DNA of 64,000 nucleotides from Kofleriaceae bacterium (GTDB lineage Bacteria; Myxococcota_A; Polyangia; Haliangiales; Haliangiaceae). Every line of letters starts with the position of its first letter. Within the stretch, counting starts at the first letter, position 1. The DNA lies in contig CBDCCZ010000004.1 of the NCBI GenBank assembly GCA_965215005.1, forward strand, positions 64,001-128,000. Reading direction: 5' to 3'. Positions 1-64,000 of this stretch are shown one piece after another. The notes under the pieces are model-generated. The model saw only the letters and a program-made list of their open reading frames with translations. It did no database searches and was not told the origin of the DNA. Made by a program: the position numbers and the translations under genes.

Positions 1-1442
1 GCGCAGGCGCTGCACCTTGCCCTGGCGGTTGGTGATGGTGCCGTGCGCCTCTGCCCATGCCGCCGCCGCCAACGTCACCGCCGCGTGTTTTGCCAAGCCG
101 TGCTCCTGATCAGCGATCACGACCACGGTCTGCAATCGAGCCGCTGCAGCCAGCGCCTCGGCGGAGAGCGGTAGCTCATGGCCCAAGACCAATAGCGACC
201 GCAGCTCCCCCGCCAGGAGCGCCGCTTCGAGAGCTTCGATACCTTGCGCGGTCGGCGCGATGGCGCGAACGCCGGCGGTGTTGGGATTGACGTCAGCGTC
301 GCGAAGGATGTCATCAGCGCGCTCGGGACGCGGGGCTTTGCCGCCGATATACAAGCGAGAGACTTGCCAGATGTCGCGAGCCAGCTTGGCGAGGACATAG
401 TTGTCTTCGTTGGTGTGCTGCGCCGACAACACCACGCCAACCGCACCGCGATCATCAGCCACGGCGGCCTGCAACGCGGCGGCGGCGGTCGCGATGGCGC
501 GATCCCACGCCGCGGGCAGCCCGTCTACCACCGGCCCAGCAAGGCGATCCTCGCGCAGTGCGTGATAGGTAAAGCGGCCCTCATCGCACATCCAGTAGTC
601 GTTTACTTCTAGGTTTGGCCGCGGCACGAGCCGCCACACGCGCTCGTTGCGGTGGTGGATCTCCATGTTGCATCCGGTCGCGCAGCCATTGCAGACCGAG
701 GGCGTCGCCATGAGCTCCCACGCCCGCATCGTGAAGCGAAAGTCTTTCGAGGTCAGCGCGCCAACTGGACAAACGTCGACCGTGTTGATCGAGTAAGGAT
801 TGTCGAGAACGGCGCCCGGGGCCGTTCCGAGCTCCTCGTGATCGCCGCGGTTCTTCATCTCGAGCTGATGCTCGCCCGCGACCTCATCGCAGACGCGGAT
901 GCAGCGCGTGCAGAGGATGCAGCGCTCGGCATCGAGAACGATGGTGGGCCCGAGATCCACGACTTTGGGCTTTCGTACCTTCGGCACGTCGACGCGTGAG
1001 CCTTGGTTGTCGTGGTCGAAATAGTGGCGTTGCAGCAGGCACTCGCCGGCTTTGTCGCAGATGGGGCAGTCGATCGGATGATTGACGAGCGTGAACTCGA
1101 GCATCTGCTGGCGCGCGAGCCGCGATTCTGCATCCGCCGTTTCGACGACCATGCCATCCGTCGCCGCCATTTGGCAGCTCGGTTGTAGCTTGGGCATCTT
1201 CTCGATCTTGACGAGGCACTGCCGGCAGCACGCCGCAATCGAGAGGCCTGGGTGATAGCAGAAGTGCGGAACGTCAATGCCGACGAGCTTGGCGGCTTCG
1301 AGGAGATTAGTCCCTTTGGGGACGACCACCTCGCGGCCATCGATGGTGACGGTGACCGCGTTGGGATCTTTGGGAGTCGCTGGCGCGGCCGTATTGGCTT
1401 CGCGAACGTTCTCTACATCGGGCTTCTTGATGTGGTTCTCGC

Positions 1443-1446
<4 letters not shown>
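1..1446 (-). CDS. nuoG: NADH-quinone oxidoreductase subunit G (3' end runs off the window)
   Basis: Translated by hand (not in ORF track): ATG at 1446 overlaps the nuoD stop (ATGA); Fe-S motifs HFCYHPGLSIAACCRQC, HPIDCPICDKAGEC, CILCTRC, CPVGAL, CNGCATGC; frame open to position 1 (HGTITNRQGKVQRLR). Confidence 0.93.
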
Positions 1447-2684
<1,238 letters not shown>

Positions 2685-2686
2685 GA

Positions 2687-3178
2687 TTAGGTCGCCAGGT
2701 CATCGCGGCGCACGAGCGGTTGCCGCTTGTCTTTGGGATAGTCCTTGCGCATCGGGTAGCCGACGAACTCCTCATACAGGTAGATGCGTCGCAGGTCGTG
2801 ATGGCCCTCGAAGAGGATGCCGTACATATCGTAGGTCTCACGCTCCTGCCAATCGAACGCCGGCCACAACGCTGCCAACGAGGGAAGCTTGGGATCCTCT
2901 TCTTCCACCCGAATCTTGAGGCGAAGGCGGTGCCGATGGGGGAGGGAGCGCAGCTGATAGCAGACCGAGAAGCGCGGACCATCGCCGCCAAGCTCGTCGA
3001 TGCAGGTCACGAACACCGGCACGTCAAAGAGCATCGCGGGATCGTCGCGCAGCCACGTGGCGATCTCTCGCAACTTCTCGCGGGTGACGTAGGCGACTTC
3101 ATCGCCGTGATCGGTGTGCGTTTCGACGACTGCGTCGCCAAACTTCTTCTTGAGGGCGTCGAGTACCTTCTGCGCCAT
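2687..3178 (-). CDS. nuoC: NADH-quinone oxidoreductase subunit C
   Basis: WQERETYDMYGILFEGHHDLRRI...GYPMRKDYP; start taken at ATG 3178 (MAQKVL). Confidence 0.95.
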   Translation of the reverse strand: MAQKVLDALKKKFGDAVVETHTDHGDEVAYVTREKLREIATWLRDDPAMLFDVPVFVTCIDELGGDGPRFSVCYQLRSLPHRHRLRLKIRVEEEDPKLPSLAALWPAFDWQERETYDMYGILFEGHHDLRRIYLYEEFVGYPMRKDYPKDKRQPLVRRDDLAT

Positions 3179-3212
3179 GATGTCCGATTCGGGAATAGAG
3201 GAGGAGAGAGGC

Positions 3213-3761
3213 TCAGTCTTCGGAGGCTTGCAGCTGCTCGCGGCGATGCCGCTGCTGACTGAAGCCACGCGCCTTCTGCACTCGGTCTTGCAGCATGATG
3301 AGCGCGTCGAGGACCTGCTCGGGCCGCGGTGGGCAGCCAGGTATGTAGACATCTACGGGGATGACCTGATCGGCGCCGGGCATGGAGTGGTAATTTTGGT
3401 AGAAGCCGCCGGTTGACGCACAAACGCCAAATGCGATGACCCACTTCGGTTCGGCCATCTGCTCCCACACTCGCTTGAGCGCCGGTCCCTGCTTCTCGGT
3501 GATGGTGCCGACGATCATGAGGAGATCGGCCTGGCGCGGCGAAAACCGCGGAAACTCGGCGCCGAAGCGGGCGATATCATATTTGGGCGCGGCGACTGAC
3601 ATGAATTCCATGCCGCAACACGCGGTGACGAACGGGTAGCTGAACAACGAGAACTTGCGCCCCCAGTTGCCGACCTTCTCGATCATCTTCTGCTTGGTGA
3701 GGACGTCCTCCGACCACTTGGCGACGTCCTCGAGACGCGTCGTTGTGAGCTCTACTCCCAT
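3213..3761 (-). CDS. nuoB: NADH-quinone oxidoreductase subunit B
   Basis: TACCGMEF, RFSPRQAD, GVCASTGG, PGCPPRP; start taken at ATG 3761. Confidence 0.96.
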   Translation of the reverse strand: MGVELTTTRLEDVAKWSEDVLTKQKMIEKVGNWGRKFSLFSYPFVTACCGMEFMSVAAPKYDIARFGAEFPRFSPRQADLLMIVGTITEKQGPALKRVWEQMAEPKWVIAFGVCASTGGFYQNYHSMPGADQVIPVDVYIPGCPPRPEQVLDALIMLQDRVQKARGFSQQRHRREQLQASED

Positions 3762-4135
3762 CCGATTGCCTTCTTTCGCCAAACGTAAGCGAGCGCGACC
3801 GTTAGGATGATGACGAAGAGGAACATCTCCACGAAGCCAAACAGGCCGAGCCCCGGCCAGCCCAACAGTGGGTTCTCTCGATATAACAGCGCCCACGGGT
3901 ACATGAAGGCTGCTTCGATATCGAACACCAAGAATAGGATGGCGACCTGGTAGAACTTGACCGAATAACGACCGCGTGGCGAGCCGATTGGTTCAGAGCC
4001 GCACTCGAAAGGGGCGGCTTTCTCCACCGTGACGCGCTTCGGGCCGACGAACACCGCCATCGCCACCAGGAGACCGGCGAATCCCAGCGCCAAAACGAAC
4101 GACAGCCCGGCTGGTATGTATGCCTGTAGTTCCAA
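3752..4135 (-). CDS. nuoA: NADH-quinone oxidoreductase subunit A
   Basis: Three TM segments; PFECG, FLVFDIE, YPWA; TTG start. Confidence 0.95.
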   Translation of the reverse strand: MELQAYIPAGLSFVLALGFAGLLVAMAVFVGPKRVTVEKAAPFECGSEPIGSPRGRYSVKFYQVAILFLVFDIEAAFMYPWALLYRENPLLGWPGLGLFGFVEMFLFVIILTVALAYVWRKKAIGWE

Positions 4136-4404
4136 AGCGAGCGCATTATAGAGCAGAGGTGTGTAGCCGAGGTCAATCGCTCCTGGACCCGGTTTTCATC
4201 GATGTTGCCTCGCGGCGCCGCGGTATCCGCCACTACGAATCGCTCTGAGCCTCGCGATTCACCGCGCAGGTCGCGACCACGAGCAGAGCAGCGATCGGTT
4301 GAAAGAGTAACGATCGGCTGAGCTGCGCCGAGCTGGCCTTCGAGCAGCAGAGTGACGCCGCCGAGCATCGAGCGGGGGTACCGCCGCGTGACTCTTGCAG
4401 CGTA

Positions 4405-4914
4405 TCAAGCGTTCTGCTGGACGTTGTACAGCGCTTCCTCGAAGGCCTCGATCACGCTCGCCTCGGTGGCGACGAGATAGACCGTCTCGGGAAACGCACG
4501 ACGATGGGAGCGAAGTTCTTCGACGATAGCGCGAGCGGCCTCTTCCACGGCCACTCCGGCGGTATCGGTGCCTATCGCGGGAAACGCGATGACGCGAAAC
4601 TGGCTAGCATGGGCGGCGATGAGAGCCGCGCGGGCGGCGCGGCGAAGATTGTCGGCGGCTACACGCTCGCCGGGCTCGGCCATGATGGGTGCGTGAATCA
4701 CGTGTTTGGCGGGAAGCTGGCCGCCTTCGGTGACGATGGCGGCTCCAACCGCGACCGGGGCGGCGTCCATAGCGGCCGCTTGGATGCCCGCGCCGCCCGC
4801 TTGCTTGATTTGCGCGGCGATGCCACTTCCCATGATGCCGCGGGAATTGGCGGGATTGACGATCGCGTCAACCGGTAGAGACGTTAACGTGGTCGCTGCG
4901 ACGTGAACCTGCAT
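4405..4914 (-). CDS. Macro domain (ADP-ribose-binding, Appr-1-p family) protein
   Basis: DAIVNPANSRGIMGSGIA, HVIHA, IAFPAIGT. Confidence 0.88.
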   Translation of the reverse strand: MQVHVAATTLTSLPVDAIVNPANSRGIMGSGIAAQIKQAGGAGIQAAAMDAAPVAVGAAIVTEGGQLPAKHVIHAPIMAEPGERVAADNLRRAARAALIAAHASQFRVIAFPAIGTDTAGVAVEEAARAIVEELRSHRRAFPETVYLVATEASVIEAFEEALYNVQQNA

Positions 4915-5047
4915 GGGAGCTGTGCGCCTCGCGACGAGGCTAGCACGGGGCCAGGAGGGGACGCAAAACGAGCGCGCCATGGCTTGCGGCGCGCTCGTCT
5001 TCTCGCAGGGACGATGATGCGGCTAACAGCATCGTCACGCCTGGCCC

Positions 5048-5536
5048 TCAGGCTGCGAAGGCTTTTTCGAGCTCTTTCTCGACCTTATCCTCGGACCACT
5101 TACGAGCGACCGCCAGCTCTTTGACAATGAGGTTCTTCGCGGTATCGAGCATCCGCCGCTCGCCAAACGACAGCGTCTTGGTGCTCTTGAGGCGATACAG
5201 ATCGCGAAACACCTCAGCGACCTCGAACAGCGAGCCGGTCTTGATCTTTTCCATGAATCCGCGATAGCGGCGATTCCACGTTTGCTTGTCGATGTGGATG
5301 TCCTGCTCGCGCAGGATATCGAACACTTCTTCGACCTCGTCGGTGGTCGCGACGGAGCGGAGCCCAACTTGGTCGGCCTTGTCCTTCGGGACCAGGATCT
5401 GCATCTCGGTGTCGATCACCTTGAGCACGTAAAACGAGCAGATGGTTGCGTTGATTTCCTTTTGTTCGATCCCCACGACCTCCGCTACGCCCTGCGCGGG
5501 ATAGACCGCTTTGTCGCCGATCCTGAACTCGACCAT
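5048..5536 (-). CDS. cdnL: CarD/CdnL-family RNA polymerase-binding transcription factor
   Basis: FRIGDKAVYPAQGVAEV, TWNRRYR, LSFGERRMLDTA; no HMGA tail; GGAGG RBS before ATG 5536. Confidence 0.9.
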   Translation of the reverse strand: MVEFRIGDKAVYPAQGVAEVVGIEQKEINATICSFYVLKVIDTEMQILVPKDKADQVGLRSVATTDEVEEVFDILREQDIHIDKQTWNRRYRGFMEKIKTGSLFEVAEVFRDLYRLKSTKTLSFGERRMLDTAKNLIVKELAVARKWSEDKVEKELEKAFAA

Positions 5537-6035
5537 GAACCTGTACCTCCGTCTGAACTTGGGCGTAAGCGGCAAGCAAATCACATACCAGCTGGCACTC
5601 TGCTGCCCAAGAAGCTTTGATTCCGGTGGGTTATGCGCATGATGGGGATTCAGACCCCGGCGCGACTTGCGCCAAGCTGTCACAGCGCTGCTTCACGATT
5701 CTGCGGCAAAATCACAAAAACCGCAACGCAGGCGGAAACATACGCGGTCATCGCAGCCAGTTGCATAGCGACTCGCGAGGTGGGGCGATTTGACTAGCCA
5801 CTTGCCTGCACTGCCTACTTCCTATGCCTTGGGAGTAAGCCAGCAAACCTCAATGAATAGTGGAGGAAAGTCCACTGTAATGCCGCGAAGTAAAATAGCC
5901 AGAAATCTGGCCCCACCGGTCGGTCGCCAGCCAGCAGACGTGGGAAGTTGGAAGTGAATGTGAGCGGCGGCGGATTGCTTTCATCATTGGCCAAGACGGT
6001 GTGGACGCGAAGGATCGGCTGTTACCATCCCTTCC

Positions 6036-7652
6036 ATGGCAAGGCGCGTCGACCGGCTCGGCCAGGTGCTCGTGCGCAACGGCACCTTGACGGAAGAGAC
6101 GCTAAAGGACGTGCTCGATCAACAGCAGCAGCAGCTGCCGCTGGCCTCGCTGTGCTACACGCTCGGTTACGCGGATGAGGAGACGCTGGTGCGAGCGCTC
6201 TCCAAGCACTGTGGCGTGCCCGCCATCGTGCTCGATGCCAGCGTCATCGACCTCAGCGTTCTTGAAGGTGTGTCGCAAGAGTTGGCAACCCGGCACGTGC
6301 TGCTGCCGGTGTACGAAGACGAGCGGCGCATCTTCGTCGCCTCACAGAGCCCGCACCTCGTCAGCGAGGTGTTTGCCGAGTTGCAGCTCGTACGCGGCAA
6401 GCTACTGGTTCCGCATCTCGCGTTGCAGGTGACTCTGGCGCGCACCATCCGTCATTGCTTCGATGCCTTCTCGCGCGGTGAACGCGTGGTGCGCGGGTTG
6501 GTTGCGCAGGCGGGACCTAGCGCCTTCATGGCGGTGGTGTCCGACGTCGCGGCAGCAGCGATCGATACCAAGGTCTGGCCAGCGCATGAAGCTCTTCTCG
6601 AGGATGTCACCAAGGAGCTCGTGGAGAGCGACCTGGTGCTGATCGAAGCCGAGGAAACCGAGGTGCCCGAGCGGCCGTCGTTTAATTTCGATGAGTCGTC
6701 GGTGGCGACCGCAGCGCCGCCGAGCGAGCTCGACGCTGGGACGACTGGCTCAGGAGATGGTGATAGAGCGGCAGGCGAGGCGTCTTCTACGTTTGCCGAT
6801 CTGCAGGTGGAGCCGGTGTGGGGGCACGGCAGCTCGGTGGATCTCGACAGTGGCGAAGGCGCTCAGCATCAGCCGCGGCACGCGGGACCGGCGCGGGTCC
6901 TCATCGTAGATGATGACTTCGCCACTCGACATTTGTTGGTGAAAGAGCTGCAGCCGATGGGCATCGCCACGGCTACCGCTGCGACTGGTGGCGAGGCCGT
7001 TCGAGCGATTAAACGGCAGCCGCCGGATCTCGTGCTGATCGACGTGATGCTGCCCGAGATCGATGGATTTGGGGTGTGTCGAGCGATCAAGCAGAGTCGC
7101 AAGTACAAGCACATTCCGGTGATTTTGATGTCGGCGGTGCTCGACTCGGGGCGGGTTACCGATAGCGTTCTGCGCCGCTATGGTGCCGACGCGTACTTCG
7201 AAAAGCCAATGGACACCGCGCGGGTGCGTGCGCGGGTGACCGAGCTCCTTCAGGTACTGCGGTCACGCGAGGTCACTAGCGACGATGAGAGCTTCGAGCA
7301 AGCGATCGCGCTCTATAAAGAAGGACACTTGGACGAGGCCGTCGAGGTGTTGCGCCTTGGGCTGCGCGTGGATCCTCTTTCGGCCAAACATCACTTCGTG
7401 TTGGCCAACTTGCTGCAAAAGAAGTCTCTGTTGTACGAGGCCATCGACGAATACGAAGCCACGGTAGACCTCAAGCCTGACTATTTCCCTGCTCTCACGC
7501 GGTTGGCGTATCTCTATTACAAGAAGGGCTTCTCTGCCAAAGCAATCGAGATGTGGCAACGGAGCTTGCCCCACTGTAGTGACGGAAACCTGCGGCAGAA
7601 CATTGAGGTGTTCATGCGCAAGTTGATCGCTGAGATGCAGACTGAAGTTTGA
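6036..7652 (+). CDS. MshEN/T2SSE-N domain + receiver domain + TPR protein
   Basis: N-terminal RLGQVLVRNGTLTEETLKDVLDQQ (MshEN-like); REC with VDDD, DVMLP and KP; C-terminal TPRs. Confidence 0.85.
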   Translation: MARRVDRLGQVLVRNGTLTEETLKDVLDQQQQQLPLASLCYTLGYADEETLVRALSKHCGVPAIVLDASVIDLSVLEGVSQELATRHVLLPVYEDERRIFVASQSPHLVSEVFAELQLVRGKLLVPHLALQVTLARTIRHCFDAFSRGERVVRGLVAQAGPSAFMAVVSDVAAAAIDTKVWPAHEALLEDVTKELVESDLVLIEAEETEVPERPSFNFDESSVATAAPPSELDAGTTGSGDGDRAAGEASSTFADLQVEPVWGHGSSVDLDSGEGAQHQPRHAGPARVLIVDDDFATRHLLVKELQPMGIATATAATGGEAVRAIKRQPPDLVLIDVMLPEIDGFGVCRAIKQSRKYKHIPVILMSAVLDSGRVTDSVLRRYGADAYFEKPMDTARVRARVTELLQVLRSREVTSDDESFEQAIALYKEGHLDEAVEVLRLGLRVDPLSAKHHFVLANLLQKKSLLYEAIDEYEATVDLKPDYFPALTRLAYLYYKKGFSAKAIEMWQRSLPHCSDGNLRQNIEVFMRKLIAEMQTEV

Positions 7653-7698
7653 CAGAGCGCGGGCGAGAATGACGGGCGCGCCGTGGCGGCGCTAGGTA

Positions 7699-8034
7699 CT
7701 AAATGCTGCCAATGAGCGCCCGCAGTCGCCTCAGTGTGCGCGGGCTGAGGCAGTAGCAGACGCGTGGTCCGTCGACTTCGCCCTGCACCAAGCCGGCATC
7801 TTTCATGACTTTGAGATGTTGTGAAACGGTCGATTGAGCGAGATCGAGCTCGTCGACGATGTCGCCGCAGATGCAGCTATTGCGCCGCGCGAGCAGGCGA
7901 AGGATACGGACCCGCGCCGGGTGGGCGATTGCTTTGGCCAACGCTGCCAGCTCGACGTCCGCCGCTGCGCCCTCGACCGGCCGCAGGTCGGTGCCGTCCT
8001 CGCTGGGAGTGCAGGCGTCCTCAGTGCGTTCCAT
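7699..8034 (-). CDS. ArsR/SmtB family transcriptional regulator
   Basis: [32 protein letters not shown]. Confidence 0.92.
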
Positions 8035-8116
8035 CGTTGACCGCCGATATACCTATGAACCGCAGCGACTGCAAGTCGTGCACTTGGAGACGCGGCAGGG
8101 CGCGAGCTGCCATCGG

Positions 8117-8929
8117 TCACGGCGGTGACGCTGCATTGCTAGGCTCTATCTGAGGGTTACTTTGCCGCTGCTGCGCTTCTCCAGTCATCGGCACGAAGCG
8201 CACCGGAAAAACGGTTTGCGAGCGAAAGCCGTCGGCGGTGCGGGTGATGACGCGCAGCTCCTGATCGTCATCGCCCACCGGCACCACCAGCTTTCCTCCT
8301 ACCGCCAGCTGTTCCTTTAGCGGTTGCGGAATGGCTGGCGGCGCTGCGGTCACGATGATGGCATCGAACGGTGCTTCGCTCGGCCACCCAGCATAGCCAT
8401 CGCCAATGCGGGTTTGAATGGCCTCGTAGCCGAGTCGCTGCAAGTCCTGGCGCGCTCGCTCGCCGAGCGGCTCGACGATTTCGATGGTGAAGACCTCACC
8501 GGCGAGCTCAGCGAGAACCGCGGCTTGATAGCCCGAGCCGGTTCCTACCTCCAGCACTTTATCGCTGGGCTCGATTTCGGCGAGCTGGGTCATGGCAGCG
8601 ACGATGTACGGCTGACTGATCGTTTGCCCATTGCCGATGGGAAGCGGGTGGTCTCGATAGGCTAGAGATGCGACGTCGGGCGGAACCAGCTCGTGACGCG
8701 GCACCCGTCGCATCGCCTCGAGCACCCGAGGATCCGTGATGTCGCGCGCGACCAGCTGCTCGTCGACCATGGCCTGCCGCTCCGCCTGCGATGCATCGCG
8801 CGGTCGCGGCAGCTGGTCGGATACTCTCGAGGGCGAGCGCGTCCGCTCCGTGGGCCCGCGATTCTGTTTGCACGAGCTCACGGCTAGGGCGACCAAGCCG
8901 GCCAAACCTACTCGCCACCAGTCCTTCAT
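8117..8929 (-). CDS. pcm: Protein-L-isoaspartate O-methyltransferase with N-terminal lipoprotein-like signal
   Basis: GQTISQPYIV, VLEVGTGSGYQAA, PFDAIIVTAA, VRFVPMTG; N-terminal hydrophobic stretch ending VSSC. Confidence 0.92.
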   Translation of the reverse strand: MKDWWRVGLAGLVALAVSSCKQNRGPTERTRSPSRVSDQLPRPRDASQAERQAMVDEQLVARDITDPRVLEAMRRVPRHELVPPDVASLAYRDHPLPIGNGQTISQPYIVAAMTQLAEIEPSDKVLEVGTGSGYQAAVLAELAGEVFTIEIVEPLGERARQDLQRLGYEAIQTRIGDGYAGWPSEAPFDAIIVTAAPPAIPQPLKEQLAVGGKLVVPVGDDDQELRVITRTADGFRSQTVFPVRFVPMTGEAQQRQSNPQIEPSNAASPP

Positions 8930-9060
8930 ACACGGAGGAATAGCCGCATGAGTCGCCTTGCACAACAGGGCAGTCGCCGTTAGTGCATATTCGAGCAAGG
9001 TGCTTGGAACGCCGATGCGCTCGCGGTACGGATCTGGGACTGCCGATGATGAGGAGCTAG

Positions 9061-10230
9061 ATGCTGGGGATTTTCGCGACGGGAATGCTCCTGATGCTCG
9101 GTGGCGACGCCGGCGCCGGCAGCGTCGTTTGCCCGCGAGTCGCTGACGGGGCCTTGCTCGTCGACGGCATGCTCGACGATTGGCAGGGAGTGCGCGGCGT
9201 CCGTGCGGCGGGCAAAGACGCGGATGCAAGCTTTGCTCTCCGTTGCGGCTATGACCGCCAGCGACTGTATCTGGCGGTGGACGTGCGCGATCAAGAGTTG
9301 GTGCGCCGCGCTGGCGGCAGAGAGGACCAGCTCGAGCTCGTCGTGCAAGTCCCAGGCAAGGCGCCGCTGCGCTTGGTCGCCCGTCCCGGCACCAAACGGC
9401 ACCGGCCGGTGCGTCGGCTCGGAAAGCGGCGACCACCGGCGTGGCTCGAGCTCGAGGATACGCGCCAGCCCCACGGCTTTTCGCTCGAGGTATCGTGGCC
9501 ACTGCAGCGCATGGCCGGCTTTGGCCGGCATTCGTTTCAGCTCCAGGCGCAGGTGCGCTACCGCGACGTCGATGGTGGCCAGAGGCCTGCGGCGGTGCGC
9601 TTCGAAGGCACCCTCGAGCTCGCGGAGGGGCGCGCGCTGGTGCGCAGTTTCTTGCGTGAGACCGGGCTCGAGCGCAGCGAGTTACGCTTGGATGCAATCG
9701 CGGATGTCGACGGCGATGGCGCTTCCGAGCGCATCTTGGCCGGCGGCGCGACGATCGGCGTGTTGAGCGACAGATACGTCTTCATGACGCTACCAGCGGC
9801 GCCAGCGGAGGTGAAGAACGTGCAGGTCGTGGAGCTGCGCGGCGATGGCACCTCGCACATCGTTGCGCAGTATCGCGAGCACGGCGGTGGCGGAAGTCGC
9901 GACGTCGTATCGATCTGGAGCGTCTCCGGTCGCGGGCGCTTCGAGCGGGTGCTGGCGTTCGAGGTTGGTAAACGCCTCGGAAGCCGCTCGATCGCCAATA
10001 CCTGGCGCTTGACGCCTCGCGCAGCATTCCGCGCCGGGAAGCGCAGCCGGCGCGGACACGACATCGTGGTCGAGGTGGGAGCCGTGGAAGGCTGGGATCA
10101 GGAGAGTTTTCTCGAGTCGCCTGCGACGGACATGCGCCCGATCCTCACCCCATGGGGCGAGCAGCGCTCGGCGGTGTATTGGCTAGAAGGCGATGCCGTG
10201 CTCGGGGGGGAGCCGATGAAGCGCCGCTGA
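9061..10230 (+). CDS. Secreted hypothetical protein with CBM9/DOMON-like N-terminus and a DxDGDG (FG-GAP-like) motif
   Basis: Signal-like N-terminus; VDGMLDDW, LYLAVDVRD, DVDGDG. Confidence 0.6.
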   Translation: MLGIFATGMLLMLGGDAGAGSVVCPRVADGALLVDGMLDDWQGVRGVRAAGKDADASFALRCGYDRQRLYLAVDVRDQELVRRAGGREDQLELVVQVPGKAPLRLVARPGTKRHRPVRRLGKRRPPAWLELEDTRQPHGFSLEVSWPLQRMAGFGRHSFQLQAQVRYRDVDGGQRPAAVRFEGTLELAEGRALVRSFLRETGLERSELRLDAIADVDGDGASERILAGGATIGVLSDRYVFMTLPAAPAEVKNVQVVELRGDGTSHIVAQYREHGGGGSRDVVSIWSVSGRGRFERVLAFEVGKRLGSRSIANTWRLTPRAAFRAGKRSRRGHDIVVEVGAVEGWDQESFLESPATDMRPILTPWGEQRSAVYWLEGDAVLGGEPMKRR

Positions 10231-10244
10231 TCGCGCATTGGCGC

Positions 10245-11138
10245 ATGGCTACCTATACTCGCGGCGTGGCGAACATCGCGCTGATTGTTGCTGTGCTCGC
10301 CGTGTCGACATCCGCGCCGCTGATTCGCTGGGCAGCACCAGCGCCACCGCTCACGGTTGCAGCTGCTCGGGTGATCATCGCGGCGATACTGCTGCACCTC
10401 GTCGCGCGGCGCGCTGTGCCGCTATATCTGGCGCTGCCTCGCCGCGAACGCGTCTTAATCGCCTTTGCGGGGCTGCTTCTGGGCGCGCACTTCGGCGTCT
10501 GGATCACGTCGCTCTACCTAACCTCGACCGCTGCGTCGGTGGCGTTGGTGGCAACGCAGCCGATCTTTGCGGCTCTGTTTGCGCGCCTGCTGGGGGATCG
10601 GGTTGGCCGTCGCGCAGGGGCTGGAATCGTGGTCGCGGCAGTGGGTTGTGCCGTTCTAGCCAGCGGCGATCTCGGGCAAGCCGGGGATGCGCTGCTGGGC
10701 GATGCGCTGGCGATTGCCGGGGCTGCAACCGCCGCTGGCTATTTACTGGTGGGGCGGGCCCTGCGCGTCTCCTTGCCGTTGGTGCCGTATCTGGCGATGG
10801 TCAACTCGTTCGCCGCGGCGCTGCTATTGGTTTGCGGGGCAATTGCGCAGCCGCCGGTGCTGGGCTTTGCTGCCGAGTCGTACGCGGCCATTGCATTGTG
10901 TGCGGTGATTCCGTCGCTCTTGGGCCATACGCTGCTCAATTGGTCGGTGCGGCGCACGCCTGCGCATCTGGTGACGCTTGGCATCCTCGGCGAGCCGGTG
11001 GGCGCGGCGCTGTTAACTTGGCTGCTGTTTGCCGAGCAACCTTCGGTGCACGCGGCTCTCGGTGGCGGCATCATCTTGCTTGGTATCGCGGTTGGGTTTG
11101 GCGAGTTGCGCCGCAGGCGAGTGGCCCCTGAGGGCTAG
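10245..11138 (+). CDS. DMT/EamA family transporter (alternative start GTG 10266)
   Basis: About 10 TM helices; HFGVWITSL, TQPIF, LGEPVGA. Confidence 0.9.
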   Translation: MATYTRGVANIALIVAVLAVSTSAPLIRWAAPAPPLTVAAARVIIAAILLHLVARRAVPLYLALPRRERVLIAFAGLLLGAHFGVWITSLYLTSTAASVALVATQPIFAALFARLLGDRVGRRAGAGIVVAAVGCAVLASGDLGQAGDALLGDALAIAGAATAAGYLLVGRALRVSLPLVPYLAMVNSFAAALLLVCGAIAQPPVLGFAAESYAAIALCAVIPSLLGHTLLNWSVRRTPAHLVTLGILGEPVGAALLTWLLFAEQPSVHAALGGGIILLGIAVGFGELRRRRVAPEG

Positions 11139-11179
11139 CTGGTGGCTCGCGCCGCAAGTGGCGCTCGGTTTGGTCGTCA

Positions 11180-12850
11180 TCAATCCAGCGGCGTCGCATG
11201 AGCGGCAGCGATGTCGCCGTGGCCTTCTTTCCATAAGGCTTGGTGCAGCGCGCGGAGAAGCTCATCGAACGAGGTGGGGTCGAGAGCGGAGAGCAAGATG
11301 CCGTCGTAGAAGGCAGCGCGAAAGTGAGCCTCGTCGACTCCGAGCTTGTCGACCTTGTTGAAGACGACGAGTCGCGGTTTCTCCGCCAGCTCGAGCTCGG
11401 CAAGAATGGCGGTGACAGAGTCGATTTGCTGCTCGTAATCATCATCGCTGGCGTCGACCACGTGCACGAGCAAGTCGGCTTCTGTGAGCTCTTCGAGAGT
11501 GGCGCGAAACGCCCGCGCTAGATCTGCAGGCAAGTCGCGAATGAAGCCCACGGTGTCGATGAGCACCACCTCGCGCTCATAAGGGAATCGCAGGCGCCGG
11601 CTGATCGGGTCGAGCGTGGCGAAGAGTTTGTCTTCGGCGAGCGCGTCACTGCCGGTAAGTTGATTGAGCAGCGTCGACTTGCCGGCGTTGGTGTAGCCAA
11701 CAAGCGCGATGATCGGCACGCCGCGATCGTGACGGCGCTGTCGCCGCAGCCGGCGGCGCTTGCCCAATTCCTCGAGCTCTTTCTCGAGCAGAGTGACGCG
11801 GTCGCGAGCGCGCCGGCGACTCACCTCGAGCTTGGTTTCGCCCGGACCACGACCGCCGATGCCACCGGTGAGACGGGACATCATGGTGTTCTTTTCGGCC
11901 AATCTCGGCAGCGCGTACTTGAGCTGTGCGAGCTCGACCTGCAGCTTGCCGTCGCGACTGCGGGCGTGCTGCGCGAAGATGTCGAGGATGAGCATCGTAC
12001 GGTCGAGAATCTTCAGCTCGGTATCGTCGCTGATCGCTCGCGCCTGCCCCGGCGTGAGGTCTTGATCGAAGATGACAGTCTCGGCACCGAGCTGCATGGC
12101 TCGCAACAGCAGCTGTTCGAGCTTGCCGCGGCCCACCAGAAAACGCGGATCGGCTTCGTCGCGCTGCTGAGTGATTACGTCGAGAACCCGAACGCCGGCG
12201 GTGCGGCATAGCTCGCGCAGCTCGGCGATACGCGCGTCGCTGTCGGCAGCGCGGCCGAGCGCGACGTGGACGAGCAATACGCGATCGCCGGTTTCGTCGG
12301 TCAACAGCGGCTTCGAGGTTCGGGCAAACTCGGCCTCGAGTGCGTTCATGAGCGCATCGAAGCGCGTGGTCTGTTGATGTGGATCTTCGGCGGGAAGCTC
12401 GCGCCACAGCTCGCCATCCGGGTTGTCCGGCAACAGATGCCCGAGATACAGCTTGCCGGGCCGGCCATCGGGCTCCACGGTCACCGCCGCGACCAGATCG
12501 AGGCGAAGCAGGGCGAGGTCGGTGAGATCGTCGTGGCTGAGCGACTCGCCGCGCAAGTGGGTGTGTACCAGCCGCAGACCGCGAAAGCGCCCCGGTGCAC
12601 CGCGTAGCCGGCCCACGTCGGGGAGCATGATGCGCGTGGCGTCGCCGACCATGACGTGCTCGATCGCGCCGCGGCGATTGATCAGCACGCCGATCTGTCG
12701 GTGCAGCTGCGCAGATTGCTCGGTCATGAACGCGAGCAACTCCGGCGAGGCCACATCCGTAGGCGCTACGCGCCGGCGATAGATGCGCGCCAGCGCTTTG
12801 ACCGCACTGGCCTTGAGGCCGGCGGTATTGCCGATTACGTCCTGTTTCAT
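11180..12850 (-). CDS. hflX: GTPase HflX (long N-terminal form)
   Basis: [35 protein letters not shown]. Confidence 0.96.
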
Positions 12851-12892
12851 GCAGTAAAACTCTACGACGCTACGGCGTCGTCCGCCCGTATA

Positions 12893-14083
12893 ATGGCTGT
12901 CGTGCGCCGTAGGTTTACTGCCCTCGCTGTGCACCAGCAACCGGAAGCACTTGGCGAGCTGGTGGAGCTATTGTCGTTTCCGGAGCTACGCGTGGAAACG
13001 GCACGCTCCGCCACAGAAGCGCACAATAAGCTCATCGCTGGCCAATACTCGGTGATTCTCGTTGGTCATCGACCGCCCGAGCTCGACGGCGTAGAGCTCC
13101 TCGAGCGAACGCTCACCAGCAGCCCCGATGCACTTCGCATCCTGCTCGTGAGTCATCCCGACGAGGCGCTCGAGGTCGACTATCGGCATGGTCCCACCGG
13201 AAAGGTGATGCGGTTCGTCGCACGGCCGAGCGAGCGGAGCCGTCTCACCGGGTTGATTGGTGAGAGCATCAAGCTCCTTTGCTTACTCGAGGATCAGCGG
13301 GCGATGGTGCGCAAGCTCGGCATCGAGTACGAGCGTCTGCAGCGCCGTGAGACGCTGCTCGATGTAGTCGTCAAGGAGCGGACCAAGGAGCTCGAGGAGA
13401 GCTACTTGAAGCTCAAAGCTGCCAACCGGCAAGCGCTGTTTGGGCTCGCCGAGGCAATCGAAGCCAAAGACCCGTATACCAAAGGTCACTGCGGGCGAGT
13501 CGCCGCGTACAGCTTGGTGCTCGCGCAGGAAGCCGGCTATCCCGATGAAGGCCTGGAAACCCTCGAGTTTGGCGCGTTCCTCCACGATATTGGCAAAATC
13601 GGCACCCGCGATTCGGTTCTGCTCAAGCCCGGTCCGCTCGACGAGACCGAGTGGGCGCACATGCGCGAGCACCCGCTGCGCGGCTTCGAGATCGCCTCGC
13701 AGATCGAGATGCTCGAGCCAATCATGCCGGCGGTTCGCAATCATCACGAGCGCTGGGATGGCGACGGCTATCCCGATCGAATGGTCGCCGAAGCAATCCC
13801 GTTGGTTGCCCGCATCGTTGCCATCGCCGATGCCTACGACGCGATGGCAACGGATCGTCCTTACAAGAAGGCGTTGCCGCTCGACGAGTGCGAGATGCTG
13901 CTGCGCAAGAGCGCCGGTAAGATGTACGACCCCGAGCTAATCGAGATCTTCGTCAGTCGGCATATCGGGGCCATCTACCGCGATGAGTACGATGGGCAGG
14001 CCTGCGACGACGGCTACGGCACAGAGCGAGAAGGCCGTGCACCTACCGAGCACGACGTCCTGGAGAACATCGGCCGCAACTGA
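12893..14083 (+). CDS. Degenerate-receiver HD-GYP cyclic-dinucleotide phosphodiesterase (alternative start GTG 12902)
   Basis: [37 protein letters not shown]. Confidence 0.9.
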
Positions 14084-14151
14084 ACCTGGCGCTGCCGAGC
14101 GTGTGACGGCTAAGGAACGCAGGGCAAAGCTGGTGCGGCTGCGCGAGTGGG

Positions 14152-17100
14152 CTAGCTTTCCTCGCCGGTCGAGGTCGCGGAGTGCAGCTCGTGCGTCGTT
14201 ACATTTTCATCGAGCAGGGTGAGGGCGATAGCCAGTGCTTTCTTCGCCTTGGTGACGGTGTCGTCGTCGCGCCGGATCTTTTGGTAGGCCTTTAGGACCT
14301 GCTCCTGATAGGCCGCGTTCTGCGCTTTGAGCTCTTCGAGATCGGCTTCGAGACGCTCTAGCGTTGCCTCGTGCGCTTCGATCGTTTCGCGGTGGGCATC
14401 GAGCTCGGCGTCGCGGGCGGCGATCAGCTCATTGGCGGTGCTCAGCTCCGCTTGACGCTCTACCAAGCTCGCGTTAGTGGCGTCGAGGGACGTGGCGAGC
14501 CGGTCTCGCTGCGCCGTGAGTGCCTCGGCGGCCTGGCGATGTTGCGCCCGCATCTCGTCGGTCTCGGTCTGGAAATCCAGCCTCATGACGCGCTCGGCTT
14601 CGCCGCGATCCTGCTGTGCTCGCTCGAGCGCTTCCCGCTTATCGTTTTCGGCGTCGGCGAGTGCTTTGGCCTTGTCGTCTTCGGCGGCGGCGAGCTCGCG
14701 TTCGCGGCGCTGTTCGGCGTCGGCGAGTGCTTTGGCCTTATCGTCTTCGGCTGCGGCGAGCTCGCGTTCGCGGCGCTGTTCGGCGTCGGCTAGTGCTTTG
14801 GCCTTGTCGTCTTCGGCGGCGGCGAGCTCGCGTTCGCGGCGCTGTTCGGCGTCTGCGAGTGCTTTGGTCTTATCGTCTTCGGCGGCGGCGAGCTCGCGTT
14901 CGCGGCGCTCTTCGGCGTCGGCGAGCTCACGCTGGCCGTGTTGAATTGCCTCGCGATGCTCGCGGTCGAGCCGCGCCAGCTGGCCCGCGTGCTGATCGGT
15001 GAGCGTCTGCAGCGCCTGCCGATGGCCCGCGGTCAACGTGGCCGTCTCCTCCTCGTGTTGGGCTGCGAGGCTCTCCAGTGCCTCCTGGTGAGCGTCCTGC
15101 TCGGCTGCGCGCGCTCGTGTGGCCTCAGCGAGCGCTTGCTCGCTGCGTTCCTTTAGCGATGCCAGCTGAGCGCGAAGTGCCTCTGCGACCTGGGTGGACT
15201 CCGAGCGCAGCGTGGCGAGTGCTCGTTCGCTTTCTTCGCGCAGCGCGGCACGAGCGGTTTCGTGCTGCTCAGCTTGCGCCGCAGCGTCGCGCGCGTGCTC
15301 TTGCGCAAGCGCCGCGGCAGCTTGCTCACTTTGACTCGCCAGGGCCTCGAGCTGCTGCTCGTGCTCGCTCCGCAGAGCGGCAAGAGCGGTCTGGTTTTGC
15401 CTGCGCAACGACTCGAGCTCGCCCGTATGCTGCTCTTGCAGCGCCGCCTGAGCCTCCGCGCTCGCTCGTTGTTGGTCTTCGAGCGTGCGCGTGTGCGACT
15501 CGTTCAAGCCGTGTAGCGCGCGCTTTTGGGCGGCGTCGGCGTCGGCAAGCGCTTGTTCTTTGGCCTCGGCGGCATCGAGCAGCGCCTGTTCGTGCTCACG
15601 CCGCTGTGCCGCCAGCGCCGAAATCTTGGCCTCTTCGGCCTCGACGAGCGCCTTATCGCGGGTTTCTTCGGCGGCGGCGAGCTCACGACGATGCGCCTCT
15701 TCGACTCGCGCCAGCGCATCGCGATGGCGCTCCTCGACCTCGGCTCGATCCCTCTCTGCCCGCTCCTCCGCTGCGTCGGCCGCGCGCTGGGCCTCGGCTG
15801 CGTGCGCTTGCAGCGCCGCTTCCCGCTGCTCGGTTAGCTCATCGCGCAATGCCGCCAGCTCTTCGAGCTGAACGCGCTCGCGCTCATGACTGGCGTGCTC
15901 ATGCTCTCGCTGCACCGCCTCGAGCGCCGCCGCATTTTTGCTAGCCAGCTCCTCGAGCGCTGAGTCATGCGCTCGCTCGAGCTGCTCGCGCTCTTTTGCG
16001 GCACGAGCGGCGCGCTCGTCCGCGAGTTGCTCGCGCTCCTGCAGCGTCGCCTCGAGCTGAGAACTGGCCTTGCGCGCCCGCTCAAGCTCGCTTTCGAGCG
16101 CTACGCCGCGTCCGCGCAGCTCGTCGAGCTCGCTTTCGAGGTTGGCACTTCGTTCCCGCAGCTCGCCGAGCTCGTCTTCGACCGCGCGCCGCTGGGCCTG
16201 CGACTCGCGCGTTGCCCGCTCGGCTCGATCGACGGTCTCACTGTCTTCTAAAAGCCGCTGCTCGAGCTCGAGGTTCTTGGCATCGAGCGCGGTCTTGGAA
16301 TGCTCTAGCTGCCGCAGGCGGTCGTTGATCTCGAGGATCTGGCGGTCCTTGCCACCCACCTCGTCGCGCAGCTCGAGGATCTCGCGTTCTTTCTTGTTGA
16401 TGAGCTCGCGGAGGTTTAGGAACTCACGCTCGCGCGAGAACGACTTGCCGACTTCGGGTTGCTCGCGCGACTTCTCGAGCTCGGCCTCCAGGCGCTGATT
16501 CTCGCGCTCGAGCGCATGCAGCTTCTGCAAGGTGCGGCGGTCGTGAACCCCCGACTGCTCTTCGTCGGCAGCGCGGGCGACCTCTTCGAGACCGAGATCG
16601 AGCTCGGCAGGCTTGTTGACCGGCGCCTCGACGCGCGCGTTATCCGCGGCCTCGGCGGCGGCGGCGGCGGCCATCAGCGCTGCGGCATTTATGGTGGCCA
16701 CCTGCGTGGGTTTTTCTTCTGGCATCTCGAAGCCGACCGGCTCCGACGCGGTCGCGAAGTCGGCTTCGGAATCGTCCGCGGCCGCTTCAGCAAACGGCGA
16801 TTCGGGCTCGGACTCGGCGCCGACGTCTTCGAAGCCCAGCTCTGCCGCCGATAGCTCTGCCGCCGACAGCTCTGCCGCGCTTTCTTCTTCTTCGGCGGCG
16901 GGATCGTCGGCGAGTGCGGAGAAATCCTCGGTGAGCATCGCAAAGGCGGCGTCGGTTTCAGCGTCGATGCCCTCGTCGATCAACAGGTTCGGAGGCGCGA
17001 CGGTGGTCTTTTCCACCGCTTCTTCGGCAAAGTCACTCAGATCAGCGCCAAGCTCGAGATCATCGGCGTCGATTTCGTCGACCAAGACGTCGTTCTGCAG

Positions 17101-17547
17101 CTCGACATCTCCGAGCTCCATCTCTTCGACATCTACCGGAATCTCGAGATCGTCCACCTCACCGATCTCACCGAGGCCGATCAAGTTATCGAGCTTGCCG
17201 ATGAGCACGTGCGGATTCAGGTCGCGCTTGTCGAAGTATTCGTCGGCGTGGGCGCGTAGCTTCCGATGGCTCTGAAACCCCGAAGACGGCACCGACTGCG
17301 TGGTCAGGACAATAGGAATGTCAGCGGCAATCCCCTTCTTCGCCTTGTTGCACAGCGAATAGCCGAGCTTTTCCGGCTCCTCGACAGCGATGAAGATGAC
17401 CTCCGGTTGAATGTCGTGCACCTGATCGAGCGCCTCTGCGCTTTCTTCGACTGCATAGATCTCGAAGCCGTAAGGAGCGAGTTGCTGGTCGAGGAGGCGA
17501 TGAAATTCTGGATCAGAGTCGATGAGGAGAAGGCGGCGTGAGCCCAT
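14152..17547 (-). CDS. frzS: FrzS-like pseudo-receiver + very long coiled-coil protein
   Basis: Receiver lacks the phosphoacceptor Asp (IFIAVE); [15 protein letters not shown] matches the FrzS signature as recalled; C-terminal [13 protein letters not shown]; downstream of ald-ECF-anti-sigma. Confidence 0.8.
14648..14927. repeat. In-frame 66-bp tandem repeat (22 aa, [22 protein letters not shown]), 4 full copies plus a partial
   Basis: Units start at 14648, 14714, 14780, 14846, 14912. Confidence 0.95.
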
Positions 17548-17677
17548 GAGCCGGCGGTCCTTTCGCTGCGCCAAAAGTCTATCGCGCGCGTCGACAGGGC
17601 CGCAACGACACGAATGTGGGTAGCCGCCGTGCAGGCGCTGCGATGTAGGGCTTCAGCGTTGCGCAGAGGGCAGCAGC

Positions 17678-18490
17678 TCAGCGGGCGCGAAGACGTTCGT
17701 TGACGCGCAGCAATAAGTCTGAGCTGCCTACGAGATCGACGAGTTGGCGCTCATCCATGTCGGAAGAGGTGAACACGTAGCCGATACCGTCTGGCGCCTT
17801 GTAGGCAACCACGCTGAGCCCGAGTTGTCCGTCGATCCACAGCTCGCGGCCATCGATCACCTGTCGACGGCTGCCGCGAAATGCGAGATTCGAAGCATCG
17901 ATTATGTGCGCCTGCACTTCGTGAAGCCGCCCAAAGCTCTCTACTTCATAGAACAGCTGCGCAGCATCGAGACCGCGAAGATGTGACAGCCGAGCACCCT
18001 TGAGACGGATGTCAGAGCTCGAGAACCGCGGCACCTCGATGCTGGGTCGAAAGTGCTCGTGCAGCCACGGAGACACCGCTGCGCCTTGCACTTCGATGGG
18101 CGGCTGCCGCAGGTGTTGTTGCACGGCAGCGTGAGTCACCAAGTCTTCATTGCGACTCGAGCCTGGCGCCACCACGAACACCGCGAGCGCCGCGGCCGCT
18201 GCCACCGTTGCTGCACCCGGCAGCGCCCACGACCGCAGTAGCTGCGCTCGACTCTGGCGATCTTCGGCGTCAAGAGCGCGGAGAAGACGCCGCTCCAATA
18301 GCTCTGGTACCGGCGGTGGCGCTAGATGCATCCGCATCGTGTCGCTAAAGCGGGTCTCGGCGTCGACGCGATCGGCGCAGCTAGCGCAATCCGCCAGATG
18401 CGACTCGAAGTCGATGCGCTCGTGCTCATCGAGCTCGTCGTCTAGATAGCTAAAGAGGAGATTTTCGATCTCTGCGCACTGAATCGACAT
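17678..18490 (-). CDS. Zinc-finger (ZAS) membrane anti-sigma factor
   Basis: HLADCASC (HxxxCxxC), one TM segment, C-terminal domain; 3 bp downstream of the ECF sigma. Confidence 0.9.
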   Translation of the reverse strand: MSIQCAEIENLLFSYLDDELDEHERIDFESHLADCASCADRVDAETRFSDTMRMHLAPPPVPELLERRLLRALDAEDRQSRAQLLRSWALPGAATVAAAAALAVFVVAPGSSRNEDLVTHAAVQQHLRQPPIEVQGAAVSPWLHEHFRPSIEVPRFSSSDIRLKGARLSHLRGLDAAQLFYEVESFGRLHEVQAHIIDASNLAFRGSRRQVIDGRELWIDGQLGLSVVAYKAPDGIGYVFTSSDMDERQLVDLVGSSDLLLRVNERLRAR

Positions 18491-18493
18491 GGA

Positions 18494-19156
18494 TCAACTT
18501 CTCCGCTGGCGCCGATAGGCATCCAGGTCGATGGCGGCTTCGTCGGTCGCAGTATCAGGTGTATCATCGCTCGTAGGTTCCTCCGCGCGAATGATGCCTT
18601 CGGCAACTGCGAACGAGCGAAGCGACTTCTTGAGGAGGCGACGCCCACGATACAGGCGGCTCATGACAGTTCCGACCGGACACTCCATGATCTCGGCGAT
18701 CTCTTTGTACGAGAACCCTTCCACGTCGCAGAGAACCACCGCCAAGCGGAAGTCTGCGGGCAAGGCTTCGAGTGCTCTTGCGACGTCATCCGAGAGCGTG
18801 CGATCGATCAGCTGACGTTCGGGGTCGCGAAGGCTAGCGGCGTCTTCCTGCACCAACACGCCATCGGTCGCGGCCTGCTCGGCGGCGGCCGCGGCAATCA
18901 CCTCTCGACCGCGTTTGCGCTTCTGATAGCTAGTGATGAAGGTGTTCGTCAAGATGCGAAACAGCCACGCTTTGCAGTTCGAGTCCTTCTGAAACGAGTC
19001 CCAGAAGCGGTAGGCGCGCAACATCGCGTCTTGCACCAGATCTTCGGCGTCTCGCGGATTGCGAGTGAGACGATAGGCGGCGCCGTAGAGCGAGTTTAGG
19101 TGCGGCAGCGCGAGCGTCTCGAACTCGGCACGGGCTGGTTTTTTGCGACGTAACAT
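18494..19156 (-). CDS. rpoE1: ECF sigma factor (RpoE1/SigR-like)
   Basis: [43 protein letters not shown]; symbol rests on synteny between ald and frzS. Confidence 0.85.
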
Positions 19157-19171
19157 GGTGACCAAGAGCTG

Positions 19172-19197
19172 AACCGGGCAGATGAGAAGCTTATTCC
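19172..19197 (-). promoter_or_regulatory. Putative autoregulatory ECF promoter GGAAT-N18-GTT
   Basis: Minus strand GGAAT aagcttctcatctgcccg GTT immediately upstream of the sigma gene; SigR-type consensus. Confidence 0.65.
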
Positions 19198-19471
19198 CGC
19201 TCGCCCGGGATTCGCTAACTAGCCATTCGCAAACGAATATTGCCTGGCCCAGCCCCAGGATTTCCTATCGGCCGCCTCACGCGCAGCCGATAGGGCGGAT
19301 ACGCGGTGAGAGCGTGCGGCGAGGACCACAGGCGAAGAGGGCCGGCCAGTGGTGCGCGGCGACGCCGAAGAGGGCGGTTGCGCAGCGCGCATCAGCCGCC
19401 CTTGCCCCGCATTGGGCGGCCGATCCGTGCGTCATCAATTCCGCGGCGTCGTAGGCGACTGCGAGCTCAGC

Positions 19472-20578
19472 TCAAGCCGCGAACGGCGTGTGATCGACAC
19501 CGAGCGCTTCGGCGACCGCGCGATGGGTGCAGCCACCGCGATACGTGTTGATGCCGCGCTCGATGGCCGGGTCATCTTTGGCAGCTTTGACCAATCCTTT
19601 GTCGGCCAGTGCGGCGACGTAACGAAGCGTGTCGTTGGTGAGCGCGAAGGTCGAGGTCCGTGGCACCGCGCCAGGCATGTTGGCGACGCAGTAGTGGATC
19701 ACGTCGTGCACGGTGTAGGTCGGGTCTTTGTGCGTGGTGGGGCGACAAGTGGCAACGCAGCCGCCCTGATCCACCGATACGTCGACGACCACTGAGCCGG
19801 CTTCCATCTTGCGAATCATGTCTTCGGTGACCAAATGCGGAGCCCGCGCACCGGTGATCAACACGGCGCCAACCACCAAATCCGCGCTCAGCACTGACTC
19901 TTCGATCGAAACCGGATCCGAGTAGAGGGTCTGAATGCGGCCCTCGTAGATGTCATCGAGGTAGGCCAGGGTGGCGCGGTTGACATCGAGCACCGTGACC
20001 TGCGCGCCGAGCCCGATAGCGACGCGGGCTGCGTTGGCGCCAACCACACCGCCGCCGATGATCGCCACGCGACCACGCCGCACTCCGGGCACGCCGCCGA
20101 GCAGGATGCCCTTGCCGCCGCGCTCACGCTCGAGATACATCGCGCCCGCCTGCACCGCCATGCGTCCAGCGACCGCGCTCATGGGGGTGAGGAGCGGTAG
20201 CTTGCCGGGCGAGGGCTCGATGGTCTCGTAGGCAACGGCATCGACTTTTCGCTTCATGAGCTCATGGCCGAGCTCATGGGCCGCGGCGAGATGCAAATAC
20301 GTAAACAGCAGCTGGCCCTCGCGCATCAGCGGAAACTCGGGTGCGATCGGCTCCTTGACCTTGACGATCATCTCCGCGCGCTTCCAGACTTCTTGTTGCG
20401 ACGCGACGATCGTGGCGCCAGCGCGCTCGAACTCCTCATCTTGAATGGATGAGCCAACGCCAGCGCCGCGCTCGATGAGCACCTCGTGACCGGCACCGGT
20501 CAACACGGCAGCGCCGGCTGGCGTCATGCCGACGCGGAACTCTTGAGTCTTGATCTCTTTCGGTACACCAATACGCAT
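19472..20578 (-). CDS. ald: Alanine dehydrogenase
   Basis: [51 protein letters not shown]. Confidence 0.97.
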
Positions 20579-20588
20579 GGTGCGCGGG

Positions 20589-20618
20589 ACTATCTGATGG
20601 CGCTTCAAGAACTGTCAA
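20589..20618 (-). promoter_or_regulatory. Putative sigma70 promoter of ald, TTGACA-N18-GATAGT
   Basis: Perfect -35; weak -10 ending 10 nt before the ATG. Confidence 0.45.
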
Positions 20619-20640
20619 TAGCGCGGTGCTAGCGCATTGC

Positions 20641-21831
20641 TCAGCTGCGATAGTCAGCGTTGATGGTGACGTAGTCGTGAGACAGGTCGCACGCGAGATA
20701 CTGACCGCTACCAGGGCCCATGTTCAAATCGATGATGATTGGATAGCGCGGCGCGGTCATCACTTTGGCCGCGCTGGCTTCAATATCCGCTGCGACGCGG
20801 GCGCCGCCGGCAACGACTTGAACTTCGCCGATGAAGAGGTCGATCGATGCCGGCCGCACGGCAACGCCGGCGTTGCCAGCGGCGCACAAGATGCGTCCCC
20901 AGTTGGGATCGGCACCGGCGATGGCGGTCTTGACCAGCGGCGAGTTGGCGATGCGGCGCGCGATGGTCTGCGCCGCGCGGTCGCTGGCAGCGCCGCGTAC
21001 GCGGATGGTGACGACGTGGTGCACGCCCTCGCCCTGGCTCATGAGCGCCTGAGCGAGCTCATCGAGAAGCTCGGTGAGGGCGGTGGCAAACGCAGTAAGA
21101 GCCTTGCCGCGCAGCGCGCGGCGATTACCAACGCCGCTGGCGAGCACCACGATCATATCGTTGGTGGAGGTGTCGCCGTCGACGGTGATGGCGTTGAAGG
21201 TCGTGGCGCACGCCGAGCCGAGCGTCTGTTGCAGCGCAGCGCTCGAGACGCGTGCGTCGGTGGTGACGAAGGTGAGCGTGGTGGCCATGTTGGGCGCGAT
21301 CATGCCGGCGCCCTTGGTGCAGCCGATGATCGTGATGGTCTCGCCGTTGATGGTGAGCGAGCGCTGCGCGGTCTTGGCGGCTCGATCGGTCGTGAGAATG
21401 GCCTCTGCAAAGCCGCTGAAGCCATCGCCATGCAGTTGCTTGCAAGCTTGTTCGATGCCGGCGGCGACCGCGTCGATGGGAAGCGGCACGCCGATGACGC
21501 CCGTGGATGCCACGATGACCTCATCAGCCGTGCTGTCGATGAGAGCCGCGGTTTGCCGCGCCATGGTTCGCGCATCGCGCAGCCCGCTGGCGCCGGTGCA
21601 GGCGTTGGCGTTGCCGCTGTTGACGACCACGGCCCGAACGACGCCCGCGGTGCGGGCAAGCGCGGCGCGGGAGACTCGCACCGGTGCTGCCGCCAAGCGA
21701 TTCTTGGTGAACACCGCCGCCGCGGTCGCAGCGCCGTCGCAGGCGATGATGCCTAGATCGGGGAGGCCGCTACTCTTGATGCCGCAAGCGAGGGCGGCGA
21801 AGCGGAAGCCCGCACAGCAAAGCGAAGCCAT
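20641..21831 (-). CDS. argJ: Ornithine acetyltransferase ArgJ
   Basis: NSGNANACTG, KGAGMIAPNMATTL, DGDTSTND, DPNWGRI, INADYRS. Confidence 0.97.
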   Translation of the reverse strand: MASLCCAGFRFAALACGIKSSGLPDLGIIACDGAATAAAVFTKNRLAAAPVRVSRAALARTAGVVRAVVVNSGNANACTGASGLRDARTMARQTAALIDSTADEVIVASTGVIGVPLPIDAVAAGIEQACKQLHGDGFSGFAEAILTTDRAAKTAQRSLTINGETITIIGCTKGAGMIAPNMATTLTFVTTDARVSSAALQQTLGSACATTFNAITVDGDTSTNDMIVVLASGVGNRRALRGKALTAFATALTELLDELAQALMSQGEGVHHVVTIRVRGAASDRAAQTIARRIANSPLVKTAIAGADPNWGRILCAAGNAGVAVRPASIDLFIGEVQVVAGGARVAADIEASAAKVMTAPRYPIIIDLNMGPGSGQYLACDLSHDYVTINADYRS

Positions 21832-21846
21832 GCGTCCACGTATACC

Positions 21847-23061
21847 TCACGAGGCGTCGCGTTGGCGCTGCTTGGCCAGCTGGGGACCTGTGGTCGCGAC
21901 GCGCGCGTAAGCGCCCGACTGCAGGGTCACGCCGGTGACGACGGCGAGCCCGGCTTCGTCGGTGACGCGCAGATGCGTGCGATCGAAAAGCTCGGCGATG
22001 CGCTGCTTGACCAGCGGAATGTTGCAGGTGCCGCCAATGAGGATCACCTCGTCGACCTCGCTTGGTTGCCATCCCGCGTGTTGCAGCTGTGCCGTCGTCT
22101 CGGTTACCGCACGCGCCACCAGCCGACGCCATAGGGGCTCGAGCCACGGGCGATCGACGACCACATCGATGTCCATGCGCGTGCCCCGCTCGACGTACGC
22201 ATCGGGGACGACCAGCTGCGCACTCTCAACGCGCGAGAGCACCCGTTTGATCGACTCGCAGCGCATTCGCAGGCTCGCCCAGCGGATCGCATCGCGGCGC
22301 ATGTCGAACTTGCAGCGGCGAAATACTTGCCCAGCGATGGCGTCGGCGAAGGCGTCGTCGAAGTCATCACCGCCCAAGAACGGATCGCCGCCGGTGGCGA
22401 CCGGGCGGAATACCGTTCCTTCCTGCTCGAGCAGGCTCACGTCGTAAGTGCCGCCGCCAAAGTCGCACACCGCGATGCGGCGATTGGCGGGCTGGGCGTG
22501 CAGTCCAGCGGCGAGCGCGCCGGCGATGGGCTCGGGAACGACTTGAAGAATTTCTACGTGCGCCAAGCGCGCTGCACGTCGCAGTGCGGCGATGTAGCCC
22601 GCATGGCACATCGCCGGAACTCCCAGCACGACAGAACGTACCGCGCAGCCAAAGCGTCGCTCGGCCAGTCCGCGCAGATGCGAGAGGATGGCAGCGGCAA
22701 TCTGCTCAGGGGCAATTTCGCTGCCGTCGATGTCGAGGACCGCGCGACCGCGGGCACCAGCTTTGATGCGATAGCCGACGCCGGCATCGAGACCACGGAC
22801 CTCGGGATCGGTGTTGGAGCGACCGAGCAGCCGCTTGATCGAACCGACGGTCCGCATCGGCTCGGTGGCCATCTTGAGCTGCGCGCTGCGACCAACGATG
22901 GGAGCGCCGCGCTGCGGCACGTGGACGACACTTGGAACGCTGGGATCGCCGTTGTCGAGGACCATCTCGAGGCGCTCACCGAGCATCGTTCCCGCCACCG
23001 AGTAGGTGGTTCCAAGGTCGATGCCCAAGACCACCTCGGTCTTACTCGCTGTTGCGCTCAC
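21847..23061 (-). CDS. Atypical Hsp70-family protein, nucleotide-binding domain only
   Basis: GIDLGTTYS, PEPIAGA, DFGGGTYDVS, LGGDDFD, ILIGG; ends without a substrate-binding domain; GTG 23061 chosen from GGAG and the upstream promoter. Confidence 0.85.
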   Translation of the reverse strand: MSATASKTEVVLGIDLGTTYSVAGTMLGERLEMVLDNGDPSVPSVVHVPQRGAPIVGRSAQLKMATEPMRTVGSIKRLLGRSNTDPEVRGLDAGVGYRIKAGARGRAVLDIDGSEIAPEQIAAAILSHLRGLAERRFGCAVRSVVLGVPAMCHAGYIAALRRAARLAHVEILQVVPEPIAGALAAGLHAQPANRRIAVCDFGGGTYDVSLLEQEGTVFRPVATGGDPFLGGDDFDDAFADAIAGQVFRRCKFDMRRDAIRWASLRMRCESIKRVLSRVESAQLVVPDAYVERGTRMDIDVVVDRPWLEPLWRRLVARAVTETTAQLQHAGWQPSEVDEVILIGGTCNIPLVKQRIAELFDRTHLRVTDEAGLAVVTGVTLQSGAYARVATTGPQLAKQRQRDAS

Positions 23062-23088
23062 GGGTTCCGTCGCTCCACGAACATGCAA

Positions 23089-23113
23089 TCGTCCGCATTG
23101 CGGCTCGATTGAG
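23089..23113 (-). promoter_or_regulatory. Putative sigma28 (FliA) promoter of the Hsp70-like gene
   Basis: CTCAAT-N12-CGGACGA; same pattern as before fliD and flgM. Confidence 0.6.
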
Positions 23114-23141
23114 GAGCGCCGTGGCGAATTTTGTCGGCCGG

Positions 23142-23158
23142 CGCCAGAATCGCCGACG
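23142..23158 (+). promoter_or_regulatory. Putative sigma54 enhancer (UAS)
   Basis: CGCCAGAATCGCCGACG, starting 67 bp before the -24 GG; matches elements before flgB and fliM. Confidence 0.55.
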
Positions 23159-23207
23159 AATCGGGCTGCAAGACTGCAAAGGCCGCGAAACGACACAGTG
23201 CGCTGTG

Positions 23208-23223
23208 CGGCACTGCCATTGCA
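23208..23223 (+). promoter_or_regulatory. sigma54 promoter (-24/-12)
   Basis: CGGCAC-TGCCA-TTGCA, near-perfect consensus. Confidence 0.75.
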
Positions 23224-23235
23224 CCAAGGAGCGCG

Positions 23236-23745
23236 ATGCGTTGCTCTATGCTCGGAATGGTCGTGCTCGTGCTCAGTGGCAGCAGCGTGCGCGCCGAGAC
23301 CATTTCACCGGCGCTGGTGACGGCGGAGGTGCGCGCAGGTGCGGGCCTGGCGGTCGGCGGAGGTGCTGGGCAGTCGCAATGGCGGCAATCGCCGGTGACC
23401 GTGGGGGCGTTGGCGGATTTCGCGATTCTCACCGAGCCTTGGACGACGCTTTACGGCGGCGCCATCGTAGAAGGAGGCGATCGCGTCACCGCCGGCATCA
23501 CCGGCGGCGTGCGGCTTTGGCCCGGCCACGGGGCGGGAGGACGACTGGCCGCTGGTGGCGTGGCCATATTAGTGCCATTTCAATTGCTTGGCGGTCAGAC
23601 GGCGCTTGGATACTGCATGGGCGGTAGCATGCGCGTCTGCGGCGATATCGAGGCGACGGTGTTCTTTGCTGGCAACGACTTGCCCGATGATCGCGTCGCT
23701 GGGCAGCTGCAGCTGGTTTTAGGAGTGGGCTTCAGTGCGTATTAG
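23236..23745 (+). CDS. Hypothetical secreted protein, possible small outer-membrane beta-barrel
   Basis: Signal peptide ending VRA; Gly-rich alternating strands; C-terminal LQLVLGVGFSAY. Confidence 0.6.
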   Translation: MRCSMLGMVVLVLSGSSVRAETISPALVTAEVRAGAGLAVGGGAGQSQWRQSPVTVGALADFAILTEPWTTLYGGAIVEGGDRVTAGITGGVRLWPGHGAGGRLAAGGVAILVPFQLLGGQTALGYCMGGSMRVCGDIEATVFFAGNDLPDDRVAGQLQLVLGVGFSAY

Positions 23746-24133
23746 CCATCTCGCCGCCGCTATGTTGCTGCTTGTCGGCTGCGAGCTCTCCAACGAGAAC
23801 TGCACGCGCCATAGCGACTGTTCGGCGGAGCTTGTCTGCGGGCGCAGCGGCGCCTGCATCGTCGCGCCGCCCGATGCCGCACCGACAGGCGATGACGGCG
23901 GCCAGTCGCCGAACGCAGATGCAGGCAAGCCGATGGTCGATGCCGGGGCGCGCGATGCGGCCGGCGCGATTCCCAACACCGCGCCAGCCCCTCCTGAGCG
24001 TCCTTGGCGGCAAACGCCGCCCGATGCCGCCATCGATGGCGGTGAGCCCGTGTCCGATGCCGGCACTGTCGATGGCGGTGAATTCATGCCCGATGCCGGC
24101 CCGTCCGGTGCGATAGGAGAGCGATACCGATGA
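23735..24133 (+). CDS. Cys-rich lipoprotein with a low-complexity PDA/DAG tail
   Basis: Lipobox LVGC; CTRHSDCSAELVCGRSGAC. Confidence 0.7.
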   Translation: MRISHLAAAMLLLVGCELSNENCTRHSDCSAELVCGRSGACIVAPPDAAPTGDDGGQSPNADAGKPMVDAGARDAAGAIPNTAPAPPERPWRQTPPDAAIDGGEPVSDAGTVDGGEFMPDAGPSGAIGERYR

Positions 24134-25056
24134 TGCATTCAAGCAAGCGCAGCTCGAGTCGCAGTGGCGGCGAGGGTCGCGCTGCGGTCGACGACGTGCT
24201 CGCGCAGGTCGATAACTTGCCGACGCTGCCGCTGGTGGCCATCACCGTGGGCGACATGGTCAATGATCCGGGGGCAACCGCGCGCGACATCTCGGGTGTG
24301 TTGCAGCGCGACCCGAGTTTGAGCGCCAAAGTGCTCCGGCTGGTCAACTCGCCATATTACGCGATTCCGGGCGGAGTTGGCGATGTACAGCGCGCCATCT
24401 CCTTCATCGGCTTCAACACGCTGCACCAACTGGTGCTGAGCGTCTCGGTGCTGAGCGCGTTGCGAACACCAGCAGGCTCGCGCTTTAACGCGCGGGGCCT
24501 TTGGCTGCATTCTCTGGCGGTCGGTGCGTGCGCCGAGGTCATCGCGACCCACATCGGCTACCGCGATCCCGGGGTGTGCTTTACCGCCGGTCTAATGCAC
24601 GACATCGGCAAGATTGCGCTCGCCAAAGCCATGCCCGAGCGCTTCGGCGCCGCGCTCGATGAAGCGAGCAAGAGCGGCACGCAGATGGCGGTTGCCGAGC
24701 GTGGCGCGGGATTGCCGTCGCACGACAAGGTCGGCAGCCGCCTAGCGCGCAAGTGGAAGTTTCCCGCGCCGCTGCTATGCGCGATCGAGCATCATCACGG
24801 CGCGCACCGGCCGCAAGTTCGACGTGAGCTCGCGCCAGCGATCTTGTCAGTAGTCGACATCGTCGCGGTTTCTGACGAGATCAGCCGCTTCTACGCCATT
24901 GGCGATAGTGGCTCGCCAGCGCCGGAAAAGCAGGATATGGCGGCTCTGGAGCGCGTCGGGCTATCGACGATTCAGGCCGAGCGCATCCACTCCGACTTAA
25001 TGCGCAAGCTCGAGGTCTCCAAGACCTTTCTAACGCTCATCGACGGCGACGACTGA
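24130..25056 (+). CDS. HDOD domain protein
   Basis: LPTLP, DPSLSAKVLRLVNSPYY, LWLHSLAV, AGLMHDIGK, WKFP. Confidence 0.93.
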   Translation: MMHSSKRSSSRSGGEGRAAVDDVLAQVDNLPTLPLVAITVGDMVNDPGATARDISGVLQRDPSLSAKVLRLVNSPYYAIPGGVGDVQRAISFIGFNTLHQLVLSVSVLSALRTPAGSRFNARGLWLHSLAVGACAEVIATHIGYRDPGVCFTAGLMHDIGKIALAKAMPERFGAALDEASKSGTQMAVAERGAGLPSHDKVGSRLARKWKFPAPLLCAIEHHHGAHRPQVRRELAPAILSVVDIVAVSDEISRFYAIGDSGSPAPEKQDMAALERVGLSTIQAERIHSDLMRKLEVSKTFLTLIDGDD

Positions 25057-25076
25057 GCCATCCTGCCGCGTCAGCT

Positions 25077-26564
25077 CTAGGGCTCGAGGAGCGGTGCGCT
25101 TGCTTGCAGCGCCTTGACGCTCGGCAAGGTCAACGTGAACCGCGAGCCAACCGCGAGCGGCTCGTAGTCGATGCGGCCACCGTGCTCGGCGACGATATGC
25201 GCGGCGATCGCAAGCCCCAGTCCCGAGCCCTCGTGCTGGTCTTTGGTGGTGACGAACGGCTCGAACAGGCGCGGCACCACCTCAGCGGCCACGCCCATAC
25301 CTTCGTCGGAAACCGCAATCCGCACCCAGTCGGCGTCGACCTCGGCACGCACCGTCACCACACCATCGGTGGGCGAAGCATCGACGGCGTTGCGCAACAA
25401 GTTGATGACGACTTGGAGCATGAGCGGCTCGGAGACCATGACCTCGATGTCGGCGATTGGCTCGACGCGCAGCTCGACGCGAGCGCGAGCGTAGGCCTGT
25501 ACCAGGGTGATGCCGCGCTCGATGAGCTCGCCGACGCGACACGATCGGTGATTGGTCTCGCCGTTGCGCACGAAGGACCGCATGGCGGTGAACAGCGACA
25601 CCATGCGCTTGGACATCTCGGTGACGGTCGCGAGCGAGTCGAGCACCTCAGGGTCGCGGTCGGCGGTATCGCGCACGAACGAATCGAGGTCGAACAGCGC
25701 GGCCTGGAGCGCCTGGACGATCGAGGCGAGCTCGTGGACCAGTGCGGCGGTCATGCCGCCGAGCGTGGCGCGCCGGGCCACGTCCGAGAGTCGCGAGCGT
25801 GCTTGCGGATCGCTTGCCGCCTGCCGCGCGAGCTTGGTGGCTTCGTCTTGACTGCTCCAGTGGCGTGCGCGCCGGGCGAGAAACTCGAGGATGTCGCGGG
25901 TGCTGTCGCTGGTGACGTCGGCGATCAGGAAGGCATCGCCATCGGCGACGATGGGCTCCTCGACGCGCCAGCGCCCCGACTCTGGCAACGGATCGGGACC
26001 GCTCGGAGCCTGTCCAGCGAGCATGCGGCGACGGCCACAGACGTCCAGGACGACGCCGCATGACTCGACGCCGCCCAGGTGCGACGCCCGCTGGTGCACG
26101 ACCAACGCGAGCGAGCTCAGGCCTTCGGTGGCGCTGAGCTCATCGTCGACGCCAGCCACAGCGAGCGCATCGCCAACCGAGCTGGTGAGAGCGCGCTTGG
26201 CGTCGCGAAACTCGAACGCGCGGCGCAGCGTGACCTCGAGCTCGTCGTGCCAAGGCTTTCCAACCTTGAACGGAGCGTCCGGTTGCAACGTGGCGCGATG
26301 GGCATCGCTATCGAGATAGCCGGTCAAGAGGATGCGTATGACCTCGGGTGAGGCGTCGCGAGCGGCTTCCAGCACCTCGATTCCGCTCTTGCCGGGCATG
26401 CGCAAGTCGGAGATGACGGCGTCATAGTTGCGGCTGGCAAAGAGCTCCATGGCGGCCTCTCCGGACGCGACGGCTTCAACGTCATAGTTGCCGCAGAGCT
26501 CGTCGAACAGCGAGTCGCGGACGTCGTCGTCGTCGTCGACGATCAGGATTTTGCTTTTCACCAT
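25077..26564 (-). CDS. Receiver domain + histidine kinase
   Basis: REC (VDDD, SDLRMPG, KP); H-box VHELAS; N-box NLLRNA; DEGMG, FEPF, GSGLGL. Confidence 0.9.
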   Translation of the reverse strand: MVKSKILIVDDDDDVRDSLFDELCGNYDVEAVASGEAAMELFASRNYDAVISDLRMPGKSGIEVLEAARDASPEVIRILLTGYLDSDAHRATLQPDAPFKVGKPWHDELEVTLRRAFEFRDAKRALTSSVGDALAVAGVDDELSATEGLSSLALVVHQRASHLGGVESCGVVLDVCGRRRMLAGQAPSGPDPLPESGRWRVEEPIVADGDAFLIADVTSDSTRDILEFLARRARHWSSQDEATKLARQAASDPQARSRLSDVARRATLGGMTAALVHELASIVQALQAALFDLDSFVRDTADRDPEVLDSLATVTEMSKRMVSLFTAMRSFVRNGETNHRSCRVGELIERGITLVQAYARARVELRVEPIADIEVMVSEPLMLQVVINLLRNAVDASPTDGVVTVRAEVDADWVRIAVSDEGMGVAAEVVPRLFEPFVTTKDQHEGSGLGLAIAAHIVAEHGGRIDYEPLAVGSRFTLTLPSVKALQASAPLLEP

Positions 26565-27784
26565 GCCGGCTCCTTGCGATGGATCGTTACGTCGAAGCGT
26601 GCGCCTTCGTCGGTGGGCACGTAGACGACATCGCCGCCCCACTGCCGTGCCAACCGCCGCGCCAGACATAGGCCAAGGCCGGTTCCATCACTCCGGCCCG
26701 ACACGAACGGCTCGAAAAGAGAATCCACCATCGCTGCAGGCACGCCCGGACCGGTGTCGATGATTGACACCACGACGCGATTGTCATCGCCGCTGCGGAG
26801 GGCGAGGCGCACCTTACCGGCGCCGCGGAGGGCGCGAATGGCGTTGTCGACCAGGTTCGACAGCACGTGGTGGAGCGCATCCGGCGGCGCCCACGCGGTC
26901 ACGTCGGTGTCGCCTTCGACGTGGAGCTCGACGCGAGGGGAGCGGCCGTCGAAGAGCGACAAGATGACATCGATCTCATCGGCCAAGCGAACCCGCTGCG
27001 GCTTGTACTCCAGCGTGCCGGTCTTATGCGCGCGGCGAATCGAGGTGACGATCACCTCCATGCGCGAGACCGCGTGCTGGGTGCGGCCAAAAAAACGCTC
27101 GAGGTCGGAGGCGAGCTCGGGATACTTCTCGGGCTCGATGCGCCGTTGAATCTGCCGAATCGCGCTGCACAGCGCCGCCATGGGATTGTTCATGCTGTGG
27201 GCGATGCCCGCGGAGAACTCACCCAAGGCGGCATGATGAGCCGCGCGCGCGAGCTGCGCGCCGACCGCGGAGAGCTCTCGGTTGCGCTCTTCCAACCGAT
27301 CTTGCGTCTCTCGCAGCCGTACGAACGCTTGCTCGAGCTCTTGATGAGCGGTGTAGAGCGCCGCGTGCTTGGCGATGACCTCGCGCTCGAGAATGCGCCG
27401 CTCGGTGGTGTCGCGGGCGATGCAGGCCACCAACGGCGCGGTGGGATGATCGATGTGAGCGACGGTGAGGGCGACGAAGACGGTGTAGCCATCGAGGCGG
27501 CGCAGCGCGACCTCTTCGTGGAGACCCGCGCGGTCGAGGATGCGCGAGGTCCAGTCGTCGTCGCGCGTATCGCGGTTGTCATCGGCGAAGAGCTCGCCCG
27601 CGGGCATACCGACGAGCGAGGCGCGCGAGCGACCGACCAGGTCTTCGAGGCGACTGTTGGCTGCGAGCACCCGCCGGGTATCGCGATGGATGCTAAATAC
27701 CGCTTCGGTTCCGTGCTCGAAGAGGATGCCAAACACCTGGTCTTCGAGCGTGGAATCACCTTCTTGAGTCTCGAAGAGCACCAT
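26558..27784 (-). CDS. Cytoplasmic PAS sensor histidine kinase
   Basis: PAS/PAC ending ARDTTER; coiled coil; H-box AHSMNNP; NLVDNA, DTGPG, GTGLGL. Confidence 0.9.
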   Translation of the reverse strand: MVLFETQEGDSTLEDQVFGILFEHGTEAVFSIHRDTRRVLAANSRLEDLVGRSRASLVGMPAGELFADDNRDTRDDDWTSRILDRAGLHEEVALRRLDGYTVFVALTVAHIDHPTAPLVACIARDTTERRILEREVIAKHAALYTAHQELEQAFVRLRETQDRLEERNRELSAVGAQLARAAHHAALGEFSAGIAHSMNNPMAALCSAIRQIQRRIEPEKYPELASDLERFFGRTQHAVSRMEVIVTSIRRAHKTGTLEYKPQRVRLADEIDVILSLFDGRSPRVELHVEGDTDVTAWAPPDALHHVLSNLVDNAIRALRGAGKVRLALRSGDDNRVVVSIIDTGPGVPAAMVDSLFEPFVSGRSDGTGLGLCLARRLARQWGGDVVYVPTDEGARFDVTIHRKEPAW

Positions 27785-27798
27785 CGCTAGCTCTTGGT

Positions 27799-27823
27799 TC
27801 GTCCGCTGCGGTGCTGCCTTTAG
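27799..27823 (-). promoter_or_regulatory. Putative sigma28 promoter of the kinase operon
   Basis: CTAAAG-N12-CGGACGA followed by ACCA (TAAA-N15-GACGAACC). Confidence 0.7.
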
Positions 27824-28041
27824 GCTGGTTCTGCGGGTCGGTGACGACCCACGGGGTGGGTCATTGACCCGGGTCCCCGCCGACCTACCGCGGCGGGGTG
27901 ATGGGAATAATGTGCAATGATATTGATGGTATCGATGGGTCGGCCGAAACTCGTGAAGCTGTAGCGCAGCGGCATGTTTCGCAACCATGCGTAACAGCGG
28001 ATGGTGCGTTGCTGGATCGAATCTTGATTGATGAAGCCGGC

Positions 28042-29457
<1,416 letters not shown>

Positions 29458-29602
29458 TACCGATCTCGCTTGGCTTCGCCGAAGCGGCTCCACGGGGGCC
29501 GCTTTGGCGTTTTCGGCCGTTGCGAGGATATGCTCCATCGCGCTGCCGTCGCGCTTGCAGCTGCAGTGCGCGTCGGGCCGCCTGACGCACGGGGCATCGG
29601 AT

Positions 29603-29619
29603 CGTCAATAACGGCGACG
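29603..29619 (+). promoter_or_regulatory. Putative sigma54 enhancer (UAS) of the flgB operon
   Basis: CGTCAATAACGGCGACG, starting 68 bp before the -24 GG. Confidence 0.55.
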
Positions 29620-29669
29620 AATCGCTTCCGCCGCGGCGACAACGGCGCGGAATCAGGAAGACCTCTGAT

Positions 29670-29685
29670 TGGCCCTGCCCTTGCT
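29670..29685 (+). promoter_or_regulatory. sigma54 promoter of the flgB operon
   Basis: TGGC-CCTGCCC-TTGCT. Confidence 0.75.
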
Positions 29686-29697
29686 GTTAAGGCCGCC

Positions 29698-30045
29698 ATG
29701 CGCGTGTTCGCCAACATCGACAGGATGGAAGGAGCGCTCACCTTCCACCGCGATCGCCACAGCGTCATCGCTGGCAATGTCGCGAACGTGGATACGCCTG
29801 GCTACCGGCCCGTCGACCTCGAGCGCCCCACTGATATGTTCGACGTGGGCTTGGGCGAGCGCGGCTACACCACCGCCTTCGATGACTCATCGATGGCGGT
29901 ATCGGCCGATGGCAATGCCGTGAACCTCGAGCGTGAGCTGGCGAAGATCGATGCCAACCGCGTTCGCTACAGCACCAGTGCCGAGCTGGTAACGCGGCGC
30001 ATGGCGATCCTGCGCTACGCCGCCACCGACGGCGCTGGCGGCTAA
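29698..30045 (+). CDS. flgB: Flagellar basal-body rod protein FlgB
   Basis: IAGNVANVDTPGY, DGNAVNLERE. Confidence 0.93.
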   Translation: MRVFANIDRMEGALTFHRDRHSVIAGNVANVDTPGYRPVDLERPTDMFDVGLGERGYTTAFDDSSMAVSADGNAVNLERELAKIDANRVRYSTSAELVTRRMAILRYAATDGAGG

Positions 30046-30059
30046 AGGAGGAGGAACCG

Positions 30060-30491
30060 ATGGATTTCTTTACTGCCATGGAAGTCTCTGCCTCTGGCTT
30101 GGCCGCGCAGCGCACGCGCATGAACGTGGCCTCGTCAAACCTTGCCAACGTCTCGACGACGCAAACCGCCGAGGGTGGGCCGTACAAGCGTCGCGATGTA
30201 GTGCTGTCGTCGCAGCAAGTACCGTTTAGCGTTGGCGGGTCCGATCCCACCAGCGATGCGGTACGTGCGGTGGCCGTCGACGGCATCGTCGAGGATCAGG
30301 CGCCACCGATGCTCGAGTATGACCCTGGCCATCCCGATGCGGATGCGCAGGGCTACGTCGCCTATCCCAACGTCAATGTCGTCGAGGAGATGGTCGACAT
30401 GATCACCGCCTCGCGCGCCTACGAGGCCGGCGTGACGGCGCTCTCTACCGCCACCTCGATGGCCGAGCGTGCGGTCGGCATCGGCCGCTGA
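30060..30491 (+). CDS. flgC: Flagellar basal-body rod protein FlgC
   Basis: SNLANVST, YDPGHPDA, PNVNVVEEM, SRAYEA. Confidence 0.97.
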   Translation: MDFFTAMEVSASGLAAQRTRMNVASSNLANVSTTQTAEGGPYKRRDVVLSSQQVPFSVGGSDPTSDAVRAVAVDGIVEDQAPPMLEYDPGHPDADAQGYVAYPNVNVVEEMVDMITASRAYEAGVTALSTATSMAERAVGIGR

Positions 30492-30499
30492 GGTAGCTC

Positions 30500-30823
30500 A
30501 TGACTGACCAGATCGTTCCCATAGGTCCGCGCGCCGCTGGTATCGGCGGCATCGCGGATGCGCGGCCATCGAGCCGCATCGATGGCGCTGCCGAAGGCGG
30601 CATGGACTTTGGCGAAGCCCTCGCCAATGCGATGAAGGGCGCCTCAGGCGCCGAGAACACCGCTGAGGAGATGAGCGCGCGGTTCTCCGATGGCGATCCC
30701 AACGTCGGCATTCACGAGGTGATGATCGCCTCGGAGAAGGCCAGCATCACCATGCGCTACGCGGTGACCCTCAAGAACAAGATGGTCTCCGCGTACCAGG
30801 AGCTGATGAACACCCAGGTGTGA
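30500..30823 (+). CDS. fliE: Flagellar hook-basal body protein FliE
   Basis: IHEVMIASEKA...KNKMVSAYQELMNTQV. Confidence 0.95.
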   Translation: MTDQIVPIGPRAAGIGGIADARPSSRIDGAAEGGMDFGEALANAMKGASGAENTAEEMSARFSDGDPNVGIHEVMIASEKASITMRYAVTLKNKMVSAYQELMNTQV

Positions 30824-30840
30824 AGCAGCGCTGAAGCACG

Positions 30841-32478
30841 ATGAGCGATATCGAAGACAAGCCCAAGAGCGCGCCCGAGCAGCTCAAGAAGCTGTGGGAC
30901 GAGCTGCCGCGCCGCCGCCGCATCATCTTGGTGGCGGCGGTGCTGCTCACGTTTGGCATCGTGGGCTATGTCGCGACGCGCGAGGTCGAGCCGCCGTACG
31001 CTGCGGTGGCCTCAGGGGTTTCGCACGAAGAGGCCGCGCGCATCGTCAAAGAGCTGCAGGCGCTAGGTGTGCCGTATCGGTTGCGAGCTTCGAGCACCAT
31101 CGTCGAGGTGCCCGAGAGTCGGGTCGACGACGTGCGTTTGGCGCTCACCGATGTCGGCGCGCTGCGCGGCCCCGGAACCGGCTTTGAGATCTTCGATCAA
31201 CAGAGCTGGTCGACGTCTTCGCGGGTCGAAGAGATCAACCTGCGGCGGGCGCTGCAAGGCGAGCTCGAGCGCACGATCGGTGGGTTCGCCGGCATCGAGT
31301 CGGCTCGGGTGCACATCGCGCCGGGGCGGCGCTCGGTGTTTCGCGAAGCCGACGAGCCGCCTTCGGCTTCGGTCAACCTAGTGCTGCGGCATGGCGCGAG
31401 CAAAGTAGATGTTCGCGGCATCGTTGCGACCGTGGCACGGGCGGTCGACGGCCTCGATCCCGAGCGCGTGGTCGTCACCGACGAGACCGGTCGCATCTTG
31501 TCCTCGGGAGATCCCGACGACGCCATCACCGATATGCAGACGCGGCTCGAGCAGACGCTGCGCAAGCGCATCAGCGACATGCTAGAGCGCGCCGTTGGGC
31601 CAGAGAACATCGAGGTCGTGGTCACCGCGGAGATCGATCAGTCGCAGGTCGATCAAACGGAGGAGCTGTTCGATCCGCAAGGTGCGGTGATTCGCACCGA
31701 GATTCGCAATCTCGAAGGCGCTACTAACGACGGCACGATTGGCGGCATCGCCGGCGCGCGGGGCAACTTGCCCGGCACCGACAACGCGCCACAAGCGGGA
31801 GCCGCCGGCAGCGATGCGGATCGCCTCAGCGAGCGTCGCGACTTCGAGATCAGCAAGGTCGTTCGCCGAACCGCCGGTCCCAAAGCCAAGATCAAGCGGC
31901 TGCACGTGGCGATTCTCGTCGATCATCGCGTGGTGCCCGCGGTCGAGGACGGCGCCGAGCCAACCACCGAGCCGCGCGGTACGCAAGAGCTGGCGACGCT
32001 GGCGGCGCTGGCGCGCAATGCGGCCGGGCTCGATGACGAGCGCGGCGACACCATCGAGATCCAGACGGTGCGGTTTCATCGACCCGAGCTGCCCGCGGTT
32101 GCCGCGGCGACGCCACCGGTGGGATTGCCGCTGCCGCTGCCGCTGCCCATCCTGGCGGCGATTGCCGGCGGCGCGCTGCTGCTTGTTGGTCTCACTGGGT
32201 TTCTGCTCGTGCGTCGCCGCAAAGCCAAGCGGCGCGGCGGGCAGCGCGGCGAGGTGTTGCCGCTGCCGGCTTCGATCGATGCGGTCGAGCGCGCACTCGA
32301 TTCGGATGAGCAGCTAACGCCGCACGAGCGGCTCGCGCAGCTAGCTGGCGGCAAAGAGGCGCTGGGGCTGCCTGGAGCCACCTTGCACGAACGCGTGGGC
32401 GAGGCGGTCAAGACCGATACCGAGCAAGCGGCGCGCGTGCTCGCCGCGTGGCTCACCGAAGGAGGGGAGAAGGCATGA
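30841..32478 (+). CDS. fliF: Flagellar MS-ring protein FliF
   Basis: Two TM segments; GFEIFD, RALQGELERTI, ARVHI, PSASV. Confidence 0.95.
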   Translation: MSDIEDKPKSAPEQLKKLWDELPRRRRIILVAAVLLTFGIVGYVATREVEPPYAAVASGVSHEEAARIVKELQALGVPYRLRASSTIVEVPESRVDDVRLALTDVGALRGPGTGFEIFDQQSWSTSSRVEEINLRRALQGELERTIGGFAGIESARVHIAPGRRSVFREADEPPSASVNLVLRHGASKVDVRGIVATVARAVDGLDPERVVVTDETGRILSSGDPDDAITDMQTRLEQTLRKRISDMLERAVGPENIEVVVTAEIDQSQVDQTEELFDPQGAVIRTEIRNLEGATNDGTIGGIAGARGNLPGTDNAPQAGAAGSDADRLSERRDFEISKVVRRTAGPKAKIKRLHVAILVDHRVVPAVEDGAEPTTEPRGTQELATLAALARNAAGLDDERGDTIEIQTVRFHRPELPAVAAATPPVGLPLPLPLPILAAIAGGALLLVGLTGFLLVRRRKAKRRGGQRGEVLPLPASIDAVERALDSDEQLTPHERLAQLAGGKEALGLPGATLHERVGEAVKTDTEQAARVLAAWLTEGGEKA

Positions 32479-33488
32479 CGCGAGCAAACCCCGATCTCAC
32501 CGGTGCGCAAAAAGCGGCGATGGTGATCCTCGCGCTCGATGAGGAGGTCGCCTCTGCGGTGCTCAAGAACCTCGATGAGGGCGAGCTGCGGCTACTGGCG
32601 AAAGCCGTCGAAAAGCTTGATCCGGTGCCTTACGAGTCGCTCAATCCCACTCTCGAAGAGTTCGAGCACAAGCTGCGCTTGCCGTCGCTGGCGCGCGGAG
32701 GTCAGCGCTACATTCACAAGCTGGCGGCCAGCGCCATCGGCAAAGAGCGCGCAGATTTGCTGTTCGCGTCGCCCAAACCAAAGATCCTCAGCGCGCTCGA
32801 GCGGCTCAAGACCGCCAAAGCGGGCACGCTGGCTGAGCTGCTCAGCGATGAGCATCCGCAAGTGGCCGCGGTCATCATCTCGCAGCTGCCTGCGGAGCAG
32901 GCCGCGAAGGTGCTACTCGCGATGGAGGAAGATCGCCAAACCGATCTCATCGGGCGCATGGTCAGTCTCGAAGAGATTCCCGCTGAGGCGCTCGAGGTTG
33001 CGTCGGAAACGCTGCTGCGCGCGCTTCGCGATGCCGGTGGAGTCGACGCTGGCGGCGGTCGTGAGTTCGACGGCGTGGCGTTCACCGCGGCGCTCTTTAA
33101 CGAATTGCCCAAAGAAGAGGCCGACCGGCTGCTCGAAGACATCGAAGACTCTGATCCAGAGGTGGCGCCTAAGATTCGCGAGGCGATGTTCACCTTCGAA
33201 GACCTCGGCGGAATGGACACCAGGTCGCTACAGACGCTCATGCGCGAGGTCTCGAGCGATCAGCTGCTCATCGCGCTCAAGACCGCGGGCGAGGTGATGC
33301 GCGAGAAGTTCTTTGGCGCGATTTCTCAGCGAGCGGCGGCAACCATGCGCGAGGATCTCGAGTTGATGCCGCCCAAGCGGCTCTCGGAGGTAGAGGCGGC
33401 GCAGCGCGAGATCGTCGAGATCGCGATGCGGCTCGCGGGCGAGGGCCAGGTCGTGCTTCCCGGTGGCTCGGGCGAGGAGATGGTGTGA
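32475..33488 (+). CDS. fliG: Flagellar motor switch protein FliG
   Basis: LTGAQKAA, EHPQ, MFTFEDL, SQRAA, VEAAQREIV. Confidence 0.96.
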   Translation: MTRANPDLTGAQKAAMVILALDEEVASAVLKNLDEGELRLLAKAVEKLDPVPYESLNPTLEEFEHKLRLPSLARGGQRYIHKLAASAIGKERADLLFASPKPKILSALERLKTAKAGTLAELLSDEHPQVAAVIISQLPAEQAAKVLLAMEEDRQTDLIGRMVSLEEIPAEALEVASETLLRALRDAGGVDAGGGREFDGVAFTAALFNELPKEEADRLLEDIEDSDPEVAPKIREAMFTFEDLGGMDTRSLQTLMREVSSDQLLIALKTAGEVMREKFFGAISQRAAATMREDLELMPPKRLSEVEAAQREIVEIAMRLAGEGQVVLPGGSGEEMV

Positions 33489-34159
33489 AGATCGAGTCGC
33501 TGTTCGAACGGCTCTCGGCTGCGGCGACCGAGCAGCGGCCGCGAGCGCTACACGAGACGGTGTCGGCATTGCTGCCGGCGCAGAGCGAACCACTGCGGCC
33601 GCTGTTCACCCTTCCAGTGGTGGGGCCGAGCGAGGCTGACCTCGAGGCGCTCGAAGGACAACGCTTGGCGCTGGAGGCCCGACGCGGTGAAATCGAGCGC
33701 GCGCACCTCGAGGCAGTGGAGAGCGAGCAGCAAGCGCTGCGCGCGAAGTACGCGGCGGCCATCGAATCACTCGAGCAGGCCGCCGCGGGGATGCATCGAC
33801 TGCTCGCTGAGGAGGTGGTGGACCTGGCGTTGGAAGTGACGCGGGCGCTTCTCGGCAAGGAGCTCAGCGCCGATCGCGGCCTGGTGACGGAGGCGGTGGA
33901 GAAGGCGCTCGATGCGGTGTCGCCGGGTGAAATGTGTGTGGTCAAGCTGCATCCTGCTGATCACGCCTATGTCGCGGAGCATCGCCCCGAGCTCAGCGGC
34001 GCTGAGGTTCGCCTCGTCGCTGATGGAGCGATGGAAGTTGGCGGCTTCGTGCTCGAGTCGGCCAAGCGTTCCGTGGACGCGACCGCGTCCAAACGGATCG
34101 CGGCGGTGCGCGAGGCGCTCGTTGCAATGGTGAGCGATGAGCAAAAGGAGCCGGTTTGA
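33485..34159 (+). CDS. fliH: Flagellar export protein FliH
   Basis: Between fliG and fliI; VKLHPAD, GGFVLES..SVDAT. Confidence 0.88.
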   Translation: MKIESLFERLSAAATEQRPRALHETVSALLPAQSEPLRPLFTLPVVGPSEADLEALEGQRLALEARRGEIERAHLEAVESEQQALRAKYAAAIESLEQAAAGMHRLLAEEVVDLALEVTRALLGKELSADRGLVTEAVEKALDAVSPGEMCVVKLHPADHAYVAEHRPELSGAEVRLVADGAMEVGGFVLESAKRSVDATASKRIAAVREALVAMVSDEQKEPV

Positions 34160-35469
34160 TGGCGCGTGAGCGACGTCGGCAGCGTGTCGAGGATCTCGTC
34201 GCTACGGTTGGCGCGCCGGTCGTGACAGGGCGCGTCGAGCGAGTGGTTGGGTTGGTAGTGGAAGCGTTCGTCCCCGATGCTCGTCTCGGCGACATGATCG
34301 AGGTGCGCGGCACCGGGGGCGTGGCGCCGTGCGAGGTGGTGGGATTTCGCGATCAAGTGGCTCTGGCGATTCCGCTCGGACCGCTGGCTGGCGTGGCACC
34401 GGGCGCGCCTGCTCGAGCGCGGCCTGGAGCCGCCGAGGTCGCGGTAGGACCGGCTCTGCTCGGCCGCGTGGTGGATGCATTCGCGCGTCCCATTGATGGT
34501 TTGGGACCGCTGCACGCCGCCGATCGCGTGCCGGTGGATCCACCGGCGCCGCCGATTTGTGAACGCGGCCAAGTGGCTGACAAGTTTGCAACCGGGGTGC
34601 GGGTGATCGATGGCCTGCTCACCTGCGGCCGCGGCCAGCGCGTTGGCATCTTTGCCGGTGCGGGCGTGGGCAAGAGCGTGTTGACCGAGCAAATCGCGAC
34701 CCAGAGCTTTGCCGACGTGGTGGTCGTGGGGTTGGTCGGCGAACGTGGGCGCGAGGTGCGTGAGCTGATGCGTTCATCGCGGCGCGACACCATGGTCATG
34801 GTCGCGGCGACCTCGGATCGGTCGCCGATGGAGCGAGCCCGCGGTGCGCGCACCGCCACTGCCGTTGCCGAGTACTTTCGCGATCGCGGCAAGAGCGTGC
34901 TGCTGGTGATCGATTCGCTCACCCGCTACGCCATGGCGATGCGCGAGATCGGTTTGGCAGTCGGCGAGCCGCCAGCGACCAAAGGATATCCGCCAAGCGT
35001 GTTTGCAGCGCTGCCTCGGCTTCTCGAGCGGGTTTGCCCGATGAATCACGGAGGCTCGATTACTGGCTTCTATACGGTGCTCGTCGAGGGCGATGATTTG
35101 TCCGACCCGGTGGCGGACTCGGCGCGCTCGCTACTAGACGCGCACATCGTGCTGTCTCGGGCGCTGGCTGGGCGCGGTCAATTTCCCGCGGTCGACGTGC
35201 TCAGCAGCGCTTCGCGCGTGGCTCGGCAGGTGAGCGAGCCCGCGGCTATCGAGCTGATGCAGCGGGCGCGTGCGGTGCTCGATCAGCGCGGCGCCGTGCT
35301 CGAGCTGCAGAGTCTTGGTGCGTATCAAGCCGGCACCAATAAAGCGCACGATGAAGCGTTGGCGGTTGGGGCGCGGCTGGATGCGTGGGCGCGGCAGTCG
35401 CCGCATGAGCGTGTGGAGTATGGCGCAACGGTGAAGGCGCTGGGCGAAGCCTTGGGCGGTGCGCGATGA
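34159..35469 (+). CDS. fliI: Flagellar export ATPase FliI
   Basis: GQRVGIFAGAGVGKS, GERGREV, DSLTRYAMA, GEPPATKGYPPSVF. Confidence 0.96.
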   Translation: MARERRRQRVEDLVATVGAPVVTGRVERVVGLVVEAFVPDARLGDMIEVRGTGGVAPCEVVGFRDQVALAIPLGPLAGVAPGAPARARPGAAEVAVGPALLGRVVDAFARPIDGLGPLHAADRVPVDPPAPPICERGQVADKFATGVRVIDGLLTCGRGQRVGIFAGAGVGKSVLTEQIATQSFADVVVVGLVGERGREVRELMRSSRRDTMVMVAATSDRSPMERARGARTATAVAEYFRDRGKSVLLVIDSLTRYAMAMREIGLAVGEPPATKGYPPSVFAALPRLLERVCPMNHGGSITGFYTVLVEGDDLSDPVADSARSLLDAHIVLSRALAGRGQFPAVDVLSSASRVARQVSEPAAIELMQRARAVLDQRGAVLELQSLGAYQAGTNKAHDEALAVGARLDAWARQSPHERVEYGATVKALGEALGGAR

Positions 35470-35903
35470 AGCTCGGCACGTTGCAACGGTTGCAGCGGGC
35501 GCGCAAGCAGCTACGAGATGTGGCAGCGGCGCGCGCGGGACAAGCGGCGGTGGTGGTGAGTGAGGCGCGGGCCGCACGCACCGATGCCGAGGAAGCGCTG
35601 CGGCAAGCGCATCGTGCGGCCGAAGGGCAGCTGCTCGCGGCCAATGGCGTGCTGGCTCTGGAGCGCGTGGCAATGGATTTGGGCAGCGCGAAGGTGGTCG
35701 TTCGTCGAGCCGAGGAGCAGGCAGCGCATGCGGCGGCAGCGGAGCGGGCGCGGCGCAAAGAGCTGCAGCGGGCGGAGCGATCGCTACGGCAGTCAGATGA
35801 GCTGTGTGAGCGCGAGAAGCAGGCGCAGAGCCAGCGGGTGGCCAAGCATGAGCAGCGTGTCGCCGATGACTTGGCGGCGACGCGGTTTCGGAGGTTTGAA
35901 TGA
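35466..35903 (+). CDS. fliJ: FliJ-like coiled-coil export chaperone
   Basis: 145-aa helical ORF coupled to fliI; ends EQRVADDLA. Confidence 0.7.
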   Translation: MKLGTLQRLQRARKQLRDVAAARAGQAAVVVSEARAARTDAEEALRQAHRAAEGQLLAANGVLALERVAMDLGSAKVVVRRAEEQAAHAAAAERARRKELQRAERSLRQSDELCEREKQAQSQRVAKHEQRVADDLAATRFRRFE

Positions 35904-37741
35904 GCGATATGATTGGTGGCTTTCCTGGGAACGGCGGCGCAGTGGAGCGAACGCGGAGCGCTGAGCTCGGCGAGACCTCGTCGCTTGGGCGGGCGGCGTT
36001 TGCGCGGGCGCTGGCGGTCGAAGGGCAGCGGCAGGAAGAGCAGCAGCCCGAGGGACAGCGGCAGGAGGGGCAGCAGGTGGCGGCCGCGGAGTGGCAAAGC
36101 CCGCTGGACGAGAGCGGGTGGCCGCGGTCGCAGGCGATGGCGCCGTCGGAGGCGGAGAAAGGCGCGAAAAAGCCGTTGCCGGGCCGCTCCACGCAGGATA
36201 GTGGCGTTGCGCTGTTCGCGGCTCTCGCTGCAGCCGCACAAGCGGCAGCGGCGGGCGCGACGCAAGCGGCGAGCACGACGCAAGCGGCGAGCGCGACGGC
36301 CGAAGCTGGCGAATCCGCCACGGCAGGAGGCGCGCCGATCGCAGCGGAAGCTGCGCAAGGAGCAAGTATCGAGGCACTGGCGGCTGCGCCGAGCGAAGCG
36401 GCTCGGTCGCAAGGAACAATGGTGGCTGCGCCGAGCGAAGCGGCTCGGTCGCAAGGAGCGATGGCGGCAGCGCCGAGCGAAGCGGCTCGGTCGCAAGGAA
36501 CAATGGTGGCTGCGCCGAGCGAAGCGGCTCGGTCGCAAGGAACAATGGTGGCTGCGCCGAGCGAAGCGGCTCAGGCGCAAGTGAAGATGGCGGCAGCGCC
36601 GAGCGAAGCATCGAAGGCACAAGGAGCAATGGCGGCAGCGCCGAGCGAAGCGGCTCAGGCGCAAGTGAAGATGGCGGCAGCGCCGAGCGAAGCATCTAAA
36701 GTGCAACGCGAGGCCTCCGCTCCTTCGGGTGAGGTCGTTAACGCGGAGCTCGAGGCCGCTACGGAGCAGGCGGTTGAGCGCTCCCAGCTGCAAACGATGG
36801 AGCGTCGCGCAGACACGCCTGCGCCTATCGGAGTACGCGCCGAACAGGTAGCCAGTGCAGCGCCGGCGGCAGTCGAGAATGCTACGGGCGACGCAGCAGC
36901 GCGTACCTCAGCGAAGGCCGCGCCGCTGGCACCACAGGATGCTCGCCGCGCTTCGAGCCACTCCGCGCCAGCGACTGCTGCCGCTCAGCAGCGCGCAGAG
37001 GAGTTGCCGGGTGCGCCGTCGAGCGTCAGCGGTGGCTCGCCAGCGGGCGACGCGGAGCAACCCCTACTCCAGAGCGAATCAGACCAAGCTCAAACGTTGC
37101 AGGCGGAGGCGCTCGTGGCCGAGGCGACGGAGCAGCCGCGGATCATCGCGTCCACTGGCCCATCCGCTACCGGACTCAGTGGCCAAGCGAGCACGGCATT
37201 CAGTGGCGCCGAAGCGGCTCCTGCGCGTTCGCTCACCTCCGCATTGGCCGACACCGGGGAGGCTTCCCAGCTCGAGTCGCCATTGGTGGCAGCGGACGAC
37301 GGTGAGCTCGAGCAATTGCGGCACGGCAGTATCAATGGCTCGTCGGCGCGCATCGTGGTCGGTGAAGGAGATGACCGCGTCGCGGTGACGGTGCGCGTTC
37401 GCGGCGACGGCGTCACCGTCGATGCGCAGCTCGCCGACGCCGATGCCGCCACCGGGCTCCGACATCATGCGCGAGAACTGGCGGCCGCGCTCGAGCGTCA
37501 CGGCCTGAGCCTGGCGCAGTTTCGCGCCGAGGGTGATGGCGCCGGACCCGGCAGCGCTGAGCGCACCGGCAATAGCGCCGACGCCCATACCGGCACTGCC
37601 CATCGCGGCGATGGGCGTGGCGACGATTCCCGCGGGCGAGGCGCGCAGCAGCGCAGCGGCGGGCAATTCTTCAAAGACAGCGAGACCGGCGCGATCGAGC
37701 GCTCGGCCGCCAACCCGCGCGGTGTGCGCGTAATTGCGTGA
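35900..37741 (+). CDS. fliK: Flagellar hook-length control protein FliK
   Basis: Ala/Pro/Ser low-complexity body; C-terminal T3S4-like domain (VAVTVRVRGDGVTV...ELAAALERHGL); before flgD. Confidence 0.8.
   Translation: MSDMIGGFPGNGGAVERTRSAELGETSSLGRAAFARALAVEGQRQEEQQPEGQRQEGQQVAAAEWQSPLDESGWPRSQAMAPSEAEKGAKKPLPGRSTQDSGVALFAALAAAAQAAAAGATQAASTTQAASATAEAGESATAGGAPIAAEAAQGASIEALAAAPSEAARSQGTMVAAPSEAARSQGAMAAAPSEAARSQGTMVAAPSEAARSQGTMVAAPSEAAQAQVKMAAAPSEASKAQGAMAAAPSEAAQAQVKMAAAPSEASKVQREASAPSGEVVNAELEAATEQAVERSQLQTMERRADTPAPIGVRAEQVASAAPAAVENATGDAAARTSAKAAPLAPQDARRASSHSAPATAAAQQRAEELPGAPSSVSGGSPAGDAEQPLLQSESDQAQTLQAEALVAEATEQPRIIASTGPSATGLSGQASTAFSGAEAAPARSLTSALADTGEASQLESPLVAADDGELEQLRHGSINGSSARIVVGEGDDRVAVTVRVRGDGVTVDAQLADADAATGLRHHARELAAALERHGLSLAQFRAEGDGAGPGSAERTGNSADAHTGTAHRGDGRGDDSRGRGAQQRSGGQFFKDSETGAIERSAANPRGVRVIA
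36383..36712. repeat. In-frame 42-bp tandem repeat x8 (14 aa, AAPSEAARSQGTMV-like) in fliK
   Basis: Units at 36383, 36425, 36467, 36509, 36551, 36593, 36635, 36677. Confidence 0.95.
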
Positions 37742-37753
37742 AAGGAGCAGGCG

Positions 37754-38407
37754 ATGCGAATCGAGGGAATCACGGATATTGGCGGGGCGGCGCAAGCCGG
37801 AAAAAAAGAGGTGACGCCGGCGAGTGAGTTTCTCACGTTGCTGGTTGCCCAGCTCGAGCAGCAAAACCCACTCGACCCGCAGAGTGGGGCCGAATTCGTC
37901 GCTCAGCTCGCGCAGTTCTCGGCGGTCGAGCAGGGCGCCGAAACCAATCGGCTGCTCGGCGAGCTGCAGCTCGCGCAGGCGGCTAGCAGCCATACCGCGT
38001 TGGCCTCGTTCGTCGGCAAAGAGGCGAGCGTTAGCGCCGAAGGCTTCGAGTTGCGCAAAGCAGGCGGCGGTGTTCCGCCGCTGTCGGTCGAGCTGCCGGG
38101 CCCCGCGGCCGAGGTCTCGGTCAACGTGTTGGATGCGGCGGGTAACGTCGTTCGCAGTATTGAGCTCGGGCCGCAGGCGGGGCCCACGCTCGAGGTTCCT
38201 TGGGATGGCACCAACGCGCAGGGGATGCCGCTCGACGATGGCATGTATCGAGTCGAGGTTATCGCTCGAGATGCCGATGACCAAACCATGGACGCCCGCG
38301 CGCTGATGCGCGGCGTCATCGACGGAATTGATTTCTCGGCTGGCGGCGCGCGGCTGCGCATCGGCGGGGCTGCGTTTGCGCCCGGCGACGTGTCGTCCAT
38401 CGGCTAA
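37754..38407 (+). CDS. flgD: Flagellar hook capping protein FlgD
   Basis: FLTLLVAQLEQQNPLDP, QLAQFS, WDG. Confidence 0.96.
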   Translation: MRIEGITDIGGAAQAGKKEVTPASEFLTLLVAQLEQQNPLDPQSGAEFVAQLAQFSAVEQGAETNRLLGELQLAQAASSHTALASFVGKEASVSAEGFELRKAGGGVPPLSVELPGPAAEVSVNVLDAAGNVVRSIELGPQAGPTLEVPWDGTNAQGMPLDDGMYRVEVIARDADDQTMDARALMRGVIDGIDFSAGGARLRIGGAAFAPGDVSSIG

Positions 38408-38429
38408 CCAAAGAGCAAGGAGAGAGAAC

Positions 38430-39713
38430 ATGCCTATCTGGACCAATCTGTACTCGGGAACCAGCGGCCTCGCCGCTCACGGCGATGCCATCAGCGTCGT
38501 CGGCGACAACATCGCCAACGTCTCGACCACCGGCTACCATGCATCGCGCGCGGGCTTCGAAGACGTGCTCGGTGGTCAAATCAACGGCAATCGACTCGGC
38601 GCCGGCACCCGCATGAGCCGCATCGACACCTCGTTTACGCAGGGCTCGCTGCAGTCGACGGGCGGCGTCTTGGACATGGCGATTCGCGGCTCGGGATTCT
38701 TCGTGGTTCGCGGCAACCACAACGGGATCGATGGCCAGTTTTTCAGCCGCGATGGGCGATTTCAGCTCGATGCCGAGGGCAGCTTGGTCAACGGCCAGGG
38801 CCTGAAGGTGCAGGGGTATCTAATCGATCCATCGGGCCGACAAAACACCTCGCCGGCGGATCTCAACCTCGGTGCAGGTCAGAGCCCACCGCTGCCCACC
38901 AGCGACATCACCATGGCGATCAATCTCGATGCCAACGCCACGCCACCGGCTGCATGGGATCCGGCCAATCCAGGCGATACTTCCAACTTCGCCACCTCCG
39001 CCACCGTGTACGACTCGGTCGGCGCGCCGCACCGCGTGGAGGTGTTCTTTCGCACTAGCGGCGCTGGTGCGTGGGAGTGGCACGCGATGGCGGATGGTGG
39101 CGAGCTCAACGGCGGAACGCCGGGAACTGCCACGGAGATCGCTAGCGGCACCCTTGGCTACACCACCGACGGCGCGCTCGACACCGAGGTCACCGCGGCC
39201 AGCTCCGCCGATTTCCTCAATGCAACGCCCGGCCAAGTCCTCAACTTCGACTTCGGTGACTCGATCACCACCGATGGTGGCACCGGGCTCGCCGGCAGCA
39301 CGCAATTTTCTGGTGACTCGACGGTGACTGCCGTCGAGCAAAATGGCTATGGGTTCGGCTCGCTGGTCGACGTTCAGGTCGCCGACGATGGCACCATCAC
39401 CGGCGTCTTTTCCAACGGTCAGCGCCGCCCGATGGCGCGATTGGCGCTGGCGACGTTTGCGAGCGAAGCGGGTCTGGAGCGCGCAGGAAGCTCGCTCTAT
39501 TCGGAAACCCGCGACTCGGGACAACCGATCGTGGATGCCGCCAGCGAAGGCGGTCGCGGCTCCATCAGCGCAGGCAATCTCGAAGCCTCCAACGTCGATC
39601 TCTCCACCGAGCTCGTCACACTCATCGCCTATCAGCGCGCCTTCCAAGCCAATGTGCGCACCGTGACCACCGCCGACGAGATGCTCAACGAGGTCGCCAA
39701 CCTCAAGCGATAA
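38430..39713 (+). CDS. flgE: Flagellar hook protein FlgE
   Basis: GDNIANVSTTGY, FSRDGRF, LEASNVDLSTE, QRAFQAN. Confidence 0.96.
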   Translation: MPIWTNLYSGTSGLAAHGDAISVVGDNIANVSTTGYHASRAGFEDVLGGQINGNRLGAGTRMSRIDTSFTQGSLQSTGGVLDMAIRGSGFFVVRGNHNGIDGQFFSRDGRFQLDAEGSLVNGQGLKVQGYLIDPSGRQNTSPADLNLGAGQSPPLPTSDITMAINLDANATPPAAWDPANPGDTSNFATSATVYDSVGAPHRVEVFFRTSGAGAWEWHAMADGGELNGGTPGTATEIASGTLGYTTDGALDTEVTAASSADFLNATPGQVLNFDFGDSITTDGGTGLAGSTQFSGDSTVTAVEQNGYGFGSLVDVQVADDGTITGVFSNGQRRPMARLALATFASEAGLERAGSSLYSETRDSGQPIVDAASEGGRGSISAGNLEASNVDLSTELVTLIAYQRAFQANVRTVTTADEMLNEVANLKR

Positions 39714-39757
39714 GCTCGTAGGAGCCGTTTTGACGGCTGTCGGCCAATCTGGCGCGG

Positions 39758-39774
39758 CGTCAATGACGCCAACG
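39758..39774 (+). promoter_or_regulatory. Putative sigma54 enhancer (UAS) of the fliM operon
   Basis: CGTCAATGACGCCAACG, starting 69 bp before the -24 GG; overlaps palindrome GGCGTCA-A-TGACGCC. Confidence 0.55.
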
Positions 39775-39825
39775 CCGCGCCCCCCTTCCTCTCGTTAACC
39801 GCACGTAATCCCGCAGCTCGAGCCC

Positions 39826-39841
39826 TGGTCTGTCCGTTGCA
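39826..39841 (+). promoter_or_regulatory. sigma54 promoter of the fliM operon
   Basis: TGGT-CTGTCCG-TTGCA (GG-N10-GC). Confidence 0.65.
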
Positions 39842-39853
39842 CTAACGGCTTCC

Positions 39854-40834
39854 ATGGCCGAGACGCCACTTGATCCCCAAGAGCTGGAAGCCATCCAGCA
39901 AGCGATTCGCGAGGCCAGTGTCTCGCCGTCGCGGCCAAGCTCTGCGTCTCTCGAAGATGTCACGCCGCTCGCGCTGATCGCCGATGACCGCGCCGCCGAG
40001 CTCGCTCGCCCCGCTGGCCTGCGCATCGGCGAGCGTTGGGCCAATGCAGCGGCGCGCAAGCTCCGGCATCAGGTCCACACCGACCTCGACATCTCTGTGG
40101 TCAACTCGGAGACGGTCGAAGGCGGCGCGGCGCGCGATGAGCTCGCGACGATGTTTTGTTGCACCGTCGAAGCCACCGATCGCGGCGGACGCGCACTGGT
40201 GGCGCTCGGCGGGCCGATGATCGAGTCACTCGCGGCGCGGTTGTGCGGCGCGACGCGCGACGAAGAAGCCAGCGATGACGACGACGAGGACCGCGCGCCA
40301 TCGGCGACGGCTCTGTCGCTGTTTCGGCCAACAGGGGAGAGCTTGGTGGCGGCGTTGGCGACGAGCTGGTCAGAGCTGCAGAACTGCGTCGTCAAAGTCG
40401 ATGTCGATCAGGCGCGAGTGGCGCAGTCGCGGCAGGCGCTCCTCGAGTCGGACCTGCTCGTTGCGGTGACGCTGTCGGTGAGCGGTGGCCTGCGCGGGCG
40501 TATGCGGCTGTTTGCCCAGCCCAAGACGCTCGTGCCGCCAGCGGCACCCATCGAGGCGATTCCGGCGGCGCCAGGTGCGATCGATGATGCTCTGGGCGGA
40601 GTGCCTGTCGAGCTCTCGGTCGAGCTCGGGCGCGCGCGCATCAGCATCCGCGATCTCTCGGCGTTGCAAAAAGGAGCGGTTCTTCCGCTCAGCCAGTTCA
40701 TCGACGACCCGCTGCCGATCACGGTCGGCGGAGTCATTAAGGCCTATGGGCGACCGGTGGTGTATCGCGGCGTGATCGCGGTGGAGGTGGTCTCGGCACC
40801 TTCCCGTGGCAACGCCAAAAGGAGCGCAGCGTGA
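39854..40834 (+). CDS. fliM: Flagellar motor switch protein FliM (divergent)
   Basis: C-terminal SpoA domain (VPVELSVELG), size, position before fliN. Confidence 0.82.
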   Translation: MAETPLDPQELEAIQQAIREASVSPSRPSSASLEDVTPLALIADDRAAELARPAGLRIGERWANAAARKLRHQVHTDLDISVVNSETVEGGAARDELATMFCCTVEATDRGGRALVALGGPMIESLAARLCGATRDEEASDDDDEDRAPSATALSLFRPTGESLVAALATSWSELQNCVVKVDVDQARVAQSRQALLESDLLVAVTLSVSGGLRGRMRLFAQPKTLVPPAAPIEAIPAAPGAIDDALGGVPVELSVELGRARISIRDLSALQKGAVLPLSQFIDDPLPITVGGVIKAYGRPVVYRGVIAVEVVSAPSRGNAKRSAA

Positions 40835-41157
40835 GCGACAAAAAACACGACGATGAAAGCGACGACGGCATGGACTCGTTTGCCGATGCGCTGCCGCGGG
40901 CCTCGTTTCAGGAGCTCCTGCACGATGTCCCGCTCGAGATCTCGGTGGAGCTCGGGCGCGCGAGTCTGAACCTGCGCGACCTTGCGTCGCGACTCGGGCC
41001 GGGCTCGGTCATCCCGCTCAACAAGATGGCGGGCGATAAGCTCGAGGTGCGCGTCAACAAGCGCCTCATCGCCCGTGCCGAAGCGGTTGCAGTGGGCGAG
41101 AGGTGCGGCGTGCGCATCGTGGAGATCGTCTCCAGCGGCGAGGCCGATCAGTCATGA
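40831..41157 (+). CDS. fliN: Flagellar motor switch protein FliN
   Basis: DVPLEISVELGR, GSVIPL, GVRIVEI. Confidence 0.93.
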   Translation: MSDKKHDDESDDGMDSFADALPRASFQELLHDVPLEISVELGRASLNLRDLASRLGPGSVIPLNKMAGDKLEVRVNKRLIARAEAVAVGERCGVRIVEIVSSGEADQS

Positions 41158-42521
41158 AGGCCCTGAGCTTGCTGATGCCGCTGCTCATGAGCACGCCGAT
41201 GGCGCTGGCAGCGCCTTCGGTTCGCGTCGACGATCATGGTGACGCGGTCGCGGTGGTGGTGACCGATGCATCGCTTGCCAGCGAGCGGCTGCGCAACTAC
41301 GGCGACCGCATCGATGTCTCGCTTGCCGGTGCCCCCGAGGGCGTCGAGCTCAACTTTGATGACCGCACCGTCAAAGGTGTCGACGTGCGCGGCAAGCGGC
41401 CGAAGCTGAGCGTGCAGCTGCGCCATGGCCGCTCGAGCACGGCGGCGATCGCTGATGCCGCGGCGCTGCGTCCGACCGCGGATGGCTTCGCGCTCATCTT
41501 GCCGCGCGATCCCGAGCAGCCGAACGCGGTGGCGGCGGTGGCGGCGCAGCTTAGTGAGCCGCGGATGCCCGAGGCGCCGATCGCGCCGACTGCACCGGTG
41601 GCGCCCATTGCGACCAATGACGAGGCGGTCGTGGAAGTGACTGCAGAGGCGAGTGACACGGCGGCAGTGACGGCAGCGGCGGTTGAATCCGTGGATTCAG
41701 CGGCCCCAGCGGCCCCCGCGGCCCCCGCAACCAAAGGCGTAAGCGCTGCAGCGGCGCTTAGCACCGAGCTCGATCAGCAAAGCGCCGGCGGCTTCGGGAT
41801 GAGCCTGGTGCTCACGGTGCTGCTTCTCGGGGCCAGCGCCGGTTTGGTGGTGTACGCGAAGAAGAAGAAGCCGCTCGCCGAGCGTCCCGGCGCATTAGAG
41901 ATTGTCGCCAGCCGCTCGGTCGGCCCCAAGGCGCGCCTGGTGCTGATCAATGCTGGCGAGCGCGAGCTGCTTTTGTCGGTGAGCGATCGCGGCGCGCGCT
42001 TGCTCAGCGAGTGGGATGTCGGTGGCACCGGCGTGCGTGACTTCGGCGGCGAGGAAGATGAGCTCGCGGTTGCGCCGCACGGATTCGCCCCGCGGTTGCG
42101 AGCGATGACCAACCGCGCGACCACCGCCGCCATCGAACCAGACGCGCCGGCCAGCGAGCCCGAAGCACCGGCGCCGACCGCCGTCGACAAGCCGGCGTTT
42201 GCGAGCGCCAGCCGGATTCGCGAGCGTCTGGCGATGTTCGCCGCGCCGCGCGCCGCGGGCACTGGCCAGGCAACTATCGCCGACGACGCAGCACCAGAAG
42301 CTCGCGCTCGTGCGCCGCGCGCCAACACGGTCGCGCCGCGTCCCAGCGCGGCTGCCCCTCGTGCCATGACCGCCAACCATCCCGCGCTCGCCGGCCTCAT
42401 GAAGCTTCGCGCCGAGACTGCGGAGGTCAATCCAGAGGTCGCCACCGACGATGCCGGCGCCGACTCCGAGTGGGCGCGTGAGCTGCGTATGGCGACGCGC
42501 AGCGAGAGTAATCGCCAATGA
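41154..42521 (+). CDS. fliO: Large FliO-family protein with signal peptide and N-terminal extracytoplasmic domain
   Basis: TM followed by KKKK and LEIVASRSVGPKARLVLI...ELLLSVS; between fliN and fliP. Confidence 0.8.
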   Translation: MKALSLLMPLLMSTPMALAAPSVRVDDHGDAVAVVVTDASLASERLRNYGDRIDVSLAGAPEGVELNFDDRTVKGVDVRGKRPKLSVQLRHGRSSTAAIADAAALRPTADGFALILPRDPEQPNAVAAVAAQLSEPRMPEAPIAPTAPVAPIATNDEAVVEVTAEASDTAAVTAAAVESVDSAAPAAPAAPATKGVSAAAALSTELDQQSAGGFGMSLVLTVLLLGASAGLVVYAKKKKPLAERPGALEIVASRSVGPKARLVLINAGERELLLSVSDRGARLLSEWDVGGTGVRDFGGEEDELAVAPHGFAPRLRAMTNRATTAAIEPDAPASEPEAPAPTAVDKPAFASASRIRERLAMFAAPRAAGTGQATIADDAAPEARARAPRANTVAPRPSAAAPRAMTANHPALAGLMKLRAETAEVNPEVATDDAGADSEWARELRMATRSESNRQ

Positions 42522-43303
42522 AACGCCGCATCCTCATCGCACTCGCAATCGCGGCGACGTCGCTGCTCACCGTTGAAGCCGCGTTTGCGCAGGCCAACGA
42601 GCCGAGTGACGCAGCACTGACCGTGCCGAGCGCTGCTAGCTTGCAGCAGACCGCGAGCAACATGGGCACCGGCTCGGGGCCCTCGAGCGCGGTGCAGATG
42701 GTGGTCATCCTGGCGCTGGCCTCGCTCGCGCCGGCAATCGTGCTCTCGTGCACCTGCTTCGTTCGGTTCGTGGTCGTGTTCAGCTTCTTGCGCAGCGGCC
42801 TTGGAACGCAAGGTGCGCCGCCAAGCCAGATCATGGTCGGCTTGGCGCTGTTCATGACGCTGTTCGTGATGGCGCCGATTGCCGGCGAGGTTTACGAGCG
42901 TGCCGGCGAGCCATACATGGCGGGGCAGATTGACGAGTCGCAAGCACTGGAAGCGGCGACGCCCTCGATTCGGCGATTCTTGCTCGAGCGCACCCGCGGC
43001 AAGGATCTCGAGCTCTTTTACAGCGTTTCCACCGCCGCGCGTCCGAGCGGCCCCGATGACGTGCCGCTGCGCATCGCGGTGCCCGCGTTCATCGTTTCCG
43101 AGCTCGGTACTGCGTTTCGCATGGGCCTCATCATCCTCTTGCCGTTTTTGGTCATCGAGCTGGTGGTGGCTGCGGTGCTATCGGCGCTGGGCATGGTCAT
43201 GTTGCCGCCGCCGATCGTCTCCATGCCTATCAAGCTGCTCGTGTTCGTTGCCGTCGATGGTTGGCACCTCACGGTGTCGTCACTGCTCCGCGGAGTGATG
43301 TAA
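42518..43303 (+). CDS. fliP: Flagellar export gate protein FliP
   Basis: FLRSGLGTQGAPP, PAFIVSEL, GMVMLPP, KLLVFVAVDGW. Confidence 0.97.
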   Translation: MKRRILIALAIAATSLLTVEAAFAQANEPSDAALTVPSAASLQQTASNMGTGSGPSSAVQMVVILALASLAPAIVLSCTCFVRFVVVFSFLRSGLGTQGAPPSQIMVGLALFMTLFVMAPIAGEVYERAGEPYMAGQIDESQALEAATPSIRRFLLERTRGKDLELFYSVSTAARPSGPDDVPLRIAVPAFIVSELGTAFRMGLIILLPFLVIELVVAAVLSALGMVMLPPPIVSMPIKLLVFVAVDGWHLTVSSLLRGVM

Positions 43304-43585
43304 GTGGACATCGGCAACCTCACGGATCTCTGGCGCGACGCCATGACCACCGCTGCGGTGGTTGGTGCGCCGTTCTTGCTGGTTGCCCTCGCCGTCGGCC
43401 TGTTCATGTCACTTCTGCAGGCCGCCACGCAGATTCAAGAAAACATTCTCGCGTTCGTCCCCAAGATCATCGCGATTGGCCTGGTGATGGCGCTCGCTGG
43501 TAGCTGGATCGTCGACCGCATGGCGCGCTACACCACCAGCGCCTTCGAAAAGACGGTCGACATCGGCCGCGGAGAGCGGCAGTGA
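43304..43585 (+). CDS. fliQ: Flagellar export gate protein FliQ
   Basis: LQAATQIQENILAFVPK. Confidence 0.96.
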   Translation: MDIGNLTDLWRDAMTTAAVVGAPFLLVALAVGLFMSLLQAATQIQENILAFVPKIIAIGLVMALAGSWIVDRMARYTTSAFEKTVDIGRGERQ

Positions 43586-44307
43586 CCGAGGCGGTGGTCG
43601 CCACGTTTTTGGTGGTGTTTGCGCGCGCCGTCGCGCTGTTTAGCACCATGCCGCTGCTCGGCGATCGGTCGACGCCGGGCAAGGTGCGACTGGTGGCGGC
43701 GATCGCGGTGGCCGCGGCGATCGCGCCGACTCGCGATCCGGTGGCCATGGACGAAGTCTTTGCGCTGGTGCCTCTCGAGCTCCTTGCGGGGCTGATCGCG
43801 GGGTTTGCTGGTCGACTCTGCTTGGCGGGTGCCGAGACCGCAGGCCAGTTAATTGGCCTCGGCTTTGGCCTTGGGTTGGCGCAGTCGTTCGACCCAAGCC
43901 TTGGCGAGCAAGCGCTGGTGACGCGCCGCATGGTGCTCGCGCTCGCTGCGCTGGCGTTTCTATTCGCCGGCGGGCTCGAAGCGGCGGTGCGCGTTGTGGC
44001 GGTGGCGCCGGCGAGCATGGTCAGCATTGGCGCCGGCATTGGTCACATTCTCGAGAACTCGTACCAAGTCTTGACTGCAGGCATCGCGCTCGCGGCGCCC
44101 ATCATGGTCGCCGGTCTCATCACCAACCTCGGCACCGCGATGGCCTCGAAGGCCTCGCCGGCGTTCAACCTGTTTTCCGTCAACCTGCCAGCGCTGATGA
44201 TCGTCGGCGTGTTGGTGCTGCTCACCACGGCGCCGGCGCTGGCTCGGCAGCTCGGCGATTTAGGTCGTGAAGCCAGCGCGCAAATGCTGCTGGCGACGGG
44301 GCGATGA
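43582..44307 (+). CDS. fliR: Flagellar export gate protein FliR
   Basis: Hydrophobic; AGQLIG..FGLGLAQSFDP, ALAAP, SPAFNLF. Confidence 0.93.
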   Translation: MTEAVVATFLVVFARAVALFSTMPLLGDRSTPGKVRLVAAIAVAAAIAPTRDPVAMDEVFALVPLELLAGLIAGFAGRLCLAGAETAGQLIGLGFGLGLAQSFDPSLGEQALVTRRMVLALAALAFLFAGGLEAAVRVVAVAPASMVSIGAGIGHILENSYQVLTAGIALAAPIMVAGLITNLGTAMASKASPAFNLFSVNLPALMIVGVLVLLTTAPALARQLGDLGREASAQMLLATGR

Positions 44308-45368
44308 GCATGGCCGATAGCGCGCAAAAGACTCAGAAGCCGACGCCCAAGCGGCTTCGCGACTTCCGCAAGCGCGGCGATATCGCGCTTTCGAAAGATG
44401 TCATGGCGGTGGCCACGCTGCTCGGTGGCGCGGTGGCGTTGATCGCCTTTGCCGATGACGCCGGACGCGCCATTGCCGATCTGCTCAGCGTTTGCGTGCG
44501 CAAGGTCGATGGATCGGATGCAAGCGAGCTGCCGGCGGCAGCCGCGCATACCTTTGTGGTGTGCGTGATTCCGCCGTGCGTGGGCGCGATGCTCGCGCTG
44601 CTGGTGAGCGGCACGTTGCAGCTCGGATGGCCGCCAGCGCTCAAGAGCATCAAGTTCGACGTGGTCAAAATCGTCACGTTTCAGAGTGCGGCGCAGATTC
44701 TCTCGCCCAAAGCGGCGCTCGGCCGCGGCGCCAATTCTCTGGCCAAGGTCGGGCTGGTGGGCGTTGCGATGTTCATCGCGGCGCGCGGCGAGATGATGCG
44801 TTTTCTCGAGAAGCCGGCGGTCGAGCCGCGAATGCTCGCCGAGCGTCTCAGCGAGGCTGCGCTGCGCTTGGGGCTGTACTCGCTGGTGGCGCTCACCGGG
44901 CTCGCGGCGTTCGACTACCTGTGGAAGCGCCGCAGCGTGAACAACAAGATGATGATGAGCTCCGAGGAGATCAAGAAGGAGCACAAAGAGTCCGAGGGCG
45001 ACCCGCACGTCAAAGGCGCGCGTCGTCGCAAGATGCGCCAGCTGGCGCAGCGGCGCCTGGCCGTCGAGGTCAAAACCGCCGACGTCGTCATCGTCAATCC
45101 GACGCATTACGCCGTAGCGCTGCGCTATCAGACCGATAAAGAAGGCGCCCCGCGCGTCGTCGCCAAAGGACGCGGTCCGCTGGCTGAGCGCATTCGCGAG
45201 ATGGCGCGCAAGGCAGGCGTGCCGATCCTTCCGCGGCCGCCGCTCACTCGTTTGCTCTACAAGCTCGTGCCCGAAGGCCGCGAGATTCCGGCGCAGGTGT
45301 ATCAGGCCGTAGCCGAGGTGCTGGCGTTCGTTTACAAGGTGCGCCGCGGCGTTAGGAGGAGCTCGTGA
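44304..45368 (+). CDS. flhB: Flagellar export protein FlhB
   Basis: KTQKPTPKR, EHKESEGDPHVK, NPTH autocleavage motif. Confidence 0.97.
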   Translation: MSMADSAQKTQKPTPKRLRDFRKRGDIALSKDVMAVATLLGGAVALIAFADDAGRAIADLLSVCVRKVDGSDASELPAAAAHTFVVCVIPPCVGAMLALLVSGTLQLGWPPALKSIKFDVVKIVTFQSAAQILSPKAALGRGANSLAKVGLVGVAMFIAARGEMMRFLEKPAVEPRMLAERLSEAALRLGLYSLVALTGLAAFDYLWKRRSVNNKMMMSSEEIKKEHKESEGDPHVKGARRRKMRQLAQRRLAVEVKTADVVIVNPTHYAVALRYQTDKEGAPRVVAKGRGPLAERIREMARKAGVPILPRPPLTRLLYKLVPEGREIPAQVYQAVAEVLAFVYKVRRGVRRSS

Positions 45369-47437
45369 AAGCCGCCGCGGTTGGCGGTGCAGCGCCGCGC
45401 AGCGACATGCTGGTGGCCGGAAGCCTCGTCGGCATGCTGGCGCTCACGGTGTTGCCGCTGCCGCCGCTGCTCATGGACTTGCTGCTGGCGCTGAGCCTGT
45501 GCATCGCCGTGCTGGTGTTCTTGGTGTCGGTGTACATCGAGAAGCCGCTCGAGTTCTCGTCGTTTCCGGCGCTGCTGCTGTTCGTCACGCTGTTTCGCCT
45601 GGCGCTCAATGTCGCCTCGACGCGCCTCATTTTGCTCCGTGGCGATGAGGGACCGCACGCCGCTGGTGGGGTGATTCGCGCGTTCGGCGAGTTCGCCCTC
45701 GGCGGCAACTTCGTCGTCGGCGGCGTGGTGTTCCTCATTCTCGTCATCGTCAACTTCATCGTCATCACCAAAGGCGCGGAGCGAATTTCCGAGGTGGGCG
45801 CACGCTTCACCTTGGACTCGATGCCCGGCAAGCAGATGGCCATCGATGCCGACCTCGGCTCGGGACTCATCACCGAAGTCGAGGCGCGCGAGCGGCGCAA
45901 AGCGATTCAGCGCGAGGCCGACTTTCACGGCGCCATGGACGGCGCTTCCAAGTTTGTTCGCGGCGATGCCATCGCCGGCTTGCTCATCACTGGAATCAAC
46001 GTCCTGGGCGGCATCATCATCGGCGTCGCGCAGAGCGGCATGTCGTTTGGAGATGCCGCTACTACCTACACCATCCTCTCGATTGGTGATGGTTTGGTGT
46101 CGCAGATTCCGGCGCTCCTCATCTCAACCGGCGCCGCGCTGCTCACCACTCGCTCCGGCGATGACGCGCTCGGCACGCAGCTCGGCTCGCAGCTGTTATC
46201 GCGCAAGCGGCCGATGATGATTGCCGCCGGGGTGCTGTTCACCATTGGTCTCATCCCCGGCATGCCGCATTTGGCGTTCTTTGCGCTCGCTGGCGTTGCC
46301 GCGTACATCGGCAACAAAGCGAGTGGCGCGCCGGTTAGCGAGCCTGGCGCCGCGGACCGCGGTCGAGTCGCGCATCGTCCCGAGCTCGCCGACCCCAGTG
46401 ACCCCGAGGTGCAGAAGGCGGAAATCGAGTCGCTGCTGCCCGTAGAGCTCCTCTCGCTCGAGGTCGGCTTGGATCTCTTGCCGATGGTCGATGCCGATCG
46501 CGGTGGTGAGCTGCTCGGTCGTATCGCATCGCTGCGCAAGCAGATCGCCACCGACCTGGGTCTCATCGTGCCGCCGGTTCACGTCCGCGACGATTTGCGC
46601 ATGCGCCCCGGCGCGTATCGCATCGTCATCTCCGGGGTGCCGGTCGCCGAGGGCGAGGTGCGCGCTGGACGAATGCTCGCGATCGACCCCGGCGGCACCG
46701 CGACCCGCGGAATCGCTGGTGAGATGGTCAAGGAGCCAACTTTCGGGCTGCCGGCCAAGTGGATTGCCAGCGGCGAGCGCGCGCGCGCCGAGGCCGCCGG
46801 CTGCACTGTCGTCGACGCTTCGGCGGTGATCGCAACCCACCTCACGGAGATCATTCGCCGTCACGGCGGCGACTTACTCGGCCGACGCGAGGCCGCCGAG
46901 CTCATCGAGGTCGCCGCCAAACAGCATCAAAAGGTCGTCGAAGAGCTCATCCCAAATCTCATGTCGCTCGGCGAGGTCATCAAGGTATTGCGCAACCTGC
47001 TCAGCGAAAATGTCTCGGTGCGTGACTTGCGCACCATCCTCGAGACGCTGGCCGATCACGCCGGGCAGACCAAAGACCCCGCCGAGCTCACCGAGCACGT
47101 TCGCCAGCGACTCGCGCGTCGCATCACCCGCGCCAATCTCGCCGACTCGGGCGAGCTTCGCGCCATGGTGCTTGCTCCGGCTGCCGAAGAACTGTTTCGC
47201 GGTGGCGGCAGCGCGCGCGGTTTGTCCGCGCTGGCGGGTGAGCTCGAGGCCGAGTGCCGCAAAGCAATCGAGCGCGATGAGCCGCCGCTGCTGGTGGTTG
47301 CGCCCGATGTTCGCCGCACCGTCTCTGCCATCGCCGCACGTCACGTTCCCGGACTCGTGGTCATGAGTTACCGCGAGGTCGATCCCAGTGTTCCGTTCGT
47401 CACCCGTAGCGTCGTCGCTCCCAAGGAGGCCGCATGA
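45365..47437 (+). CDS. flhA: Flagellar export protein FlhA
   Basis: RLALNVASTR, ARFTLDSMPGKQMAIDADL, GAMDGASKFVRGDAIAG. Confidence 0.98.
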   Translation: MKAAAVGGAAPRSDMLVAGSLVGMLALTVLPLPPLLMDLLLALSLCIAVLVFLVSVYIEKPLEFSSFPALLLFVTLFRLALNVASTRLILLRGDEGPHAAGGVIRAFGEFALGGNFVVGGVVFLILVIVNFIVITKGAERISEVGARFTLDSMPGKQMAIDADLGSGLITEVEARERRKAIQREADFHGAMDGASKFVRGDAIAGLLITGINVLGGIIIGVAQSGMSFGDAATTYTILSIGDGLVSQIPALLISTGAALLTTRSGDDALGTQLGSQLLSRKRPMMIAAGVLFTIGLIPGMPHLAFFALAGVAAYIGNKASGAPVSEPGAADRGRVAHRPELADPSDPEVQKAEIESLLPVELLSLEVGLDLLPMVDADRGGELLGRIASLRKQIATDLGLIVPPVHVRDDLRMRPGAYRIVISGVPVAEGEVRAGRMLAIDPGGTATRGIAGEMVKEPTFGLPAKWIASGERARAEAAGCTVVDASAVIATHLTEIIRRHGGDLLGRREAAELIEVAAKQHQKVVEELIPNLMSLGEVIKVLRNLLSENVSVRDLRTILETLADHAGQTKDPAELTEHVRQRLARRITRANLADSGELRAMVLAPAAEELFRGGGSARGLSALAGELEAECRKAIERDEPPLLVVAPDVRRTVSAIAARHVPGLVVMSYREVDPSVPFVTRSVVAPKEAA

Positions 47438-48507
47438 AGATCACGAAGTTCCAGGCAGCCAACATGCGTGAGGCTCTTGCCAAGATCAAACGCGAGCTAG
47501 GGCCGGAGGCGATGGTCATCTCGACGCGGCAAGTGCGGCGCGGTTTCCTCGGCACCGGCGTCGAGGTCACTGCGGCGGTCGACGTGGACGAGCCGGAGCC
47601 GCAGGGCCTGGCGGCGCTGCCACCAGCGAGCGCAAGCTCGGTCATGTCGTCGTCGGCGGCGCTTGCCGAAGAAGATGTCGAGCGCATCATGGCGCCGCTG
47701 CGATCGGAGCTGCGTTCGCTGCGCTCGATGCTGCGGACCTCGGGCGAGGCGCGGCAAAGTGATGAGCTGCGCCGCGAGTTGGCCGCAATGCGCCGCGCCC
47801 TGGCAACGATTCAAGTCGAGCGCGGGCAAGAGGTCGAGACCGACACCGCCTCGCTGCGGCAGCTGGCGCGGCAACATCGGATCGCCTCGTCGTCTCGCGG
47901 GCGGGTCATCGCGCTCGTCGGACCTACCGGCGTAGGCAAGACCACCACCATCGCCAAGCTAGCGGCACGCGCGGCGCTCATCGAGCACAAGTCGGTCGCT
48001 ATCATCACGCTGGATACCTATCGCATCGGCGGTGAGGAGCAGATGCGAATCTTCGCGGATTTGATCGGTGTGCCGCTTTACTTGGTGGCTGATCCCGCCG
48101 ATGTCTCCGATCAGGTGCGAGCGCTTGCCGACTACGACTTGATCTTCATCGATACCGCGGGCCGCAGTCCCCGCGACGTGCCCGCCATCAGCGCGCTGCG
48201 CCGCGGACTGGCGCAAGTCGATGATCTCGAGATTCATCTCGCGGTGTCGGCCTCGACACCGGCTGCGACCATTGACGGCATCTTCGCGCGTTATCAAGCC
48301 ATGCAAATCGACCGCCTGCTGTTCACCAAGCTCGACGAAGCCGACAACCTCGAGGAGCTGGTGCGTGCACCAGCGCGCCTAGCGGTGCCGGTCTCCTATG
48401 TCACCACGGGACAAGCCGTTCCCGAAGACATCGAAGTGGCCTCGGCCAAACGCTTGCTCACGCTTGCGAGCGCCGGACTGCCCGTCGCTACCGAGGTGGC
48501 GGCGTGA
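47434..48507 (+). CDS. flhF: SRP-family GTPase FlhF
   Basis: GPTGVGKTTT, DTYRIG, DTAGRS, TKLDE, GQAVPEDI. Confidence 0.96.
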   Translation: MKITKFQAANMREALAKIKRELGPEAMVISTRQVRRGFLGTGVEVTAAVDVDEPEPQGLAALPPASASSVMSSSAALAEEDVERIMAPLRSELRSLRSMLRTSGEARQSDELRRELAAMRRALATIQVERGQEVETDTASLRQLARQHRIASSSRGRVIALVGPTGVGKTTTIAKLAARAALIEHKSVAIITLDTYRIGGEEQMRIFADLIGVPLYLVADPADVSDQVRALADYDLIFIDTAGRSPRDVPAISALRRGLAQVDDLEIHLAVSASTPAATIDGIFARYQAMQIDRLLFTKLDEADNLEELVRAPARLAVPVSYVTTGQAVPEDIEVASAKRLLTLASAGLPVATEVAA

Positions 48508-49385
48508 TGGCGGATCAGGCAGCAACGCTTCGTAAAATGGCCGGCGGCAAAGTGGTCGACCTGCGACCACGCCGCGACCGCGCCATCGCCATCACCGGCG
48601 GCAAAGGTGGCGTCGGCAAGAGCACGGTGGCGGTCAACCTCGCCTGCGCATATGCCAAGCAAGGCGCGCAGGCGCTCACCGTCGACGCCGACCTCGGCAT
48701 GGCCGATCTCAACCTGCTTCTGGGCGTGGCGCCGGAGTTCAGCTTGCTCGATATTTTGCGCGGCTGTCCCATCGATGACGTGCTGGTCGAAGCCCATGGC
48801 ATTCACCTGCTTCCGGCGCTCAACGGCAGCTATTCGCTCGAGAACATGGACGACGACGCCCGGGCTGCGGTGTTTGGCGCCATCTCCTCGCTCGATGATC
48901 GCTTCGATACCCTCATCGTCGACATCGCCGCAGGCATTGGTCCCAATCAAGTCGCCTTCGCCGGCGCGGTCTCGGATGTGGTCGTCGTTGCCACCCCAGA
49001 GCCGCTGTCACTCGCCGATGCCTACGCGTGTCTCAAGGTGCTCGCGACCCGCCAAAAGCTGCGCCACGCGTTCATCGCGCCCAATCGGGTGCGGTCGCGC
49101 GCGGAAGCCGAAGAAGTGGTCGCGCGGCTCAGCTCGCTGGTTGGGCGCTTTCTCGGCATGACGCTTACGCCACTGCCCGCGGTGCCCTACGACCCGCTCA
49201 TCGCCGAGGCCGCTGCCGCCGGTATTCCGCTGGTTCACTATCGGCCCGATGCGCCGGCAGCGCGCGCCATCAAACATCTGGCGCGCCGCCTCGACACCCT
49301 GGCGATGCCCGACCGCCGCGAAGGCGTGACGCGGCTGTTTTGGCGCAACGCGTTCGGTGACGCCAAAGAAGGGACTCAGTCATGA
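48507..49385 (+). CDS. flhG: MinD-like ATPase FlhG/FleN
   Basis: DQAATLR, GKGGVGKS, DADLGMAD, TPEPLSLADAY. Confidence 0.95.
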   Translation: MADQAATLRKMAGGKVVDLRPRRDRAIAITGGKGGVGKSTVAVNLACAYAKQGAQALTVDADLGMADLNLLLGVAPEFSLLDILRGCPIDDVLVEAHGIHLLPALNGSYSLENMDDDARAAVFGAISSLDDRFDTLIVDIAAGIGPNQVAFAGAVSDVVVVATPEPLSLADAYACLKVLATRQKLRHAFIAPNRVRSRAEAEEVVARLSSLVGRFLGMTLTPLPAVPYDPLIAEAAAAGIPLVHYRPDAPAARAIKHLARRLDTLAMPDRREGVTRLFWRNAFGDAKEGTQS

Positions 49386-50107
49386 AAGCGTACGCCCGCG
49401 CCGCTCATCCGTCGCTGAACGACCGCGACCGGCTCATCGCCGAGCACGTCGACGTGGCTCGCCGCATCGCGTTGCGAGTAGCGCGTCGCGTGCCCGATTG
49501 GCTCAGCGTCGACGACTTGGTCGGCGCCGGCATGATCGGCTTGGCCGAGGCCGCCGATCGCTACGACGGCAGTCGCGGCGAGCCGTTCATTGGCTTTGCC
49601 GAGAAGCGCATCCGCGGCGCGGTGCTCGACGAGCTGCGTCGTGGCGACATCATGCCGCGCCGAGTTCGCAATACCGCCCGTAAGGTTGGCGAGGCGATTC
49701 GCGGGCTCGAGCAGCAGCTTGGGCGCCCGCCTGAAGACGAAGAAGTTGCCGCCAAGCTCGGTGTGGGCGTTGCGGAGTATCGCGACGATCTAGCCGGTCT
49801 CACCCACGTGGCGGTGGTCGAGCTCGAGTCGCCAGAGCTGGCGCCGGAAGCGCATCGCTCGCCCGATGAAGAGTCGCCCGAGGCGCAAACTGCCAAGGTC
49901 GAGCTGATGCGGCGCATCCAGGAGTGCCTGCATCGGTTGCCCGAGCGCGACGCGCTGATCCTCAGCCTCTACTACAACGAAGAGTTCACCTACACCGAGA
50001 TCGGCGGACTGCTCGGCGTGAGCGAGTCGCGGGTGTGTCAGCTGCATTCGCGCGCCATCGCCCGATTGCGGGTCGAGATCGAGACGCCGGCCGGAGCGGC
50101 CGCCTAG
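49382..50107 (+). CDS. fliA: Flagellar sigma factor sigma28
   Basis: DLVGAGMIGL, RIRGAVLDELR, LGVSESRVCQLH. Confidence 0.96.
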   Translation: MKAYARAAHPSLNDRDRLIAEHVDVARRIALRVARRVPDWLSVDDLVGAGMIGLAEAADRYDGSRGEPFIGFAEKRIRGAVLDELRRGDIMPRRVRNTARKVGEAIRGLEQQLGRPPEDEEVAAKLGVGVAEYRDDLAGLTHVAVVELESPELAPEAHRSPDEESPEAQTAKVELMRRIQECLHRLPERDALILSLYYNEEFTYTEIGGLLGVSESRVCQLHSRAIARLRVEIETPAGAAA

Positions 50108-50117
50108 GAGGCAAACG

Positions 50118-50837
50118 ATGAGCAGCGGGATCTACATAGCCACCTCGGGCGCGCGCGCGCAGCAAGACTCCATGGATGTCACGGCCAACAATCTGGCCAA
50201 CGCCTCGACCACTGGCTTCAAGCAGGCCAAGGTGGCGTTTGCGCAGGCACTGACGCAGGCCCAGGGGCAATCGCCCGACTCGCGTTTCGTGCAAACCGCC
50301 GAGGTCGGTAGTGATATGAGCGCCGGGACGTTGCGCGAGACCGGTAATCCACTCGACCTGGCGCTCGTCGGCGATGGCTTCTTTGCCGTCGATACCCCGC
50401 GCGGGCTTCGCTACACCCGCGCCGGTGACTTCCGCCTCGACGCCGGCGGCCAGATCGTCAACGTCGATGGCTATCCGGCCGCAGCGCAAGGCGGCGGCGC
50501 CATCAGCATTCCCGAGGGAACCGCGACTGTCACCGTAGACAGCAGCGGCGCCGTGTTGGCAGATGGCGCCGAGGTAGGACGCCTCGAGCTGGCGCGCTTT
50601 GCACCGGAGGCGCTGGTTCGCGAGGGCTCCAATCTGTTCGTCGCCCAGGGTGCGGCGGCCGAGGGCGAGGCACCCGAAGTGGTCGCTGGCGCGCTCGAGC
50701 AGAGCAACGTCAATGCCGTTCGCGGCATGGTCGATCTGGTCAAGGTCTCGCGCACCCATCAAGCGCTGCTGCGCATGATCGAGACCTATCGCGAAGTAGA
50801 AAGCCGCGCCGCCCGCACCCTTGGCTCCGCCAAGTAA
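50118..50837 (+). CDS. flgF: Flagellar rod protein FlgF
   Basis: ANNLANASTTGFK, TGNPLDLAL, YTRAGDF, LEQSNVN. Confidence 0.93.
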   Translation: MSSGIYIATSGARAQQDSMDVTANNLANASTTGFKQAKVAFAQALTQAQGQSPDSRFVQTAEVGSDMSAGTLRETGNPLDLALVGDGFFAVDTPRGLRYTRAGDFRLDAGGQIVNVDGYPAAAQGGGAISIPEGTATVTVDSSGAVLADGAEVGRLELARFAPEALVREGSNLFVAQGAAAEGEAPEVVAGALEQSNVNAVRGMVDLVKVSRTHQALLRMIETYREVESRAARTLGSAK

Positions 50838-50852
50838 CGAAGGAGAGCAGTC

Positions 50853-51641
50853 ATGATTCGTGCCCTTTCGACCGCCGCTACCGGCATGGAAGCCCAGCAG
50901 ACCAAGCTGGACGTTACTTCCAACAACATCGCCAACGTCTCGACCGCTGGCTTCAAGAAGTCGCGCGCCGAGTTCGCCGATCTCATGTATCAAAACCTGC
51001 GTCCGGCGGGCACCGCTGCCGGCAACGGCGGCGGCCAAGTGCCCACTGGTTTGCAAGTGGGCATGGGAACGCGCGTAACGTCAACGCAGCGTGAGCACTC
51101 CGAAGGCGACTTGCGGCAGACCGGCAACCCGCTCGACGTCGCCATCGAAGGTCGCGGCTTCTACCCCGTGACGTTGCCGACGGGCGAGCAGGCATACACC
51201 CGAAACGGCGCCTTCAAGCTCGATTCCGAGGGGCGCTTCGTCAACGCCGAGGGCTATGCGCTGGCTTCGGAAATCACGCTACCACCGGATGTGCAAGGCG
51301 TGGCCATCGCCGCCGATGGCACCGTGACCGCGACGATTCCGGGCGATCCGGCGCCGGTGGAGGTGGGGCAGATCGAGATCGCGACCTTCGCCAATCCCGC
51401 GGGTCTGGAGGCGATGGGCAAGACGCTGTATCGCGCCACCGCAGCCTCGGGAGAGGCAATTCTCGGTGCTCCTGGCGAGAACGGCGCGGGAAACTTATCG
51501 CAAGGCACACTCGAGCTCTCGAACGTCAAAGTGGTCGAAGAGATGATTGATTTGATCAGTGGGCAACGCGCTTACGAGGTCAACTCACGCGTCATTCGCG
51601 CCGCTGACGAGATGCTCCAGCAAACGGCCAACCTGAAGTGA
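50853..51641 (+). CDS. flgG: Flagellar distal rod protein FlgG
   Basis: SNNIANVSTAGFKK, PTGLQVGMG, QRAYEVNS. Confidence 0.97.
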   Translation: MIRALSTAATGMEAQQTKLDVTSNNIANVSTAGFKKSRAEFADLMYQNLRPAGTAAGNGGGQVPTGLQVGMGTRVTSTQREHSEGDLRQTGNPLDVAIEGRGFYPVTLPTGEQAYTRNGAFKLDSEGRFVNAEGYALASEITLPPDVQGVAIAADGTVTATIPGDPAPVEVGQIEIATFANPAGLEAMGKTLYRATAASGEAILGAPGENGAGNLSQGTLELSNVKVVEEMIDLISGQRAYEVNSRVIRAADEMLQQTANLK

Positions 51642-52375
51642 TGCTGATGCGCTCGCTGCTTGCAGTTGCCGCGAGCGCGATGCTGGTGTCGACCGCGCAG
51701 GCCGGCGCGAGCGAGCCCCCTTCGACCGCGGCAGCCGCGGAAGCAGGCACGGCAAGCGCGTTCGAGACCCAGCTGAGCGAGCGGCTCGCCGCTGTGTTGC
51801 CAGCGCATTTGGCGCCCGGCGCCTTGCACGTGCCGGCGAGTATCGCGCGGCTCGAGCCGCCGCCAACCATCGTGGCGGTGCGTTGGCGACGACCGCCGCG
51901 CGCCGGCCACACCACAGTAATGGTCGAGCTCGACACGGCGGAGGGCCAGCGTCGCAAGGTGTGGGTGCGGCTCGACGTGCTCGAGCGCCGTGCGGTGCTG
52001 GTGGCAGCGCGGCCATTGGTTGCCGGCATGGTTGTTGGTGCCGATGATTTGCGGGTCGCGCTGGTTGCGCTGCCGGAAGGGCAGGGACTGGAGCTATCGC
52101 CAGCGGGATTGCTGGGGGCGCGGGTGGTTGGCGCGATCGACGAAGGTGCGGTGATCGACGCCGAGGTGGTGGAGCTGCCGCCGCCGATTGCGCGCGGCAC
52201 ATCGGTTACGGTGATCGTGCGGTATGGGCGGGTGGAGGTGCGCACGCCGGCAGTGCTGGAGCGCGCCGCGCAGCTCGGTGAGCTCGCGACTGCTCGGCTC
52301 ATTAGCCAGCGACGACTTTTAAAGGGACGGCTGATCTCTGCCGATGTCGTTCTCATCGCAGGAGAAGCACCGTGA
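51638..52375 (+). CDS. flgA: P-ring chaperone FlgA
   Basis: Signal peptide; SAF domain (VLVAARPL..G); PPPIARGTSV; position. Confidence 0.85.
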   Translation: MMLMRSLLAVAASAMLVSTAQAGASEPPSTAAAAEAGTASAFETQLSERLAAVLPAHLAPGALHVPASIARLEPPPTIVAVRWRRPPRAGHTTVMVELDTAEGQRRKVWVRLDVLERRAVLVAARPLVAGMVVGADDLRVALVALPEGQGLELSPAGLLGARVVGAIDEGAVIDAEVVELPPPIARGTSVTVIVRYGRVEVRTPAVLERAAQLGELATARLISQRRLLKGRLISADVVLIAGEAP

Positions 52376-53061
52376 ACCGCTCCCTCATCATCATCTTTGC
52401 GCTGGTCTCGCTCGTGCTCGGCGCGTGCGCTACTCACATTGCTCCGTATCGACCAAAGCGCCGTCACTTTGACCCCGGCAAGTACGCGAAAGCGCCGACG
52501 ACTCCCACGGGCAGCTTGTATGCCTCCGGCAGCGCTGGCTTCTTCGAGGACTCCGTGGCCTCACAGCTCGGCGACATCTTGGTGATCCGCATCGACGAGC
52601 GCGAGAGCGCGCTTCGTGATGCCTCGACCAAGCTCGATCAGCAGAGCTCTACCAGCTACGGTGTTCCTTCGGCGCTCGGTTTGATGGGTGCGCTGCAGTC
52701 GAAGTATCCCAACGTCGATCCGAGCGCGCTGTTTGGCGCCGAGAGCGACGTTGCCTTCCAAGGCGGGGGCAAGATCGCCCGCAAAGGGGCGCTCAACGCA
52801 ACGCTATCGGTTCGGGTGCAATCAGTCATGCCCAATGGCGACCTGTACGTCGAGGGCACCAAGGTGGTGATGGTGGGGCAAGAAGAGCATCACATCTACG
52901 TGAGCGGCATCGTCCGCCGCGATGACATCTTGCCCGACAACAGCGTCCGTTCGTCACGCATCGCCGATGCTGAGATCGAATACGTCGGTCGTGGCGACGT
53001 CTCCAACCAACAGCGACGGGGCTGGTTCAGTCGCACGCTCAGCAAGCTGTGGCCGTTTTGA
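52372..53061 (+). CDS. flgH: L-ring lipoprotein FlgH
   Basis: Lipobox LGAC; GDILVIRIDE, PNGDLYVEG, GIVRRDDI, IADAEIEY. Confidence 0.96.
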   Translation: MNRSLIIIFALVSLVLGACATHIAPYRPKRRHFDPGKYAKAPTTPTGSLYASGSAGFFEDSVASQLGDILVIRIDERESALRDASTKLDQQSSTSYGVPSALGLMGALQSKYPNVDPSALFGAESDVAFQGGGKIARKGALNATLSVRVQSVMPNGDLYVEGTKVVMVGQEEHHIYVSGIVRRDDILPDNSVRSSRIADAEIEYVGRGDVSNQQRRGWFSRTLSKLWPF

Positions 53062-53072
53062 TCGGAGTGACG

Positions 53073-54176
53073 ATGAAACTCACCATGTACATCTCGATCG
53101 GCTTGGCGATGCTGCTCGCGGCGCCTACGGCGGCCAGCGCCCAGCATCGCCTCAAAGAGCTGGTGTCGATCGAAGGCGTTCGTGAGAACAGCTTAGTGGG
53201 TTTTGGCATCGTGGTCGGCTTGGCTGGCACTGGCGACGATGCACGGTCGCCGGTGGTGCAGAAGTCGCTCGCAAATCTGCTCAATCGGCTCGGCGTGAGA
53301 ATCGACCCCGCCGAGATCAAGGCCAAGAATGTGGCCGCGGTGGTGGTAACCGCGGAGCTGCCAGCGTTCGCACGCGCGGGAATGAACATCGATGTCACGG
53401 TCTCATCGATGGGCGCGGCCAAGAGCCTGCAGGGCGGCACGCTGGTGGTGACACCGCTCAAAGGACCCGACCGCGCGGTGTATGCGCTGGCGCAGGGGGC
53501 GTTGTCGCTAGGCGGGTTTGCGGTGGAGGGCGCGTCGGGCTCCACCGCCCGCAAGAACCACGCGACCGTCGCTCGCATTCCAGCCGGCGCGGTAATCGAG
53601 CGCGGCGCGCCAACGGTGTTGCCGCGCGACCGCGTCACGTTGCTCCTCAAGCAGCCCGACTTCACCACCGCTTCACGCATCGCCACTGCCATCGATGCAA
53701 CCTTCAGTGCGCCGCTGTCGATGGTGACCGATCCAGGCTCGGTGGTGGTGCAGATCCGGCCAGAGTGGAAGTCGCGCGCGGTGCACTTCATCGCCACTCT
53801 CGAGGCGATCGAGGCGGTCGCGGATGCCCCCGCCAAGGTCATCATCGACGAGCGCACCGGTACCATCGTGGTTGGCGCCAATGTTCGGCTCAGCGCCGCT
53901 GCCATCGCGCATGGGGCGCTCACGGTGCGCATTAATGAGCAGCAGGTTCCTTCGCAGCCAAATCCGCTCGCTGACGGCCAAACCGTGGTCACCGAGCAGA
54001 GCGAGATCGAGATCAATGAACAAGGCGGCGACCTGCGCGCGATTCGCGCTGCGGCGTCGGTCGGCGAGGTGGCCGCCGCACTCAATCAGCTCGGCGCCAA
54101 GCCACGCGACTTGGTCGCCATCTTCCAGGCGCTGCACGCCGCTGGCGCGCTGCGCGCTGATATCGAGGTGCTGTAG
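53073..54176 (+). CDS. flgI: P-ring protein FlgI
   Basis: GVRENSLVGFGIVVGLAGTGD, KNVAAVVVTAELP, ERTGTIV. Confidence 0.97.
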   Translation: MKLTMYISIGLAMLLAAPTAASAQHRLKELVSIEGVRENSLVGFGIVVGLAGTGDDARSPVVQKSLANLLNRLGVRIDPAEIKAKNVAAVVVTAELPAFARAGMNIDVTVSSMGAAKSLQGGTLVVTPLKGPDRAVYALAQGALSLGGFAVEGASGSTARKNHATVARIPAGAVIERGAPTVLPRDRVTLLLKQPDFTTASRIATAIDATFSAPLSMVTDPGSVVVQIRPEWKSRAVHFIATLEAIEAVADAPAKVIIDERTGTIVVGANVRLSAAAIAHGALTVRINEQQVPSQPNPLADGQTVVTEQSEIEINEQGGDLRAIRAAASVGEVAAALNQLGAKPRDLVAIFQALHAAGALRADIEVL

Positions 54177-54952
54177 TGGCGATGCGGCTCGAGGGCGTGA
54201 CCGATCTGGCGCGCAGCCGCGGCGACGACGCGGAGACGGCGGCAACGCAGCTCGAGGCGCACTTTCTGCGCCGCATGCTTTCTGAGATGCGCCCGCAAGA
54301 TAGCGAAGGCATGTTTGGCGGCGGCATGGCCGGCGGCATGTTTCGCGAGATGCTCGACGAAGCGCTTGCAGACGCAATGGCCGACGCCGGCGGCATCGGG
54401 CTCGCTCCCATGATCTCCGATGAGCTCGATCGATTGGGCGGGGGCAAGGGCGCGATGATGACCTCCATGCCGCCCGCTGCGGACGGCTATCGCGCTGCCG
54501 CTACGCGCGCCACCGCTGCTTATCGCGCCAGCGGTCCACTTGCCGTCATGCCAGTGGATGGCCGGCAGACCTCCGATTTTGGCCCGCGCGTCGATCCGAT
54601 GAAGGGCGGCCACGGGTACCACACCGGCCTCGACATTGCCGCGCCGATGGGGACCGCCGTGCATGCCTCCGGAGACGGTGTGGTGGTGCGCGCCGGCACC
54701 GCCGGCGGCTACGGCAACATGGTGGTCATCGATCATGGCGGTGGCGTCGAGACCCGCTATGCGCATCTTTCCGAGATGGCAGTGCAGGTAGGCGATCGGG
54801 TCGCTGCCGGCGCCGTTGTCGGTGGTGTCGGCTCGACCGGCCGCTCCACGGGGCCGCACTTGCACTTCGAGGTCCGCCGCGATGGCAGCGCCGTCGATCC
54901 ACAAAAAGAGCTCGGCACCCTAAAGGATGCTGAGACCCGGCCGAGTCGTTGA
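54176..54952 (+). CDS. flgJ: FlgJ rod-binding domain fused to an M23 metallopeptidase
   Basis: QLEAHFLRRMLSEMR...FREMLDE...GGIGLA; M23 motifs HTGLD, YAHL, GRSTGPHLHFE. Confidence 0.88.
   Translation: MAMRLEGVTDLARSRGDDAETAATQLEAHFLRRMLSEMRPQDSEGMFGGGMAGGMFREMLDEALADAMADAGGIGLAPMISDELDRLGGGKGAMMTSMPPAADGYRAAATRATAAYRASGPLAVMPVDGRQTSDFGPRVDPMKGGHGYHTGLDIAAPMGTAVHASGDGVVVRAGTAGGYGNMVVIDHGGGVETRYAHLSEMAVQVGDRVAAGAVVGGVGSTGRSTGPHLHFEVRRDGSAVDPQKELGTLKDAETRPSR
54920..54944 (+). promoter_or_regulatory. sigma28 promoter of flgM
   Basis: CTAAAG-N12-CGGCCGA (TAAA-N15-GCCGA). Confidence 0.7.
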
Positions 54953-54968
54953 ACTGTAGGAGGCTGCC

Positions 54969-55271
54969 ATGCGCATCCAGGGACCAAATAGTCAAGCCAT
55001 CGCCAATGCGGCCACAGACGCTGCCAGCAAAAGCAACGCCGAGCGCGCCGAGCGCAAGGAACAAGCCGCGTCTTCCAAAGCCGTGGTGGTCAACATCGGC
55101 GAAGCGGCGGGCGGCGCCTCACGCGCCTCGGCCCGCTTGAGCGAAGAAGTCGCCGCGCGGCTCGAAGAAGTGCGTTCGCAGCTGCAAGCGGGCACCTATG
55201 GAATCGACTTCGAGCGCCTCGCCGAGCGGATTGCATCGGATGAGCTAGCGAGGGCCGGGGTCGAGCGATGA
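54969..55271 (+). CDS. flgM: Anti-sigma28 factor FlgM
   Basis: ARLEEVRSQLQAGTYGIDFERLAERI. Confidence 0.88.
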   Translation: MRIQGPNSQAIANAATDAASKSNAERAERKEQAASSKAVVVNIGEAAGGASRASARLSEEVAARLEEVRSQLQAGTYGIDFERLAERIASDELARAGVER

Positions 55272-55705
55272 CGCTCACGTGGGAAGCGGTCGACGATGTC
55301 GACGCGCTTGCCCGCGTGCGGGCGTTGCTCGAGGAGCTCGGGGCGGTATTGGTCGCGGAGCGCGATGCTATCGCTAAGCTCGCCTCCGAAACGATCACCG
55401 CGCTCACTTCAGACAAAGAACGCATCTTAGTGGAGCTCGCGGCGATTGCGCAGCGGTTCCCGAGCGAGGTCGAGGACCGCGAGACGGTGACCCGACGCGC
55501 ATCGGAGCCGGTGCGCGCGTTGCGGCAGGACATTGCATTGCAGGGAATGCGAGTGCGGCTGTCGGCGCAGGCCAACGCCGCCCTTTTGCTCGATGCTGTC
55601 GATGCGGTCTCCGGGGTACTTGGCCTCGGCGGTGAAGCGGAGACGTATGATCGTCACGCGCGCAAGCTTTCGCGCAGCCGCAACTTGGGCGGCAAAGCGG
55701 CGTAG
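55268..55705 (+). CDS. flgN: Flagellar chaperone FlgN
   Basis: Helical; AERDAI...KE...NAALL...TYD; between flgM and flgK. Confidence 0.78.
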   Translation: MTLTWEAVDDVDALARVRALLEELGAVLVAERDAIAKLASETITALTSDKERILVELAAIAQRFPSEVEDRETVTRRASEPVRALRQDIALQGMRVRLSAQANAALLLDAVDAVSGVLGLGGEAETYDRHARKLSRSRNLGGKAA

Positions 55706-55723
55706 CCGCAGGGCAGGAGCATC

Positions 55724-57094
55724 ATGAGTGACTTGCTTCGCCTCTTGGATCTCGGCGCCGGCTCGATCGCTGCCAGCAATGCCGGCATCGCGGCAGCGGG
55801 AAACAACACCGCCAACGTCAACACCGAAGGCTACTCGCGCCAGCGCATCGACATGCGCTCGCAGCTTGCGGCGCCGCTGGTGGGTGGGGTGCTCGCGCAG
55901 GGGCCGATGCGCATGGAGGATGCGCTGCTCGCTGGACGCATGCGCACCAGCGCCGGCGCGCAGTCGATGTCCGAGGCGTTCGCTGAGGCGCTGATGTCGC
56001 TCGAGCAAGTGCTCGCCAGCTCTGGTAGCGATGTGCCTGCGGCGATGACGGAGATGTTTTCGCGCATCGGCGATGCGGCGGCCTCGCCCATGAGCAAACC
56101 AGCGCGCGAAGCGGCCATCGATGCGGCGCGGCAGCTGGCGGTCGCGGTGCGCCGGCAAGCCGCCACGCTCGAGACCGCGCGTCGAGAAGCCGATGCACGG
56201 GTCCGCGATCAAACCCGCGAGGCAAGTGCGTTGGCGGCACAAATCGCCGGGGCCAACAAGGCGCTGGCGCAAAACGCGGACCCGGTGATGATGGATCGCC
56301 GCGACTTGGCCGCACAAAAGCTGGCGGATCTGGTCGGCGGTGCGGCGCGCGTCGATCCTGATGGTCACATGCGCTTCGTGCTCAGCGGCGGCGCCGTGCT
56401 GGTCGACGGTGTTCGCGCTGCGAGCCTCGAAGCCACCTCGGATGCAACGCTGGGAAACTTCGCGCGTATCGAGGTGGTCGATGGTCAAAGTCGGCGCAAC
56501 GTCACCGGCGACCTCGACGGCGGTCGTCTCGCTGGCGAGCTGCGATTTCGCGACGAGACGGCGGTTGGACTGTTGGCCGACACCGACCAGCTCGCCTATG
56601 ACGTCGCCACCAGCACCAACGCCGTCCACGCTGCCAACGCGGCGCTCGATGGCTCGACCGGCCGCAACTTCTTCACCGCGCCCGCCGCCGTAAGCGGAGC
56701 AGCGGCGGCGCTCGAGGTCGATCCGAGCATCGCTGCCAACGCCGATCTGTTGGCGCTCGGCACGCCGGGGGAAGGGCCGGGCTCCAATGGCGGGGGCCTG
56801 GCGCTGCTTGGAGTACGCGATGCGCCGGTTGCTGGCGGTGGCACCACGACGCTCTCGGAGCAGGGCATTCGCGTCATGGCAGGCCTTGGCCGCAGCACTG
56901 CCACCGCCTCCGTCGAGCGCGAGCTTTATACCGCGCAGCGCGACACGCTGGCCGGCTTTCGCGACTCGATGGCCGGCGTGAGCGTGCAAGAAGAGCTGGT
57001 CCGCTTGTCGCAATTTCAACACGCCTCCGAAGCGTCTGCTCGCTTCATTGGCACCGTCGATCAACTGCTTGGCCGCCTCATCGAATCGATCTAA
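55724..57094 (+). CDS. flgK: Hook-associated protein FlgK
   Basis: GNNTANVNTEGYSRQR, GVSVQEE. Confidence 0.94.
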   Translation: MSDLLRLLDLGAGSIAASNAGIAAAGNNTANVNTEGYSRQRIDMRSQLAAPLVGGVLAQGPMRMEDALLAGRMRTSAGAQSMSEAFAEALMSLEQVLASSGSDVPAAMTEMFSRIGDAAASPMSKPAREAAIDAARQLAVAVRRQAATLETARREADARVRDQTREASALAAQIAGANKALAQNADPVMMDRRDLAAQKLADLVGGAARVDPDGHMRFVLSGGAVLVDGVRAASLEATSDATLGNFARIEVVDGQSRRNVTGDLDGGRLAGELRFRDETAVGLLADTDQLAYDVATSTNAVHAANAALDGSTGRNFFTAPAAVSGAAAALEVDPSIAANADLLALGTPGEGPGSNGGGLALLGVRDAPVAGGGTTTLSEQGIRVMAGLGRSTATASVERELYTAQRDTLAGFRDSMAGVSVQEELVRLSQFQHASEASARFIGTVDQLLGRLIESI

Positions 57095-57097
57095 ATC

Positions 57098-57973
57098 ATG
57101 CGCATCACTGAAGCTCGAATGCTCGAAGTTGGTTCCGTGCAGACCATGCGCGCGCAAGAGCGTGTGGCTGCCAAGCAAGCAGAGCTCTCTAGCGGCAAAC
57201 GCGTCGAGCGGCCATCGCAGGATCCCACCGCGTGGGCCGAGGGCCGTCGGGCTCAGGTGCGGTCGCAGGCGAGCAGCCACCGCGGACAACATCTCGCGCG
57301 TTCCAATGAGCGGCTCGCCGACACCGAGCGGGTGCTCGAGAGCCTGGGCGAGGTGACGGCGCGGGCGAGAGAGCTGGCTATCCAAGGAGCCAACGCCACG
57401 CTGGATGCCGACAATCGTGCCGGCATTGCCTCGGAGATTCGCCAGCTGCGCGCTGCGGCGCTCGATGCGGTCAACACGCGCGATGCCGAGGGCGAGTATC
57501 TATTTGCGGGTTCGCGCGGCGATGTCGCGCCGTTCGATGCGGCGGGCGTGTACGTCGGCGACGACCTGCAGCGTGAAGTGGAAAGCGGCGAGGGCGCGAT
57601 GGCAACGGCCACGTTGCCAGGCTCGCGGCTCACGGCGGCTAGCGGTATCGACCTCTTCGCGCGCTTAGACGCGCTGGCCACGGCACTGGAGGCCGGCGAC
57701 GAAGCGGCAATTGCCGTGGGCGTGGGCGACATGGACGAAGCGGTTCGGCAGGTATCGCGCGCGCGCACTGAAACCGGTGAGATGATGCGCGCGTTCGACC
57801 TCGCCGATGATGCTCGCCAAGGGCTGGAGCTCGCGCTTGCCGCCACCGAAGTGCGCAGCCTCGAGACCGATGCCATCGGCGCCGCGACCGAGCTGGCGCA
57901 GGCCATGAACACGCTCGAGGCTTCCCGAGCGGTCACCTCGCGCATCATCGAGATCACCCGGCCGCGACTCTAG
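57098..57973 (+). CDS. flgL: Hook-associated protein FlgL
   Basis: MRIT, LSSGKRVERPSQDP, YLFAG. Confidence 0.93.
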   Translation: MRITEARMLEVGSVQTMRAQERVAAKQAELSSGKRVERPSQDPTAWAEGRRAQVRSQASSHRGQHLARSNERLADTERVLESLGEVTARARELAIQGANATLDADNRAGIASEIRQLRAAALDAVNTRDAEGEYLFAGSRGDVAPFDAAGVYVGDDLQREVESGEGAMATATLPGSRLTAASGIDLFARLDALATALEAGDEAAIAVGVGDMDEAVRQVSRARTETGEMMRAFDLADDARQGLELALAATEVRSLETDAIGAATELAQAMNTLEASRAVTSRIIEITRPRL

Positions 57974-57995
57974 CTTTTTTTTTTGGATTCTCCCC

Positions 57996-58019
57996 TTAAA
58001 GGGCCCCGGAAGCGGGCGA
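57996..58019 (+). promoter_or_regulatory. sigma28-like promoter of flagellin 1, preceded by a T10 tract
   Basis: TTAAAG-N11-CGGGCGA followed by ACCA. Confidence 0.72.
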
Positions 58020-58094
58020 ACCAGGTAAGCGAGCGGGACGCACCACTTAGTCCCAGCCACCTGAACGCAACCCCAACGCTACCGGAGTACGACA

Positions 58095-58964
58095 ATGGCC
58101 CTTTCAATCATCACCAATCTTCCCGCTCTCAGCGCGCAACGCAACCTCGCTTCGACCACCGATGCACTCACGCAGAGCGTTGGTCGCTTGTCCTCGGGCT
58201 TGCGCATCAACCGCGCCGCCGACGACGCAGCGGGCCTTGGCATCAGCGAGAACCTTCGCGCCGACATCCGCAGCATGGTGCAGGCCAAGCGCAACGCCAA
58301 CGATGCCATCAGCCTCACGCAGGTGGCGGAAGGCGCGATGAATGAGATCCAAGGCATCGTCTCGCGCATGCGTGAGCTGGCGGTGCAGTCGGCCAACGGC
58401 ACGCTCGGGACCACCGAGCGCGGCTACATTCAGACCGAGTTCACCAGCCTGCGACAGGAAATCGACCGCATCACGGCGGTCACCGAGTTCAACGGTACCA
58501 AGCTGATCGACGGCACCATGAGCGCCGGCGTCAACTTCCAGGTAGGCATCCAAAACACCTCCAACGATCGCCTCAGCCTCAGCATCGGCGCGCTCAACGC
58601 GCAGTCGCTCGGCAGCACGGGCAGCGTCGCTACCGGCGCCGCGGGGACGGTGATTGCTTCGCAGAGCCTGTCGACGGCAACGGGCGCGCAGGCCGCATTG
58701 GCGGTGTTCGACCTGGCGATCACGCAGCTCTCGACCTCGCGCTCAAAGCTCGGCGCGATGCAGAACCGGTTGTCGGTGACCATGACCAACATCTCGGTCG
58801 CCCACGAGAACCTCTCGGCCGCCGAGTCGCGCATCCGCGACGTCGACGTCGCCTCCGAGTCTGGAAATCTGGCTCGTGCGCAGATCCTTCAGCAGGCGGG
58901 CGTGTCGCTCTTGGGACAAGCCAACCAGCTGCCCCAGGCCGCACTGAGCCTCTTGGGCAACTAG
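58095..58964 (+). CDS. fliC: Flagellin 1 (289 aa)
   Basis: RLSSGLRINRAADDAAGL, RMRELAVQSANGT, LGAMQNRL, SRIRDVD. Confidence 0.98.
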   Translation: MALSIITNLPALSAQRNLASTTDALTQSVGRLSSGLRINRAADDAAGLGISENLRADIRSMVQAKRNANDAISLTQVAEGAMNEIQGIVSRMRELAVQSANGTLGTTERGYIQTEFTSLRQEIDRITAVTEFNGTKLIDGTMSAGVNFQVGIQNTSNDRLSLSIGALNAQSLGSTGSVATGAAGTVIASQSLSTATGAQAALAVFDLAITQLSTSRSKLGAMQNRLSVTMTNISVAHENLSAAESRIRDVDVASESGNLARAQILQQAGVSLLGQANQLPQAALSLLGN

Positions 58965-59158
58965 TTCCACGTCCCCACGCGGCGCGCGGCGCCGAGGCCT
59001 TCGTCTGATCCCGGTAGCGGGCCGCCCAGCTGACCTCGGCTGGGCGCGCCCGCTCTTCGCATTTGTGGGTCCTGCGTACCACGGCAGCGCGATGTAGGTC
59101 GCGCCGGCAGGCTTTCGCACGCGCGCACTCGGTGCCGCGTTTTTTTTTCGCAAGCCCC

Positions 59159-59182
59159 TTCAAGAGCGCCGCGTGCGGGCGA
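59159..59182 (+). promoter_or_regulatory. sigma28-like promoter of flagellin 2, preceded by a T9 tract
   Basis: TTCAAG-N11-CGGGCGA followed by ACCA. Confidence 0.72.
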
Positions 59183-59257
59183 ACCAGGTAAGCGAGCGGG
59201 ACGCACCACTTAGTCCCAGCCACCTGAACGCAACCCCAACGCTACCGGAGTACGACA

Positions 59258-60127
59258 ATGGCCCTTTCAATCATCACCAATCTTCCCGCTCTCAGCGCGC
59301 AACGCAACCTCGCTTCGACCACCGATGCACTCACGCAGAGCGTTGGTCGCTTGTCCTCGGGCTTGCGCATCAACCGCGCCGCCGACGACGCAGCGGGCCT
59401 TGGCATCAGCGAGAACCTTCGCGCCGACATCCGCAGCATGGTGCAGGCCAAGCGCAACGCCAACGATGCCATCAGCCTCACGCAGGTGGCGGAAGGCGCG
59501 ATGAATGAGATCCAAGGCATCGTCTCGCGCATGCGTGAGCTGGCGGTGCAGTCGGCCAACGGCACGCTCGGGACCACCGAGCGCGGCTACATTCAGACCG
59601 AGTTCACCAGCCTGCGACAGGAAATCGACCGCATCACGGCGGTCACCGAGTTCAACGGTACCAAGCTGATCGACGGCACCATGAGCGCCGGCGTCAACTT
59701 CCAGGTAGGCATCCAAAACACCTCCAACGATCGCCTCAGCCTCAGCATCGGCGCGCTCAACGCGCAGTCGCTCGGCAGCACGGGCAGCGTCGCTACCGGC
59801 GCCGCGGGGACGGTGATTGCTTCGCAGAGCCTGTCGACGGCAACGGGCGCGCAGGCCGCATTGGCGGTGTTCGACCTGGCGATCACGCAGCTCTCGACCT
59901 CGCGCTCAAAGCTCGGCGCGATGCAGAACCGGTTGTCGGTGACCATGACCAACATCTCGGTCGCCCACGAGAACCTCTCGGCCGCCGAGTCGCGCATCCG
60001 CGACGTCGACGTCGCCTCCGAGTCTGGAAATCTGGCTCGCGCGCAGATCCTTCAGCAGGCGGGCGTGTCGCTCTTGGGACAAGCCAACCAGCTGCCCCAG
60101 GCCGCATTGAGCCTCTTGGGCAACTAG
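59258..60127 (+). CDS. fliC: Flagellin 2 (protein identical to flagellin 1)
   Basis: Identical translation in the ORF track. Confidence 0.98.
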   Translation: MALSIITNLPALSAQRNLASTTDALTQSVGRLSSGLRINRAADDAAGLGISENLRADIRSMVQAKRNANDAISLTQVAEGAMNEIQGIVSRMRELAVQSANGTLGTTERGYIQTEFTSLRQEIDRITAVTEFNGTKLIDGTMSAGVNFQVGIQNTSNDRLSLSIGALNAQSLGSTGSVATGAAGTVIASQSLSTATGAQAALAVFDLAITQLSTSRSKLGAMQNRLSVTMTNISVAHENLSAAESRIRDVDVASESGNLARAQILQQAGVSLLGQANQLPQAALSLLGN

Positions 60128-60128
60128 T

Positions 60129-60165
60129 CTCACGGCTCACGGCTCACGGCGCACGCCGTGAGCCG
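60129..60165 (+). terminator. Stem-loop after flagellin 2, with (CTCACGG)x3
   Basis: GGCTCACGGC-GCAC-GCCGTGAGCC; no U-tract. Confidence 0.45.
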
Positions 60166-60314
60166 CAAGCAACTGTCTATAGGACCATTGCTACGAAGTC
60201 TTCGCCCCGGCGTTCTCGCTGGGGCTTTCGACGTTTTCGGTCCGCGCGAGCACGCATTCGTACCGATTCGCGTCTCGTGCAGCGGCGCGTTGATCGATTT
60301 TTTTCGATTGGCTC

Positions 60315-60338
60315 TTCAAGGTCGCGCAAAACGGGCGA
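60315..60338 (+). promoter_or_regulatory. sigma28-like promoter of flagellins 3-4, preceded by a T7 tract
   Basis: TTCAAG-N11-CGGGCGA followed by ACCA. Confidence 0.72.
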
Positions 60339-60408
60339 ACCACGATGCAACGGTGCAACTGCAATCAACAGGCGAATGCAAATTCGTATGCAAGGAGACA
60401 ATCACTAG

Positions 60409-61254
60409 ATGGCAATCTCGATAATCACCAACGTGGCGTCCCTGTCCGCTCAGCGGAACCTGGGACGCGCGCAGGAGATGCAGCAGTCCAGCGTAGGACG
60501 GTTGTCATCCGGTCTGCGTATCAACAAAGCGGCTGATGATGCTGCGGGTCTCGGCATCAGCGAATCGCTGCGCGCCGACATCCGCAGCATCTCGCAAGCC
60601 AAACGCAATGCCAGTGACGGCATCAGCCTCACGCAGGTGGCGGAAGGCGCGATGAATGAGGTGCAGGGCATCGTCTCGCGCATGCGAGAGCTCGCGGTGC
60701 AGTCAGCCAACGGCACGCTCGGCACCACCGAGCGCGGTTACATCCAAACCGAGTTCTCGTCGCTGCGGAGCGAAATCAACCGCATCAGCTCGGTGACCGA
60801 GTTCAACGGCACCAAGCTCATCGATGGCACCATCGCCTCGGGCAGTGGCTCGCAGTTTCAGGTAGGCATTCACAACACCAGCAACGACCGCTTGACGATG
60901 GCGATCGCTACCATCACCGCGAGCGCGCTAGGCAGCGGCACGATGATCGGCTCGCTGAGCCTGTCATCGGCGAGCGGCGCGCAGAGTGCAATCGGCGTCT
61001 TCGACGCCGCTATCAAGCAGCTGTCGACGGCGCGTGCTGGCATCGGTGCGATGCAGAACCGCCTGTCGGTGACGATGAACAACCTCTCCGTGTCGCACGA
61101 GAACCTGTCGGCGGCGGAGTCGCGCGTTCGCGATGTCGATGTCGCGGAAGAAACCAGTGCGCTCACTCGGAGCCAAATTCTCAGCCAGGCGAGTATCTCG
61201 CTGTTGTCGCAAGCCAATCAGCTTCCGGGCGCGGCTCTGTCGCTGCTTGGCTAG
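60409..61254 (+). CDS. fliC: Flagellin 3 (281 aa)
   Basis: Flagellin N- and C-terminal motifs; AGGAG RBS. Confidence 0.98.
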   Translation: MAISIITNVASLSAQRNLGRAQEMQQSSVGRLSSGLRINKAADDAAGLGISESLRADIRSISQAKRNASDGISLTQVAEGAMNEVQGIVSRMRELAVQSANGTLGTTERGYIQTEFSSLRSEINRISSVTEFNGTKLIDGTIASGSGSQFQVGIHNTSNDRLTMAIATITASALGSGTMIGSLSLSSASGAQSAIGVFDAAIKQLSTARAGIGAMQNRLSVTMNNLSVSHENLSAAESRVRDVDVAEETSALTRSQILSQASISLLSQANQLPGAALSLLG

Positions 61255-61296
61255 TCCCCAGTCGAACACACGTAAGAGCAAAGGCAGTACGAAACT

Positions 61297-62163
61297 ATGG
61301 GAATTTCAATTGTCACCAACGTCGCCTCGCTCTCGGCGCAGCGGAACTTGGGTCGTGCCCAGGAGATGCAGCAGTCGAGCGTAGGGCGGCTTTCCTCGGG
61401 GTTGCGCATCAACAGGGCCGCGGACGACGCTGCAGGGCTCGGCATCAGCGAGTCGCTACGGGCCGACATTCGCAGTCTGTCGCAGGCCAAGCGCAACGCC
61501 AGCGACGGCATCAGCATGACGCAGGTCGCAGAAGGCGCGATGAACGAGATCCAAGGTATCGTCGGCCGCATGCGCGAGCTGGCGGTGCAGTCGGCCAACG
61601 GTACGCTCGGGACTACCGAGCGCGGCTACATCCAGACCGAATTCAACGCGCTGCGCTCCGAGATCAACCGCATCACCGAGGTGACGGAGTTCAACGGTCG
61701 CAAGTTGATCAATGGCTCCACAGCCGCGGGTGTCGCCTTCCAAGTCGGCATTCAAAACACCACCAACGATCGTCTCACGCTGAGCATTGCGGCGCTGTCA
61801 GCAGGAGCGTTGGGTAGCACTGGCAGTGTCGCTACTGGCGCCGCAACCAACGTGGTGGGCTCTCAAAGCCTTTCCACCGCCAGCAAAGCGCAAAGCGCGA
61901 TCGCTGTTTTTGACTCAGCGATCAAGCAGCTCTCGACCGCTCGTGCCGGCATCGGCGCAATGCAGAACCGGCTCAGCGTCACCCTCAACAACCTATCGGT
62001 GTCGCACGAGAACCTCACGGCCGCGGAGTCGCGCATCCGCGATGTCGACGTCGCCGAAGAAACCAGTGCGCTCACGAGAAGTCAGATCCTCAGTCAGGCG
62101 AGCATCTCGCTCTTGTCGCAGGCAAATCAGTTGCCCGGCTCAGCGCTGGCCCTCCTCGGCTAA
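61297..62163 (+). CDS. fliC: Flagellin 4 (288 aa)
   Basis: Flagellin N- and C-terminal motifs; 42 bp after flagellin 3. Confidence 0.98.
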   Translation: MGISIVTNVASLSAQRNLGRAQEMQQSSVGRLSSGLRINRAADDAAGLGISESLRADIRSLSQAKRNASDGISMTQVAEGAMNEIQGIVGRMRELAVQSANGTLGTTERGYIQTEFNALRSEINRITEVTEFNGRKLINGSTAAGVAFQVGIQNTTNDRLTLSIAALSAGALGSTGSVATGAATNVVGSQSLSTASKAQSAIAVFDSAIKQLSTARAGIGAMQNRLSVTLNNLSVSHENLTAAESRIRDVDVAEETSALTRSQILSQASISLLSQANQLPGSALALLG

Positions 62164-62363
62164 TCGCTCTGGCTCTCCGCTCGCCCCTTCGCCAGAGCCT
62201 CACGCGTGGGGGCCGCTGCTCGCGGCTCCCACGTTGCCCTTGCCGTTTTGGGTCCATTCGTCATCCGCTCGCCCACGTCCAACCCGCACTTCAGAGATCG
62301 CGGCGGTCGACCGATACACCAAGCACTACCCGTGTCCATTTCCGCGGCTGCCATCCGTTAGCA

Positions 62364-62388
62364 CTCAACCTCACGTCTATGCGGACGA
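62364..62388 (+). promoter_or_regulatory. sigma28-like promoter of fliD
   Basis: CTCAAC-N12-CGGACGA; second candidate TCAG-N15-ACCGATAC at 62291-62317. Confidence 0.6.
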
Positions 62389-62429
62389 ATCAGCAGCAGA
62401 CGTCATCGTGACACGTTAGGAAGTTTTCA

Positions 62430-63761
62430 ATGCCAGGCATCTCCTTCTCCGGCCTCGCCAGCGGCCTCGACACCGGCTCCATCGTCGATCAGCTCGTCGC
62501 CCTCGAGCGTGCGCCGATTCGCCAGCTCGAGACGCGCAAGCGGCAGACCAGCACGCAAATCTCCACCGTTAGCGACCTGGTTTCCAAGCTTACGGCGCTC
62601 AAGGAGAAGGGCGATGCGCTGAAGGAACCAAGCGACATTCGCGCCTTCAAAGCCACCTCCACCGACGAGGCGGCGGTGAAGGTGGCAAGCTCGGGCTCCG
62701 CACAGCCGGGCGTCTACAACGTGCGCGTGCAGCAGCTCGCACGCGGCGAGACGACCGTGTCCGACGCATTCGCCTCTGACTCGGCGGGTATCGCTGGCAG
62801 CGGCAGTTTCACTCTCACCATGGGCAATGGTGAGGAGGTGAGTATCGATTACGACTCCAGCCACTCGCTGAGTGGGATTGCTACGTTGATTAACGACAGC
62901 GGCGCTCCGGTGGCGGCATCGGTGCTGTTCGATGGCTCGCAATACCAGCTCATGGTGAGCTCGACAGCCACCGGCTCGGACGCGGCCATCAGCTTTGGAG
63001 CCAGCTCCCTTGGTCTCGAGAAGGCTGCCAACGAGAAGGTGGCGGCGCAAAACGCCGTCATCGAGCTCAACGGCATCACCGTGAGTCGCGCGAGCAACAC
63101 CATGTCGGATGTGCTTGCCGGCGTCACACTCACGGTCGCCAAACAAACCGCGGCGACCGACCCACCGGCGGTGGTAACGGTCGCATCTGATGCCGGCGCC
63201 GTGAAGGACAAGCTCCAGAGCTTTGTCGATGCTTACAACGGCGTCGTCGACCTTCTCAATCGCGAGCTCTCGTACACCGGCACCGCGAAAGGTCAAGAGT
63301 CGCTGTTTAGTGACAGCACGTTGCAGGGACTGCAGCGGACTCTGCGCAGCCAGTTCACCGAGCAGATGTCCCACAATGGCGGCTCGATTCGCCTCGGCGA
63401 TATCGGCTTCAAGCTCGACAACGTCGGTCGCATGTCGCTCGACGCAACGAAGCTCGAGGAGGTCCTTGCAAACGACTCCGAAGCTATCGAGAACGCGTTC
63501 TCGGGTGAAAATAGCGACGGCATCACTTACAAGTTCGCCGGACTGGTCGACTCATACACACGCGCGGGTGATGGATTCCTCAGTACCAAAAAGAAGAGCC
63601 TCGAGGGTCGGATCAAAGGGTTCGATAGCCAGATCGAGCGCGTGGAGGTTCGCGCCGGCGACCTTCAAGAGCGCCTCTCGCGGCAATTTTCTGCCCTCGA
63701 GTCGATGATGATCGAGCTTCAGAACCAGGGGAACTACCTCGCATCCATGTTTGCCCGCTGA
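62430..63761 (+). CDS. fliD: Flagellar filament cap FliD
   Basis: GLASGLDTGSIVDQLVALE, VQQLA, SNT..DVLAGVTL, FVDAYN, QFSALE. Confidence 0.96.
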   Translation: MPGISFSGLASGLDTGSIVDQLVALERAPIRQLETRKRQTSTQISTVSDLVSKLTALKEKGDALKEPSDIRAFKATSTDEAAVKVASSGSAQPGVYNVRVQQLARGETTVSDAFASDSAGIAGSGSFTLTMGNGEEVSIDYDSSHSLSGIATLINDSGAPVAASVLFDGSQYQLMVSSTATGSDAAISFGASSLGLEKAANEKVAAQNAVIELNGITVSRASNTMSDVLAGVTLTVAKQTAATDPPAVVTVASDAGAVKDKLQSFVDAYNGVVDLLNRELSYTGTAKGQESLFSDSTLQGLQRTLRSQFTEQMSHNGGSIRLGDIGFKLDNVGRMSLDATKLEEVLANDSEAIENAFSGENSDGITYKFAGLVDSYTRAGDGFLSTKKKSLEGRIKGFDSQIERVEVRAGDLQERLSRQFSALESMMIELQNQGNYLASMFAR

Positions 63762-63772
63762 GGAGATGAGAT

Positions 63773-64000
63773 ATGTACGCAAGAGCTGCAAGAGCCTACA
63801 AGCAAGTCGATCTCGAGTCGGCGCCCAAACCGCAAATCCTCGATCGGCTCTACACTCGCCTACTGCGTGATTTGGACGAAGGGAGCGCCGCCATCGCTGC
63901 GCGTGACGTCAAGGCGCGCGCCGCAGCGTTCGACCACGCGCTGCGTATCGTTACCGAGCTCAAGGCCGCGCTCGACCATGACATTGCCCCCGAGCTGTGC
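63773..64000 (+). CDS. fliS: Flagellin chaperone FliS (truncated by the window end)
   Basis: Translated by hand: MYARAARAYKQVDLESAPKPQILDRLY...ALRIVTELKAALD. Confidence 0.9.
   Translation, partial: MYARAARAYKQVDLESAPKPQILDRLYTRLLRDLDEGSAAIAARDVKARAAAFDHALRIVTELKAALDHDIAPELC

Follow-up and report, generated by a model that had tools for sequence, protein, structure and literature searches.

A cluster of flagellar genes that looks intact and functional lies beside a housekeeping locus of myxobacterial type in the window, the 64-kb stretch of DNA analyzed here, and it very probably represents an intact flagellar regulon resident in an uncultured, deep-branching member of Myxococcota that stands beside MAGs labelled Kofleriaceae or Haliangiales. 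Its gene content suggests a swimming lineage.

Gene content of the flagellar cluster

NCBIfam and Pfam scans assign 37 whole flagellar genes and a truncated fliS to the + strand between 29.5 kb and the window end, and these encode a standard Gram-negative flagellum. The run starts with flgB (29470..30045; TIGR01396/NF004654 from residue 84, with a probable start at ATG 29698), flgC (30060..30491; TIGR01395, 171.9 bits), fliE (30500..30823; TIGR00205, 79.1 bits), the MS-ring gene fliF (30841..32478; TIGR00206, 213.4 bits), fliG (32448..33488; TIGR00207, E 2.7e-64), fliH (33485..34159; PF02108, E 5.5e-23), and the export ATPase gene fliI (34156..35469; TIGR03496, E 4.6e-145). The next gene, fliJ (35466..35903), was assigned by its position between fliI and fliK, which it overlaps by 4 bases, together with a weak full-length match to PF02050 (E 0.078), and is followed by the hook-length control gene fliK (35900..37741; weak Flg_hook match, PF02120, E 9.3e-6), flgD (37754..38407; NF005176, E 4.3e-37), and the hook gene flgE (38328..39713; NF004238, E 4.8e-99). 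An array of 42-nt (14-aa) tandem repeats occupies 36291-36735 of fliK.

The run continues with a divergent fliM (39854..40834; TIGR01397, E 9.2e-13, below cut-off, with a FliMN_C domain), whose product begins with LDPQELEAIQQAI, which we take to resemble the CheY-binding peptide, and with fliN (40831..41157; TIGR02480, E 2.8e-23). A long fliO (41154..42521; PF04347) encodes 455 aa, the same length as in the database's own gene call, laid out as a signal-peptide-like start, a beta-rich N-terminal domain, a TM helix, the FliO core, and a long Ala/Pro-rich tail. Then come fliP (42518..43303; TIGR01103, 236.8 bits), fliQ (43304..43585; PF01313, E 4.4e-26), fliR (43582..44307; TIGR01400, E 1.3e-33), flhB (44304..45368; TIGR00328, E 2.8e-87), flhA (45365..47437; TIGR01398, 809.7 bits), the SRP-type GTPase gene flhF (47434..48507; TIGR03499, 205.5 bits), flhG for a MinD/ParA-type ATPase (48504..49385; named from its position after flhF, MinD-family matches below cut-off, and ParA/CbiA domains), and the sigma-28 gene fliA (49382..50107; NF005413, 233.3 bits). 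Further along are flgF (50118..50837; TIGR02490, 196.6 bits), flgG (50853..51641; TIGR02488, 355.7 bits), flgA (51638..52375; TIGR03170, 55 bits, with a ChapFlgA domain), the L-ring gene flgH (52372..53061; NF009336, E 1.3e-46), the P-ring gene flgI (53049..54176; NF003676, 409.3 bits), flgJ, a fusion of a rod-binding domain and an M23 peptidase (54176..54952; PF10135 and PF01551), flgM for anti-sigma-28 (54969..55271; TIGR03824, E 2.4e-7; PF04316), flgN (55268..55705; PF05130, E 1.2e-6, slightly below cut-off), flgK (55724..57094; TIGR02492, 201.1 bits), and flgL (57098..57973; TIGR02550, 166.9 bits). Four flagellin genes (58095..58964, NF009444, E 1.7e-81; 59258..60127; 60409..61254, NF009448, E 2.2e-82; 61297..62163, NF009444, E 1.3e-80, starting 42 nt past the third), the filament-cap gene fliD (62430..63761; NF005955, E 2.3e-63), and the first 76 codons of fliS (63773..64000; PF02561, E 3.8e-11) fill the remainder up to the window end.

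In structural terms, the products comprise the MS and C rings (FliF, FliG, FliM, FliN), the type III export gate and its ATPase (FlhA, FlhB, FliOPQR, FliHIJ), the rod (FlgB, FlgC, FlgF, FlgG, FliE) with the rod-cap protein FlgJ, the P/L rings (FlgI, FlgH, FlgA), the hook and its ruler (FlgD, FlgE, FliK), the hook-filament junction (FlgK, FlgL), and the cap and chaperones (FliD, FliS, FlgN). An earlier sequence-only reading had described about 35 intact and often translationally coupled flagellar genes, FlhF/FlhG and FliA/FlgM among them, and the profile scans agree with it on each of these points. Neither a frameshift nor an internal stop was seen in the flagellar genes, and matches run from about end to end of the profiles (e.g. 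FlhA residues 13-680 cover profile positions 2-674 of 678), with weak family matches for FliM, FliJ, FliK, FliO, FlgM, and FlgN. By ORF coordinates, start and stop codons overlap by 4 bases at 16 of the 31 junctions between flgB and flgL, and the widest spacing in that run is the 140 nt between flgE and fliM. That reading had also called the system apparently complete, of which the intactness stands; completeness is unproven because the stator genes are absent from the window, and the set cannot be judged in this respect because the window stops inside the cluster. Neither motA/motB nor fliL nor che genes were found in the ORF list or the NCBIfam/Pfam gene map of the 64 kb, and the stator and chemotaxis genes would have to lie outside it.

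Host and the argJ junction

On the left, a minus-strand series encodes a FrzS-like protein of 1140 aa (14152..17574) with an N-terminal pseudo-receiver, a long acidic/coiled-coil region, and 22-aa tandem repeats, a zinc-finger (zf-HC2) anti-sigma factor (17678..18490; NF052375, E 2.4e-14; PF13490), an ECF sigma factor (18494..19165; TIGR02947, E 1.7e-55), the alanine dehydrogenase Ald (19472..20608; TIGR00518, 529.8 bits, above cut-off), and ArgJ (20641..21831; NF003802, 460.7 bits). When residues 10-140 of the FrzS-like protein were compared with the PDB, the six top matches were all chains that contain the receiver of Myxococcus xanthus FrzS (2gkg, E 2.9e-12), and its pseudo-receiver differs from a usual receiver in having AVEE at the phospho-Asp position; the ECF sigma gene sits where, presumably, rpoE1 is to be expected. 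In the ArgJ tree, the window falls within a clade of 13 rows with 98% SH-aLRT, made up of 11 Myxococcota-labelled rows, L014, and the window itself, and labelled as Kofleriaceae, Haliangiales, and Polyangia MAGs (the labels being those given by submitters). The same gene series recurs in these MAGs, ArgJ being followed by Ald in eight related loci (67-76% identity), by the ECF sigma factor in seven, and by the anti-sigma factor and the FrzS-like receiver in six each. These results support a host within Myxococcota, and with it the myxobacterial origin and the ald-ECF sigma-frzS locus beside flagellar genes that had been proposed from the sequence.

Next to argJ is a gene for an Hsp70-family protein consisting of the nucleotide-binding domain only (21847..23196, − strand; PF00012, E 3.3e-75), with relatives of about 400 aa, and the gene order shared with related loci ends exactly here, on the 5' flank of argJ. 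Directly upstream of argJ, 10 of the 12 Myxococcota-clade loci carry secA, as do 15 of the 80 loci overall, Bradymonadia and Binatia included; that the flagellar block takes this place in the window is a new point. Flagellar genes, the Hsp70-like gene, and the regulators were found within 10 kb of argJ in none of the 80 ArgJ loci examined, so that the adjacency is unique among these genomes and the position of the cluster beside argJ is not conserved. Such a pattern could reflect an island, acquired horizontally from outside Myxococcota and comprising the flagellar block, regulators, and Hsp70-like gene, that entered between secA and argJ. We regard this as improbable, because no integrase or transposase family was matched among the 61 ORFs scanned with NCBIfam, no tRNA gene or Rfam match occurs in the window, and no long repeat was found at the junction. 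GC content stays at 0.60-0.69 across the window without a step, mean GC3 is 0.749 in the 17 left genes (nuoG to the Hsp70-like gene), 0.794 in four regulator genes, and 0.784 in the 37 flagellar genes, and RSCU correlations of 0.98 between the gene groups indicate uniform codon usage, in agreement with the earlier impression that mobile elements and a compositional break were lacking. Moreover, the closest named relatives of FlhA and of the Hsp70-like protein belong to the Myxococcota taxa in which those of ArgJ are also found. Among the matches listed, FlhA shares 74% identity with its best relative and 66-71% with the other 118; eight of these 119 non-self rows name an organism (four Kofleriaceae, two Myxococcales, one Deltaproteobacteria, and one Proteobacteria), as do nine of the 120 listed for the Hsp70-like protein (three Kofleriaceae, two Myxococcales, three Deltaproteobacteria, and one Pseudomonadota). 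Any transfer would thus be old and predate the clade, or the block merely moved within the genome; an old transfer and the ancestral retention proposed in the earlier reading are both candidate histories. The position upstream of argJ varies in any case, since secA is also missing there in two of the 12 clade loci, L001 and L004. The cluster has probably been resident long enough for its composition to match the remaining chromosome, and its location on the argJ side is probably a lineage-specific rearrangement.

The unique adjacency and the metagenome-type source of the sequence could, on the other hand, point to an assembly or binning artefact joining housekeeping and flagellar pieces somewhere in 21.8-29.5 kb. 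This is most unlikely, as the stop codon of the Hsp70-like gene lies only 15 nt from the start of argJ on the same strand, as in an operon, 21-30 kb holds no repeat that might mislead an assembler, composition and codon usage are even, and genes to the left of, at, and to the right of the junction all have named relatives among Kofleriaceae or Myxococcales MAGs. In the database, the FlhA of the window is recorded on a 381,114-base contig. Even if related strains had been wrongly joined here, the main conclusion would stand unchanged.

Putative regulation of the cluster

Several regulators lie between the Hsp70-like gene and flgB. Two small + strand ORFs read from the sequence (23236..24133) matched no Pfam family, one having a signal-peptide-like start and an aromatic C-terminus and the other a lipobox-like LVGC; they are followed by genes for an HDOD-domain signalling protein (24130..25056, +; PF08668, E 3.1e-56) and a hybrid receiver-histidine kinase (25077..26669, −; Response_reg and HATPase_c domains). 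Directly 5' of the flagellar cluster, a PAS histidine kinase gene (26558..27988, −; PAS_9, HisKA, HATPase_c) diverges from that of a sigma-54 enhancer-binding response regulator with REC-AAA+-HTH architecture (27898..29457, +; PF00158, E 7.1e-70), which matches NtrC/AtoC/FlbD/FlgR models and probably begins at a start codon further downstream than the first one in its ORF. A sigma-54-like TGGCCC-N5-TTGC lies at 29670-29684, before the probable flgB start, and a candidate -24/-12 match at 23208-23222, beside the small ORFs, although such matches are not enriched in the window (4 found against 5.6 expected from shuffles at up to one mismatch; 76 against 76 at up to two). A sigma-28-like motif, CTTMAAG-N12-GGGCGAAC, occurs upstream of the first flagellin gene (57995..58021, +), with exact copies before the second (59158-59184) and third (60314-60340); this count is descriptive and no test, because the pattern was built from its own three sites, two of which are recent duplicates. 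The textbook sigma-28 consensus had no match in the window.

Three-tier flagellar expression is known from other polar flagellates, and a similar scheme may operate here. Early gene expression would begin with the two-component sigma-54 activator, FlhF and FlhG would fix the place, probably polar, and the number of flagella, and FlgM would restrain FliA until the hook-basal body is done, after which the freed FliA could turn on the flagellin genes through their common promoter-like motif.

Functional state and precedents in Myxococcota

Cultured relatives are gliding bacteria. Reports of flagellar genes, and of swimming too, date back to 2008 in the phylum, when a 55.7-kb flagellar cluster was described in Anaeromyxobacter, one strain of which swims, and the argument for ancestral retention of myxobacterial flagella was already made (PMC2330069). 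A 2021 preprint lists flagellar assembly genes among novel Myxococcota MAGs, PMC11937823 gives further precedent, and public MAGs of Kofleriaceae and Myxococcales already include annotated FlhA proteins. The novelty hoped for in the sequence-only reading is therefore low, the window offering a good new example but no new kind.

Gliding relatives, the divergent FliM, the lack of stator genes in the window, and the statement in the 2008 report that swimming was "not commonly observed" in Anaeromyxobacter 2CP-C despite a full cluster (PMC2330069) would fit a relic, or a cluster repurposed for secretion or adhesion after loss of swimming. We judge this very improbable. The absence of motAB means little because the window ends inside the cluster, none of the 37 whole genes is disrupted and their profile matches are full-length, and the filament, cap, hook-junction, and P/L-ring genes, needless for a secretion-only system, are present. 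The flagellins point the same way. The four genes encode three distinct proteins, flagellins 1 and 2 being identical, with two synonymous base differences between their genes, so that a recent duplicate has been kept; dN/dS, a check proposed at the outset, is 0.09-0.26 in five of the six paralogue pairs, the sixth being the protein-identical pair, and the flagellin paralogues are under purifying selection.

Gene content of the flagellar block

ORFs were called across the window; NCBIfam scans took in 61 of them, and Pfam scans 29 and then a further 7. The stretch running from 29.5 kb up to the window end has all its genes on the + strand and reads flgBC-fliEFGHIJK-flgDE-fliMNOPQR-flhBAFG-fliA-flgFGAHIJMNKL, after which come four genes for flagellin, then fliD and the first part of fliS, giving 37 complete flagellar genes and one cut gene (fliS) within the 64 kb. 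No frameshift or internal stop was seen in the flagellar genes, and the profile matches span practically the full models; residues 13-680 of FlhA, for instance, align with NCBIfam profile positions 2-674 of 678 (809.7 bits), and residues 4-261 of FlgG with positions 1-258 of 259. Four-base overlaps occur at 16 of the 31 junctions from flgB to flgL, where the largest gap is 140 nt. The sequence-only reading had described about 35 intact, often translationally coupled flagellar genes, including FlhF/FlhG and FliA/FlgM, and these counts, overlaps, and profile matches bear it out. Its wording of an apparently complete flagellar system stands for intactness but is overstated for completeness, because motA/motB, fliL, and chemotaxis genes are absent from the gene map of the 64-kb window, which stops inside fliS on a much longer contig (381,114 bases).

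The export apparatus is represented by FlhA, FlhB, FliP, FliQ, FliR, and FliO together with FliH, FliI, and FliJ; FlhA, FliP, and the FliI subfamily model exceed the curated cut-offs, and FliJ is assigned from its position and a weak full-length match to PF02050 (E 0.078). The MS ring and C ring set (FliF, FliG, FliM, and FliN) is present, with a divergent FliM that matches TIGR01397 below the cut-off (E 9.2e-13) and carries a FliMN_C domain, and fliK, fliM, fliO, flgM, and flgN are weak family matches in NCBIfam and Pfam. In the row flhA-flhF-flhG-fliA, FlhF exceeds the TIGR03499 cut-off (205.5 bits), and the MinD/ParA matches of FlhG fall below theirs. The axial parts foreign to injectisomes are also present, namely the rod (FlgB/C/F/G and FliE), the P and L rings (FlgI/H/A), the hook (FlgE/D/K/L and FliK), flagellin, and FliD. 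An alternative, a type III secretion system of the non-flagellar kind known from M. xanthus, was rejected on the presence of flagellin, hook, rod, and rings and on the lack of any secretin or needle family match in NCBIfam. The genes specify the parts of an ordinary flagellum of the Gram-negative type, P and L rings included, whereas filament assembly and swimming of the host are predicted from gene content.

Details of FlgJ, FliO, and FliK are in keeping with flagella from the former delta-proteobacteria. FlgJ joins a rod-binding domain and an M23 peptidase in one fusion (Pfam). FliO (41154-42521) has 455 aa, comprising a signal-peptide-like start, a beta-rich N-terminal domain, one transmembrane helix, the FliO core, and an Ala/Pro-rich tail of ~170 aa. 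This architecture recalls the AMIN- or LysM-bearing FliO described from Myxococcota in PMC12248157, a putative likeness: Pfam found no domain in the N-terminal part, whose single-sequence fold was of low confidence (mean pLDDT 52.6), and the homologue search returned just two non-self matches. Within fliK, a tandem array of about ten 42-nt repeats (36291-36735) encodes 14-aa units approximating AAAPSEA(A/S)(R/K/Q)(S/A)QG(T/A)M, and we speculate that repeat number might tune ruler length.

Host, FrzS-like neighbor, and the argJ junction

According to the ORF calls and profile scans, the left 21.8 kb holds housekeeping and signaling genes: nuoG (truncated by the left edge of the window), nuoD, nuoC, and nuoB, genes for a macro-domain protein, a CarD-family regulator, a 538-aa MshEN-receiver-TPR protein (6036-7652), a protein-isoaspartate methyltransferase, an EamA transporter, HflX, and a receiver-HD-GYP protein (12656-14083), and then, on the - strand and in this order, genes for a 1140-aa receiver protein (14152-17574), a zinc-finger anti-sigma factor, an ECF sigma factor, alanine dehydrogenase (Ald), and ArgJ (20641-21831). 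The isoaspartate methyltransferase ORF, in the 8117-10230 stretch, has 526 aa as called with its domain starting at residue 303, and is overlapped on the opposite strand by a rival candidate, a 389-aa ORF without a family (9061-10230).

A scan of genome contigs for ArgJ, with 10-kb flanks, gave 532 confirmed relatives, of which the best 80 were kept. Among these 80, the top eight by identity (57-60%) are MAGs labeled Kofleriaceae, Haliangiales, or Myxococcales. A maximum-likelihood tree was built for this single marker from the best 80 of 532 relatives and the window; in it the window ArgJ falls in a clade with 98% SH-aLRT support and 13 rows, which besides the window comprise 11 labeled Myxococcota and one "uncultured delta proteobacterium." In this clade the window forms a deep branch beside the Kofleriaceae/Haliangiales group. 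This placement agrees with the order ArgJ-Ald-ECF sigma-anti-sigma-FrzS-like in related MAG loci: across the 80 loci, Ald lies downstream of ArgJ in eight, then the ECF sigma in seven and the anti-sigma in six, and a homologue of the window receiver domain comes next after the anti-sigma in six, being 46-56% identical to the window domain in L003, L010, L011, and L039 and 28-31% identical in L009 and L014 (numbers denote ArgJ-bearing loci from public MAG contigs). This one marker, taken with the gene order, points to a host within the Myxococcota. The window has a GC content of about 65%, and no rRNA or other Rfam family was found in its 64 kb. Elsewhere in the tree, Rubripirellula is joined, at 97% support, by a contig carrying the name of the archaeon Nitrosopumilus sp., a contig named "Actinomycetes" is basal in a clade of Planctomycetota, and one named "Symbiobacteriaceae" forms a pair with a contig from Bdellovibrionota; these oddly labeled contigs (L055, L064, and L043) are likely mis-binned or the result of transfers.

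The 1140-aa receiver protein can reasonably be named FrzS from its sequence. The arrangement of Ald, ECF sigma, anti-sigma, and a receiver protein with a putative coiled coil in the window resembles the M. xanthus locus, the order of which we take to be aldA-rpoE1-orf5-frzS. Among PDB sequences, the window receiver finds its six best matches in chains that carry the FrzS receiver of M. xanthus (2gkg, E 2.9e-12), followed by YycF as the second family (E 8.8e-9). In the alignment, the phospho-accepting Asp is replaced (AVEE in the window protein, AVDL in FrzS), and a HRKL(K/R)AHADEY stretch is common to both; FrzS itself is described as being without the phospho-accepting Asp (PMC1974792). The window protein as called differs from M. 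xanthus FrzS in its 1140-aa length, in a long acidic linker after the receiver domain, and in five tandem repeats of 66 nt (22 aa) near the C-terminal part (14581-14976). Its sequence is also rich in heptad-like stretches of E/A/R/L. The frz chemosensory genes are absent from the window, as are pil, mglA, and sgmX genes. The sequence-only reading was right on the host, which the ArgJ clade and the lineage-typical ald/frzS gene order place in the Myxococcota, and on the FrzS neighbor, as it was on the intactness of the flagellar genes.

Between argJ and flgB, from 21.8 to 29.5 kb, lie genes for an Hsp70-family protein with a nucleotide-binding domain only (21847-23196, - strand), two small ORFs without a family match, and an HDOD protein, and then a receiver-histidine kinase hybrid, a PAS histidine kinase, and a sigma-54 enhancer-binding response regulator. 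The Hsp70-like stop codon is 15 nt from the start of argJ. Because its relatives are ~400 aa long, the true start of this protein is probably ~50 codons inside the ORF as called. The window Hsp70-like protein is missing from its own homologue list, whereas the window FlhA and FliO are present in theirs.

Three lines of evidence, namely the relatives of FlhA, the relatives of the Hsp70-like protein, and uniform codon usage, argue that the flagellar block is neither foreign nor mis-joined. Among the best 120 rows for FlhA, the nearest non-self relative is 74% identical and the others 66-71%, and the organism names given in 8 of the 119 non-self rows are Kofleriaceae (four), Myxococcales (two), Deltaproteobacteria (one), and Proteobacteria (one). 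Similarly, 9 of the 120 rows listed for the Hsp70-like protein carry names, with three Kofleriaceae, two Myxococcales, three Deltaproteobacteria, and one Pseudomonadota. Mean GC3 is 0.749 over the 17 genes spanning nuoG through the Hsp70-like one, 0.794 in the four regulators, and 0.784 in the 37 flagellar genes, RSCU correlates at 0.98, and GC stays at 0.60-0.69 across the window with no step. Acquisition of the block as a genomic island or by recent horizontal transfer would be favored solely by the break in synteny at argJ; on the other hand, the marks of such an island were not found, there being no integrase or transposase family among the 61 ORFs scanned against NCBIfam, no tRNA in the window, no long repeats near the junction, and no deviant composition, in line with the earlier claim of no integrase, transposase, or compositional break.

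The synteny break is the one contrary line. Within 10 kb of argJ, the best 80 of 532 loci show no flagellar gene, no Hsp70-like gene, and none of the regulators. Of the 12 loci in the Myxococcota clade, 10 (L002, L003, L005, L007, L009, L010, L011, L014, L015, and L039) carry secA directly upstream of argJ; the L010 SecA was identified at 1186.7 bits, and the other copies are 54-76% identical to it. Overall, the pairing occurs in 15 of the 80 loci, including Bradymonadia, Binatia, and one other locus. The window contains no secA, and the Hsp70-like gene sits in its stead, so that the secA-argJ adjacency is broken exactly at the argJ start (21831-21847) and the flagellar block occupies the place that is normally secA's. 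The position upstream of argJ is not fixed, because two clade loci (L001 and L004) also lack secA there. The replacement of secA means a rearrangement or insertion in this lineage, a mis-join of the assembly being less likely.

Flagellar systems in the phylum

Nothing is overturned by this locus, in that reports of flagellar genes in the phylum, and of one swimming strain, date back to 2008. Anaeromyxobacter dehalogenans 2CP-C carries a 55.7-kb flagellar cluster with motAB, fliC, more than 30 other genes, and embedded chemotaxis genes, and also keeps frz, pilus, and gliding genes, and swimming was seen in strain K of Anaeromyxobacter (Thomas et al. 2008, PMC2330069). The gene order most similar to that cluster's was found in Desulfuromonas acetoxidans, and it was argued from gene order that the cluster predates the split between myxobacteria and Desulfuromonadales and was retained from a delta-proteobacterial ancestor (PMC2330069), which is the same argument as the sequence-only reading makes for a putative ancestral retention in the window. 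Like 2CP-C, the window gathers over 30 flagellar genes in a single large cluster but, unlike 2CP-C, shows neither motAB nor che genes across the 34.5 kb in view, and it has candidates for all five genes (fliJ, flgN, flgA, flgJ, and fliK) given as missing in the 2008 annotation, a comparison drawn from the paper's description. The host also differs from A. dehalogenans in its Kofleriaceae/Haliangiales-like branch and ~65% GC.

Flagellar assembly genes have also been reported in uncultured Myxococcota. For example, they occur in MAGs from Zodletone spring (10.1101/2021.07.06.451402), and flagellin and pilin genes ranked among those most highly expressed in seamount MAGs in a 2025 study that pooled Myxococcota with Bdellovibrionota (PMC11937823). 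The MAGs of both reports resemble the window in flagellar assembly and also have type IV pili, whereas the reports offer gene-content tables without the locus anatomy given here. A 2026 preprint mapping flagellar motility on GTDB counts Myxococcota among the "motile phyla," and public MAGs of Kofleriaceae and Myxococcales already carry FlhA annotations. The earlier suspicion that such genes had been noted in uncultured members of the phylum is borne out (10.1101/2021.07.06.451402 and the annotated FlhA). No explicit description of flagellar loci in Kofleriaceae/Haliangiales was found in the open-access text searched, and PMC11821767, PMC10576062, PMC12316311, PMC13043013, and PMC12700997 contain nothing on flagellar genes in Myxococcota.

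What the present locus adds is the placement of its host, the same taxonomic affinity and codon usage on both sides of the junction, and the replaced secA-argJ adjacency. It provides a well-resolved example of an intact flagellar regulon in Kofleriaceae/Haliangiales-like Myxococcota, the cultured members of which glide, and retains the FrzS neighborhood typical of myxobacteria. It may serve as a reference locus in surveys of motility loss and gain in Myxococcota and in planning the enrichment of swimming myxobacteria. Because FlhA relatives at 66-74% identity to the window protein form over 100 distinct clusters, every label among the matches listed being Myxococcota or the name of a parent bin, we entertain, as a tentative reading that we rather doubt than favor, that flagella might be the rule and not the exception in uncultured Kofleriaceae/Haliangiales-like Myxococcota, having come down by vertical descent from a phylum ancestor that swam. 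This would be the more interesting result. If true, the textbook statement that myxobacteria have no flagella would reflect which lineages were cultured, and a flagellum placed by FlhF/FlhG would share one cell with a FrzS-type pole-switching pilus apparatus, making such cells a natural choice for studying how the poles are divided between two polarity machineries.

Regulators and flagellins

The regulatory scheme of the flagellar block is one we infer from gene content and layout. Directly upstream of flgB are the sigma-54 activator and kinases, flhA is followed by flhF-flhG-fliA, and the block includes flgM. In Vibrio, Pseudomonas, Campylobacter, and other polar flagellates there are sigma-54 / FlhF-FlhG / sigma-28 hierarchies, which the window resembles in the REC-AAA+-HTH sigma-54 activator and partner kinase adjoining the early genes, in the flhF-flhG-fliA row after flhA, in flgM, and in flagellins behind a separate promoter-like motif. 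On the other hand, no FlrA/FleQ-type master regulator was seen in the window, and its module includes two kinases and an HDOD protein. Scans for TGGCAC-N5-TTGC did not exceed chance, with 76 sites found against 76.0 expected at up to two mismatches and 4 against 5.6 at up to one, so the sigma-54-like sites at 29670 (before flgB) and 23208 are leads only. The motif CTTMAAG-N12-GGGCGAAC, with a T-run before it, lies upstream of flagellins 1, 2, and 3, flagellin 4 starting 42 nt past flagellin 3; because it was derived from the very three sites that it matches, two of which are duplicates, it is likewise a lead. It departs from the textbook sigma-28 consensus, for which the pattern TAAA-N14-16-GCCGATA had 0 matches, and a terminator and sigma-70 scan of 57-64 kb gave nothing above shuffles.

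The four flagellin genes encode three distinct proteins. Flagellins 1 and 2 are the same protein and arise from a 1163-nt tandem duplication within 57992-60127 that covers the promoter region and coding sequence. Because the two coding sequences differ at two synonymous bases (58877 and 58944) and the flanks diverge just outside, this is a real recent duplication or conversion, not an assembly echo. The remaining pairs are 75-86% identical with dN/dS of 0.09-0.26, so that the dN/dS check proposed earlier, as run on these paralogues, gives no signal of relaxed selection.

Among the smaller observations, a sigma-54-like CGGCAC-N5-TTGC (one mismatch, at 23208) precedes the two small ORFs of the 23208-24133 region, one of which has a signal-peptide-like start and ends in GFSAY, the other an LVGC lipobox-like start; from their position, these could be candidate envelope proteins co-regulated with the flagellum. 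Genes of c-di-GMP signaling surround the motility loci, namely those for the MshEN protein (6036-7652), the receiver-HD-GYP protein (12656-14083), and the HDOD protein (24130-25056), the MshEN domain being c-di-GMP-binding in other proteins.
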